DNA from: Mustelus asterias
Taxonomy: Eukaryota
Length of the DNA: 64,000 nt
Direction of reading: 5' to 3'
Assembly: GCF_964213995.1 (NCBI RefSeq)
Contig: NW_027590186.1
Span: 62,001 to 126,000 of the forward strand
Shown piece after piece: positions 1 to 64,000 of the stretch. The first letter of the stretch is position 1. Each line of letters opens with the position of its first letter. The position numbers and the translations under genes were made by a program. The notes under the pieces were generated by a model. That model was not told the origin of the DNA. It saw only the letters and a list, made by a program, of their open reading frames with translations, and did no database searches.

Positions 1-945
1 ACGGTAGAGGACACAAATAGCTTACCGAAAATTGACGGTCATGGGACTGTAGGGGATGAGGTCCTTAAAATGATTACTATTACTAAAGAGGTAGTGCTTG
101 GGAGGCTAATGGGACTAAAGGTAGACAAGTCCCCGGGCCCGGATGGAATGCATCCCAGGGGACTGAAATAAATGGCAGAAGTAATAGAGGATGCGTTGGT
201 TGTAATTTATCAAAATACGCTGGACTCTGGGGAAGTGCCGGCTGATTGGAAAACAGCTAATGTGACGCCACTGTTTAAAAAAGGAGGTAGACAAAAGGCG
301 GGTAACTACAGGCCGGTTAGCTTAACGTCCGTAGTTGGGAAATTGCTGGAATTCATCATTAAGGAAGAAATAGCAGGACACCTGGAAAAAAATGGTTTGA
401 TCAAGCAGACGCAGCATGGATTCATGAAGGGAAAGTCGTGTTTGACAAATTTACTGGATTTTTATGTTGATGTAACGAGTGCGGTTGACAGAGGGGAACC
501 AGTGGATGTGGTGTTTTTGGATTTCCAGAAGGCGTTCGATAAGGTGCCTCACAAAAGGTTGCTGCAGAAAATCAGGGTGCACGGAGTTAGGGGTAAAGTG
601 TTAGCGTGGATTGGGGATTGGCTATCTAACAGGAAGCAGAGAGTTGGAATAAATGGGTGCTTTTCTGGTTGGCAGTTGGTGACTAGTGGCGTGCCACAGG
701 GATTGGTGCTGGGGCCTCAAGTATTTACCATATGCATAGACGATCTGGAGGAGGGGACCGAGTGTTGGGTAACAAAGTTTGCGGATGACACAAAGATGAG
801 TGGGAAAGTGAATTGCGTGGAGGATGCGGTAAGTCTGCAGAGAGATTTGGATAGGCTAAGTGAGTGGGCGAGGATCTGGCAGATGGAGTATAGCGTTGGT
901 AAGTGTGAGCTTATCCACTTTGGAAGGAATAATAGTAAAATGGAA
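1..945 (+). mobile_element. CR1-clade LINE ORF2 fragment (reverse transcriptase), cut off at about 945
   Basis: ORF 172..1200 has CR1 RT motifs [36 protein letters not shown]; similarity stops after GRNNSKME. Confidence 0.95.
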
Positions 946-1143
946 GCTGCAATGCTGCCCCCTGTTGTTCACTTCTCCCAGTCTCAGCATTGCAGAGTGT
1001 TTAAACAAGAATGGCACATTCAGCACCATGGAATGAGAACATTCGGACTAACTCTTCGTTATACAATTGTTCTGTTTGTATTAACAGTTCACAATCCAGG
1101 TCACAGATCTGATTCAGTGAGAGGAGGTGAGAGTGCCTTTGCA

Positions 1144-1182
1144 GGTTTTTGTACGGGCTCACTGCGCCTTTGTAACAGTGTG
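1144..1182 (-). promoter_or_regulatory. Recombination signal sequence (23-bp spacer) of the V segment
   Basis: Minus strand: heptamer CACACTG (1182-1176, one mismatch to CACAGTG), 23-nt spacer TTACAAAGGCGCAGTGAGCCCGT, consensus nonamer ACAAAAACC (1152-1144). Confidence 0.95.
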
Positions 1183-1620
1183 GGGCTCAGCGCACAGTGA
1201 TACACGGCAGAGTCAGAGACATGGACCCCAGTGATATTTAAAGGAACTGTTTTCTTGTCCTTGTCCAAATCAGCAGAAAACCGGTCAGGGAAATCTGGAG
1301 ACTTTTCTCCGCCCCCCGTGCTATATTTCTGCAGTAAATATCTCGGAGCTTCCCCGGGATACTGGATGTACCAGAAGAGATTTGGAAAAGCATCCGTTGT
1401 TGTGTAATTACAATTCACTATTACGTTCAATCCTTCCTGAACCGTTAATTCAGCCGGGTCCTGGGAAACTGAATCTTGGCCATTGATTCCTGCAACAAAA
1501 TGTAGAATGTGTGAGAAATCTGTGAACAAATATAACCCATGAAACACACACTGAGGATCTGAGCTCAGACTCACCGGGCAGCGTGGTCATTGTTATCAGT
1601 AAAGCACACAGGAGATACAT
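1183..1620 (-). CDS. TRAV: Germline T-cell receptor alpha/delta-type V segment: leader exon 1620-1575, intron 1574-1490, V exon 1489-1183
   Basis: Leader MYLLCALLITMTTLP-G (46 nt) then GTGAGT donor; acceptor TTTTGTTGCAG; V domain QDSVSQ...VNCNY...LFWYIQYPGEAP...DSAVYHCALS with conserved Cys/Trp/Cys, no stops, followed by a 23-RSS; alpha versus delta assignment is by resemblance only. Confidence 0.9.
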
Positions 1621-1678
1621 GGTTCCTGATTGGACAGTAAGCAGCGACAATGTTTACAATAAGTTGCTGCCTCTAGTC

Positions 1679-1784
1679 TTATATCACAGAGTGAACTCAG
1701 ATCAGAGGCAGCTTCAAGTATTCAGAAACAGGGAGGCGTTTCTCAGTGCTGCGATTGGTTCATCTCCCTGAGCTGACGTCAGCT
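1679..1784 (-). promoter_or_regulatory. V-gene promoter: TATAA (1683-1679), CCAAT (1758-1754), palindromic CRE AGCTGACGTCAGCT (1771-1784)
   Basis: Motifs in the expected order 60-160 bp upstream of the leader ATG; CRE-like elements are typical of TCR V promoters. Confidence 0.7.
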
Positions 1785-1789
1785 GCGAA

Positions 1790-2110
1790 TCATAAAATCC
1801 CTGCAGTGCAGAAGGAGGCCATTCGCCCCATCGAGTCTATACCGGTCACAATACCACCCAGGCTCCACTCCCGCAACTCCATGTATTTACCCTGCGTATC
1901 CCCTGACGCTCGGGTCAATTTAGCATGGCCAATCAACCTAACCTGCACATCTTTGGACTGTGGGAGGAAACAGGAGAACCCGAAGGGGACCCACGTAGAC
2001 ACTGGGAGAACATGCAAACTCAGACAGAAAGTGATCCGAAGCCGGAATTGAACCCGGGTCCCTGACACTGTGAGACAGCAGCGCTGACCATTGTGGCATC
2101 ATGCCGCCCC
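1790..2110 (-). mobile_element. HE1/V-SINE-type tRNA-derived SINE
   Basis: Head with A/B-box-like GGGTTCAATTCC, V-SINE core GAGTTTGCATGTTCTCCC...CTCCCACAGTCCAAAGATGTGCAGG, CR1-like tail. Confidence 0.85.
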
Positions 2111-2336
2111 GTAACCAGTGAACCAATCACTGTTAGTTAATGATTTAATATAGCTGGCACTTTCCAATCACATTCCTTCCCTGGCCGTAAACTTATTTCT
2201 AAAGTCTTTGCTCCCTCTCTGCTCTCTCCCACATCATCACTTATTCTGTCTCATTAACTGGTTAACTCGCTTTCCTCAGAACTCAGTCCATCAATCTTTC
2301 TTAAGGCAGATCCTTTTTTCTAATTTAATCATTTAT

Positions 2337-2640
2337 GGGTGACACGGTGGCGCAGTGGTTCGCATTGTTGCCTCACAGCCCCAGGGACACGGGTTCGATT
2401 CCCGCCTCGGGTCACTGTCTCTGTGGAGTTTGCACTTTCTCACCGTGTCTGCGTGGGTTTCCTCAGGTGCTCCAGTTTCCCTCCACATTCCTAAACTGTG
2501 CAGGTTTGCTGGATTGGCCACGCAAAATTACCCTAAGTGTCAGGGGATAGCAGGGTAAATATGTGGGTTACGGGGATAGGGCCTGGGTGGGATTGTTGTC
2601 GGGACAGGCTCCATCCTGCATTGTCGGGATTCAATGATTC
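2337..2640 (+). mobile_element. HE1/V-SINE-type SINE
   Basis: GGTGGCGCAGTGG A box, GGGTTCGATTCCC B box, V-SINE core. Confidence 0.85.
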
Positions 2641-2769
2641 AGCAGCCTAACGTACAGGGATTAATGAGTAGCATCCAGGACTCAACATAATTAATAATTA
2701 GTGCTGTAAGTATACCGGGGATAAGTAGTCACTCAACTCTGCACCAGGAAATATTTCACGGACTCATAA

Positions 2770-3220
2770 CATAGAAACTAGAAGCAGGAGCCTTCTCCGC
2801 CATTCATCGTAATCATAGCTGATCATGGAATTCAATATCCTGATCCTCCTTCCCCCTCGACCCCTTTAGCCCCAAGAGCTATATCAAATTTCTTCTTGAA
2901 ATCAGACAACGTTTTGGCCTCAACTACATTCGGTGGTATTGAATTCCATACATTCAACACTCTCTGGATGAAGGAATTTCCCTTCACCTCAGTTTTTCCC
3001 TTATCTTCAAAAGATGACCCATGGTTCTGGATTCCACCATTGGGAACAGTCTTCTGGATCTACCCTGTCGAACCCTGTTAGAATTTTATAAGTTTCTATG
3101 AGACCCCCTCTCACTATTCGAAACTGCAGTGAATATAATCCTAACGGATTTAATCTCTCCTCATATGACAGAGCTGCCATCCCAGGAATCAGCATAGTAA
3201 ATCTTCACTGTACCCCTCTA
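2770..3220 (-). mobile_element. CR1 LINE 3' fragment
   Basis: Translates to IPGMAALSYEERLNPLGLYSL..RGGLIETYKIL; CR1 3' UTR. Confidence 0.8.
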
Positions 3221-4294
3221 TTCCCCAAATAGAAAAGCTCTGATTTCAATCAGTTATTATTTCTGCTCCACGGACTTGAAAATGGAACAATTCTGAGGCT
3301 GCATTTGATAATAGATCACTTTTAAAATGTGTCGCTGGGCAGATAGGCACCGAATCCAGAATTTTTCTAAGTACAGATTAAGGAAGTTATTCACCCGGGG
3401 TAATCTGCAGATTTTGTGCGGATGGGATCGGAGAATGGTTGGATTTGATCCGGGAATAATAGGATGGCAAATGTGACATTTCACAACACTGACAATGGCT
3501 GAGCTCAGTGGGGGAATATTATTCAGCTGGGGCTGTATTGTGGCCTTCATTTCCTGCGCATTTTCGTTGAGATCCGACTCTTTTTCTCTGACCCTGAAAC
3601 GTCTGCGTCACTTTTTGTATGAGGCCCGCGGGAGCCTCATTCACTGTGGGTCTCAGTGGGAATCAAATTGTTGTCTAATTGTCCCAGCAGATAACAGGTT
3701 CCTTTGAACTCTCCAGCTGCTACTTTAATGCAGACTTTAACCAATTTATTTTGAGCTGGTTTCTGTTCAATAAACTGGCACTGACACACAAACACATTAA
3801 AATATTTTAGACTTTTCTGCATTTTCAGTCTGGAAATCTAATCCTGCCATTTCACTCTCAGTCAGGAACAGATCCCAGTTTTGCACCAATCTCTGATTTA
3901 GCAGCATGCTTCCAGCATTCACTGTTGTTCTTCCTGACTCTAAACACAGTTGTAAAGGAACTTCTGTTCCTGGTCTAGGAGCGCTGAAACATAGAAGGGA
4001 GTGACTGAGATTCTTGCACATCTCAGGATTAAACCACACGGGTACTTTGCTGTCGTGAAGAGAGACGAGGAAGAGCAAAGTGCTGTTTGTCCCTCTGTGA
4101 CCCTGAAGGACTGCGTCCTGTTTGCCATATGATCCACCCCCGATTGTCTTTTCTGAGCTCCAGCCTGGTGATGTTAAACAGTCAGGTGGGAAAGACAAAA
4201 ATCTACAACAATTTTAAAAAACAAAGCTGGTCTATTTCATATTTATTCAGAATATTAAACCTCAACGGATGAAGACTGTCAGAGTGAACACGAT

Positions 4295-5275
4295 TCAGTC
4301 CTGGATATGATTAACAGCATCATTAAGAGTAGAATCCAAACCTTGCAGTCGTTTGTGAACTCGCTGGTGTGTTAGCAGGTGGGATGACTGAATAAATCCC
4401 TTTCCACAGACATTACAGGTGAACGGCCTCTCCCCAGTGTGAACTCGCTGGTGTTTCAGAAGATAAGATAAATGAGAAAATCCCTTCCCACAGACAGAGC
4501 AGGTAAGTGGCCTCTCCGCACTGTGAACTTTCTGGTGTGTCAGCAGGTTGGATGACTGACTGAATCCCTTCCCACACACAGAGCAGGTGAACGGCCTCTC
4601 CCCAGTGTGAACTCGCTGGTGATTCAATAAGTTGGATGAACGAGTGAATCCCTTCCCACAGTCTGAGCAGGTGAAGGGCCTCTCCCCAGTGTGAATTCTC
4701 TGGTGGTTCAATAGGGCAGATGGACGGCTGAATCCCTTCCCACACACACAGCAGGTGAATGGCCTCTCCCCAGTGTGAGCATATTGGTGCGTTAGCAGAT
4801 CCTTTTTATTTTTAAAGCTCTTCGCACAGTGGGAACAATTAAAAAGTTTGTTATCAGAGTGAACAAGTTGATGTGTCTGCAAGTGGGATGACTGAATGAA
4901 TCCTTTCCCACACACAGAGCAGGTGAACGGTCTCTCCCCAGTGTGAATTCGTTGGTGTGTCAGCAGATCCTTTTTGCATTTAAAACTCTTCTCACAGTCA
5001 GAACATGTAAACATTCTCTCATCAGTGTGAACAAGTTGGTGTGTCACAATGTGGGATGAGCGAGTGAATCCCTTCCCACACACAGGGCAGGTGAACGGCC
5101 TCTCCCCAGTGTGAACCCGTTGGTGAGTCAGAAGGTTGTATGAATGGGTGAATCCCTTCCCACAGACGGAGCAGGTGAACGGTCTCTCCCCAGTGTGACT
5201 GCGCCGATGAACTTCCAGTTGTGATGGGAAACCGAATCCCTTCCCACAATCCACACATTTCCACGGTTTCTCCAT
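4295..5275 (-). CDS. C2H2 zinc-finger protein ZNF-A, 326 aa, 11 fingers, no KRAB/SCAN/BTB
   Basis: Intact ORF from MEKPWKC with TGERP linkers; Kozak CACCATGG; splice acceptor at 5635-5634; tail KRLQGLDS...VNHIQD. Confidence 0.9.
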
Positions 5276-5799
5276 GGTGCGGGTGTCCTTGTGTTTCTCC
5301 AGGTTGGATGATCAGTTCAAGCCTCATCCACACACACAACATACACGTAGTTTCACCCTGCTGTGAACTGTGATGTTTTTTCAGGCTGTGTAACTGGTTA
5401 AAGCTCTTTCCACATTCAGTTCACTGGAACACTCTCACTCGGGTGTGTGTTTGTCTCGATGCTTTTCCAGTCACAGTGATGTTTAATTTCTTTGCCCACA
5501 GGCAGAACAGACAAATATTTCTCTTTCTATATTCAAAGACCAATGATATTCAGCTCCGAAGGAACTGAATGACTTTGTCAGATGTGATGTCCGGTTTGAA
5601 TTTTCTGTCTGCCAATCTTTCACTTCCAATATCCTGTAAAAACAGTTTAGAAAAGTCATCACTGTCAGAACACGATACAAACTCTGAACAGACAATTCTA
5701 GTTCGTCTGGAACATTTTTTCCTCTCTTGTTCCCCCAAATCTGTAAATCTCCGTCCCACACACTCTCCCTCTTCCCTGGGCTGAAATCCAAACCCATCT

Positions 5800-6213
5800 C
5801 TACCATTTCTTTCCTCCACTCCCAGTTTTCTCCCTCCCTCTCCTCTGTCTGGGTTCAGTTCTCCAGCTCCTGTCTGCAGACTGACAATAAAACCAATGGG
5901 TCTTATTGGGGATGTTGGGGCCTCCAGCGGGTGTTTGTGAATCCTCCCCGCCCACCTCACAGGGTTTCCTTCCTTCCCAGAGATCAGAACCCTCATTGAT
6001 TTGAGGCCAAAGTGTAACCTCTTATTTATTGTCCCCCTCCCCCATCCTCTGATGTGAACCATCCTCCAGTGGCTGAGCCAGGATGGGGCCGTTAACCTGG
6101 GCCTGTTCCCGGGAGGGAGGGAGGGAGAAGCCCCGCAGCTGCAAACCAGGGAGCTGACAATGATTCTGAAGGGTTTGCGGATCCACAAAGTGTTTCCAAA
6201 TCCTCCCAGCCAC
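5800..6213 (-). repeat. About 410-bp segment nearly identical to 39138-39550 (inverted copy)
   Basis: ORF-track translations 5550..6383(-) and 39138..39602(+) are almost identical over about 135 codons. Confidence 0.9.
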
Positions 6214-6229
6214 CGCCTAACGCTGACTC

Positions 6230-6524
6230 CGCTTCTCCGTGACAAACAAGCGCCAAGGCCAGCAATGACACTGCGCATGCTCCACATCACAATGCCCGGG
6301 AGCTGATTGACGTCAGCTCCGGACCAATAGGAAGAGGGGGCGGGACTGGAGGACCGAGCGGGAGCGGCTGGTCCTCCAACCAATCGGAGTGAATGAGGGG
6401 CGGGACCTGAAGCATGCGCAGTGCGGGTAATGGCGGCGGCGGACGGACGGTTTCAACTTGGAAGCGAGAACAATACAAGGTAGAGGGCGGCGCGCGGGGA
6501 ATGATAAATGTGGCGGGTGGGTGG
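6230..6524 (-). promoter_or_regulatory. CpG promoter cassette of ZNF-A (copy 1)
   Basis: 13-bp inverted repeat CACTGCGCATGCT 6269-6281 / AGCATGCGCAGTG 6411-6423 (NRF1-like) enclosing CRE TGACGTCA, two CCAAT boxes and two GC boxes. Confidence 0.75.
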
Positions 6525-7320
6525 CCTTCAAAAAGAATACGGCCCGGCCGTACATCTTAGAGGCCGCGACAATGGCTGAGGGGCCGACAACCCCAGCCAT
6601 TGCCTTGACACAGGCCTCGATGGACATGTCGGGGTGGGCGTAGCACTTCACCCCGAGCTGCCGCGTGAGCAACGAAAAAGGTGGCAGGGCCTTGGGAGCG
6701 GCGGGGGCTCTGGCAGCCGCCACGCCCGCATAGGTGGGCCGAGAAGGCTCTGCCACGGCAGGGCGTATAAGAGGAGGGAAAAATAAGGGAGGGTAGGGTA
6801 GGTGGATGGGGATCTAGGTGCTCTCTCCCCGGAGCGAGAGAGGAGGTCGGAGGAGCAGGAGGGAGGACGAGGGACAAGGGACGGAGGGGGGCCGGTGCCC
6901 CAGTCAGGGGGAAAGAGGGGAGGGGGTGCCGGTGTTGGGGGCAGCAGCAGTGGGTGGGGGACTTTACTCCTCCAGCCCTTTTGGGCGCAAACAGTTCAAG
7001 TCCGGGGTGTCTTCGCCCGCCCGCCCGCCGATGGAAAAAACAGTCTGAATTTACTTCACCCCCCCATCCCTTTCAGGCACCGACCTTCTGATGATGAGGG
7101 CACCAGCCCAACCACTCAGTCCCTCGATGTTGAAACGTGCAGTCCTCCCTCCCATAGATGGAAAGAAAAAAGAAAGAAAGTCACTCCGTGTCCTCTCTCC
7201 CTCCAGGGAGAGAGCACCCTCCAGTGGGCGGACGGACGGAAGACAGGCAGGCCAGACGGCAGGCAGGCCGGACAGCAGGCAGGCAGGCAACAGCTCACCT
7301 TCCTCCCCCTTCCCACTTTC
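6525..7320 (-). mobile_element. Tx1-clade non-LTR retrotransposon 5' end (5' UTR and N-terminus of ORF1), 3' part lost
   Basis: ORF from 6756: PTYAGVAA...LTRQLGVKC...SIEACVKAMAGVVGPSAIVAASKMYGRAVFFLK resembles Tx1 ORF1p; GC/CT-rich leader. Confidence 0.75.
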
Positions 7321-7343
7321 AGATGCTGGAATTAACAAATTAA

Positions 7344-7416
7344 CATTCCTGCCCGGTTCTGACCCGGGGACCTTTCGCGTGTCAGGCAAACGTGACAACC
7401 ACTTCACTACAGAAAC
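7344..7416 (-). tRNA. tRNA-Val-derived gene, anticodon GAC, probable pseudogene
   Basis: GTTTCTGTAGTGAAGTGGTTGTCACGTTTGCCT-GAC-ACGCGAAAGGTCCCCGGGTCAGAACCGGGCAGGAATG, 73 nt, colinear with vertebrate tRNA-Val; damaged T-loop/B box and acceptor stem, no T4 terminator. Confidence 0.85.
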
Positions 7417-7599
7417 AACCTCTCTGATGTTGGAGACAGGAGGAAGTTTCAGTCTGTCTGAAGCTCAATCTTCATTCACGCAAAGCCCGCGCTCTGATCA
7501 GCTGAAGGACCAGAGTCCTTCCGGTCCTTCAACTCTTCCTATTAATCAACACCTCAGAAGGTCAGGGGGCAGGATCTGCCCTGCAATTCGCAGCTTCCC

Positions 7600-7900
7600 C
7601 CTCCCTTGGACATGCGCAGTCCCGGGCCGGGGGGAGGGGGAGATCACCGAGCAGCTTCTCGCTCTGGCCGGAGCCGCCAGCCGGTTGCCTGGAAACCTTG
7701 GCTCGATGTGGTGCAGGGGGAGGGGAACAATGGGTGGGGGACAATGGGTGGGGGCGGGGCTCCCGGGTCCGCGCGCCCGGGCCTGCGCACTGGAACCCAG
7801 AGACGTCACCGCGGAGCAGAGTGATTCCTATTGGCTGATTCAGGCAGGACTCCATTGTGACATCACAAAGGGGAAGTTGGCCAATGATGATGTAATTTAA
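7600..7900. promoter_or_regulatory. CpG-rich promoter-like segment
   Basis: CATGCGCA, GC box, GACGTCA, ATTGG, TGACATCA and CCAAT clustered. Confidence 0.45.
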
Positions 7901-8639
7901 ACAATGCCTGAGATCACTTCACTTCTTGGTCAGACCCCCTTTTCAGTCCAGTGCTACTTGGAGTTTACCGTCAATTCAACAACTATTGGGTTACAAGTCC
8001 CTCACAGTTCTGATCACAACTTCATGATAAAATAATTTAAATAATGCATGAGAACGCTTCTTACCGGACTACCTACCACTGGTCAGACCCCCTTTTTACA
8101 GATTCGGGAATCTCAGCCACTGAACACCAGCCGGTCCTGGAATAAGTTTCATTCTAACTCATTCTGAGTAAATATTCTCACCAGGTCCTCTGTCAGGACC
8201 CTGCTAAGCAGCTTTAATGGTTCATGATTGCAGAAACTGAGCAGTCACAGGAATGTGGTCAAGATAGTCCAGTCCCATAATGCCGCACATTTAATCTGCA
8301 GTCCTTCAGTTATAACAGAATATGTGGCTGTATGTAGCTGCCTCGGCCACGATCAGCGCCAACACTGCCTTCCTGAACTGCTATAATGCCGAAGGTGTAA
8401 GTACACCCACAGTGCTGTTAGGGAGGGATTTCCAGCTACACATTCCATACTTCCTCTAGACTGTGGGTGGATACGCGATTGAGACATTTCATTCAACTGC
8501 ACTCAAGCTGAGTTATTCAAATCCCTTTATTGTACGGGACAATATATTCATGATTTCTTTAAAACAGAAATTAAACATTCCCATTTGATTTCAGGTATTA
8601 ACATATTCTGTTAGTTTGTTCTTTATTGTCAATGTCAGG

Positions 8640-8925
8640 CTAGGGTTGTTCCCCTTGGAGCAAGGAGGTTGAGGGTAGATTTGATAGAGGTGGACAAGAT
8701 TCTGACAGGTTTAGATAAGATGGACAAAGAAAAGCTGTTCCCATTAGCTGACGAGAGAAGGACGAGGGGGACACAGATTTATGGTTTTGGGTCAGAGAGG
8801 AAGGGGGGATGTGAGGAAGAATATTTTGATGCAGTGAATGGTAATGACCTGGAACTTGCTGCCTACGAGGGTGGAGGAAGTGGAGACAATAAACAATTAC
8901 AAAGGAAATTGGATGGGCATCTGGG
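8640..8925 (+). mobile_element. Old CR1 3' fragment
   Basis: LRVDLIEVDKILTGLDKMDKEKLFPL. Confidence 0.7.
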
Positions 8926-9189
8926 GGAGTTTCAAACAGAAATGCTGACTAAAAATCTCTGAACTTCCTAACACCCTGTCACTCTGTGATCCGTGTGAAA
9001 TCTGAAACCAGGTATTCGCAACAAGACTCAAAGAGCATCAGCCCACTGGAGGCAAAGTCATGAGACCGGCCAGTCCAGCAGAAAGAAACCCTCCGACCCT
9101 CCCCATTGACCAACTGTGAGAATGAACAAAATGCAGTCCTGGATGTAATTGAGAGCAGAAACAATAACAGCAGAATCCAACCCCTGGAA

Positions 9190-10604
9190 TCACTCATGAG
9201 CATTTTGGTGTCTCAGCAGGGCGGATAAAACTCTGAAACCCTTCCCACACTGAGAGCAGGTGAATGGTCTCTCCCCAGTGTGAACTCGCTGGTGTGTCCG
9301 CAGGGTGGATAATTGACTGAACCCCTTCCCACACTGAGAGCAGGTGAACGGTCTCTCCCCAGTATGAAGGCGCTGGTGCGTCTGCAGGTTAGATAATTGA
9401 CTGAACCCCTTCCCGCACTGAGAGCAGGTGAACGGTCTCTCCCCAGTGTGAAGGCGCTGGTGCGTCTGCAGGTTAGATAATTGACTGAACCCCTTCCCGC
9501 ACTGAGAGCAGGTGAACGGTCTCTCCCCAGTGTGAACTCGCTGGTGCTTCTGCAGGTTAGATAATTGACTGAACCCCTTCTCACACTGAGAGCAGGTGAA
9601 CGGCCACTCCCCAGTGTGAACTCGCTGGTGAGTCCGCAGGGTGAATAAATCAGTGAATCCCTTCCCACACTGAGAGCAGGTGAACGGTCTCTCCCCAGTG
9701 TGAATTCGCTGGTGGGTCTCCAGCTTAGCTAATTGACTGAACCCCTTCCCACACATAGAGCAGGTGAAAGGCCACTCCCCAGTGTGAACTCGCTGGTGTC
9801 TCCGCAGAGTGGATAAATCAGTGAATCCCTTCCCACAATGAGAGCAGGTGAACGGTCTCTCCCCAGTGTGAATTCGCTGGTGCTTCTGCAGGTTAGATAA
9901 TTGACTGAACCCCTTCTCACACTCAGAGCAGGTGAACGGCCACTCCCCAGTGTGAACTCGCTGGTGAGTCCGCAGGGTGAATAAATCAGTGAACCCCTTC
10001 TCACACTGAGAGCAGGTGAATGGTCTCTCCCCAGTGTGAACTCGCTGGTGCGTCTGCAGCTCAGCTAATTGACTGAACCCCTTCCCACACATAGAGCAGG
10101 TGAACGGCCACTCCCCAGTGTGAACTCGCTGGTGTCTCCGCAGGGTGGATAAATCAGTGAATCCCTTCCCACACTGAAAGCAGGTGAAAGGTCTCTCCCC
10201 TGTGTGAACTCGCTGGTGTCTCTGCAGGTTAGCTAAATGACTGAACCCTTTCTCACACTGAGAGCAGGTGAACGGCCTCTCCCCAGTGTGAACTCGCTGG
10301 TGTCTCTGCAGGTTAGCCAATTGACCGTTCACCTGCTCTGTGTGTGGGAAATGGATTCAATCGGTCATCCAACCTGCAGCGACACCAACAAGTTCACAAG
10401 TGATTGCAGGGGTTGGATTCTTTCTCTCTCAATCTTTCTCTCTCTCTCTCTCTCTCTCAGCAGATTCGATGAATGATTGAATCCCTTCCCACAAGTGGAG
10501 CATATGAACGGTCTCTCCCCGGTGTGACTGCGTCGATGAGATTCCACCCCAGATGGGGCTCTGAATCCCTTCCCACAGTCTCCACATTTCCATGGTTTCT
10601 CCAT
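9190..10604 (-). pseudogene. ZNF-B: rearranged gene; 5' part (ATG 10604, about 1.8 fingers) separated by (GA)n and an inverted finger from an open 13-finger array (10320-9190)
   Basis: ORFs 10365..10823 and 9190..10332; the array has no N-terminal ATG of its own; 84-bp near-identical repeats. Confidence 0.8.
10421..10458. repeat. (CT)n/(GA)n microsatellite inside ZNF-B
   Basis: tttctctctcaatctttctctctctctctctctctctc. Confidence 0.9.
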
Positions 10605-10884
10605 GGTGTCGGAGTCCTTGTGTCTCTCCACAATCAGTGCACTGGAACACTCTGATACGGGTGTGAGAATCTCAGTGCTTTTCCAGTCAAAACCTCTCCT
10701 TCCAATATACACTGAAAGCAGTTTACAAAAATCATCACTGTCAGCACATGATAGTAATTCAAAACAGACAATTGTAGTTTCTATGGAACATTCTTTAAAT
10801 CTCCACCCACGCCCCTCACACATACACTCTCTCTCTCATTCCATTTAGCATTCTGCGGCACGGTGGCACAGTGGTTAGCACCAT

Positions 10885-11158
10885 CAGCTCCAAGTTCCCC
10901 TCCAACCCACACACCATCCTGACTTGTCTGACATCCAGGACTAAGAGAACATAAATGTTTTCCATATAAATACTGGGAAGTCTGAACCCATTGTCTTCAG
11001 TCCCCACGACAAACTCCACTCCCTGTCGGAGCCGGAACCAGGCTGTTCACAACCATGGTGAAATATTTCACTCCAGGATGAGCTTCCAGCCACATCATCA
11101 TCAAGACTGTCTATTTCCACCTCAGTGACATCGTCCGACGCCACCCCAGTCTCAACTC
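10885..11158 (+). mobile_element. L2-type LINE RT C-terminal fragment
   Basis: Degenerate KSEPIVFSP...VHNHGEIF...YFHLSDIVRRHP, matching the L2 KTE/RNLGV/YFHLRNIARLRP pattern. Confidence 0.55.
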
Positions 11159-11159
11159 A

Positions 11160-12385
11160 TTAGACCATAAGACACAGTAACAGAATTAGGCCACTCGGCC
11201 CATCGAGTCTGCTCCGCCATTCAATCATGGCTGATATTTTTCTCATCCCCATTCTCCTGCCTTTTCCCCATAACCCCTGATCCCCTCATTAATCAAGAAC
11301 CTATCTATCTCTGTCTTAAAGACACTCAATGTCCTGACCTCCACAACCTTCTGCAGCAAAGAGTTCCACAGATTCACCACTCTCTGGCTGAAGAAATTCC
11401 TCCTCCTCTCTGTTTTAAAGGATCGGCCCTTTAGTCTGAGGTTGTGCCCTCTATTTCTAGCTGTTCCTACTAGTGGAAACATTCTCTCCACATCCACTCT
11501 ATCCAGGCCTCGCAGTATCCTGTAAGTTTCAATAAGATCCCCCCTCATCCTTATAAACTCCAATGAGTACAGACCCAGAGTCTGAACTGTTCCTCATAGG
11601 ACAAGCTCTTCATTCCAGGGATCATTCTTGTGAACCTCCTCTGGACCTTTTCCAAAGCCAGCACATCCTTCTTTAGATATGGGGACCATAACTGCTCACA
11701 ATAGTCCAAATGGGGACTGACCAGAGCCTTCCGCAGCCTCAGAAATATATCCTTGCCCTTGTATTCTAGGCCTATCGACATGAATGCTAACATTGCATTT
11801 GCCTTCCTAACTGCCGACTGAACCTGCACGTTAACTTTAAGAGAATCTTGAACAATGACTTCCAAGTCCCTTTTTGTTTCTGATTTCCTAAGCATTTCCC
11901 CATTTAGAAAATACTTGTTGTCTCCATTCCTCCTTCCAAAGTGCAGAACCTCACACTTTTCCACATTGTATTCCATCTGCCGCTTCTTTGCCCACTCTCC
12001 TAACCTGTCCAAGTCCTTCTGCAGCCTCCCTGCTTCCTCGTTACTACCTCTCCCTCTACATATCTTTGTATCATCTGCAAACTTAGCAACAGTGCCTTCA
12101 GTTCCTTCCTCCAAATCGTTAATGTATATTGTGAAAAGTTGTGGTCCCAGCACTGACCCCTGAGGCACACCACTGGTCACCGGCTGCCATCCTGAGAAAG
12201 ATCCCTTTATCCCCACTTCTGCCTTCTGCCAGTCAGCCAATCCTCTATCCATGCCAGGATTTCACCCTTAACACTATGGGCACTTAACGGATTTAACAGT
12301 TTCCTCTGCAGCACCTTGTCAAAGGCCTTCTGGAAATCTAAATAAATCAGGTCCACTAGTTCTCCTTTATCTAACTTCTTTGTTA
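11160..12385 (-). mobile_element. CR1 LINE, 5'-truncated, with 3' tail
   Basis: ORFs 12207..12500, 11551..12252 and 11243..11563 carry frameshifted RT and C-terminal motifs. Confidence 0.92.
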
Positions 12386-14160
12386 CCAGATACGATCTAA
12401 GGAGATCCATCAAAGATGCCAAAAGACAATACCGGACCAAGCTAGAGTCCCAGGCGAGCCACACCAACCCCCGCTGACTATGGCAAGGTCTGCAAGACAT
12501 AACAGGCTACAAGATGAAGGCATGTAAAATCGCCGGCTCCAACGCTCCTCGCCCTGATGAGCTCAATGCATTCGTTTTGAGCAAGAGGTCAGCGAGAGCA
12601 TGCCCTCCACCCTGGAAGCCCTGGATGAATCTGTATCTGGGGTCTCCATTGCAGATGTCAGAGCAGCTTTCTTGAAGGTCAACCCACAGAAAGCAACGGG
12701 CCCGGATGGGATACCCGGACGGGCACTCAGATCCTGCGCGGATCAGCTGATGGGGGTATTCACAGACATCTTCAACCTCTCTTTACAACAATCTGAGGTC
12801 CCTATCTGCTTCAAGAAGACTACCTTCATCCTGGTACCGAAGCAAAACCAAGCAGCGTGCCTTAATGACTATCGGCCGGTGGCTCTGATATTCATCATTA
12901 TGAAGTGCTTCGAAAGGTCAGTCATGGCACAAATCAATTCCAGCCTCCCGGACTATCTGGATCCACTACAGTTTGCCTACCGCCGCAACAGGTCCACAGC
13001 AGACACCATTTCCCTGGCCCTGTACTCAACCCTGCAACACGTAGATTACAAGGACACCAATGTCAGACTCCTATTTGTTGACTACAGCTCAGCCTTCAAC
13101 ACTCTTCTTCCCATGAAACTCATCTCCAAACTCCGTGGCCTGGGTCTCGGCACCTCCCTCTGCAACTGGATCCTGAACTTCCTAACTCACAGACCACAAT
13201 CAGTAAGGATAGTCAACAACACCTCCTCCACGATCGTCCTCAACACCGGTGCCCCACAAGGCTGTGTTCTCAGCCCCCTATGATACTCTTATACACCTAT
13301 GACTGTGCGGCAAAATTCCCCTCCAATTCGATTTTCAAGTTTGCTGACGACACCCCAGTACTGGGTCGGATCTCAAACAATGATGAGACAGAGAACCTGG
13401 TGAACTGGTGCAGCAACAATAATCTCTCCCTCAATGTCAACAAAACAAAGGAGATTGTCATCGACTTCAGGAAGCGTAAAGAAGAACATGCCCATGTCGT
13501 CATCAATGGGGACGAAGTAGAAAGCGTCAAGAGCTTCAGGTTTTTAGGTGTCCGGATCACCAACAACCTGTCCTGGTCCCCCCATGTTGACACTATAGTT
13601 AAGAAAGCTCACCAACGCCTCTACTTTCTCAGAAGACTAAGGAAATTTGGCGTGTCAGCTACGACTCTCACCAACTTTTACAGATGCACCATAGAAAGCA
13701 TTCTTTCTGGTTGTATCACAGCTTGGTATGGCTCCTGCTCTGCCCAAGACCGCAAGGATCTACAAAAGGTCGTGAATGTGCCCAATCCATCACACAAACC
13801 AGCCTCCCATCCATTGACTCTGTCTACACTTCCCGCCGCGTCGGCAAAGCAGCCGGCATAATTAAGGACCCCACGCACCCCGGACATTCTCTCTTCTACC
13901 TTCTTCCTTTAGGAAAAAGATACAAAAGTCTGAGGTCACGTACCAACCGACTTGAGAACAGCTTCTTCCCTGCTGCTGCCAGACTTTTGAATGGACCTAC
14001 CTTGCATTAAGCTGATCTTTCTCTGCATCCTAGCTGTGACTGTAACACTACATTCTGCACTCTCTCCTTTCCTTCTCTATGAACGGTATGTTTTGTCTGT
14101 ATAGCGAGCAAGAAACAATACTTTTCACTGTATGATAATACATGTGACAATAATAAATTA
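12386..14160 (+). mobile_element. Rex1/Babar-type LINE, 5'-truncated
   Basis: ORFs 12600..13283 and 13280..13861: [59 protein letters not shown]; tail CATGTGACAATAATAAAT. Confidence 0.88.
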
Positions 14161-14164
14161 TTAT

Positions 14165-15003
14165 TGGAGGATGCGGAAAGTCTGCAGAGAGATTTGGATA
14201 GGCTGAGCGAGTGGGCGAGGATCTGGCAGATGGAATAGACATTGGCAAATGTGAGAAAAATTACATTGTGCGACTGTGCAGAGGGACCTGGGAGTCCTTG
14301 TGCACGAATCGCAAAAACTCAGTCTGCAGCTACAGCAGGTAATCAAGGTGGTGAGTGGAATGTTGGCCTTTATCGCGAGGGGGATAGAATATAAAAGCAG
14401 GGAGGTCTTGATACAACTATACAAGGCACTGGTGAGGCCGCAACTGGAGTACTGTGGGCAGTTTTGGTCCCCTTGTTTGCGAAAGGATATATTGGCCTTG
14501 GAGGGAGTGCAGAGAAGATGCACCAGGTTGATACCAGAGATTAGGGGTGTAGCTTATGAGGAGAGATTGATCAGATTGGGTCTGTACTCGTTGGAGTTTA
14601 GAAGGCTGAGGGGTGATCTTCTCGAGACGTATAAGATAATGAAGGGGCTGGATAGGGTAGAGGTGGAGACATTCTTTCCACTTAGAAGGGAAACCAGAAC
14701 TCGAGGGCACAGCCTCAAAATAAGTGGGGGCCGGTTTAGAACAGAGTTGAGGGGGAACTTCTTCTCTCAGAGGGTAGTGAATCTCTGGAATTCTCTGCCC
14801 ATTGAAGTGGTGGAGGCTACCTCGTTGAATATGTTTAAATCATGGAGTAGATAGATTTCTGATCGCTAAGGGAATTAAGGGATATGGGGAGCAGGCGGGT
14901 AAGTGGAACTGATTCGCTTCAGATCAGGCATGATCTTGTTGAATGGCGGGGCAGGCTCGAGGGGCTAGATGGCCTACTCCTGCTCCTATTTCTTATGTTC
15001 TTA
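14165..15003 (+). mobile_element. CR1 LINE 3' part, same subfamily as 1-945
   Basis: ORF 14276..14854 QRDLGVLV..LYKALVRPQLEYC..FFSQRVVNLWNSLP; start overlaps sequence at 820-900. Confidence 0.9.
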
Positions 15004-15084
15004 AATCGAATCAGATGGAGAAATTTCATTGGTCTGTGGAATTCTCTACCACAGAAAGCACTGGAGGCTGGGTCATTTCATAAA

Positions 15085-15234
15085 GATGTGGAGATGCCGG
15101 CATTGGACTTGGATAAACACAGTAAGAAGTTTAACAACACCAGGTTAAAGTCCAACAGGTTTATTTGGTAGCAAAAGCCACTTCCCGGTGTGGCTCTTTC
15201 TACCAAATAAGCCTGTTGGACTTTAACCTGGTGT
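15085..15234. mobile_element. Penelope-derived fold-back insertion
   Basis: About 45-bp inverted arms; flanked by GTCATTTCATAAA / GTCATTTAATAAA. Confidence 0.7.
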
Positions 15235-15459
15235 CATTTAATAAATTCAAGGCTGAGTTAGACTATTTTTTATCTGAGGGAGGCAGTCAGCATAATAGAA
15301 TTAATCAGATGAGCCACGAGTTTATTGAATGACAGAGCAAGGTCAATGGGCTGAATGGCCTACTCCTGACGCTAACACACTGATGTTCTCAGGATGTCCA
15401 CAGTCTCTGCAGCAGCTCCGTTCACCAGGGCCTGTCAATCAATCACACAATCATTTTCT

Positions 15460-15810
15460 CTCCTGGGGACCGGGACCCCGAAGCCCCGCCCCCTCTCTGT
15501 TGCGTCACCAAGAGGGCCACGCATGCGCTCCGCTCCTTGCTGGACCAAGATGGCGGCCATTAACCTGGGCCTGCTCCAAGAAAAAAATCCCCAAAGCAGC
15601 AAACCCGGGACCCGCAGGGTCTTATTCGGGCCTTCGGCTTTCAGCAAGTGTTTGTGAAGCCTCCGATCCCTCCCCACCCCGACTCCCGGCTAATTCCTCC
15701 CTCCGCCCCACTGATTCTCACCAGCTGAAGAAAAGCGTCTGCCGCACACAAGCATCCGAACAAGTGACACTGCGCATGCTCTAGATGCAGCATGGAGCCT
15801 GCGCACTGGT
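15460..15810. promoter_or_regulatory. CpG promoter-like segment, candidate promoter of ZNF-B
   Basis: GC box, CGCATGCGC, YY1-like AAGATGGCGG, CACTGCGCATGCT; related to the other ZNF promoter segments. Confidence 0.55.
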
Positions 15811-16099
15811 CTCTTGTGAAGGAAATCAGGCACTTTCAAACCCACGGGGAATGCTGGGTAACAACAGGGCCATTGAAAAACCAAATAGCAACAGAAAATG
15901 GATTTGTTACTAATTGAGATCAATTAATAAAAATATTAAAATAAATTATTGGTTTTAGTATTGTCACGTGTTAGTATATGGTGAAAAATATTGTTTCTCA
16001 CGTGCTATACAGATAAATTGTGAATTCTGTGAATTGTGAATGTGTCTATTGTGAATGGGCACTCTGCTGTGCTCCATTTCTCGAAACCATGCATGCAGC

Positions 16100-16295
16100 A
16101 CAGGAGCACAGTGGGTAGCACTGCTGCCTCACAGCACCAGGCACCCGGGTTCAATTCCGGCCTCGTTTCACTGTCCATATGGAATTTGCACGCTTTCCCT
16201 GTGTCTGCGTGGGTTTCGTCCGGTTTCCTCCCACACTCCAAAGATGTGTGAGTTAGGCTGATTGGCCCTGCTGAATTGCCCTATCGTGTCAGGGG
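16100..16295 (+). mobile_element. HE1/V-SINE-type SINE, partial
   Basis: A/B boxes and V-SINE core. Confidence 0.8.
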
Positions 16296-16511
16296 ACCAG
16301 AAGTTGTAATGTGCACAGGGTAGGACAAAGAACAACAAAGAACAGTACAGTACAGGAAACAGGCCCTTCGGCCCTCCAAGCCCATGCCGCTCCTTGGTCC
16401 AACTAGACCAATCGTTTGTATCCCTCCATTCCCAGGCTCATGTGACTATCCAGGTAAGTCTTAAACGATGTCAGCGTGTCTGCCTCCACCACCCTACAGG
16501 ACCTGGCTGGG

Positions 16512-17478
16512 ATTGGTGTCAGTGCAGGTTCAATGAGTTAAATGGCCTCCTTCTGCAGTGTAGGTATGAAAATACTGCTATCGTCTGGAACAATGGAGAG
16601 TTTTTCAAGTTTTTTCCTTCTAGTTCCCCTGACTCTCATTCTCAGAAGATGCAGACACTGGCTGGGTTCAAAAATCAGAATTAGTAGTTCCTCTGTCATT
16701 ACTACTTTATTTGTGATTATTACTTTGTTGTGTCTATTACTTGATTCCCTATGATGTGGAGATGCTGGCATTGGACTGGGGTGGGCACAGTAAAAAGTCT
16801 CACACTACCGGGTTAAAGTCCAACAGGTTTATTTGGAATCATGAGCTTCCAGAGCGCTGCTCCTTCATCAGGTGAGTGATGAAGGAGCAGCACTCCAAAA
16901 GCTCATGATGCCAAATAAACCTGTTAGACTTTAACTTGGTGTTGTGAGACTTGATTCCCTATGACAGTAGTATCATTACTAAAAATCCGCCGCAACAGTT
17001 AACACAGAAATCTGAGGGCATTGTCATCACAGCCTTTCAAACCATTAATAATAGAATCATCAGATATTCGGTTGTAATTCTCTCTATGAAAATCTCTCTG
17101 GCAAAATAAATATGGCTTCTCCACAGTAGAAAGGAAATCATTCACTCATCAATCCAAGCTCAGAATGCATGGGGATATTGCTGGTAAGTGTCCAGGACAA
17201 ATTGCTATTTGTAAGATGAAGGTACATCAGCAGCAGGAGTTAGTGAAGAGGGTGATGGTAATAACTAGGCAAACTGACTCAGCAGGAAAGCTGCTCTAAA
17301 GGAGATTCCATAGGATCCACCCAAAACACAATCGTTGGCACCAGTACGACAGATTCCAGTTAAACCTGACTGGTGTCGGTGCAGGTTCAATGAGTTAAAT
17401 GGCCTCCTTCTGCAGTGTAGGTATGAAAATACTGCTATCTTCTGGAACAATGGAGAGTTTTTCAAGTTTTTTCCTTCT
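16512..17478 (+). repeat. About 108-bp direct duplication (about 16512-16621 and 17370-17478)
   Basis: Both copies translate DWCxCRFNELNGLLLQCRYENTAIxWNNGEFFKFFPS. Confidence 0.85.
16753..16950. mobile_element. Penelope-derived fold-back insertion with TSD
   Basis: About 75-bp inverted arms; direct repeat ACTTGATTCCCTATGA at 16739-16754 and 16949-16964. Confidence 0.8.
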
Positions 17479-18074
17479 GACCCTGACGTGAGTATGGCCA
17501 AAGATACCACACACCATAGGAAAGCCTTTCCCTCATCCCTCATAGCAAGTAAGAACTCATCCATCCTACATGATGAGGTTTTCTGTCACAAGGATGTGAT
17601 GTGTATCACAAAGATGGTTAAAACCTTTTTTAGTTACATGGATTACATACATTGTTGTTGGATCATAGCTTGGTATATTTCTGTTTTGAGTCCTCGATAT
17701 TATATCCAGGTTGTGTATCTCACCAGGCTTCCACACCCCATCATTACTCTACAGACTCATGGCCAGTTTCTTCAGAATCTCCAACAAATCTTCACATTCC
17801 CCCTGCTACAGACAGTGGAAAAGATGGATCCTGCCCATCTCAACACCTCCAGGGAGAAACTCCCACACAGTACACTAACTGTTCAATGTGAAATGAAGTA
17901 ATGTTAAAAACATTGTTATAAAATGAGGCCAGGTGGCAAATTGGGAAGGTACATTTGATGTTCCAGATAGATTGGGGAAAAGCAAAACTTATCTTAGCAA
18001 ATTGGAAATGAGGGAAGAAAACACACCATGAAGGCCAGTGAAAAGGTCAGGAAACTGGATGGAGAATAAACGCA

Positions 18075-18262
18075 ATGAAGTTACTGTGAAAATCTCCTAA
18101 TCACCACACTCCACCGCTTGTTCGGGTACACTAAGGGAGAATTTAGCATGGCCAATGCACCAAACCAGCACATCTTTTTGGACTGTGGGAGGAAACCGGA
18201 GCACCCGGAGGAAACCCAAGCAGAAAAGGGGAGAACATGCAGATTCTGCAAACAGTGACCCT
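18075..18262 (-). mobile_element. V-SINE-type SINE, 3' part
   Basis: V-SINE core with the same tail type as 34228-34505. Confidence 0.75.
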
Positions 18263-18429
18263 GATTTTATCAACAGGGACAAGATGTGGATGGTAGTCAT
18301 GATCCTGGACTGTGTCCAGGCTGAAGTTCTGTTCTTGCCATACGATCCCCACGCAGATTGCCTTTCTGAGCTCCAGACAGGTGATAAACACTCTGGTGTC
18401 GATTTTGTCTTGCCATCCTATGTCTCAAA

Positions 18430-18835
18430 ACAAAGCTGGATTATTTCACATTTATTCAAAATATTAAACTGTAGCAAAGTTAAAGTGGTGATTCGCATCA
18501 GAAAGAAAATTTGACTCTCTGAACAAACATGGTTCAATCCTGGATATGATTAAAAGCAGCAGTGACAGCTGAAGCCAATCTCTGCAGTCACTTGTGAACT
18601 TGCTGCTGTCAACACAGGTTAGAAGAATGGATGAATACTTTCCCACACATGGAGCCAGTGAATGACCTCTGCAGTGTCAATTAATTGGTGTTTCAGCACT
18701 TCACATCTGCTTTTAACTTTCTTCTCACATTCAGATCATTTAAAATGTCTTCTCACATTCAGATCATTTAAAATGACTCTTTTCAGTGTGAACAAGTTGA
18801 TGTTCAATGAGACAGTATGACTGAGCAAATCCCAG
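18430..18835 (-). pseudogene. ZNF pseudogene remnant (last fingers and 3' UTR)
   Basis: Degenerate HQLVHTEK..FK*SECEK and CGKVF...QQVHK*LQ; short tandem duplication at 18721-18776. Confidence 0.75.
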
Positions 18836-19385
18836 ATTAGGGTTTGGAATACACGGCCTGAGAGTGTGATGGAGGCAGGTTCAGTTGATGCATTCAAAAG
18901 GGAATTAAGAATGTTCCCAATTGTGGGGGAGTCCAAACGTAGGGGTCGTAGTTTGAGGACAAGGGGTAAACCTTTTCGGACTGAGGTGAGGAGAAATTTC
19001 TTCACCCAGAGGGTGGTGAATGTGTGGAATTCCTGATCACAGAATGTAGTTGAGGCCAAAATGTTGTCTGATTTCAAGAAGAAATTAGATATAGCTCTCG
19101 GGGCCAAAGGCATCAAGGGATGTGGCGGGGGGGGGGGGGGGGGGGGGGTGGAGGTTAGATCAGGATATTGAATTCGATGATCAGCCATGATCAAATTGAA
19201 TGGCACAGTAGGTTCGAAGGGCTGAATGGTCTACTCCTGCTTCTAGTTTCTATGTTATCTGAAAAGGAAGAATGTGCAGGATTACAGGGAGAAGGCGGGA
19301 GAATGGAATTAGGCGAGTTGTTCATTCGGAGAGCTGGTGCACACATGATGGGCCAAATGGCCTCCTGCATCAAAACTATTTGGTG
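18836..19385 (+). mobile_element. Nested CR1 3' fragments including a G22 tract (19127-19148)
   Basis: FFTQRVVNVWNS motif and CR1 3' UTR. Confidence 0.7.
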
Positions 19386-19409
19386 ATTCTGGTGAAATCC
19401 TTAAAAACT

Positions 19410-19800
19410 GTAATTGCTGGAACAAAACTCAGCAGGTTCAGCAGCATCTGTGCAGAGAGAGAAACAGAGTTAACATTTCAGGTCTGTGACCTTTCCTGTG
19501 AACTGGGGAAAGCCAGAAATGTAACAGGTTTGGAGAAAGGGGCGGGTGGGACAGGGACTAAAGGAAGGGTGGAAGACAGGAGAGATTGAATGAGAGAAAA
19601 GTGAATCACCCCCAGAGCCAAAGGGAATGGAGATGGAGCGAGAGAAGAAAGAGGGAAACAGAAGCTGTGTCTGGAGCAGGGGGGCTGCCGACTGAAAGAA
19701 AGAAAAATGAAACAATCAAAGAAAAAGAAACAGAACGGGCTGAGAGTTTACTCTCTGAAACTGTTGGACTGAATGTTGGGTCCAGAAGGCTGTAAAGTGT
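19410..19800 (-). mobile_element. Penelope-like terminal fragment (family 2)
   Basis: ACTCAGCAGG..CAGCATCTGTG..GAGAGAGAAACAGAGTTAAC, shared with 26630-26810, 44340-44410 and 49260-49506. Confidence 0.5.
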
Positions 19801-20004
19801 GGAGGGGATGGGTCAGTGGGAGGATCTTCTCCTGGACCTGCTCTAGACCCTGGTTAGAACAGTAATCCAGGGTGGGTGGGGCTGAAGGGGGTGGCGGGGG
19901 TCACTCTGACAGATCTTCTGTGGTCTTGTCTGTGCCCAGGTGACCCTGGAGAGGGAGATTCTATCGGGGGTTTGTTGCTGATTAGTTTGATTTAATCACA
20001 AGTT

Positions 20005-20200
20005 TGGGGAAACGAGAGGAAAGAATGTTCCAGAGAAACTGGAATTGTCTATTCTGAATTTCTATCCTGCACTGATAGTGACACTGACACTGTCAACTCT
20101 TTTTACAGGGGATTAGAAGGGGAGGATTTACTGATAGAAAACTCAGATCAAACATCTGACAGTCACTCATTTCATCAGGACCTGAATTTCACAGACGTTT
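20005..20200 (+). pseudogene. Orphan ZNF intron end, acceptor and fossil linker with no finger array
   Basis: AAGAATGTTCCAGAGAAACT..TTTTACAG|GGGATTAGAAGGGGAGGATTT matches the acceptor module of the ZNF genes. Confidence 0.7.
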
Positions 20201-20924
20201 GGCACAGAAGGCCATTTGGCCCATCGTGTCTGTGTCTGCTCCCCAAGTGAGCATTAAGGCATAGTGCCATTCTCCTGCCTTTTCCCCATGCTAGTGAATT
20301 TCATAAGCTATCCAGCTCTTGGCTCCCCCAAGAGACCAAATGAAGATTTTCGGAGTCTAAAATTGCCCTTTATTCAAGTTAAAGCAGGGTAAACTGGTTT
20401 CCGCACACATGGCGACAGACTGCCAGAACAAAGGAATACTATTGCAATCATACCTTTAGGATCAACTACAGGTAATTAACATACACAGATTGAAATTGTA
20501 CACTGATTTAAAGGTACTCACTATCCAATCACAACTAATAGTTCTGATTACTTCATTTGTTTCCCACAGTGATGTTTAACCAATTACAGCAACTCTCCCC
20601 TTGCCTAATTGAAATATCCAATTATCAACAGGGCACGTACACATAGCTACATCATCAATAAACACATGTCTATGGTCCTTGACGATCTGGCACCCTGAGT
20701 GCTGACATATGACTTCTATCAAAACACTGCAGTCTTGGGCTGTTATCTGAAAGCAGTGATGTTGTAGTTACAGCCTCTTGTGGCCTATCAAAGCCCCCTT
20801 GTCTATTGTTTGTGCAGCTGTGCCTTGCAGCTCCAGCAGTTTCCCAGGAACTTTGCTGCATTGAATGATTTTTAACCCTTTCACCATCTATTAGTCCAGT
20901 GGACCTTCTCCGAACCATTTCTTA

Positions 20925-21460
20925 CGCATTTACATCCTTTCTTAAATAAGGAGACCAATAATACTCCAGATGTGACCTCACCAGTGTTCTGTATAACCGA
21001 AGAATAACATCCCTTCTTTTGTAATTAATTCTCCTCACAATAAACAATAACATTCTATTAACTTTCCTGATTACTTGCTGCACCTGCCTTTTCTGATTCA
21101 TGCACAAGGACACCCAGATCCCTCTAAATCTCTCACTGTTTAGACAATATTCTTTGTATTTATACTTCCTGCCAAAATGGACAATTTCGCATTTACCCAC
21201 ATTATACTACATTTGCCAGTTCTTTGCCCACTCACTTAACCTATGTCCCTTTGTAGCCTCCTCACATCCTCTTCACAACTTATTTTACTAATTATTTTAT
21301 ATCATCAGCAAATTTAGCAACCATACATTCAGTACCTTCATCCAAGTCATTGAAATAAATGGTAAAAAGATTCCAGCATTGAACCCAGTGGCACACCGCT
21401 CATCACATCCAGCCAACTAGAAAAATTCCTCTTTATGCCAACTCTCTTCTTCCTGTTAGT
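20925..21460 (-). mobile_element. Degenerate CR1 fragment
   Basis: KCEIVHFGRK...LYRTLVRSHLEY. Confidence 0.75.
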
Positions 21461-21609
21461 CATAGAGTTATACAACACAGAAAAAGGCCATTCGACCCAT
21501 CATTTCTATGCTGGTCAAAGACAAATCATCAAACTATTCTAATCCCATTTCCCAGAACTTGGACCGTTGCCTTGCATGTCTTGGTATCGCAAATGCACTT
21601 CTAAATAAG

Positions 21610-23062
21610 CAACAAAGAAAATTACAGCACAGGAATAGGCGCCTCAGCCCTCCAAGCCTGCACCGACCATGTTGCCTCACTGAACTAAAACCCCCTACCC
21701 TTCTGGGGGTCATATCCCTCTCTTCCCATCCTATTCATGTATTTGTCCAGATGCCCCTTAAAAGTCACTATCGTATCTGCTTCCACTATCTCCCCTGGCA
21801 GCGAGTTCCAGGCACCCACCACCCTCTGAGTAAAAGAACTTGCCTCGTACATCTCCTTTAAACCTTGCCCCTCGCACCTTAAACCTATGCTCCCGAGTAA
21901 TTTGACTCTTCCACCCTGGGAAACTAACTATCCACTCTGTCAATGCCCCTACTAATCTTGTAGACTTCTATCAGATCGCCCCTCAACCTCTGTCTTTCCA
22001 GTGAGAACAAACCAAGTTTCTCCAACCTCTCCTCATAGCTAATGCCCTCCATACCAGGCAACATCCTGGTAAATCTTTTCTGTACCCTCTCCAAAGCTGC
22101 CACATCTTTCTGGTAGCGTGGCGACCAGAATTGAACACTAGATTTCAAGTGCGGTGTAACTAAGGTTCTATAAAGCTGCAACATGACTTGCCAATTTTTA
22201 AACTCAACACCCCAGCCGATGAAGGCAAGCATGCCCTGTGCCTTCTTGACTACTTTCTCCACCTGCATTGCCACTTTCAGTGACCTGTGTACCTGTACAC
22301 CCAGATCCCTCTGCCTAGCAATACTCTTACGGTTTCTGCCATTTATTGTATATTTCCTGTCTTTATTAGACCTTCCAAAATGCATTACCTCACATTTGTC
22401 CAGATTAAACTCCACCTGCCATCTCTCTGCCCAAGTCTCCAACCGATGTATATCCTGCTGTATCCCCTGATGGTCCTCATCACTATCCGCAATTCCACCA
22501 ACCTTTGTGTCGACCGCAAACTTATCAAACCAGTTACATTTTCCTCCAAATCATTGATATATATTACAAACAGCAAAGGTCCCAGCACTGATCCCTGAGG
22601 AACGCCACTGGTCACAGCCCTCCATTCAGAAACGCACTCTTCCACTGCTACCCTCTGTCTTCTTTGACCAAGCCAGTTTTGTATCCATCTTGCCAGCTCA
22701 CCTCTGATCCCATGCGACTTCACCTTCTGCACAAGTCTGCCATGAGGGACCTTGTCAAAGGCCTTACTGAAGTCCATGTGGACAACATCCACTGCCCTAC
22801 CCTCATCAACCATCTTCGTCACTTCCTCCAAAAACTCGATCAAGTTAGTGAGACATGACCTCCCCTTCACAAAACCATGTTGCCTCTCACTAATACATCC
22901 ACTTATTTCCAAGTGGGAGTAAATCCTGTCTCGAAGAATACTGCCCAATAATTTCCCTATCACTGAAGCAAGGCTCACTGGCCTGTAATTACCTGATTAT
23001 TCTTGCTACCCTTCTTAGACAAAGGAACAACATTGGCTATTCTCCAATCCTCTGGGACCTCC
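21610..23062 (-). mobile_element. CR1 LINE, 5'-truncated
   Basis: ORFs 22385..22978 and 21924..22442 with RT motifs. Confidence 0.92.
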
Positions 23063-23064
23063 CT

Positions 23065-23838
23065 GTAAAAAGTCTCACAACACCAGGTTAAAGTCCAACA
23101 GGTTTATTTGGTAGCAAAAGCCACTAGCTTTCGGAGCGCTCGCTGCTCCTTCGTCAGGTGAGTGGGAGATGTGTTCACAAACAGGGCATATAAAGACACA
23201 AACTCAATTTACAAAATAACGGTTGGAATGCAAGTCTTTACAGGTAATCAAGTCTCAAAGGTACAGACAATGTGAGTGGAGAGAGCGTTAAGCACAGGTT
23301 AAAGAGATGTGTATTGTCTCCAGACAGGACAGTTAGTGTGATTTTGCAAGCCCAGGTAAGTCGTGGGGGTTACAGATAGTGTGACATGAACCCAAGATCC
23401 CGGTTGAGGCCGTCCTCATGTGTGTGGAACTTACCAAGCATTCTCCAACGCTTGGTAAGCGTTCCCCAAGGCGGCCTTCACGACACACGACAACACAGAG
23501 TCGCTGAGCAGAGACTGATAGCCAAGTTCGCACACAAGAGGACTAACTGTCCTGGCTGGAGACAATACATATCTCTTGAACCTGTGCTTAGCCCTCTCTC
23601 CACTCACATTGTCTGCACCTTTAAGACTTGATTACCTGTAAAGACTCGCATTCCAACCATTATTTTGTAAATTGTGTCTTTATATGCCCTGTTTGTGAAC
23701 AGAACTCCCACTTACCTGATGAAGGAGCAGCACTGCGAAAGCTAGTGGCTTTTGTTACCAAATAAACCTGTTGGACTTTAACTTGGTGTTGTGAGACTTA
23801 TTGTGTTTACCCCAATCCAACACTGGCATCTCCACATT
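23065..23838. mobile_element. Penelope-like retroelement remnant with inverted terminal arms and GIY-YIG C-terminal coding remnant
   Basis: Arms about 23065-23350 and 23540-23800 are inverted; the centre reads QGGLHDTRQHRVAEQRLIAKF (+) and HEDGLNRDLGFMSHY (-); hammerhead-like cores in the arms. Confidence 0.75.
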
Positions 23839-23959
23839 TTGGAAATATATCGCCGTTCCTTCACAGTCGCTGGGTCAAAATCCTGGAATTCCCTCCCTAT
23901 CAGCAGGGTGGATGTACCTGCACAACATGGACGGCAGTGGGTTCAGGTCCCATACATCA

Positions 23960-24480
23960 CAAAGGTGGACACTCCTGCGCCCCCTACAAACATGGCGATC
24001 GCACCTGCACCCTGCTGCACATTGCCCCTTACAAAGATGCCGGCCGCACATGCGCACTGATAGACATTGCCACCAACAGATTGGCGGCCGTCAGCCCAGG
24101 CCCAACACGACAAGTTGCGCCTCCAATTTGGTACCAACAGGGCGCCCGAGAAGTTATTTTCCGAAGTTTGGGTTGAACAACATGTTTACGAAGCCTCTCC
24201 ACCCACCCGCCACATTCATCGCTCTCCGCGCGCCGCCCTCTACCTTGAACTGATCTCGGCTCCGAGTTAAAACCGTCCGTCCACCGCCATTACCCACACT
24301 GCGCATGCTTCAGACCCCTCCCCTATTCACTCTGGTTGGAGGACCAGCCGCTCCTGCTCGGTCCCCCAGCCCCGCCCCCTTTTCCTAGTGGTCCAGAGCT
24401 GCCGTCAATCAGTCCCCGGGCATTGTGACGTTGGGCATGCGCAGTGCGGCTCATGTCCAGGGACAGGCGCTTGTTTGTCT
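23960..24480 (+). promoter_or_regulatory. CpG promoter cassette (copy 2), candidate promoter of ZNF-C
   Basis: 24200-24480 is a reverse-complement homologue of 6240-6524; inverted repeats at 24297-24309 and 24435-24446. Confidence 0.72.
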
Positions 24481-24694
24481 GATCTTCAGGCGGGAAGGAG
24501 GCGGATAAGCGGAGGCAGCGTTAGGGGCAGTGGGTGGGAGGGGAGGCTCCACACACCCAGTGGAGGCTTCAACACCCCCAATAAGGAACTAGCGGCACCG
24601 CCTCAACACCCAACACAACGGCAGCTGCAGCGCTTTCTCCCGGGGCCAGGCCCCACTGGACAAATGTGGCTTCAGGAAGGAAATGCAGCAATGG

Positions 24695-24888
24695 GTTTGA
24701 TTTGATTTATTGTCACATGTACTGGGATACAGTGAAAAGTATTGTTTCTTGCGCGGTATACAGATAAGTCATACTGTTCATAGAGTACATAGGGGAGTAG
24801 GAAAGGAGAGAGTGCAGAATATAGTGTTACAGTTACAGACAGGGTGAAGAGAAAGATCAGCTTAATATGAGGTAGGTCCATTCAAAAG
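24695..24888 (-). mobile_element. Rex1 3' end fragment
   Basis: Matches 13990-14160; (ATTTG)n tail. Confidence 0.8.
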
Positions 24889-24889
24889 G

Positions 24890-25168
24890 AGCAGGCTTTG
24901 GAGAGGGTACAGAAAAGATTTACCAGGATGTTGCCTGGTGTGGAGGACATTAGCTATGAGGAGAGGTTGGAGAAACTTGGTTTGTTCTCACTGGAACAAC
25001 GGAGGTTGAGGGGTGAACTGATAGAATTCTACAAGATTATGAGGGGCGTGGACAGAGTGGATAGTCAGAAGCTTTTTCCCAGGATGGAAGAGTCAATTAC
25101 TAGGGGGCATAGGTTTAAGGTGTGAGGGGCGAGGTTTAATGGAGATGTTTGAGGCAAGTTTTTTACAC
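24890..25168 (+). mobile_element. CR1 fragment
   Basis: ERVQKRFTRMLPG..SYEERLEKLGLFSLE. Confidence 0.8.
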
Positions 25169-25169
25169 A

Positions 25170-26155
25170 GTCATAGTCATAGAGGTTTACAGCATGGAAA
25201 CAGGTCCTTTGGCCAACTTGTCCATTAAGAAGTCTCACAACACCAGGTTAAAGTCCAACAGGTTTATTTGGTAGCAAATACCTGGTATTTGCTACCAAAT
25301 AAACCTGTTGGACTTTAACCTGGTGTTGTGAGACTTCTTACTGTGCTTACCCCAGTCCAACGCTGGCATCTCCACATCACAACTTGTCCATGCCACCCTT
25401 TTTTAAAAAACTTCTAAGCTAATCCCAATTGCCCGCATTTGGCCCATATCCCTCTATGCCCATTGTGCCCATGTAACTATCTAAATGCTTTTTAAAAGAC
25501 AAAATTGTACCGGCCTCTACTCCTAAGTCTGGCAGCTTGTTCCAGACACTCACCACCCTCTGTGTGAAAAAATTGCCCCTCTGGACACTTTTGTATCTCT
25601 CCCCTCTCTCCTTAAACCTATGCCCTCTAGTTTTAGACTCCCCTACCTTTGGGGAAAGATATTGACTATCGAGCTGATCTGTGCCCCTCATTGTTTTATA
25701 GACCTCTACAAGATCAACCCTCAGCCTCCGACGCTCCAGAGAAAAAAGTCCCAGTCTATCCAGTCTCTCCTTATAACTCAATCCATCAAGTCCTGGTCGC
25801 ATCCTAGTAAATCTTTTCTGCACTCTTTCTAGTTTAATAATATCCTTTCTATAATAGGGTGACCAGAATTACACACAGTATTCCAAGTGTGGCCTTACCA
25901 ATGTCTTGTACAACTTCAACAAAACATTCCAACTCCTGTATTCAGTGTTCTGACCGATGAAACCAAGCATGCCGAATCCCTTCTTCACCACTCTGTCCAT
26001 CTGTGACTCAATTTTCAAGGAGCTATGAACATGTACCCCAAGATCTCTTTGTTCTGTAACTCTCCCCAACGCCCTACCATTAACTGAGTAAGTCCTGCCC
26101 TGGTTCAATCTACCAAAATGCATCACCTCGCATTTGTCTAAATTAAACTCCACCC
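25170..26155 (-). mobile_element. CR1 LINE 3' part, interrupted by a fold-back insertion
   Basis: ORFs 25869..26159 and 25419..25823. Confidence 0.88.
25226..25379. mobile_element. Penelope-derived fold-back insertion containing a perfect 115-bp palindrome
   Basis: 57-bp arms 25226-25282 and 25284-25340; TSD CAACTTGTCCAT. Confidence 0.85.
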
Positions 26156-26629
26156 GCAAGTGGTTCTGATGTTACAGAAAAATAACTTGGCAATAATAGT
26201 CAATTACAGCAAATCAGAAACCAGGAATGTTTCTAATCCTTCATTGACGGACATATTTGCCAATTAAATCTGAGCTTTTTGCCCTTTCGCATTCGATGAA
26301 AAATTGACTGCTGCTAATCCTTTATTTGCATAGCATATCCCCATATCTCGCCTTTGGTATTTGCTATGGAGAAATCTGGTCTTGCTCACCCTCTGATGAA
26401 GGCCGAAAAGCAGAATGTTCTGGGGCCTACGTCGGTGAAGATTAGCCTGTTCATGCTGAAATAGCAGACACTGACTCCTTTGAAGGTCTGCAAGCCGATA
26501 AACATTTTCACTCGCTGTTGAAGAGAAGGCAGGAAACTTTAATCTGAGCATTTCCACATAGTCAGCCCTGCTTCGTGCATGTGTTAGAGTGGGCCAAGGC
26601 TGAGGCAGCTGTCCTATATATATTTATAG

Positions 26630-26810
26630 AGAGAGAATAGACTAACATTCGAGTCTGGATGACCCTTTGTCAGAACTCTGATGAAGGGCCATCCAGACTT
26701 TAAATGTTGGCTCCATTCTCTCTCCACAGATGCTGTCAGACCTGCTGACATTTTCCAGCATTCTCTGTTTTTGTTTCAGATTCCAGCATCCGCAATATTT
26801 TGCTTTTATA
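26630..26810 (+). mobile_element. Penelope-like terminal fragment (family 2) with short inversion
   Basis: CTCTGATGAAGGG..CTCTCCACAGATGCTGTCAGACCTGCTGA preceded by an inverted partial copy. Confidence 0.55.
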
Positions 26811-27864
26811 TGTATTTATATATCCAAATGTGCTATGTTAACAAAATGGACAGTTACTAACCGAAGTATAAAGCATTATGTGATTTAGCTGACTTGACCA
26901 TAATCCTATAGTTATTCAGTCATTAAAGACACAGTCATGGAGCATTAAACTTGCTGAGCAGGGCCCCTTGTATCAACACACAGGCAGCTGCTTTGTGAGA
27001 CTGCGAGCAGAACAGACAAGTCAGAGATAAGAGTGTCTTGAGAAGAGAGATTCATTGTGAAGGATCAGGGACAGTTGATAAGATGTAGGAATTCTATGAT
27101 TCTAATGAACATTCTTTCCTCTCTCATTCCCCAACAGCTGTAAATCTCCATCCCACACACTCTCCCTCCATTCTCACTCTGCTGTATCTAATATTCACCC
27201 TCCCAATTCTCCTGAAGGTGCTGATTGAGGCTGATTGACAGATCCATGCTCACTGCTTCCTCTCCACCACACACAAATCATAAGAAACAGGAGCTGCAGT
27301 TGGCCATTCAGCCCATCGAACTGCCTCAACCATTCATTGAGAATTGGCTGATCTACCGCAGCATCATTTCCCACGCTATCCCCCAGATAGAGAGAGAATA
27401 GAGCCAATGTTTCGAGTCTGGAGAGAGGAAAGAATGTTCCATAGAAACTAGAATTGTGTGTTCTGAATTTCTATCCTGCACTGACACTGATGATCTCTGT
27501 AAACTTGTTTTACAGGATACTGAAAGAGGAATCACAGGCCGAAATCTCAAACGTCACATCTAGATCTGACAGTCATATTCCTTGGGACCTGAATATTATC
27601 GGCCTTTGTATCTTGAAGGAGAAATTGTTGTCTGGGCTGTCAGTTTGAAAAGATTTCAAATGTCAGTGTGACTGGAAAAGCAGCAACACACTGCCACACT
27701 AGAGTGAGAGTGTTCCAGTGCCCTGACTAAAGAGCTTTAACCAGTTACACAGCCTGAATAAATATCACACCATTCACAGCGGGGAGAGACTGTACCCGTG
27801 TTCTGTGTGTGGACAAGGCTTCAACTGATTGTCCACCCAAGAGAGAGGCAAGGACACCTGCACC

Positions 27865-28623
27865 ATGGAGAAACCATGGAAATGTGCGGACTGTGGGAAG
27901 AGATACGGAGCCCCTTCAGAGCTGGAAGTTCATCGGCGCAGCCACACTGGGGAGAAGCCATTCATCTGCTCTCAGTGTGAGAAGGGATTCAGTCAGTTAT
28001 CCAACCTGCAGAGACACCAGCGAGTTCACACTGGGGAGAGACTGTTCACCTGCTCTCAGTGTGAGAAGGGATTCAGTCAGTTATCTGGCCTGCAGGCACA
28101 CCAGCGAGTTCACACTGGGGAGAGGCCGTTCACCTGCTCTCAGTGTGGGAAGGGATTCACTGATTTATCCACCCTGCTGACACACCAGCGAGTTCACACT
28201 GGGGAGAGACCGTTCACCTGCCCTCAGTGTGGGAAAGGGTTCAGTCGATTATCTAACCTGCAGATGCACCTGCGTGTTCACACTGGGGAGAGGCCGTTCA
28301 CCTGCTCTCAGTGTGAGAAGGGATTCAGTCAGTTATCCAGCCTGCTGACACACCAGCGAGTTCACACTGGGGAGAGGCCATTCACCTGCTCTCAGTGTGG
28401 GAAGGGATTCACTGATTTATCCACCCTGCGTAGACACCAGCGAGTTCACACTGGGGAGAGGCCGTTCACCTGCTCTCAGTGTGGGAAGGGGTTCAGTCAA
28501 TTATCTGACCTGCAGATACACCAGCGAGTTCACACTGGGGAGAGGCCGTTCACCTGCTCTCAGTGTGGGAAGGGATTCAAAGTTTCATCCCGGCTGCTGA
28601 GACACCAAAAAGTTCATGAATGA
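27865..28623 (+). CDS. C2H2 zinc-finger protein ZNF-C, 252 aa, 9 fingers
   Basis: Kozak CACCATGG at 27865; acceptor TTTTACAG|G at 27515/27516; homogeneous 84-bp repeats; paralog of ZNF-B. Confidence 0.88.
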
Positions 28624-28856
28624 TTCCAGGGGTTGGATTCTGCTGTTATTGTTTCTGCTCTCAATTACACCCAGGACTGCATTTTGTTCATTCTCACAGT
28701 TGGTCAATGGGGAGGGGCGGAGGGTTTCTTTCTGCTGGACTGGCCGGTCTCATGACTTTGCCCCCAGTGGGCTGATGCTCTTTGAGCCTCGTTGCGAATA
28801 CCTGGTTTCAGATTTCACAAGGATCACAGAGTGACAGGGTGTGAGGAAGTTCAGAG
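28620..28856 (+). repeat. ZNF 3' UTR block nearly identical to 8955-9192 (inverted) and related to 63680-63835
   Basis: Track ORFs 28616..28834 and 8979..9203 differ at only a few residues. Confidence 0.9.
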
Positions 28857-29274
28857 AGGGCAATGGACAGCAGGGCGGTGGCCATCTTTATAGGGGGCAA
28901 TGGGCAACAGGACGCATGTGCAGCCGCCACCTCTATAGGAGGCAGTGGGCATTGATTCCAGAAGTTAGTTCCTGGCCTCCAGAATTGGTCCCTTTCCATT
29001 AAGCCACAGAAACATTGAATTATTGCACTACAGAAAATGACTAACCAGTCACGCATGTGCTGGTTCTCTGCAAGGAAATCAGCTCATCCCACTACCCTGT
29101 CTTTTCACTAACAAGACCAACAGAAAATATTTCCCATCCCCAATTACCTGTGGAGAAGATTATGTTTTATCTTCTTGATCAGCTGCAGTCCATGTGGTGA
29201 AGGTGCTCCCCTTTAGGTCAAGAGTTACAGGCTATTCACCCAGTGATGAAGAAGGGACAGTGATACATCTCCAA

Positions 29275-29840
29275 ATCAATAATTACAATGTGTATTTATA
29301 CAGCATCTTTCATGTACTGGAACTTCTGAGGCATTTCTCAGGTGTGATATAAAGCAACATTTGACATAGAGTCATGTGAGCAGACATGAGGGTGGATGGG
29401 TAAAGGCTTGGTTAAAGAGGTAGTTTTAATGAGTATCTTAAAGGGGGGAAGGATGATAGAGAGGGGGAGCAGTTTAGGGGGAAATTCCAAAGATTATGGC
29501 CTTGGTAACTGGGAGTGCGGACACGTATGATGGAGTGATTAAAACTGTGAATGCTGAGGAAGCCGGAATGAAAGGAATGCAGAGATATTGGAGGGTTGTG
29601 AGGCGAGAGGAGATTACAGAGATAGGGAGGGGTGAAACCATGGAGGGACTTGAGAACAAGGATGAGAAATTTAAAATGTTGATTCGTAAACAGGAGCCTT
29701 TGTAGCACAGGGGTGATGGGTGAACAAGATCTGGAATGAGTAAACACGTGGGCAGCAGAATTGTGATGACCTCAAGTTAATAGACAGGTTGAGTGAGGGA
29801 GACCGGCCAGGGGTGTGTTAGAATTATTAAGTCTAATGGT
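29275..29840 (-). mobile_element. L2-type LINE 3' fragment
   Basis: SPITPVLQRL..FKFLILVLKSLHGFTPPYLCNLL. Confidence 0.7.
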
Positions 29841-29849
29841 AACAAGCAC

Positions 29850-32385
29850 TCAGATCCTGCATGGATCAGCTGGCCGGGGTATTCGCAGACATCATCAACC
29901 TCTCTTTACAACAATCTGAGGTCCTATCTGCTTCAAGAAGATGACCATCATCCCGGTACCAAAGAAAAGCCAAGCAGCGTGCCTTAATGACTTCCATCCG
30001 GTGGGTCTAACATCCATCATTATGAAGTGCTTCGAAAGGTTAGTCATGGCACGAATCAATTCCAGCCTCTCGGACTGCCTGGATCCAATACAGTTCGCCT
30101 ACCGCCCAACAAGTCCACAGCAGATGCCAATTCCTTGGCCCTGCACTCAACCATGGAACACCTAGATTACAAAGACACCTATGTCAGACTCCTATTTATT
30201 GACTACAGTTCAGCCTTCAACATCATTATCCCCACGAAACTCACCTCCAAACTCCGTGGCCTGGGCTTGGCACCTTCCTCTGCAACTGGATCCTGAACTT
30301 CCTAACCAACAGACCACAATCAGTAAGGATAGGCAACAACACCTCCTCCATGATCATCCTCAACACCGATGCCCCACAAGGCTGTGTTCTCAGCCCTTAC
30401 TATACTCCTTATACACCTATGATTGTGTGGCCAAATTTCCCTCCAACTCGATTTTCAAGTTTGCTGGTGACACCACCGTAGTGGGTCGGATCTCCAACAA
30501 TGACGAGACAGAGAACAGGAATGAGATAGAGAATCTGGTGAAATGGTGCGGCAACAATAATCTCTCCCTCAATGTCAACAAAATGAAGGAGATTGCCATC
30601 GACTTAAGGAAACATAGTGGAGAACGTGTCCTGTCTACATCAACGGGGATGAAGTAGAAATGGTCGAAAGCTTCATGTTTTTAGGTGCCCAGATCATTAA
30701 CAACCTGTCCTGGTCCCCCCAAGCCAACACTATAGTTAAGAAAGCCCACCAACGCCTCTACTTTCTCAGAAGACTAAGGAAAACCTCACGGGATCCAGGG
30801 TGAGGTAGCTAAATGGATACAAAATTGGCTTGATGACAGAAACCAGAGGGTGGTTGTAAAGGGTTGTTTTTCAAACTGGAGACCTGTGACCAGCGGAGTG
30901 CCTCAAGTACCGGTGCTGGGTCCACTGTTATTTGTCATTTATATTAATGATTTGGATGAGAATATAGGAGGCGTGGTTTGTAAGTTTGCAGATGACACCA
31001 AGATTGGTGGCATAGTGGACAGTGAAGAAGGTTATCTCGGATTGCAACGGGATCTTGATCAATTAGGTCAGTGAGCTGACGAATGGCAGATGGAGTTTAA
31101 TTTAGATAAATGTGAGGTATTGAATTTTGGTCGATTGAACCAGGGCAGGACTTACTCAGTTAATGGTAGGCCATTGGGGAGAGTTACAGAACAAAGAGAT
31201 CCAGAGGTACAGATTCATAGCTCATTGACAGTGGAGTCACAGGAGGACAGAGTGGTGAAGAAGGCATTCATCATGCTTGGTTTCATTGGTCAGAACATTG
31301 AATACAGGAGTTGTTGAAGTTGGACACGACATTGGTAAGGCCACACTTGGAATACTGTGTTCAGTTCTGGTCACCCTATTATAGAAAGGATATTATTAAA
31401 CTAGAAGAGTGCAGAAGAGATTTACTGGGATGCTACCGGGACTTGATGGTTTGAGTTATAAGGAGAGGCTGGATAGACTGGGACTTTTTTTCTCTGGAGC
31501 ATAGAAGACTGAGGGGTGATTTTATAGAGGTCTATAAAATAATGAGAGGCATCAATCAGCTGGATAGTCAATATCTTTTCCCAAAGGTAGGGGAGTCTAA
31601 AACTAGACGGCATAGGTTTAAGGTGAGAGGGGAGAGATACAAAAGGATCTAGAGGGGCAAAGTGTCTGGAACAAGCTGCCAGAGGTAGTAGTAGAGGTGG
31701 GTACAATTTTGTCTTTTAAAAAACGTTTAGACGGTTACATGGGTAAGATGGGTACAGAGGGATATGGGCCAAATGCGGGCAATTGGGACTAGCTTGGGGG
31801 TTTAAAAAAAAAGCGCAGCATGGACAAGTTGGGCCTCAGGGCCTGTTTCCTTGCTGTAAACCTCTATGACTCTATGAAATTTGGCATGTTAGCTATGACT
31901 CTCTCCAACTTTTACAGAAGCACCATAGAAAGCATTAGCATCAGCTTGGTATGGCTCCTGCTCTGCCCAAGACCGCAAAGAACTACAGAAGGTCGTGAAT
32001 GTAGCCCAATCCATCACTCAAACCAGCCTCCCATCCATTGACTCTGTCTACATTTCCTGCTGCCTTGCTAAAGCAGCCGGCATAATCAAGGACCCCACAC
32101 ACCCCGGACATTCTGTCTTTCACCTTCTTCCGTCAGGAAAAAGATACAAAAGTCTGAGGTCACGTACCGACCGACTCAAGGACAGCTTCTTCCCTGCTGC
32201 CATCAGACTTTTGAATGGACCTACGTTGCATTAAGTTGATCTTTCTCGACACCCTAGCTATGACTGTAGCACTACAGTCTCATTTCCTTCTCTATGAACG
32301 GTATGCTTTGTCTGTATAGCGCGCAGGAAACAATACTTTTCACTGTATGTTAATACATGTGACAATAATAAATCAAATCAAAACA
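29850..32385 (+). mobile_element. Second Rex1 LINE (29850-30783 and 31876-32385), split by a CR1 insertion
   Basis: Colinear with 12725-14160; ...CTAAGGAAA resumes as GAAATTTGGC at 31876. Confidence 0.88.
30784..31875 (+). mobile_element. CR1 LINE nested inside Rex1
   Basis: RT motifs in 30850..31074 and 31090..31317; tail CTCTATGACTCTAT. Confidence 0.88.
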
Positions 32386-32879
32386 AAACAAAGGAATGGG
32401 TGATGGTTTCAGCCGCAGATGAACTGAGAGTAGACTGGAGTTGGGTGATGTTACTGAGGTGGAACTGGTCTTGGTAATGATGTGGATTTGTGGTCAGATT
32501 CTCAGGTTGGGTGAAATATTTTGCTCTGGTTGTGGCTCAGTCTCAGACAGTTTCCGAGGAGAGGGATGGAGTCAATGGGTAGAATTTGTAGCAGAGAGCG
32601 GTGACAATAACTGCAGTTTTCCCAGGATTAAAATGGAGGAAAATTCTAGCCCAGAGCTGGAGAGCTTTTTCAGGGAATCAAAGGATTCGGGGAGGGGGTG
32701 GGAAATTGGCGCTAAAAGCAGCTCAATTTAACAATCTGCATTTCTGTTTTTGAGAGTTCTCTCTCACTCCCTTTTTTCTGTTTTAAATCAGTTTCACAGG
32801 GCATTAGAAGGGGAAGATTTGCAGTCAGGGAAACAAACCAAACATCACATCAGGATCTGAATATCATCGGGTTTTTAAC

Positions 32880-33833
32880 ATGCAAGAAAACAGCAATGTT
32901 CACAGTGTAGATAAACCGTGGAAATCTGGGGACTGTGAGCAGGGATTCAGATCCCCGTCTGAGCTGGAAACTCATCAGCCCTGTCACGCTGGGGAGAGGC
33001 CATTCACCTGCCCTGAGTGTGGGAAGGGATTCACTTGGTCATCCAACCTGTTGAGGCACCAGCGTGTTCATAATGGGCAGAAGCCATTCACCTGTCCCGA
33101 GTGTGGGAAGGGATTCACTCGATCATCTGGGCTGCAACAACACCACCGAGTTCACACAGGGGAGAGGCCATTCACCTGCTCCAAGTGTGGGAAGGGATTT
33201 ACTGATTCATCCACTCTGCTGAAACATCAGCAAGTTCACACTGATGAGAGACCATTTAAATGCCTGGACTGTGGGAAGTGCTATAAAAGTTCTCAGAACC
33301 TAATGCGACATCAGCATGTTCACACTGAGGAGAGACCCTTCAGATGCTCTCACTGTGAGACTGGGTTCAGACAATCATCTGAACTCACTGCACATCAGCG
33401 AATTCACACTGGGGAGAAGCCGTTCATCTGTTTCAAATGTGGGAAGAGATTCACTCGATCATCAGGGCTTCTACAACACCATCGAGTTCACACATGGGAG
33501 AGACCTTTTAAATGTGCTGACTGTGAGAAATGCTATAAAGGTTCTGTGGACCTGATGCGCCATCAGCTTGTTCACACTGACGAGAGACCGTTCAGGTGCT
33601 CTCACTGCGGAACTGGGTTTAGACAATTATGTCAACTGACTGCACACCAGCGGGTTCACACTGGGGAGAAGCCGTTCATCTGTTTGCAGTGTGAGAAAGG
33701 ATTCACTCAATCAGCCACCCTGCAGAGACACCAGCGAGTTCACACTGGGGAGAGACCATTCACCTGCTCTCAGTGTGGGAAGAGATTCACTCGCTCATCC
33801 ACCCTGATGAGTCACCAGCGAGTTCACAAATAA
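32880..33833 (+). CDS. C2H2 zinc-finger protein ZNF-D, 317 aa, 10 intact fingers and 1 degenerate finger
   Basis: Open ORF with TGERP/TDERP linkers; acceptor TTTCACAG near 32799. Confidence 0.87.
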
Positions 33834-34227
33834 TCAGTGACTGGATTTTACTGTAAATCACATCCAGGAATGAACTATGTTCATTGACGTCCATTTCTAC
33901 TGATATGTCAAGAAAATCTGAGAAATTAAAATATTTTTTGTGGGTAATTTCTGATTTTTTTTAAACGGGTGAAGTGAGTGGTAATTAGAAAAGGAGACAG
34001 AATGTCTGTGTGAATTTAAACTGTGAGGATTTTTTATGCATTTGTGGGACATGGGCGTCACTGCATGGCCAGCATTTATTGCCCATCCCCAGTTACCATC
34101 GAACTGAGTGGCTCACTAGGCCATTTCAGAAGGCAGTTGAGAGTCAGCCACAATGCTATGGCTCTGGAGTCACATGTCGGCCAGACCAGGTAAGGACAGC
34201 AGGTTTCCTTCCCCAAACAGACATTCA

Positions 34228-34505
34228 TGGGGTGGCACAGTGGTTAACACTGTTGCCTCACAGCGCCAGGGACCCGGGTTCGATTCCCGGCTTGGGTCAC
34301 TGTCTGTGTGGAGTTTGCACGTTCTCTGCGTGTCTGCATGGGTTTCCTCCGGGTGCTCCAGTTTCCTCCCACAGTCTGAAAGACATGCTGGTTCGGTGTA
34401 TTGACTCGAACAAATACTGGAGTGTGGCAACCAGGGGAATTTCACAGTAACTTCACTGCACTGTTAATGTAAGCCTACTTGTGACTAATAAATAAACTTT
34501 ACTTT
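34228..34505 (+). mobile_element. V-SINE-type SINE
   Basis: A box, GGGTTCGATTCCC B box, core, tail AATAAACTTTACTTT. Confidence 0.85.
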
Positions 34506-36358
34506 TTGCTTTACTGAACCAAATGGTTTTTTTCTGACAATTGACAATGGTTTCATGGTCAGCAGTAGATTCTTAATTCTGATTTTTTAAATTGAATTCA
34601 ATTATTTTTATTGAATTAAATGTACGAGGCAAGTTTTTTTTTACAAAGAGTGGCAGGTGCCTGGAACTCGCTGCCGGGGGAGGTAGTGGAAGCAGATATG
34701 ATAGTGACTTTTAAGGGACACCTGGACAAATGCATGAATAAAAGGATATGGTCCCCAGAGGTCTTTTTAGTTCAGACGGGCAGCATAATCAGTGCAGGCT
34801 TGGAGGGCCAAAGGGCCTGTTCCTGTGCTATAATTTTCTTTTTTCTTGTTCTTTGTTCAAATTACACCACTTGCTGTGGTGGGATTTGAACCCGGTCCCC
34901 AGAACATTAGCGGAGCTTATGGATTAAGTCTAGGGATAATACCATTGGGCCATCACCTCCCACCTGGAACAAAACTGTTTTCACTACTCAGGCTCTGCTG
35001 TGATGTAATAGTCTCTATGACATCATCACAGCAGGACTGGATGACATCATCAGAGTCCATTGTTTCTGAATGATCCACATCAATAACAACAGGAAATACT
35101 CATCAAGCTGAGCACATTATCTAGGCTGACACTGCAGTCTGACATTGAGGGACTGCTGCACTCTGACACACACTGTCCTTCACATGGAGCTTGTGGCGCA
35201 CTGGCCAGAACCTTCCAATCCTTATCGAGTCGTGGTGACAAAGGACAGAGTGTGTAAATGTTACATCCCTGTTCAAAAACACAGCAATTACAGAACAATC
35301 AGCTTAACATCAGCGGTGGGGAAAAGCCAATAATCTGGGACACAATCAACTGATACTTGGAAAAGTATGGATTATAATTTCCAGTATTTTGTGTTTTTAA
35401 ATCTTGAAAACTTCCCTGGATCTCAAGGCTGGGAGAGACACTCTGAAAGGTATCGGGAGCTGGGACTTGTCCATGATGAGAAACAATACTTTTCACTTTA
35501 TGCTAATACTTGTGACAATAATAAATCAAATTTTAAAAAATGAGTGTAACTGAAATAATCTAGAGTTAGAAAGGAGAAAAGATCCAAAAAACAGAACAGT
35601 CAGTAGCAGGACATCAATTAATCTCCTATCCTGAGAAATCAAGGATTTAACACACCGTGTGTTTGAAACAAAGCTGATTTATTTAACAGATGTCAGAATA
35701 TTAAGTTCCAGGTCAGGTAGAGATTAACATCTGAAGAAATAAATGTTAATTGTCTGATTGAAGATGGTCGAGAGGAGATTGATACAGGTATTCAAGATCC
35801 TGAGGAGTTGGGCAGGTGAAATAGTGAGAAAATGTTCCCACCAAGAGAACGTCAAGAACTAGAGGGCACAGACCTACCTTAATGGGGAAAACAGAGTCAA
35901 ACTGATGTGAGGAAAATTATTTTCACCTAGTGGGTGGTTGGAGTCTGGAATAAACTTCCTGTGAGAGCAGTGGAGGCAGGTTTGATCAAGGTACTCAAAA
36001 GAGAATTGGATTGTTATCTGAAAAGAAAGAGTGTGCAAGGTTACAGGGGTATGGCAGGGGAATGGGATTAAGCTCTTTCAGTGAGCCAGTGCAGACTTGA
36101 TGGGCTGAATGGCCTCTTTCTGTACTGTAAAGAATCTGTGATGAGAATTCCTGAATGATGGGGAAAGATCACAAACAGTGGTTCTTAAAGGGAAACTGCA
36201 ACCCCAAAAACACACTCAGCTCTAGATTGAGAATATTAACCTGCAGCCCACCTACGGGGATTATTAACATCAGCAGAAACAAACCTCAAATGTCAATGAA
36301 TGTGGCTCACTCCTGGATGATTAACAGCAGCAAGTACAGCAGAATCCACTCCCTGCAC

Positions 36359-36892
36359 TCACTCGTGAAGTCGCTGGTGTGTCACCAGGTGGGAGGAGGT
36401 AGTGAATCCCTTCCCACACTCTGAGCAGGTGAATGGTCTCTCCCCAGTGTGAAGTCGCTGATGTGCTTTGAGGCTGGATGAATGTCTGAAGCTCTTTCCA
36501 CAGTCAGTGCAGCTGAACGGCCTCTCCTCAGTGTGAACTCTCTGGTGTGTCACGAGGTTGGATGAATTAATGAATCGCTTTCCACACACGGAGCAGGTGA
36601 ACGGCCTCTCCCCAGTATGAATTCTCCGGTGTAATTGTAGGTTATACATCTGGACGAATCCCTTCCCACACACAGAGCAAGTGTACGGTCTCTCTCCAGT
36701 GTGAACTCGCTGGTGTAATGTTAGGCAGGATGATTGAGTAAATTCCTTCCAACACACGGGGCAGGTGAAGGGCCTCTCCCCAGTGTGGGTGCGTCGATGA
36801 GTTTCCAGTTTGGATGGGCAAGTGAATGCTTTCCCACAGTCCACACATATCCACGGTTTTTCTATGGTGTCAATATCATCATGTCTCTCCAT
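36359..36892 (-). CDS. C2H2 zinc-finger protein ZNF-E, 177 aa, 6 fingers
   Basis: Open ORF; the family start ATG is ATA here (IEKPW) and an ATG 9 codons upstream is in frame. Confidence 0.78.
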
Positions 36893-37364
36893 ATTGGGTG
36901 ATTAGTTGAAGCCTCATCCACACAATGAACACATGCACAGATTCACATTGCTGTGAATGGTGTGATGTTTTTTCAGGCTGTGTAACTGGTTAAAGCTCTT
37001 TCCACAGTCAGTTCACTGGAAAACTCTCACTCGGGTGTGTCTCTCTCTCGGTGCTTTTCCAGTCACACTGAAGTTTGAAATATTTCCCCACACTCCACAT
37101 TCAAAGGCTGATAGTGTTCAGGTGCTGGTGAATTGAGCAACTGTTAAATCTTGGTGTGAAACTTGATTCCATTTTGCTGACTGTAAATTTTCCCCTTCAA
37201 ATATCCTGCAAAAGGAGTTTACAAAACTACTGTCAGTCCAGGATAGAATTCTGATCAGACAAGTCTAATTTCTAAGGAACAACTTTTCTGGTCTGGTTCC
37301 CCAAAACAGTAAATCTATGTCTCCCTCCTCCCTGAGCTCTCCCTCTCCCCTCCTCCCTGAGCTG

Positions 37365-37700
37365 AGGGCGGCACGGTGGGACAGTGGTTAGCACTGCTGC
37401 CTCACAGCACCAGGAACCCGAGTTTGATTCCCAGCTTGGTTCACTGTCTGTGTGGAGTTTGCAGGTTCTCCCTGTTTCTGCATTAGTTTCCTCCGGGTGC
37501 ACCAGTTTCCTCCCACAGTCCAAACAGGTGTGGATTAAGTAGATTGGCAATGCTAAATTAACCCTGAGTGTTGCGGGGGAGGGGGGGGTCTCGCTAGGGT
37601 AAATGCATGGGGTAACGGTGATAGGGCCTGGGTGGGATTGTGGTCAATGCAGATTCGATGGGCCCAATGGCCTCCTTCTGCACTGTAGGATTCTATGAGA
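37365..37700 (+). mobile_element. HE1/V-SINE-type SINE
   Basis: GGGCGGCACGGTGG head, core and CR1-like tail. Confidence 0.85.
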
Positions 37701-37899
37701 TCCAAATGAAATGTTGCATTTTTTCATGCATCCTTACAACTAATTTATACAAATCACTCCAAGGCCTGTTCCTCCCCATCTCTGGAATCACCTCTCGTAC
37801 TGCTCTGATTCTGGCTTCCTACACATTCCATTTTTTAATCACTCCACCATTAGTGACGAGACCTTCACTGCACAAGGATGACTTCTCAAAGAATTCCGA

Positions 37900-38178
37900 C
37901 CATGCAGAAGGAAACCATTTGGCCCATCAAGTCTGGACCAACTCTGAATATTTTACCCCTGATCTATACCTCTAACCCACCTTACCTGCACATCTTTGTA
38001 CACGAAGGGGCAATATATTCCCCTAAGCATCACATCTTTGGACGGTGGGAGAAAACCAGAGCATCCAGAGGAAACCCACAGTCACAGGGATAACGTGCAA
38101 ACTCTGCACAGACAGTGACCTAAGGCTGGAATCGAACCTGAGTCCCTGGAGCTGTGAGGCAGCAGTGCTAACCACCCT
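37900..38178 (-). mobile_element. HE1/V-SINE-type SINE, diverged
   Basis: B box and core on the minus strand. Confidence 0.75.
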
Positions 38179-38319
38179 GATATTAATGGTGTTATATAAA
38201 TAGAAGTTGTTGTTGGCTGTAACCCTAACTTCCGGTTTTACAACAACACATTGATTTTATAACAAACTGTCTGATTTTTTTTGTCTCCAGTGGGTTATTC
38301 ATTTGGTTTCACCCTCAAG

Positions 38320-39100
38320 AAGTATGGTGGCTGCGCATGCGTTATTCCAATTTACCTCAACAAAGATGGCGGATGCGCATGCGCTTTGCAATACTTGGTT
38401 CCCTCTAAAGATGGCGGATGTGAACTCGGGTCTGAAGCCTTCGGAAGGCCCGAGGAATTTGCTTTGCAAATTGAGGGTTTGTGGCCGACACCGGGTGTTT
38501 ATAAAGCCTCACCATCCACCCGCCAACTCCATTTATGTTTCCAATTTTATTTTGGGCTCTGGATCCGCACTGGATCTTTGTAAAAATCTCCATTTAAAAC
38601 CTGCTCGCTCGAGCGCCTTACCGTCTGCCGCAGGCACTGCGCATGCTCCACATCACAATGTTTGGGGACTGATTGACGGCAGCTCCGGACCAATAGGAAG
38701 AGGGGGCGGGGCTGGAAGACGGAGCGGGAGCGGTTGATCCTCCAACGAATCGGAGTGAATGAGGGGCGGGCCCAGGCTGGGAGTGGAGCATGCGCAAAGA
38801 TGATAAAGCGCTGGGGAGCCTGGGAACGCACTGCGCAGGTGTGGTGTGCACAGTAAGAAGTCACAACACCAGGTTCACATCTAACAGGTTTATTTGGAAT
38901 CAGGAGCTTTCGGAGCTCCGCTCCTTCATCAGGTGACTCACCCAGTCCAACACCGGCATCTCCACATCAGGTGGTGTGGGTGCACGCTCTGAGCATGCTC
39001 AGTGTCAGTCATGGTGTTGGGGAGGGTTCGGGAGGAGTTTGTGAGCACAGGATAGGAATGGAAACCACGGCTGTACTGGAAACAGCACCAACTTCTGGCC
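38320..39100. promoter_or_regulatory. CpG promoter (copy 3) between head-to-head ZNF-E and ZNF-F
   Basis: GCGCATGCG motifs, two AAGATGGCGG; core 38635-38796 homologous to 6269-6423. Confidence 0.72.
38845..38968. mobile_element. Penelope-derived insertion inside promoter copy 3
   Basis: Family-1 terminal sequence, absent from the homologous 55240-55260 segment. Confidence 0.7.
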
Positions 39101-40516
39101 CAGGAAACAGGCCCTGGCTTTACCGCAGGGACAGCAGGTGGCTGGACATTGGGGAGGATTTGGAAACAATTTGTGGATCCGCAAACCCTTCAGAATCATT
39201 GTCAGCTCCCTGGTTTGCAGCTGCGGGGCTTCTCCCTCCCTCCCTCCCGGGAACAGGCCCAGGTTAACGGCCCCATCCTGGCTCAGCCACTGGAGGATGG
39301 TTCACATCAGAGGATGGGGGAGGGGGACAATAAATAAGAGGTTACACTTTGGCCTCAAATCAATGAGGACTCTGATCTCTGGAAAGGAAGGAAAGCCTGT
39401 GAGGTGGGCGGGGAGGATTCACAAACACCTGTTGGAGGCTGCAAACCCCCCAATCAGACCCATTGGTTTTATTGTTAGTCTGCAGACAGGAGCTGGAGAA
39501 CTGAACCCAGACAGAGGAGAGGGAGGGAGAAAACTGGGAGTGGAGGAAAGTGAATTGTCTGTTCAGCGTTTCTATTGTGGATTGACACTGAAAGATGTTT
39601 AAAAACTGCTTTTACACATTGTTACAAATTGACGATTTACACACAGAAAACTCAACTCCAAGAGGAATGTTTGTCTCTCTGTGATTTCTGTTCTGCATTG
39701 ACTGTGATTATTTTTGTAAACAGAGATTACAGCTTTCAGGAAAGATTAAATGGATTGAAGTTTTTTCCTGTTGAGCAGTGATCTGATAGAAGTCTTTAAA
39801 ATTATTAGTGGCTTGGACAGGGGAAATATGGGGAGAATGTTTCCACTCCTGACAGAGTCTAAAAGAAGGAACAATCAATAGACAAAGAGTCATAAATACC
39901 AGATAGTTACTAATAAATCCAAGAAGGCAATAAGGACAAACGTCTTCACTCACAGGTTTAGAATCACCATCGAAATGAGTTGAGGAAAGTGCTGAGATTG
40001 TTTCAAAAGGAAATGGGAGAAGCACACGAGAGAAAAAGAAATAGAAAAATCAACTGAAAGGCTGAGATGAGGTATATGGGACAGGAGACGATGTGTCAAG
40101 TATAAAGAATTAAACTGAATGGCTTGTTTGTGTCTTGTATATTCAAAGTAATTCAATGTAAACTCCTTTTCCAGAATATCTGCAGACGGGCGATTCAAAC
40201 CAAACGTCTCGGGATCTGACAGTGTCACATGGTTCTTCAGGATCTGAATATCAAAGGCCTATGAATGTGGAAGGAGAAATGTTTGCCTATTTTGTCTTTG
40301 GGAAATTATTCAACATCAGTGTGACTGGAAAAGCCCCGAGACACAGACATCTCAGTTACTTTTCCACAGTCAGCTGGAACAGAGCTTTAACCAGTCACAC
40401 AGTGTGAAAAGAAATAGCACATTTACATCAGGTAGACACCGTACTTGTGTTCTTTGTGTGGACCTGGTTTCAACTGATTAAATAACCTGGAGAGACAGGA
40501 GGACACCGGCATCATG

Positions 40517-40638
40517 TGAACAAGGAGCAGCAATAGGCCATTCGGCCCCACGGGCCAGTTCTGCATTTAATAACATCATGGCTGATCTGATAGTGAGCTC
40601 AAATCTGCATCCCGCCTACACCCGATAGCCTGTCAATA
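40517..40638 (-). mobile_element. Short CR1 3' tail inserted at the ZNF-F start codon
   Basis: AGGAGCAGCAATAGGCCATTCGGCCC...CATGGCTGATCTG flanked by the direct repeat ATCATG (40511-40516, 40639-40644). Confidence 0.75.
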
Positions 40639-40641
40639 ATC

Positions 40642-41790
40642 ATGGAGAAACCGTGGAAATGTGCGAACTGTGGGACGGGATTCAATTACCCATCTGAATT
40701 GGAAACCCATCGACGTATTCACACTGGGGAGAGACCATTCACCTGCTGTGTGTGTGGGAAGGGATTCACTCAGTCATCCAGCCTGTACACACACCAGCAT
40801 GTCCATACTGGTGAGAGGCCATTCACCTGTCTTCAATGTGGGAAGGGATTTAATGCTTTATCAAACCTCCGGACTCACCACCAGGTTCACTCTGATCAGA
40901 GACCGTTTAAATGTTGTGAGTGTGGGAAGAGCTTTAAAAGCAGAAAGGATTTGATGATTCACCAACGCACTCACGCTGGGGAGAGGCCATTCATCTGCAA
41001 CATGTGTGGTAAGGGATTCACTCAGTCATCCCACCTCCTGACACACCAAAGTGTTCACACTGATCAGAGACCATTTAAATGTTCTGATTGTGAGAAGAAC
41101 TTTAAAAGTAAAAAGGATTTACTGATTCACCAACGCACTCACACTGGGGAGAGGCCGTTCATCTGCTCCGTGTGTGGGAAGGGATTCACTTGTTCATCCC
41201 AGCTCCTGAAACATCGATTTGTTCACACTGATCAGAGACCTTTCAATTGTTCTGAATGTGAGAAAACATTTAAAAGCAAAAAGGATCTTCTGAAACACCA
41301 GCACACTCACACTGGGGAGAGGCCGTTCACCTGCTCTCTCTGTGGGAAGGGATTCACTCGGTTAGCTCACCTTCTGAGACACCATCGAGTTCACACTGGG
41401 GAGAGGCCGTTCACCTGCCCTGTGTGTTGTCAGGAATTCATTGATACATCCGACCTTCTGATACACCGGCGAGTTCACACTGGAGAGAGACCTTACACTT
41501 GCCTCCTGTGCGGCAAGAGATTCACTCAGTCATCCCACCTGACTACACACCAACTTGTTCACACTGATCAGAGACCTTTTGAATGTTCTGATTGTGAGAA
41601 GAGATTTAAAAGTAAACAGAATCTGCTGAAACACCAGCGAGTTCACACTGGGGAAAGGCCGTTCAACTGCTCCATGTGTGGGAAGGGATTCGCTCAGTCA
41701 AACAACCTGCTGAAACACCAGCAAGTTCACAGGCGACAGCAGGGGTTGGATTCTGCTGTTATTGCTGCTGTTAATCACACCCAGGACTGA
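40642..41790 (+). CDS. C2H2 zinc-finger protein ZNF-F, 382 aa, 13 fingers
   Basis: Intact ORF from MEKPWKC; tail RRQQGLDSAVIAAVNHTQD; same subfamily as ZNF-A (KxKKDLL fingers). Confidence 0.9.
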   Translation: MEKPWKCANCGTGFNYPSELETHRRIHTGERPFTCCVCGKGFTQSSSLYTHQHVHTGERPFTCLQCGKGFNALSNLRTHHQVHSDQRPFKCCECGKSFKSRKDLMIHQRTHAGERPFICNMCGKGFTQSSHLLTHQSVHTDQRPFKCSDCEKNFKSKKDLLIHQRTHTGERPFICSVCGKGFTCSSQLLKHRFVHTDQRPFNCSECEKTFKSKKDLLKHQHTHTGERPFTCSLCGKGFTRLAHLLRHHRVHTGERPFTCPVCCQEFIDTSDLLIHRRVHTGERPYTCLLCGKRFTQSSHLTTHQLVHTDQRPFECSDCEKRFKSKQNLLKHQRVHTGERPFNCSMCGKGFAQSNNLLKHQQVHRRQQGLDSAVIAAVNHTQD

Positions 41791-41809
41791 ATAGTGTCTG
41801 GTTACCAGT

Positions 41810-43325
41810 GAGGTTCCACAGTTTTGTGGTATACATCAATGACTTAGACTTAAATGTAAGGCTCATGATTCAGTTTGCAGATGATACAACAGTTGTATTT
41901 GTGTTTAACAATCCAGAAGAAAGCCGTGGACTGCAGGAAGATATCAGTGGGCTGGTCAGATGGGCAGAAAAATGGCACATGGAATTCGATCTGGAGCAGT
42001 GAGAGAGAATGAATTTGGGACATTAGACAAGACAAGGGAATGAACAATAAAGGGATGATGCTGAGAATTATAGAGGATCAGAGAGAACCTGGAGCCAACA
42101 TCCAGGCATCCGTGAAGGAGGCTGGACAGGTAGATCATAAGACCGTAAGATGTAGGAGCAGAATTAGGCCATTCAGCCCATTGAGTCTGCTCTGCCATTC
42201 AATCAAGGCTGATCAGTGTCTCAATCAGGTGGTCAAGAAGACATTTGGCCCATGCCTAGTGTATAAGAGGAGGGAGATTATGCTCAAACTGAAGCAGAGA
42301 GTGGGAGTCAATGGATCCTTTTCAGAGTGGGAAGCAGTGACTAGTGGGTCCGGCAGGTTCAGTGCTGCAACCCCAGCTGTTCATAATATGCATTAATGAT
42401 TTGGATGAAGGAATTGAATGCAATATCTCCAATTTTCAGCCGACACTAAGCTGGGTGGCAGTGTGTGCTGTGAGGAGGATCCTGAGAGGCTACAGGGTGG
42501 CTTGGACAGGCTGAGTGGGCAGATACTTGGCAAATGCAACATAATGTGGATAAATGTGAGGTTATCAACTTTGGTGGCAAAAACAGGAAGAAAGATTATT
42601 ATCTGAATGGTGGCAGTTTAGGAAAAGGGGAAGTGCAACGTGACCTGGGTGTCATGGTGGGACAGTTGCTGAAGGTTGGCATGCAGGTACAGCAGGCAGT
42701 GAGGAAAGCTAATGGCATGCTGGCCTTCATAGCAAGAGGATTTGAGTACAGGAGTAAAGATGTTTTGCTCAGTTGTACAGGGCCTTGGTGAAGCCACACC
42801 TTGAGTATTATGTGCGTTTTTGGTCTCCTAGTCTGAGGAAGGACATTCTTGCTGTTGAGGGAGTCCAGCTACGGTTCACAGACTGATTCCTGGAATGGCA
42901 GGACTGACATATGGAGAGAGACTGGATCAACTGGGCTTTTACTGACTGGAATTTAGAATGAGAGGGGATCTCATAGAAACATTTAAAATCCTGATGGGAC
43001 TGGACAGGCTCGATGCTGTCCCAACATGTTCCCAATGTTGGGCAAGTCCAGAACTAGGGGTTACAATCTCAGACTGAGATGAGGAAGAACTTCTTGTTGT
43101 GAACCTGTGGAATTCTCTACCACAGAAAGCTGTTGGGGCCAGTTTGTTAAATATGTTCAAGGGGGAGCTGGATGTGACTCTTGTGACTAACGGTACCACA
43201 AAGGGGTATGGAGAGAAAGCGGGACTGTGATACTGAAAGTGCATGATCGACCATGATCATATTGAATGGTGATGAAGGCTCGAAGGGCCGAATAGCCAAC
43301 TCCTGCACCTATTTTCTATGTTTAT
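41810..43325 (+). mobile_element. Degenerate CR1 fragments (about 41810-42130 and 42290-43325)
   Basis: YINDLD..FADDT, QRDLGVMV and CR1 3' UTR. Confidence 0.8.
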
Positions 43326-43356
43326 AAAATGCTTCATAAAACGTTCTGTCGAAGGA

Positions 43357-44320
43357 TCAAAGAACAAAGAACAGTACAGCACAGGAAACAGGCCCTTCGG
43401 CCCTCCAAGCCCGTGCCGCTCATTGGTCCAACTAGACCAATCGTTTGTATCCCTCCATTCCCAGGCTGCTCATGTGACTATCCAGGTAAGTCTTAAACGA
43501 TGTCAGCATGTCTGCCTCCACCACCCTTCTTGGCAGCGCATTCCAGGCCCCCATCACCCTCTGTGTAAAAAAACATCCCTCTGATATCTGAGTTATACTT
43601 CGCCCCTCTCACCTTGAGCCCGTGACCCCTCGTCATCGTCACCTCCGACCTGGGACAAAGCTTCCCACTGTTCACCCTATTGATACCCTTCATAATTTTG
43701 TACACCTCTATTAGGACTCCCCTCATTCTCCGTCTTTCCAGGGAGAACAAGCCCAGTTTACCCAATCTCTCCTCATAGCTAAGACCCTCCAGACCAGGCA
43801 ACATCCTGGTAAACCTTCCCTGCACTCTCTCTAAAGCCTCCACGTCCTTCTGGTAGTGCGGCGACCAGAACTGGACGCAGTACTCCAAATGTGGCCTAAC
43901 CAGCGTTCTATACAGCTGCATCATCAGACTCCAACGTTTATACTCCATACCCCATCCTATAAAGGCAAGCATGCCATATGCCTTCTTCACCACCTTCTCC
44001 ACCTATGCTGCCACCTTCAAGGATTTGAGGACTTGCACACCTAGGTTCCTCTGTGTTTTTATACTCTTGATGGCTCTGCCATTTATTGTATAACTCCTCC
44101 CTACATTAGTTCTTCCAAAATGCATCACTTCACATTTATCTGGATTAAATTCCATCTGCCATTTCTCCGCCCAATTTTCCAGCCTATCTATATCCTGCTG
44201 TATTGTCCGACAATGTTCATCGCTATCCGCAAGTCCAGCCATCTTCGTGTCATCCGCAAACTTGCTGATAACACCAGTTACACCTTCTTCCAAGTCATTT
44301 ATATATATCACAAATAGCAG
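43357..44320 (-). mobile_element. CR1 LINE, 5'-truncated
   Basis: ORFs 44003..44311 and 43493..44002; tail matches 16325-16495. Confidence 0.9.
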
Positions 44321-45054
44321 ATCACAAATTAAGATCCAAAAGATTAACTCTGTTTCTCCCCACAGATGCTGCCAGACCTGCTGAGGTTGCCCAGCATAGT
44401 CTGTTTATATTTATAAAATGCTAGTTGGAGCAAGCTGGAGTACTGAGCTCTGTTCTGGTTACCAGATTAATCAGTTATAAAAGTATATGTCTAGTAAAGC
44501 TGTGTGGCAGAAAGCTGAAGACAGTTGGTGAATTTTTAATATAATTACAATCTGTTCAATTTTCAAATCTAGTGAATAAAGGATTGAAGAATTAGGAGGG
44601 TTCGTGGAGGAATCATTTCACCCGGAGAGTGATGGGGATCTGGAACTCACTGCCTGAAAGGACGGGAGAGGCAGAAACCCTCATCACATTAAACAGGAAC
44701 TCAGATACACAGCTGAGATTCTGTAACACACAGAGGGACAGATCAAGAGCTGGAAAGTAGGGTGAAACTGGACAGTACTTTTCCAGCCAGCACAGACCTG
44801 ATGGGCTGAATGGCCTCCTGCTGTTCAGTGAATTTTCTATATTTCAGTTCTGACAGTTGGAGTTTGTTTCTGCTGATGTTAATAACTCCTCGAACTGGGC
44901 TGTAGTGTAATATTCTGGATAAATGTGAAATCAGCTTGATTAAAACACATCAGAGTAGATTTTTTGTCTTTCCCACCTGTGTTATCTGATTGTATTCTGA
45001 TTTTCTTATCAGTAACACAACTAATCTCAGCCGCCCCAATCTGCGAATGACTTA

Positions 45055-46039
45055 GTAAATTCCTTCCCTAAGAACTAATTGGATTAACCCGAGCAGCAGC
45101 TTGAGGTAATTATTCACTGAGGAAAAGCTTGACTCTGACACAGGGAGCTGGCCACTCAGGGGTGAAAAGCCAGGGCTCCGTAATGATTTGTTGCTGGCTG
45201 ATTACTGAAGACACTCACTCGAGGCAAGAACCACATGTCCACCTCAGCAAGTGGGACTGTATCTGCTCGGGTTAATCCAATTAATTCTTAGGGAAGGAAT
45301 TTACCTCACACCACAGGGACTGCAGCGGTTCAGGAAGGCAGCTCACCATCACCTCAAGGGCAATTAGGAATAGGCAATAAAAATGCTGGTCTGGCCAGTG
45401 ACACCCACACCCCATGAAAAGAAAATGTCTGTTCAAACAAGACTTAATTAAGGCAGGACAGGATTCTTTGAATAATAAATTTTACATTAAATTAACATTA
45501 AAATTATTATTAAAGGAAAGAGATTTGCATGTCAATTCAGGAAAACTTCCAAGATGGTGCTGGAGTGTGGCAACTTCTTGCAAGCTGTGCCCAGCACACC
45601 CTCTGTTCTATCTTCTCCTCGTTCTATACTTATAAAACTTTATTCTAACTCTTATGACTGTAACACTACATTCTGCATCCTCTCCTTCTCTACGTACGGT
45701 ACTCTGTATAGCACACAAGAAACAGTACTTTTCACTGTATGCTCATACATGTGACAATAATTATTCAAATCAGACAATGATTTTTGCAACTTTATCGAGG
45801 TGTTGATCCATCACAGCATTCCCCTCTCAAGACTCTGTCTCAGGTACAGTCCCACTTGCTGAGATGTACATGTGATTCTTGCCTCGATTGAGTGTCTTCA
45901 GTAATCAGCCAGTAACAAATCATTACAGAGCCCTGACTTTTCACCCCTGAGTGGCCAGCTCCCTGTGTCAGAGTCGAGCTTTTCCTCAGTGAATAATTAC
46001 CTCAAGCTGCTGCTCGGGTTAATCCAATTAGTTCTTAGG
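45055..46039. repeat. Compound inverted repeat: 42-bp arms (45055-45096 / 45263-45304) and a 195-bp inverted copy (45067-45261 / 45845-46039)
   Basis: Direct reverse-complement comparison. Confidence 0.85.
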
Positions 46040-46124
46040 CACAGTGGCCACTCAGTCTCTGTACATCAGAAAGAATACAAAAGAGCTAAAATCTCTTGAC
46101 TTTCAAGTACTTCGCGATCCACTA

Positions 46125-46920
46125 TTTAAGGTGAGAGGGGAGAGATACAAAAGTGTCCAGAGGGGCAATTTTTTCACACACAGGGTGGTGAGTGTCTGGA
46201 ACAAGCTGCCAGAGGTAGTAGTAGAGGTGGGTTCAATTTTAGCTTTTAAAAAGCATTTAGATAGTTACTTGGGTACGATGGGTATAGAGGGATATGGGCC
46301 AAATGTGGGCAATTGGGATTAGCTTAGGGGTTTTAAAAAAAAGGGCAGCATGGACAAGTTGGGCCGAAGGGCCTGTTTCCATGCTGTAAACCTCTATGAC
46401 TCTGACACTGGATCAAACTAAACATTATAATGTACCATTCCTCGGGACCATTCTCCGGGATCCTTCATTATTAGAACAGTTTGTCTGAAATTACTATTTC
46501 TCACACAGAGAGAGACATGCAATAATTCAACGTAACGAGTTTTGAATGAAAATCCAGTCTTTCCAATATGATTATTGATTCTTTATTTATAACTTAATCA
46601 AGGTTCATCAATTGTGCAATCATCTGTTTCATGACTCGTTACTCCCTTCAGAATTTGATTAATATATGTGGTTAATACAGAAAATAAAATGAGCTCTTTC
46701 ATCACATAGAGTCATAAAGTGTCTGCAACAAGCTGCCAGAGGTAGTAGTAGAGGTGGGTACAATTCTGTCTTTTAAAAAGCATTTAGATAGTTACATGGG
46801 TATGGAGGGATACGGGCCAAGTGCGCGCAATTTGGATTAGCTTAGGGGTTTAAAAAAACGCCAGCATGGACAAGTTGGGCCGAAGGGCCTGTTTCCATGC
46901 TGTAAACCTCTATGACTCTA
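46125..46920 (+). mobile_element. Two CR1 3' ends (46125-46403 and 46720-46920)
   Basis: Both end in GTAAACCTCTATGACTCT. Confidence 0.8.
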
Positions 46921-47269
46921 TTTGTTACATGATCAGTGCATTCTGACTGGTGAGAGGCTGCTTTCATGTTGTGTGTTAGATAAGATTCATTAATTCAATC
47001 ACCTGAGCTAGCAATTCATGAATGGGCTCACATTTAACTCGAGGGATAGTTTCTAATGTAGCTGCTGCTGTTGATCATATCCAGGACAGCACTATGGCAG
47101 ATAACTAATTAAGTGCAGTTTTTGAAGAAAAAATGATAATTGTATATCTGGATCATTGGATGCAATCGCAAACGGATCAGAAAACATCATTACCAAAATT
47201 TCCATTTAATGGTGGAGTGATTACCCATCATTCTCCGCGGGTCAGAAAGTGCTCGATCCTCACTAGAGG

Positions 47270-47580
47270 AAGAGACTGCGCAGGCGTGGGGGAAATGCTG
47301 TGTTTGGAGCATGCGCGGTCCCGGGTGTCGGTCTGTTCAATCAACATCGGGTGAGAAGATACTGGAGGGGAATGGGGCTGGGGAAGAAATGGAACCGTCT
47401 TGTGGGGCCGGGGGAGCGGGGAAACTCATTAGTAAAACATGCTCATGCCTCAGAGCCCGAATCCCAAAGTCCCGGGTCGCGCGGGAGGCGCCGCCGACAC
47501 TTTTGTTCATCCCGGGTTAACGGCCGCCATCTTTCCCGGGGCAACGGGCAGCAGGGCGCATGCGCAGGGAGCCCAGTCCC
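47270..47580 (+). promoter_or_regulatory. CpG promoter-like segment upstream of ZNF-G
   Basis: AGCATGCGCG, GCGCATGCGCA, CCGCCATCTT (YY1-like). Confidence 0.6.
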
Positions 47581-47633
47581 TCTGGGGCTTTGTTACCTTT
47601 TCTCCTTCATCCCTTTTCCCAGTCCCAGGTTGC

Positions 47634-48114
47634 AGGCTCCAGCTGGCAATGTGTGCATCCAGTGTGGAGGAGGCTCCAGCTGGCAATGTGTGCATCCAGT
47701 GTGGAGGAGGCTCCAGCTGGCAATGTGTGCATCCAGTGTGGAGGAGGCTCCAGCTGGCAATGTGTGCATCCAGTGTGGAGGAGGCTCCAGCTGGCAATGT
47801 GTGCATCCAGTGTGGAGGAGGCTCCAGCTGGCAATGTGTGCATCCAGTGTGGAGGAGGCTCCAGCTGACAATGTGTGCATCCAGTGTGGAGGAGGCTCCA
47901 GCTGGCAATGTGTGCATCCAGCGTGGAGGCGGCTCCAGCTGGCAATGTGTGCATCCAGAGTGGAGGAGGCTCCAGCTGGCAATGTGTGCATCCAGTGTGG
48001 AGGAGGCTCCAGTTGGCAATGATGTACATCCAGTGTGGAGGAGGCTCCAGCTGGCAATGTGTGCATCCAGTGTGGAGGTAGCTCCAGTTGGCAATGATGT
48101 GCATCCAGTGTGGA
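47634..48114 (+). repeat. Minisatellite, about 13 x 37 bp, AGGCTCCAGCTGGCAATGTGTGCATCCAGTGTGGAGG
   Basis: Head-to-tail near-identical units with no spacers. Confidence 0.97.
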
Positions 48115-48462
48115 CATAGCGACAGCTGCCAGGGTCACTTTCACCTTGTGCCGGTCCCACACATTCCCAGGTTCATTCAGCTCAATTTCACAACCCGCCT
48201 TTTTGTTTCTGTGGGTTCTCTCTCACTCCTTTTTCTCTGTTTTAAATCCTTTCCACAGAGTATCGGAAGGGGAGGAGTTACAGTCAGGAAACAACCTCAT
48301 CATCGCATCAAAGTCTGACAGCCGCTGAATGCATCCTTACCTGAATATCGTCAGATTTTGAACATAGAACTGAAAAGCTCCATTGACAGTGGAGAGAAAC
48401 TGTACATGTGTTCTGTGTGTGGACAAGCCTTCAGCCTGTTGAAACGTTAGTGCAGTCACTCC

Positions 48463-49053
48463 ATGGAGAAACCGTGGAAATGTGTGGACTGTGGGAAGGG
48501 ATTCCGTTACCCATCCAAGCTGGAAATCCATCGTCGTAGTCACACTGGGGAGAGGCCATTCTCCTGCTCTGAGTGTGAGAAGGGGTTCGTTAGGTCCTCC
48601 CACTTGCTGACACACCAGCAAATTCACACTGGGAAAAGACAATTCACCTGCACCGAATGTGGGAAGGGATTCACTCAGTCATCCAAACTGCTATCACACC
48701 AGCGAGTTCATACTGGGGAGAGACCATTCACCTGCTCCGAATGTGGGAAAGGATTCACTGCTTCATCTTACCTGCTGACACATCAACGTGTTCACACTGA
48801 TGAGAGACCTTTTAAATGCTCAGACTGTGGGAAGTGCTTTAAAAGATCTGGTGTACTGATGCGCCATCAATGTGCTCACACTGACGAGAGGCCATTCAGA
48901 TGCAGACACTGTGGGACTGGGTTCAGACAATCATATAACCTCACTGTACATCAGCGAATTCACACTGGGGAGAGGCCGTTCACCTGCTCTGATTGTGGCA
49001 AGGGATTCTCTCAGTCATCCAACCTTCTGAAACACCAACGAATCCACAATTAA
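48463..49053 (+). CDS. C2H2 zinc-finger protein ZNF-G, 196 aa, 7 fingers
   Basis: Intact ORF from MEKPWKC; acceptor TTCCACAG at 48258. Confidence 0.87.
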
Positions 49054-49259
49054 CCATAGTGATCGGATTCTGCTGTTAATCACACTCAGGACTTAAATGT
49101 GTTCATTCGGTCTATTTCTGCTGGAGTTGATGAAATCCAACCCAGTTATAGGGGTTAATATTCTGGATAAAAGTCAAATAAATTAGCTTTGTGTTCAATA
49201 CTGTGCATTGAATCTTTTCAATAACATCAACATAAATGAATTCCTTTTGAAATATATGG

Positions 49260-49506
49260 ATAAAAGCAAATTACTGCGGATGCTAGAATCTGAAACCAAA
49301 AGAGAAAATGCTGGAAAATCTCAGCAATTCTGGCAGCATCTGTAAGGAGAGAAAAGAGCTGATGTTTCAAGTCCAGATGACCCTTTTGTCAAAGCTCAAA
49401 ACACCAGCTTTGACAAAGGGTTATCTGGACTCGAAACGTCAGCTCTTTTCTCTCCTTACAGATGCTGCCAGAACTGCTGAGATTTTCCAGCATTTTCTCT
49501 TTTGGC
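49260..49506. mobile_element. Penelope-like family-2 fold-back, about 100-bp inverted arms
   Basis: CCAAAAGAGAAAATGCTGG...GTCAAAGCT / AGCTTTGAC...CCAGCATTTTCTCTTTTGG. Confidence 0.7.
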
Positions 49507-49654
49507 TCCTTTTGAAATAGCTCCCTTTGTTCTTCCTCCATCTTCACCTCCCACAAATGCTCATGGAGGAGAAACTCATGATCTTCTTTGTTGCTAAGTT
49601 TGAGACAATCCAATCAGCTGCCTCTGCTGCTTCCCTCCCTTTCCATACTCCATA

Positions 49655-50010
49655 GGATTCTTCTGGTGCAGAAGGAGGCCATTTGGCCCAACAAGTCTGC
49701 ACCAACTCTCTGAAAGAACATATTACACAGCTCCCTTTGCCACCACCTCTCCCCCTCCCCCCATCCTGTCCCAATAACCCCATGCACATTTTCCATGCCT
49801 ACTGCACCTAAGCTACACATCTTGGGATGCCAAGGGGCAATTTAGCATAGCCAATCCACCTGACCTGCACATCTATCTTTGGCCTGTGGGAGGAAACTGG
49901 AGCACCCGGAGGAAACACATGGAGACCTGGGGAGAACATGCAAACTCCGCACAGACAGTGACCCAAGCCAGGAATTGAACCTGGGTCCCTGGCGCTTTGA
50001 GGCAGCAAGC
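49655..50010 (-). mobile_element. HE1/V-SINE-type SINE
   Basis: B box, core and tail. Confidence 0.82.
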
Positions 50011-50112
50011 TAATTGACTCGACAAAATCTTCTTTAAGGTTCCCCTTTGTCTTAGCTCTGAACTCAAATCTTACTCTAGTTTCTCTCACCTCCTCTCATG
50101 TCCTCTTAGACC

Positions 50113-50738
50113 TGAAGTGGGAAAAATATACAGAAGAGTACACTTTAAAAATGACTGTCTGGCACATAAAGAGTTAAGACCACAAACAGGCACTGACTCT
50201 GAGCCCAGACAATTACTTAGGATTAAAGACACTCAGACAACTACTTGTAAATTAAAACATGCAGAAATTAGATACTGCAGGAAGCCAATGGAAATAGGGA
50301 CAAAAGGGTCTGGTAAAGAGATTAGCTACAGGTGAGATCGGGAATACAAAATGCAGGAAAACCAATTACTGTAAACTACTGTATGAATGGACCGAAACTA
50401 AAGTCATTGATAGTCACTGACGTAGGAAATGTATCCATTCATAGAACAATGCGATGTTAACATGTTTATGTCTGTATCTGTCTGTATTTGTCTATAACGA
50501 TGTGTTTAATGATCGATCACCTACTTGATTACAATGATGTGATAATGGCTAGATGTCCGGTCCATCTATTGTGTAAAGGGTATAAAGATGGACCGCTCCT
50601 ATTGTCTCTTTGAGAGAAGGTAGCTGTCTCGAAGCACTGCGGAGTGCCAGTGCCTTTTCTCCATGAAGCTTCGTTAAATAAAACTGTATTGTTGAAACCT
50701 TCAAGCCTGATTCACAAAGTGGCATTTTTCCCACAACA
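50113..50738 (+). mobile_element. Solo LTR (626 bp)
   Basis: TG...CA ends; terminal IR TGAAGTGGGAAAAAT / ATTTTTCCCACAACA; 4-bp TSD GACC; TATAAA near 50581 and AATAAA near 50677. Confidence 0.85.
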
Positions 50739-51229
50739 GACCTCAGGGTGGTGCAAGCAGGCACCCTCACCACATTTAAGACGCATTTAGATGAACACCT
50801 GAAAAGCTATAGCATAAAAGGGTACAGACCAAGTGAAGTGCTGGGTGATGGGATTGGAATGGATTGGTGTTTGATGGCCAGTGCAGACACGATGGGTTAA
50901 AAGGCCTCTTTTTGTGCTATCAAACTCTATGAGGAAGGACGGTTGCTGATGTGCTGTCTGGGTGGGTGATATTTGGAGGAGCTGTCTCCCTGGGACTGAA
51001 CTGAAGCATTTTGTAGCAATGTGAGCCATGTAAGCTCTTGGTGACACGTAAAATCTCCTCACTCTGCTGAGTGACACTTTTGTATGTATTTCAGGCAGTG
51101 TGGAGAAAGATCCTGAGTGCACAGCTCAGGAATTTAACAGCCAGGCACTGTGAACTCACTCACAAATCACATATGCCACATTGGAAGTTGAGATACATTT
51201 GACCATGTTCAAATTTTAACCACTGTTCA

Positions 51230-51515
51230 TAGAATCATGGAATCCCTACTGTTCAGAAGAGGCTATTCGGCCTATCGAGTCTGCATTGACTCTCTGACAG
51301 AGTATCTCACCCAGACCCTCTCGTCTGCTCTATCCCTCCAACCCCACACGTTACCATGGCTAATCCATCTAACCTGCACATCTTTGGACTGTAGGAGGAA
51401 ACCAGAGCACCCAAAGGGAATCCACACTGACATGGGGAGAGCATGACAGACAGACAGTCACCCAAGCTGGATTTGAACCCGGGTCCCTGGAGCTGTGTGG
51501 CATAACTGCCGTTCC
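51230..51515 (-). mobile_element. HE1/V-SINE-type SINE
   Basis: Core and tail. Confidence 0.78.
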
Positions 51516-52289
51516 ACTCTTTTTGCTGCTTAATGCTCAGTAACAACATATGGAAGCCCTGGTCAGAGCTGATTGTGTACTGAGGTTATCAATGGGTTTC
51601 GAATGTAAATTCACACACAATGAAGATCAGAATCATGTGAGTTTTTCCTGCTCCACCGTCTGAACCAATAACCGTCTGCACCTATTTACCAAATATAAAA
51701 ATGCTTTATGAAATGAGCAGTTTCCAATAAAATGAGTAAAACCCGAAACCAAAGACCACCAGCATCTCATTCACTTCATTTAACAAAATGGAATGTGTTT
51801 AATCTACTTTGATGACTGTTTTTATCCAGAACGTCATTGACACAGAATATTAGAACATGTTTTTATTTGATGGTGGGCTAATATAACTATCGGGGGATTT
51901 GATATAAACCCTGTCAAACATTACATTTTCAATCCAGCTTTTCAAAGAGAGAATACAGTCGGCAGCAGCTGCGACTTATCGACAGTCAGTGAAAACAGAA
52001 TGTCAGTGAGGCAGTCACACACTGAGACCACACACGAGTCAGAGCCTTTCTACAATATGCTTATTTTAGAAATAAAGAACTTATAAACTTCCCAAGGCAG
52101 CTTTTCCTGCACGTGCAGGAGATGTAACAGCTGCACTTTCACTTCCTCCCAACTCACCATCCAGGGGTTACACATACGTGCCTCAATCCCAAATGTGTCA
52201 AATAGTTTGAAATCACATTTTGGAAGTGGAGGAAGGGAGATTTATTTAAAATAAATTGACACAATACATTTTATATATAGATTCTAAGT

Positions 52290-52500
52290 TTACGCAGAGA
52301 GTGGTTGGGGTGTGGAATGGACTGCCTGCAGTGATAGTGGAGTCAGACACTTTAGGAACATTTAAGCGGTTATTGGATAGGCACATGGAGCACACCAGGA
52401 TGATAGGGAGTGGGATAGCTTGATCTTGGTTTCAGATAAAGCTCGGCACAACATCGTGGGCCGAAGGGCCTGCTCTGTGCTGTACTGTTCTATGTTCTAT
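52290..52500 (+). mobile_element. CR1 3' end
   Basis: TQRVVGVWNGLP and (GTTCTAT)n tail. Confidence 0.75.
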
Positions 52501-52614
52501 AATATCTCCACTGTATGTGGCATCTGCGCTATCTTACACATGTAATGAAGTAAACACGACAAAATTCAACAAAATACAAAAGGTATTGTTACTGAGAGAA
52601 TACATATCATCAAT

Positions 52615-53030
52615 ATTTGATTTAATTTATTAGTGTTGCATGTACTAGGATACAGTGAAAAGTATTGTTTCTTATGTACTAGACAAACAAAGCATACTGT
52701 TCATAGAGTACAGAGGGGAAAAGGAAAGGATACGGTGCAGAATATAGTGCTGTAGTTACAGGTATGGTGAAGGGAAAGATCAGCTTAATATACGGTAGGT
52801 CCAGTCAAAATTCTGATGCAGCAAGGAAGTTGTTCTTGAATTAGTTGGCAGGTGTTTTCAGACTTTTGTATCTTTTTCTCGACAGAAGCAGGTGGAAGAG
52901 AGAAGGTCCGGGGTATGAGGGGTTCTTGATTATGCTGGCTGCTTTCTGAGGCAGTGGGAAGTGTAGAGAGAGTCAATGGATGGGAGACTGGTTTGTGTGA
53001 TGGACTGGGGTACGTTCAGAACCCACAACC
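52615..53030 (-). mobile_element. Rex1 3' fragment
   Basis: Homologous to 13770-14160. Confidence 0.8.
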
Positions 53031-53656
53031 CTTTGTAATATTACTATGTGAATACATCACTAATAAAGGAGTTAGTGAGAGTGAAAGAGAAGGCTCTGAA
53101 AATCAAAGAGTAGCTCTTGAGAAAATCTCAAACCAGTCATTTAAAAATATATATTTTGATGCCCGAAGTAGAACCTTTCAGGCACAGAATTGTAGATTTT
53201 CCACCAAAGAACAATTTAGGATTAAAGTAAAAGTTTATAATTTTGTTGTAACAGAATTCCTGTTGAAAGTTAGAACATAGAAAGCCACAGCACAAACAGG
53301 CCCTTCGGCCCACAAGTTGCGCTGATCATATCCCTACCTCTAGGCCTATCTATAGCCCTCAATCCCATTAAATCCCATGTACTCATCCAGAAGTCTCTTA
53401 ATAGTTCTTGAATTAAAAGAAATGGTGTTGTCAAAAATGGACCCTGAAGCCCTGAAAATTGGTGACATCGCCAGAATATTAAACCCCAGCCAGTCATATC
53501 AGCAGGAACAAAACCACGTATCAATACTAAACAAGATAAACAGCAGCAGTAACAGCAGAATCCAACCCCTGCAGTCACTAATGAACTTGCTGATGTCTCA
53601 GGAACCATTGTGACTGAGTGAATCCCTTCCCACACACAGAGCAGTTAAATGGTCTC

Positions 53657-54562
53657 TTAGTGTGAGTGCATTGGTGAGCCAGCAGGTTGAACCCCAGGCA
53701 CGGAGCAAGTGAACGGCCTCTGCCCAGTGTGAACTCGCTGGTGAGCAGTGAGGTTGGATGACCGATTGAATCCTTTCCCACACACAGAGCAGCTGAATGG
53801 CCTCTCTCCAGTGTGAACTCGCTGGTGTAAAACAAGATTGGATGACTGCCTGAAACTCTTTCCACAGTCAGTGCAGCTGAATGGCTTCTCCTCAGTGTGA
53901 ATTCGTTGGTGTCTCAGCAGGGTGGGTAAAACTGTGAATCCCTTCCCACACATGGAACAAGTAAATGGTCTCTCCCCAGTGTGAATCCGTTGGTGTGCAA
54001 CGAGAGAGGTTGCCTGTCTGAAACTCTTTCCACAGGAAGTGCAGCTGAATGGCTTTTGAGTGTGAATCCGCTGGTGTGACAGCAGGTGGGATGACCCAGT
54101 GAATCCCTCCCCACACATGGAGCAGGTAAAAGGCCTCTCCCCAGTGTGAACTCGCTGGTGTAATGTGAAGTTGGATGACTGAGTGAATCTCTTTCCACAC
54201 TCAGGGCAGGCGAACAGTCTCTCCCCAGTGTGAGTGCGTTGGTGTGCCGTGAGTGCTGAAGAATGCCTGAACCTCTTTCCACAGGTAGTGCAGCTGAATG
54301 GCTTCTCCTCGGTGTGAATTCGCTGGTGTGACAAAAGGCCAGATAACTGAGTGAAAGCCTTCCCACACACAGAGCAGGTGAATGCCCTCTTCCCCGTGTG
54401 AACTCGCTGGTGTAATGATAGGTTGGATGACTGAGTGAATCCTTTCCCACATATAGAACAGGTGAATGGCCTCTCCCCAGTGTGACTGCGTTGATGGTTT
54501 TCCAGCAGGGATGGATAATTGAATCCTTTCCCACAATCTTCACATTTCCACCGTTTCTCCAT
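53657..54562 (-). CDS. C2H2 zinc-finger protein ZNF-H, about 301 aa, 10 intact fingers; frameshifting deletion in finger 11
   Basis: ATG at 54562 (MEKRWKC); ORF ends [16 protein letters not shown]; the original last finger survives in another frame (53578-53660). Confidence 0.78.
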
Positions 54563-55004
54563 GGTACCGGTATCCGTGTGTCTCTCGAGGTTGGACAATC
54601 AGTTCAAGTCTTGTCCAAACATTGAACAAATGTATGGTTTTTCCTCACCTTGTATTTTGCAATGTTTTCTCAAGCTGAATAACTGGTTAAAGCTCTTTCC
54701 ACAGTCAGTTCACTGGAACACTCACTCGGGTGTGTGTGTCTCGGTGCTTTTCCAGTCACTGATGTTTGAAATCATAGAAACCCTACAGTGCAGAAGGAGG
54801 CCATTCGGCCCATCGAGTCTGCACCGACCACAACCCCACCCAGGCCCTACCTGTTCTTTTGGAACAGTTGATCATTTATCCTTCCACATTCAAAGACCGA
54901 TGATATTCAGATCCTGATGAATGGAGTTACTCAACCAGAGCTTGATCTGACGTTTCACATCTGCAAATCCTTCGCTTCTGATCTCCTGTAGAAACAGTTC
55001 ACAA

Positions 55005-55600
55005 ACTCCGCTTCTCCGGGACAAACAAGCGCCAAGGCCAGCAATGACACTGCGCATGCTCCACATCACAACGCCCGGGGACTGATTGACGGCAGGTGCG
55101 GGCCAATAGGAAGAGGGGGCGGGGCTGGAGGACGGAGCGGGAGCGGCTGGTCCTCCAACCAATCAGAGTGAATGGGGGGCGGCCAGGTCGGGAGTGGAGC
55201 ATGCGCGGCAATGGTAAGGCGGTTGTGAGCCTGGCAACGCAGCGTGCGGTCTGAGCATGCTCAGTGTCAGTCATAGTGTCGGGGAGGGTGAGGAATGGAA
55301 ACCACGGCTGCGCTGGAAACGGCCTCGGGCCCCGCCTTCCCCGCGGGGACAAGCCCAAGGGCGGCGGGCTCGCGAGCTGCCATCTTACGAGTGTGAATGA
55401 GGGCGCTCAGAGAGGCGGAGCTTCCTCCCCGGTAATGGGCCTGGGTTACCTAGGCAACTATCTTGGGAGACGAAGTGGGTCTGGTTCAGCTGTCCTGCAA
55501 GGGTGGCCATCTTGGTGAGGGTATAGTGAGTGGGCGGAGCTTCTCCCCGTTGCAAGGTGCGGGTTACCCAGGCAACCGGCCGCCGCCATCTTGGAGCGGG
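55005..55600. promoter_or_regulatory. CpG promoter (copy 4) between head-to-head ZNF-H and ZNF-I
   Basis: Core 55048-55206 homologous to copies 1-3; GCCGCCATCTT. Confidence 0.72.
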
Positions 55601-56042
55601 ACAGAGACTGGGATTGACAAATTGGGGAGAGAATATTCCAGAGAAACGAGAATTGTCTGCTCTGAATTTCTATCCTGTACTCATTGTGAGCACTCTTTTC
55701 AAACCATTATCCAGGGGAGGATTTACACAAATTAAAATAAACATCAAAATCTGACAGAGATTTATCAGGAGCTGAATATCATCGACCTCTGCATGAGGAA
55801 GGAGAAATGTTTGTTTGGTCTGTGGGAAAAGATTTCAAACATCAGTGTGACTGGAAAAGCACCGAGACACACACATGAGTGAGAGTGTTCGAGTGAGCTA
55901 ACTATGGAAAGAGCTTCAACCAGTTACTCAGCCTGAAAAACATCACACCATTCACAGCGAGGAGAAACTGTACATGTGTTGTGTGTGTGAACGAGGCTTC
56001 AACTGATTGTCCAACCCGGAGAGACACAAGGGCACCGGCACC

Positions 56043-57312
56043 ATGAAGAAACCATGGAAATGTGGGGACTGTGAGAAGGGATTCAATTATCCATCCCGCC
56101 TGGAAATCCATCAGCACAGTCACACTGGGAACAGCATCACAGAGAGACCGCGGAAATGTGAGGATTGTGGTGAAGGATTCTATTATCCATGTCTGCTGGA
56201 AGTCCATTGACACAGTCACGCTGGGGAGAAGCTATTCACCTCTTGTGTGTGTGGAAAAGGATTTATTAAGGCAGTAAGCCTCATGTCACACCTGCAAATT
56301 CACACTGAGGAAAGACCGTATGGCTGCACATACTGTGAAAGGAGGTTTAAACAGTCATCTACCCTCACTGCACATCAGCAAATTCACACTGGGATGAGAC
56401 CATTCAGCTTCTCCGTGGAAAGAGATTCACCCAGTCCTCCATCCTGTTAATATACCAATCACTCACACGAGGGAGAAGCAATTCATCTGCTCCATATGTG
56501 AGAAAGGATTTACTCAGTCATCTGGCCTTTGGTCACACCACAGAGTTCACACTGAGGAGAGGCCATACCCTTGCTCTGTCTGTGGGAAGGAATTTACTCA
56601 GTTATCTCACCCTGCTAACATACCAGAGAAATCACACTGGGAAGAAGCCACACAGCTGCACTTCCTGTGGGAAGAGCTTCAGGTCTTCATCCAACCTCAG
56701 TACACAGAAGCGTGTTCACACTGGGGAGAAATCATTCACCTGCTCCGAGTGTGGGATGGAATTCACTCAGTCAGCCAACCTAGAAATACACAAGAGAATT
56801 CACACTGAGGAGAAACCATTCAGCTGCACCTCCTGTGGAAAGAGTTTCAGGCAGTTATCCACACTCACTGAACACCAATGCACTCACACTGGGGAGAGGC
56901 CATTCACCTGCGCTGTGTGGGGGAAGGGATTCACTCAGTCAGCCAGCCTCATGTTAAACCAGCAAGTTCACACTGAGGAGAGTCTGTTCAACTGCACTCA
57001 CTGTAGAAAGAAATTCAGGCAGTCTTCCGCGCTCACTGCACACCAGCGAATTCACATTAGGGAAAAATCATTCAACTGCTCCGTATGTGGGAAGGGCTTC
57101 ACTCAGTCATCTGGGCTTTGGTCACACCAGCGAGTTCTCACTGGGGAGAAGCCATTCAGCTGAACTCTCTGTGAAAAGAGTTCCAGATCTTCATCTGATC
57201 TGAACGTACAAAGCGAGTTCACACTGGGGAGAGGTCGTTCACCTGCTGTGTGTGTGGAAAGGGTTTCACTCGGTCAGCCAATCTGCGGACACACCAGAGC
57301 GTTCACAAGTGA
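56043..57312 (+). pseudogene. ZNF-I pseudogene
   Basis: MKKPWKC start, duplicated first finger, stop after LLEVH, several frameshifts, ends HK*. Confidence 0.88.
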
Positions 57313-57764
57313 CTGCAGGAGTTGGATTATATTGTTATTTGCTGTTAAGCACACCTAGGGTTGTTAGTCTATTTTTTATTTGGTTTGTTTCTGCTGGTGT
57401 TAACAGCCCTATTGCAGACAGAACTGTAATATTGTGGATATCCCTTGATTTTTGGGGCTGCTGAGTCCCTATTTAAAAGCACCATCTGTGATCTTTCTCT
57501 CTAACTCAAGAACTCTCGACAGGTATGAGTTTGCAATAAAATTATCAACCTCCACTTGAATTCCATGTTGGTCGTTGATGCAAAATCTACAACTCAGTGT
57601 TGAAATGTTCCATCTCCAATCATTAAATGCTGATTAATCTTTGCTGACGATTCTCACTGACTTAAATATTCTTTACAATGGGAACTCCAGTACATTATCA
57701 AGGTACATTGAACAAAACAGAAAAATATTTCACAGTCACATCAGTAAAATCTTCATCAATCAAC

Positions 57765-58128
57765 ACTGATACTGATGAAACTTGGAAGTCGCTGAGTTCT
57801 CTCATTTCTGACACTGCAGCAGCAACATTTGGTAAAAGTTGCAAAGATGGTTTGAGACCCACTCAGCAGAGATGACATCTGTCATTGAAGCAAAAAGCAA
57901 AACCTACCTGATGTACAACATCAACCCAAAAGCTGGAACACTGTGTCACTTGAATGTAGCCAGGACAGATGTGTAAAAAGCAGAGAGAGATTGTGCAAAT
58001 AATCATTGGATCAGCCTATTTCAAGAAATGCAAATTGTCTGTGGCAACAGAAATCTCTGTGCTGTGTATGATGGGATTAGGAGAGTAGTTGGCCTTCCCA
58101 TCATCAAAGTTGCTCCCCTGAAATTGTC
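57765..58128 (+). mobile_element. RTE-clade LINE fragment (EN-RT linker)
   Basis: WKSLSSLISDTAAATFGK...VIEAK...CANNHW...YDGIRRVVG..KVAPLK. Confidence 0.6.
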
Positions 58129-58159
58129 ACTTGAGCTGGAAAAGGCTATTGATTGCAAA

Positions 58160-58315
58160 CCTACCTCAGTTGATCTTTCTCTACACCCTCGCTATGACTG
58201 TATCACGACATTCTGCACTCTCTCCTTCCCAATGTACGGTATGCTTTGTCTGTATAGCGCACAAGAAACAATATTTTTCGCTGTATACTAATACATGTGA
58301 CAATAATAAATCAAA
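58160..58315 (+). mobile_element. Rex1 3' tail
   Basis: Matches 14000-14160. Confidence 0.78.
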
Positions 58316-58509
58316 CAGACCGCACAGAGAAACTAACTTTATAACAATCAGGATAGAATTAAACACACTGGTATGTTGGGATGTCCTGTGGTTGTGAAAG
58401 GCTCTGTAGAAATGTAAGTTTATAAATTGAAGATTTACGTTCTCTGATCTTGTTATCTGGAACTGAATTGATTTCAGCCACCCCCATCTTGTCATTTATT
58501 AAATTCACT

Positions 58510-59476
58510 TTGGTTCAGACAAGACTTTAACCAATTAAGACAAAGGCAGAATTCTCTGGATAGTAAATTTAAAAATAAGTTTATTCAATGAGAGAGGTTT
58601 ACTGAACAACTTTAAGACATTGGCTTTTATAACTTGATGTGGGTGATCAGTCTGGAAGGTTAACCCTCTCTGGCTCCTTCTTTGACAGGACTTTTTGTGG
58701 AATTCAGCCTCGGGAGTCTGGCTTCTTCTTAGACATTAATTTCCTTGAAACTCAGCCTCGGGACTCTTCAGTATTTGGCCAGCAGGGAAGACCTTTGGAA
58801 CCTCTACTTTTATCCCCTTACATCAGAGTTGGGCCTGTTTAACATGACAATTGGTCAATTTGATGAGATTAATTCAATTGAATCCCCAATATTTACACCA
58901 CCTTTTCTCTTCATCTTATTCAGGAATACAACAGAATTGTTTCAGACTATCCCATTACCTGATTCCATACAATCCCTTGTTCATACAGTTTCAAATATTG
59001 AAGAGTTTGAAGGTCCCTCTCGCCAGTACATTTATCTTCATTGCACATTCTTTACATACACAGCAATAAGCTTTTACATTTTTACAGTAAATAAAACTCA
59101 GCCTTTTACTATAACTACTGATTCATTAATTGCAACTTAATACAATCATGTTAATGGCTGGTGGCTAATTAATACAGGATTCTTTAATTCATTTGGTTAA
59201 TAGAAGATTCACTGGTTCAAAAAGACACACGATGGAAGACAATAGGTTTCTTTCTTATTCACCTTGATCAGACTGAACAATCGACCTTATTCTTGAGCCA
59301 GATTTGACGGAATATAATGTCCTGTAGCTTATCAAAATGAGAGAAGAAATTCTTAGTTTAAACAATTTCTGCTGGTTATGCAGTTTCCACAAGCATTTGG
59401 GTGATTACAGCATTAATTTTTAAAATAAAGCTTCATTCACATGTTAGAGTTTAAGATTGTTTCCTTGACCTTGTTA
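58510..59476 (-). mobile_element. Possible LTR-like element
   Basis: Minus-strand order CCAAT, GATAAAA, AATAAA; related pieces near 45430 and 46440; termini and TSD not resolved. Confidence 0.35.
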
Positions 59477-59661
59477 CTTAGAATGTTCAAGGAACAATAC
59501 AGCACAGTAACAGGCACTTGGGCCCACCAAGCCTGTGCCAATAGAGCTTCTATCTCTCTGTTCACCTCCTGTCTGTCTATCAAGATACACCTTGAACATT
59601 GCTAAGGTGCCTGCTTCCACCCGCTCCACTGGCAGTGCATTCCAGGCACCCAGCACCTCTA

Positions 59662-62600
59662 CAGAGTCATAGAGGTTAACAGCATGGAAACAGGCCCTTT
59701 GGCTCAACTTGTCCATGCTGCCCCTTTTTTTAAACGACTAAGCGAGTCCGAATTGCCCGCATTTGGCCCATATCCCTCGATAGCAATCTTGCTCGTAACT
59801 GTCTAAACGTTTTTCAAAAGACAAAATTGTACCCACCTCTACTACTACCTCTGGCAGCTTGTTCCAGACACTCGCCACCTCTGTGTGAAAAAGTTGCCCC
59901 TCTGGACCCTTTTGTATCTCTTCCCTCTCACCTTAAACCGAGGCACTCTAGTTTTAGACTTTGGGAAAAGTTATTGAGTATCTCACTGATCTATGCCCCT
60001 CATTATTTTATAGACCTCTATAAGATCACTCCAAAGCCTCCTACGCTCCAGAGGAAAAAGTCCCAGTCTATGCAGCCTATCCTTATAACTCAAACCATCA
60101 AGTCCTGGGAGCATCCTAATAAATCTTTTCTGCACTCTTTCTAGTTTAATAATATCTTTTCTATAATAGGGTGACCAGACCTGTATGCTGTATAACAAGT
60201 GTGGCCTTACCAATGTCTTGTGCAACTTCAACAAGACGTCCCAACTCCTGTATTCAGTGTTCTGACCAATGAAACCAAGCATGCCGAATGCCTTCTTCAC
60301 CACTCTGTCCACTCGTGGCTCCACTTTCAATGAGCTATGAACATGTACCCTTAGATCTCTTTGTTCTATAACTCTCCCCAATGCCCTATCATTAACTAAG
60401 TCCTATCCTGGTTCGATCTACCAAAATGCATCACCTCGCACTTATCTAAATTAAACTCCATCTGCCATTCGTCATCCCATTGGCCCAATTGATCAAGAAC
60501 CCATTGCAATCCGAGCTAACCATCTTCACTGTCCACTATGCCACCCACCTTGATGTCATCTGCAAACTTACTAATCACACCTCCTAAATTCTCATCCAAA
60601 TCATTAATATAAATGACAAATAACAGTGGACCCAGCACCGATCCCTGAGGCACACCACTGGTCACAGGCCTTCAGTTTGAAAAACAACCACCTACAATCA
60701 CCCTCTGTCTTCTGTCATCAAGCCAATTTTGTATCCATTTGGCTACTTCACCCTGGATCCCGTGAGATTTAATCTTATGCAACAACCTACCATGAAGTAC
60801 CATGTCAAAGGCCTTGCTAAAGTCCATGTAGACAACAACAACTGCACTGCCCTCATCTACCTTCTTGGTTACCCCTTCAAAAAACTCAATCAAACTTCTG
60901 AGACATGGTTTTCCACTCACAAAGCCATGCTGACTGTCCCTGATCAGTCCTTGTGTCTCTAAATGCCTGTACATCCTGTCTCTCAGAATACCTTCGACCA
61001 GCGTACCCACTACAGATGTGAGGCTCACCAGCCTGTAGTTCCCAGGCTTTTTCCTGCAGCCCTTTCTAAACAAAGGCACAACATTTGCCATCCTCCAATC
61101 TTCAGGCACCTCAGCTGTGGATGTCAATTCAAATATCTCTGCTCGGGGACTCGCAATTTCCTCCCGAGCCTCCCACAACGTCCTAGGACACACTTCATCA
61201 GGTCCTGGGGATTTATCTACCTTGATGTGCTTTAAAACTTCGAGCACATCCTTCTCTGTTCTGTGCACACTTCTCAAGACATCACTATTTATTTTCCCAA
61301 GTTCCCTAAACATCCATGCCTCAACAGTAAATACTGATGAGAAATATTCATTTAGGATCTCACCCATCTCTTGTGGATCCGCACATCGATGACCTTGTTG
61401 ACCCTTAAAAGACCCTACTCTCTATACTCTGTATTTGTAGAATCTCTGGATTCTCCTTTGCCTTATCTGCCAAAGCAATCTCATGTCCCCTTTTTGCTCG
61501 CCTGATTTCTCTCTTAACTGTACTCCTACACCCTCTATACACTTCAAGGGATACACTTGATCCCAGCTGCCTATACATGTCATGTGCCTCCTCCTTCTTC
61601 TTGACCAGGGCCTCAATATCCCAAGTCATCCAGGATTCCCTACTTCTACCAGCCTTGCCCCTCACTCAAAGAGGAATGTGCTTTTCCTGAACCCTGGTTA
61701 ACACACTTTTGAAAGTCTCCCACCTACCAGACGTCCCTTTACCTTCCCACAGACTCCCCCAATTAACTTTTGAAAGTTCCTGCCTGATACCATCAAAATT
61801 TAGAATTTTAACCTTTGGGCCTGACCAATCATTCTCTATAGCTATCTTAAAACTAATAGAATTATGGTCACTGGTCCCAAAGTGATCCCTCACTAACACT
61901 TCTGTCACCTGCCCTTCCTTATTTCCCAAGAGGAGGTCATGTTTTGCCCCCTCTCTAGTCGGGCCATCCACATACTGAATGAGAAATTCCTCCTGAATAC
62001 ATTCAACAAATTTCTCTCTATCCAACCCTCTCATACTATGGCTGTCCCAGTCAATGTTGAGAAAGTTAAAATCGCCGACTATTACCACCCTATTTTTTGG
62101 AACTATTTGTAATCTCCTTACATATTTGCTCCTCAATTTCCCGCTGACTATTTGGGGGCCTATAGTACATCCGTATCAAAGTGATTTTCCCCCTTCTTAC
62201 TTCTCAGTTCTACCCATATAGACTCAGTGGGCGAACCCTCGGATATATCCCCTCAGTACTGCTGTGATGTTTTCCCTCATCAAAAGTGCAACTCCCCCTC
62301 CTCTCTTACCTCCTGTTCTATCTTTCCTATAGCATCTGTACCCTGAAACATTGAGCTGCCAGTCTTGTCCCTCCCTCAGCCATGTTTCAGTAATAGCTAT
62401 AATATCCCAGTCCCACGTACCCATCCATGCCCTGAGTTCATCTGCCTTGCCTGTTAGGCCTCTTGCATTGAAATAAATGCAGTTTAATCTGGACTTCCCT
62501 TGCTCTCTGCTCTGCTTTTGACTGACCTGTCCAGTACTAGGATTACTGACACTGTCTTTACTATTTCATGTGCTCTCTTTAACTTCTGTCCTCAATCTTC

Positions 62601-62955
62601 TCTTCTGTCTCCCTATTGCTTTGGATCCCACCCCCCTGCCAAACTAGTTTAAACCCTCCCGAGTGGCTCTAGCAAATCTCCCCGCCAGGATGTTAGTCCC
62701 CCTCCAGTTCAGGTGTAACCTGTCCCTCTTGAACAGGTCACCCCTTCCCCAGAAGAGATCCCAATGATCCACAAATCTAAATCCCTGCCTCCTGCACCAG
62801 CTCTCAAGCCAGGCATTCATCTGCCTAATCTTCCTATTCCTACTCTCACTAACATGTGGCACCGGCAGTAATCCAGAAATTACTACCTTCGAGGTCTTGC
62901 ACTGTAGTCTGCTGCCTAACTCACTAAATTCACTCTTCAGGACCTCATCCTTTTT
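59662..62955 (-). mobile_element. Long degenerate CR1: ORF1 esterase C-terminus, ORF2 endonuclease and RT, 3' tail
   Basis: 62644..62961 SKVVISGLLPVP..DRLHLNWRG (SGNH-type); 62224..62424 IAITETWL; 61666..62136 VGDFN..SDHN; 60672..61367 RT. Confidence 0.93.
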
Positions 62956-63545
62956 CACCATGTATGTGAAAACTTTCCCCGCATGTTTCCCCGAACCTCA
63001 TCACCTCTCACCTTGTGCCCTCTTGTAGTCGACCCTTCTTCCCTGGGGAAAAGCCTCTGACAATCCACCCTACATTTGCTTCTCATAGTTTTGTGGAGGT
63101 CACTCCTCAGCATCCGTCTTTCCAGTGAAAACAATCTGAACTTGTCCAACCTCTTCTTGTACCTTAAATCCTCCAGAACAGCAACATACCCTTTGACCCT
63201 CAGGAAAGGCTAGGGCTGTTTTTCTCTGGGACAGAGAAGACTGAAGGGTGACCTGATGCAACTCTTTAAGATTATGAAGGGGTTCAACATTCCAATAGGG
63301 ATTTCAGTGAGAAACCTCTTTACCCAGCGAGTGGTGAGAATGTGGAACTCACTATCACAGTGAGTGGTTGAGGTGAACAGCATGAATACATTGAAGGGGA
63401 AGCTCGATACATACATGAGGGAGAAAGGAATAGAAGGATATGCTGATGGGGGAGATGAAGAGGGGTGGGTGGAGGCTCATGTGGAGCATAAATACTGACA
63501 CAGACCAATTGGGCCGACTGGCCTGCCCTGTGCTGTAGACTCAAT
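62956..63545. mobile_element. Two short CR1 3' fragments (62956-63190 minus; 63208-63545 plus)
   Basis: LFSLERRMLRSDL and FTQRVVRMWNSL motifs. Confidence 0.7.
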
Positions 63546-63837
63546 GGAACAGAGACAAATGTATTTATTTTAGATCTACCTGTAGCGATAGGAAAAACAT
63601 TATTTACTATCCAGGATAAAATAAATGTCCTTCATCAACTTTTGTGGATCATTTCAGTGGAAATGTGCTCTCCCAGGCTCAAAGAGCATCTGCCCACTGG
63701 AAGCAAAGTTGTGAGACCGGCCAGTCCAGCAGAAAGAAGCTCGCTGACTCTCCCATTTCACCAACTGTCAGAATGAACATGGTTCAGTCCTGGATCTGAT
63801 CAACAGCAGCAATAACAGCAGAATCCAACCACCGTAA

Positions 63838-64000
63838 TCAATTATGAACTCGCTGGTGTCTCAGCAGGGTAGATGACTGAGTGAATTCTTTCCCACAGTC
63901 AGAGCAGGTGAATGGTCTCTCCCCAGTGTGGACTTGCTGGTGTCTTCTCAGGTTGGACAAATCTCGGAACTGCTTCCCACAATCAGAGCAGGTAAATGGT
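63838..64000 (-). CDS. 3' end of a further C2H2 ZNF gene (ZNF-J), extends beyond the window
   Basis: [53 protein letters not shown], followed by the family 3' UTR. Confidence 0.85.

What the first reader, a model, noticed from the sequence alone, without database searches (positions are those of the whole stretch)
4295..57312. Decapitated zinc-finger family: start codon made from a finger linker, behind a fossil coding leader
Seen: after a conserved acceptor most genes carry a decayed frame of roughly ILEGEDLQTENSNQTS...GEMFVCSVCG.RFQTSV*LEKH...FQ(C/*)[47 protein letters not shown], i.e. an acidic linker plus three dead fingers. The ATG replaces the Gly of the TGEKP linker and usually has a strong Kozak (ACCATGG). 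An in-frame stop lies exactly 13 codons upstream of it in six copies (5314-5312, 27826-27828, 36904-36902, 40475-40477, 54601-54599, 56004-56006). Inference: an ancestor lost its N-terminal (perhaps effector) part, re-initiated inside the array and then amplified as a promoter-leader-array unit. The result would be effector-less DNA binders, possibly a shark counterpart of KRAB-ZNF clusters acting by occupancy or through a partner protein. I cannot tell whether this has been described.
Basis: partly seen in the sequence, partly recalled or inferred. Interest (0 to 1): 0.72.

Follow-up and report, generated by a model that had tools for sequence, protein, structure and literature searches.

The report
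Shark zinc fingers behind fossil leader
About three thousand zinc-finger genes in what is likely a shark genome have their reading frame begin inside a former finger-to-finger linker, with the old front of the protein left behind as a broken, untranslatable leader; two intact relatives show what was lost, and the genes likely make bare, fast-evolving DNA-binding proteins whose targets are unknown.

Summary
Real, and genome-wide. All six cited stops lie 13 codons before the linker codon, but only three precede an intact ATG-started array. The genome has 2,940 exact matches to this start; 1,176 carry the TGA against 51 with a non-T first base, mostly secondary losses. The leader decays as non-coding DNA. 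The arrays are under purifying selection, with excess amino-acid change at DNA-contact positions in older pairs. Two solitary intact relatives (G000:C1, C857) keep the same acceptor, acidic linker, three fingers and linker Gly open, which shows the leader is a fossil. The C1 gene's predicted first exon is only 12 codons, and the only KRAB hits are PRDM9-like, so loss of an effector is not shown. A sister class starts at a different ATG behind the same dead linker. RNA-like contigs splice a first exon to two leader acceptors. Part of the leader is unusually conserved as nucleotides; a proposed RNA stem has no covariation support. Targets and translation are untested. The scan noted this family before on other pieces of this genome; sequence and word look-ups found no note on the intact relatives. 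New variant of tandem zinc-finger clusters.

The parts
4295..5275 (-). Class A gene, intact ORF, 326 aa, 11 C2H2 fingers, starts at the linker-derived ATG
5276..5633 (-). Fossil leader (5' UTR part of last exon): acidic linker + three dead fingers; stops at 5473-5471 and 5314-5312; second acceptor inside dead finger 2 near 5424
5634..7084 (-). GT..AG intron ending at the ancestral phase-2 acceptor; joined across in contigs of runs X19 and X22 (one sample; 27 letters on the short side)
7085..7479 (-). Upstream exon of that spliced form; holds an ATG (7155) in frame with the leader that ends at a TAA in dead finger 1 (upstream ORF of 73 codons), and a tRNA-Val-like segment 7343-7417
6200..6520 (-). 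CpG-rich promoter-like block with CCAAT and GC boxes, shared with many family genes
7600..7870 (-). Second promoter-like block (CCAAT, TGACGT, GC-rich), related to the first-exon region of other copies
9190..10709 (-). Class A gene with deleted leader, mutated acceptor, ATG at 10604; array interrupted after finger 1; 13 near-identical fingers follow in another frame
20003..20191 (+). Orphan intron end, acceptor (20109) and acidic linker without fingers
27516..27864 (+). Fossil leader, stop at 27826-27828
27865..28623 (+). Class A gene, intact ORF, 252 aa, 9 fingers
32800..33833 (+). Class B-type gene: same acceptor and dead linker, ATG at 32880 in the linker, finger 3 deleted, 10 fingers
36359..37205 (-). 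Class A gene; linker codon is ATA (36865), replaced by in-frame ATG at 36892 just behind the TAA (36904-36902); 6 fingers
40175..41790 (+). Class A gene; stop 40475-40477, ATG TGA at 40514, ~128-nt insertion bounded by a repeated ATCATG, ORF restarts at 40642 (382 aa, 13 fingers)
48259..49053 (+). Class B-type leader that lost its own ATG (ATA) and carries ATG at the same linker position as class A (48463), stop 5 codons upstream; 7 fingers
53657..54985 (-). Class A gene, ORF from 54562 (301 aa, 10 fingers), stop 54601-54599, repeat insertion in the leader; head to head with 56043
55626..57312 (+). Class A pseudogene: intron end and leader, stop 56004-56006, ATG AAG at 56043, array broken after 55 aa
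63838..64000 (-). 3' end of the next family gene (11 fingers; linker codon ACG, in-frame ATG 9 codons upstream, beyond the window)

Best explanation
This is a family of about 3,000 tandem C2H2 zinc-finger genes, likely of a shark, whose reading frame starts at an ATG standing in place of a linker glycine, behind a stop-ridden remnant of the ancestral acidic linker and first three fingers; they are predicted to make finger-only proteins that likely bind fast-changing DNA targets such as transposons without a built-in silencing domain. Shown: two intact relatives read open from the same phase-2 acceptor through linker, fingers 1-3 and the linker Gly. The cluster copies share two TGA stops and decay without regard to frame. 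The arrays keep Cys/His/Phe/Leu strictly and vary at contact residues. Inferred: one ancestor gained the ATG (GGG>AGG>ATG; AGG is common in the sister class) and the two stops, was expressed from a non-coding first exon, and spread by tandem and segmental duplication. Ribosomes would reach the strong-context ATG by leaky scanning or re-initiation past short upstream ORFs, or through a second acceptor inside dead finger 2 that skips most of them. Inferred by analogy only: action by occupancy or through a partner protein on repeats; I put transposon targeting at about 0.4.
For: Shared stop: 1,176 TGA vs 51 VRA matches, only 2 of the 51 CRA; none of 30 fetched stop-less copies has more than 72 open codons upstream. 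Leader non-coding: 114 new stops in 4,703 codons and 125 indels (21 multiples of 3), against 2 stops in 2,581 codons and 4 indels in the first two real fingers, 47 non-redundant copies. Intact relatives: 2 of the 150 best leader matches have no stop; full open frames; between them pN 0.14-0.27 vs pS 0.70-0.84 in fingers 1-3. Tree: the intact pair and 22 class B genes are split from all 47 class A by a 99/98 branch. Gly-position codon in class B: AGG 8, GGG 6, ATG 1, other 3 of 18. Arrays: 35 of 42 starts lead to >=5 fingers; core pN/pS 0.04-0.07; contact residues 1.58 in 24 pairs at ~9% divergence, P=3e-7. Acceptor AG kept in all ungapped of 47 copies. Spliced joints to both acceptors in RNA-like contigs. 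Replacement starts after loss of the ATG (36892, 40642) and the same start in a class B gene (48463). Same start and leader remnants in Heterodontus, Carcharodon and Cetorhinus protein models.
Against: No ribosome or protein data; the start site is inferred. RNA evidence is two joints, each one contig per run, from one sample whose library type is not on record (short sides 27 and 20 letters). Contact residues were below 1 (0.57) in 40 pairs at ~1% divergence, and against their own synonymous rate the older pairs give about 1.3; finger shuffling or conversion could inflate it. ORF sets were picked by having finger motifs, which favours intact genes. Copy number may be inflated: a 481-nt leader stretch is 100% identical at six places, several on small contigs. 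The cluster ancestor's first exon was not found. Seven B-labelled rows fall among class A in the tree (two are class A with deleted signatures, five have deletions in the aligned stretch). No target was predicted or tested.
Confidence: 0.72

Rival explanations
1. Same gene structure, but the proteins act mainly on something other than transposons: the zinc-finger clusters themselves, satellites or RNA, or as competitors of other finger proteins.
For: No silencing domain. The effector-less human ZNF146 binds L1 but is not needed to silence it in HEK293 cells (PMC8896011, passages). FiNZ-ZNF knockdown up-regulates FiNZ-ZNF genes most (PMC10547256, passage). A leader segment is conserved as nucleotides.
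Against: Excess change at contact residues and 70 different arrays among 99 ORFs fit a moving DNA target. ZNF and retroelement counts correlate across animals (PMC10547256, section read).
Confidence: 0.35
2. The units are mostly passive passengers of segmental duplication; the arrays are untranslated or neutral.
For: Identical copies on many contigs; 2 of the 10 window genes with a 5' end have broken arrays; leaders hold several upstream ATGs.
Against: Core pN/pS 0.04-0.07; stops and frameshifts fall sharply at the ATG; A at -3 in 39 of 42; replacement ATGs after loss.
Confidence: 0.08
3. An effector-coding exon (KRAB-like, FiNZ-like or unknown) is spliced onto the arrays in mature mRNA, bypassing the dead leader.
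For: The invariant acceptor is phase 2, as after a coding exon; one class B subfamily keeps the linker open; an earlier scan note reports a transposon-derived tail on a subset (e1-8795615, not tested).
Against: Both observed joints land upstream of the -13 stop; 5 of 5 first exons of the type examined have no ATG in an open phase-2 frame (66 of 71 genes had no exon of that type); KRAB only in PRDM9-like genes.
Confidence: 0.06
4. The TGA codons are read through or recoded, giving the full ancestral protein.
For: Most shared stops are TGA and the consensus leader is a near-perfect fossil protein.
Against: 104 of 125 leader indels shift the frame, TAA stops also occur, and new stops accumulate; the 3' tail behind the final TGA also decays as non-coding.
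Confidence: 0.02

Closest known systems
KRAB zinc-finger gene clusters of tetrapods (Wolf 2015 PMC4592553, search listing only; Liu 2014 PMC3971581, passages)
   Same: Tandem clusters, whole array in one last exon behind a linker, birth and death, fast change at contact residues.
   Different: No KRAB or other domain; the first exons examined are non-coding; the start lies inside the former array; the old N-terminus survives as a 5' UTR fossil shared by thousands of copies.
FiNZ-ZNF genes of cyprinid fish (Wells 2023 PMC10547256: one part of the text, passages, supplement rows)
   Same: Non-tetrapod expansion, chromosome-scale clustering, positive selection; the same paper's supplement counts 1,106-3,586 ZNF ORFs in four chromosome-level shark and skate assemblies.
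   Different: FiNZ is a conserved 28-aa acidic domain on its own coding exon; here the acidic linker is dead in the amplified genes. The main text has no mention of sharks.
ZNF146/OZF and ZNF507 (Creamer 2022 PMC8896011, passages)
   Same: Proteins of fingers only, without KRAB, that bind a transposon family.
   Different: Single conserved genes, not a family of thousands; no orthology to the shark genes was tested.
PRDM9
   Same: Some family arrays are near-identical 84-bp repeats (85-91%).
   Different: The genome's PRDM9-like copies on C20 have an unrelated last exon; no SET or KRAB in the family ORFs scanned.

Membership tests
Tandem C2H2 zinc-finger genes (ZNF-only type) | Array of C2H2 fingers joined by TGEKP-type linkers | tested here: met
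Tandem C2H2 zinc-finger genes (ZNF-only type) | No other recognisable domain in the ORF | tested here: met
   Pfam on two window ORFs and the C1 relative: zinc-finger-type families dominate, no KRAB/SCAN/BTB/SET listed; 74 of 99 ORFs end one residue after the last finger
KRAB-ZNF | N-terminal KRAB domain on upstream exon(s) | tested here: not met
   6 KRAB hits genome-wide (76 candidates scored), all in PRDM9-like tandem copies on C20
KRAB-ZNF | Clustered duplication with fast-evolving contact residues | tested here: met
   not seen at ~1% divergence
KRAB-ZNF | Binds transposons and recruits TRIM28/H3K9me3 | not testable with these tools
   needs ChIP and knockdown
FiNZ-ZNF | Conserved acidic N-terminal domain on its own coding exon, in frame with the array | tested here: not met
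   ORFs start inside the array; leader closed; no FiNZ profile was run; intact linkers match no Pfam family
PRDM9-derived | Last exon homologous to PRDM9's | tested here: not met
   C20 last exon differs by inspection of translations
Structured RNA element in the leader | Covarying base pairs | tested here: not met
   RNAalifold gives no structure; named 14-bp stem 85.5% paired but 2 compensated pairs vs 1.9 in shuffles; mean z -0.98

The most novel reading that the evidence does not exclude
Sharks run a KRAB-ZNF-scale transposon arms race with thousands of proteins that carry no effector at all, and the dead fingers in the leader were kept as a shared control sequence (a DNA site or mRNA element), possibly read by the surviving intact ancestor-type gene, that regulates the whole family together.
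Probability: 0.2. Interest if true: 0.82.

Novelty: new variant of a known kind. Interest (0 to 1): 0.58.

Why it matters
Cartilaginous fishes have thousands of zinc-finger ORFs on record (supplement of PMC10547256) but lack KRAB-domain gene families (PMC8455134, passage), so how they read and control repeats is open. This family gives the gene model, shows how it arose (a new start inside the array, at least twice), names two intact ancestor-type genes, and offers a shared leader and start that one antisense reagent could block, as was done for FiNZ-ZNFs. It also explains why automated models of these loci in other sharks are fused and frameshifted.

Tried and rejected
Protein database searches for an open ancestor with an N-terminal domain: generic finger proteins only, the query's own source, or 40%-identity bony-vertebrate fingers; no orthologue of the C1 gene was found, which is weak evidence. 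The ESM Atlas gave no result. PRDM9 origin rejected. TGA read-through rejected for leader and 3' tail (5 open, 15 closed tails). RNA stem not supported (the gapped alifold run returned nothing). A pattern for class B leaders with the class A start found 0 (it did not match 48463 either, so it is uninformative). C857's first exon is not available (simple repeat up to the contig start). No CpG-rich coding first exon was found for the open-linker class B subfamily by a crude scan. No RNA holder is on record; X19/X22 were judged RNA-like only from low intron cover against X20/X21. The retrotransposon-like piece at 6520-6760 has no Pfam match; the Tx1 label is recalled and echoed by earlier scan notes. 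No structure prediction or target-motif prediction was run.
Full report
Observation. The window (G000:C154:62001-126000, 3.68-Gb genome) holds ten zinc-finger genes with their 5' ends, one orphan leader and the tail of an eleventh gene. The six cited stops are in place, 13 codons before the linker codon. Only three lead into an intact ATG-started array. One copy has ATA with a replacement ATG nine codons upstream, one has ATG TGA and an insertion that repeats the ATG on its far side, and one is a pseudogene. Named proteins with the same start and leader remnants come from Heterodontus, Carcharodon and Cetorhinus, so the genome is likely a shark's; the species was not determined.

Scale and descent. 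The start motif has 2,940 exact matches. With the spacer fixed, 1,176 have TGA at -13 and 51 have a non-T first base. Only 2 of the 51 are CRA and most sit in one subfamily, so they are secondary losses; none of 30 fetched has more than 72 open codons upstream. In 47 non-redundant copies the -13 codon is a stop in 36 and the finger-1 codon in 40. Counts may be inflated by duplicated contigs.

The leader is a fossil. It has 114 new stops in 4,703 codons and 125 indels, 21 of them multiples of three; the first two real fingers have 2 stops in 2,581 codons and 4 indels (copies were chosen by leader signature and by nearby finger motifs). Read-through is excluded by the frameshifts. The 3' tail behind the last finger is likewise closed in 15 of 20 and decays.

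Living relatives. Of the 150 best genomic matches to the dead fingers, two have no stop: G000:C1 near 169.14 Mb and C857 near 4.3 kb. A second search from the C1 gene found no further full-length open copy among 150 (two partial stop-free hits have 89- and 93-aa frames). Both read open from the same phase-2 acceptor through the acidic linker and three complete fingers, have Trp at the finger-1 stop and keep Gly in the linker. No other array was seen in 60 kb and 50 kb around them. Between them fingers 1-3 have pN 0.14-0.27 against pS 0.70-0.84. The C1 gene has a CpG-rich promoter-like site 1.75 kb upstream, with an ATG, 12 codons plus two bases and a GT donor in the matching phase. This exon is predicted, not seen in RNA, could be in phase by chance one time in three, and is unique in the genome. 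The intact linkers match no Pfam family. The six KRAB hits in the genome lie in tandem PRDM9-like genes with an unrelated last exon. What was demonstrably lost is about 40 acidic residues and three fingers; an effector domain is not shown.

A sister class. Class B (355 exact matches) shares acceptor and linker, lacks fingers 1-2, starts at an ATG at the end of the linker (16 of 18 parsed; 11 of 29 not parsed) and has a closed or shifted linker in 17 of 18. At the Gly position it has GGG (6), AGG (8), ATG (1) or other (3), which supplies the one-step intermediate. A tree of 78 rows separates the intact pair plus 22 class B genes from all class A with 99/98 support; seven B-labelled rows with deletions fall among class A. 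Window gene 48463 is class B by leader and tree yet starts like class A, by convergence or conversion.

Transcripts. No run on record as RNA holds the stretch. In X19 and X22 (one sample) intron bins are depleted relative to X20 and X21. One contig in each joins 7085 to the ancestral acceptor at 5633 across a GT..AG intron. One X22 contig joins a short first exon to a second acceptor inside dead finger 2, about 150 nt before the ATG. The first acceptor's AG is kept in every ungapped copy of 47, the second in 73%; 17 of 36 copies have no upstream ATG behind the second. Five first exons of the type examined have no ATG in an open phase-2 frame (66 of 71 genes lacked that type).

Selection on the arrays. 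35 of 42 starts lead to five or more fingers, and 39 have A at -3 (regions were partly chosen around earlier hits). In 40 pairs at ~1% divergence pN/pS is 0.38 overall, 0.07 at structural and 0.57 at contact residues. In 24 pairs at ~9% it is 0.04 at structural and 1.58 at contact residues (P=3e-7; about 1.3 against those codons' own pS). There are 70 distinct contact-residue arrays among 99 ORFs.

Unexplained. The leader from -215 to -1 changes less than intron or four-fold sites (3.2-4.7 vs 7.4 and 6.1 changes per site). Without signature selection the excess is modest (finger 2 identity 0.885 vs 0.81 linker and 0.86 intron; higher than linker in 29 of 35, than intron in 22 of 35). Synonymous distance from the intact C1 gene is 0.17 in this segment against 0.50 elsewhere (P=0.0006). 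Nucleotide constraint or gene conversion could explain this. The stem suggested by an earlier scan note has no covariation support.

Known context. Ten literature searches found no description of this gene structure; the library lacks most subscription papers. Wells 2023 (PMC10547256; one text part, passages, supplement rows; three supplement files not searched) lists ZNF ORF counts of 3,586 for Scyliorhinus canicula, 1,851 for Carcharodon, 1,223 for Amblyraja and 475 for Callorhinchus and does not mention sharks in the main text. The whale shark paper (PMC8455134, passages) notes loss of KRAB-domain families in cartilaginous fishes. The Squalomix preprint (10.1101/2025.06.08.657570, passages) has no zinc-finger mention in its main text; its supplements were not available and may bear on this. 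PMC11603059 (one passage) places KRAB-ZNF origin in bony fishes. ZNF146/OZF is a finger-only L1 binder (PMC8896011, passages). The scan has noted this family before on other pieces of this genome; look-ups for the intact relative by words and by sequence returned nothing.

Verdict. The anatomy and origin are well supported. The start site is inferred, the lost effector is not shown, and the function is open. New variant of a known kind; interest 0.58.

Noticed in passing
G000:C20:1,560,000-1,730,000 (L096-L101, L142-L154): Tandem PRDM9-like genes about 27 kb apart: six KRAB exon hits and five last exons with minisatellite-like arrays of different length in the parts fetched.
   Followed up: partly
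window 6520-7300 (-): Retrotransposon-like 5' fragment (Tx1-like by recall; no Pfam match) between two promoter blocks; it supplies the splice donor at 7085 for gene 5275.
   Followed up: partly
window 7343-7417 and G000:C154:220,000-236,000: tRNA genes (Val, Glu, Gln, Lys) interspersed among the zinc-finger genes.
   Followed up: no
window 36865/40514 and 54562/56043; L013:7660-9840: Family genes often sit head to head around one CpG-rich promoter region.
   Followed up: partly
window 4295-4350 and 41730-41790: A 19-residue C-terminal tail is open in some genes (CGA in place of the usual TGA) and closed in most; related sequence follows the C1 gene's stop.
   Followed up: yes
window 8956-9189 and 28624-28857: 3' flanks of genes 10604 and 27865 are 97% identical, and both arrays are internally homogenised 84-bp repeats.
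   Followed up: no
window 47634-48114: 37-bp minisatellite, 13 copies, in the intron upstream of gene 48463.
   Followed up: no
L067-L071, L233-L239: A class B subfamily keeps the acidic linker open from the acceptor; no coding first exon found by a crude scan.
   Followed up: partly
L198:4300-5590 (G000:C857): The second intact relative is GC-rich and lacks the class B ATG, so it probably needs an upstream coding exon that lies beyond a 4-kb simple repeat at the contig start.
   Followed up: partly
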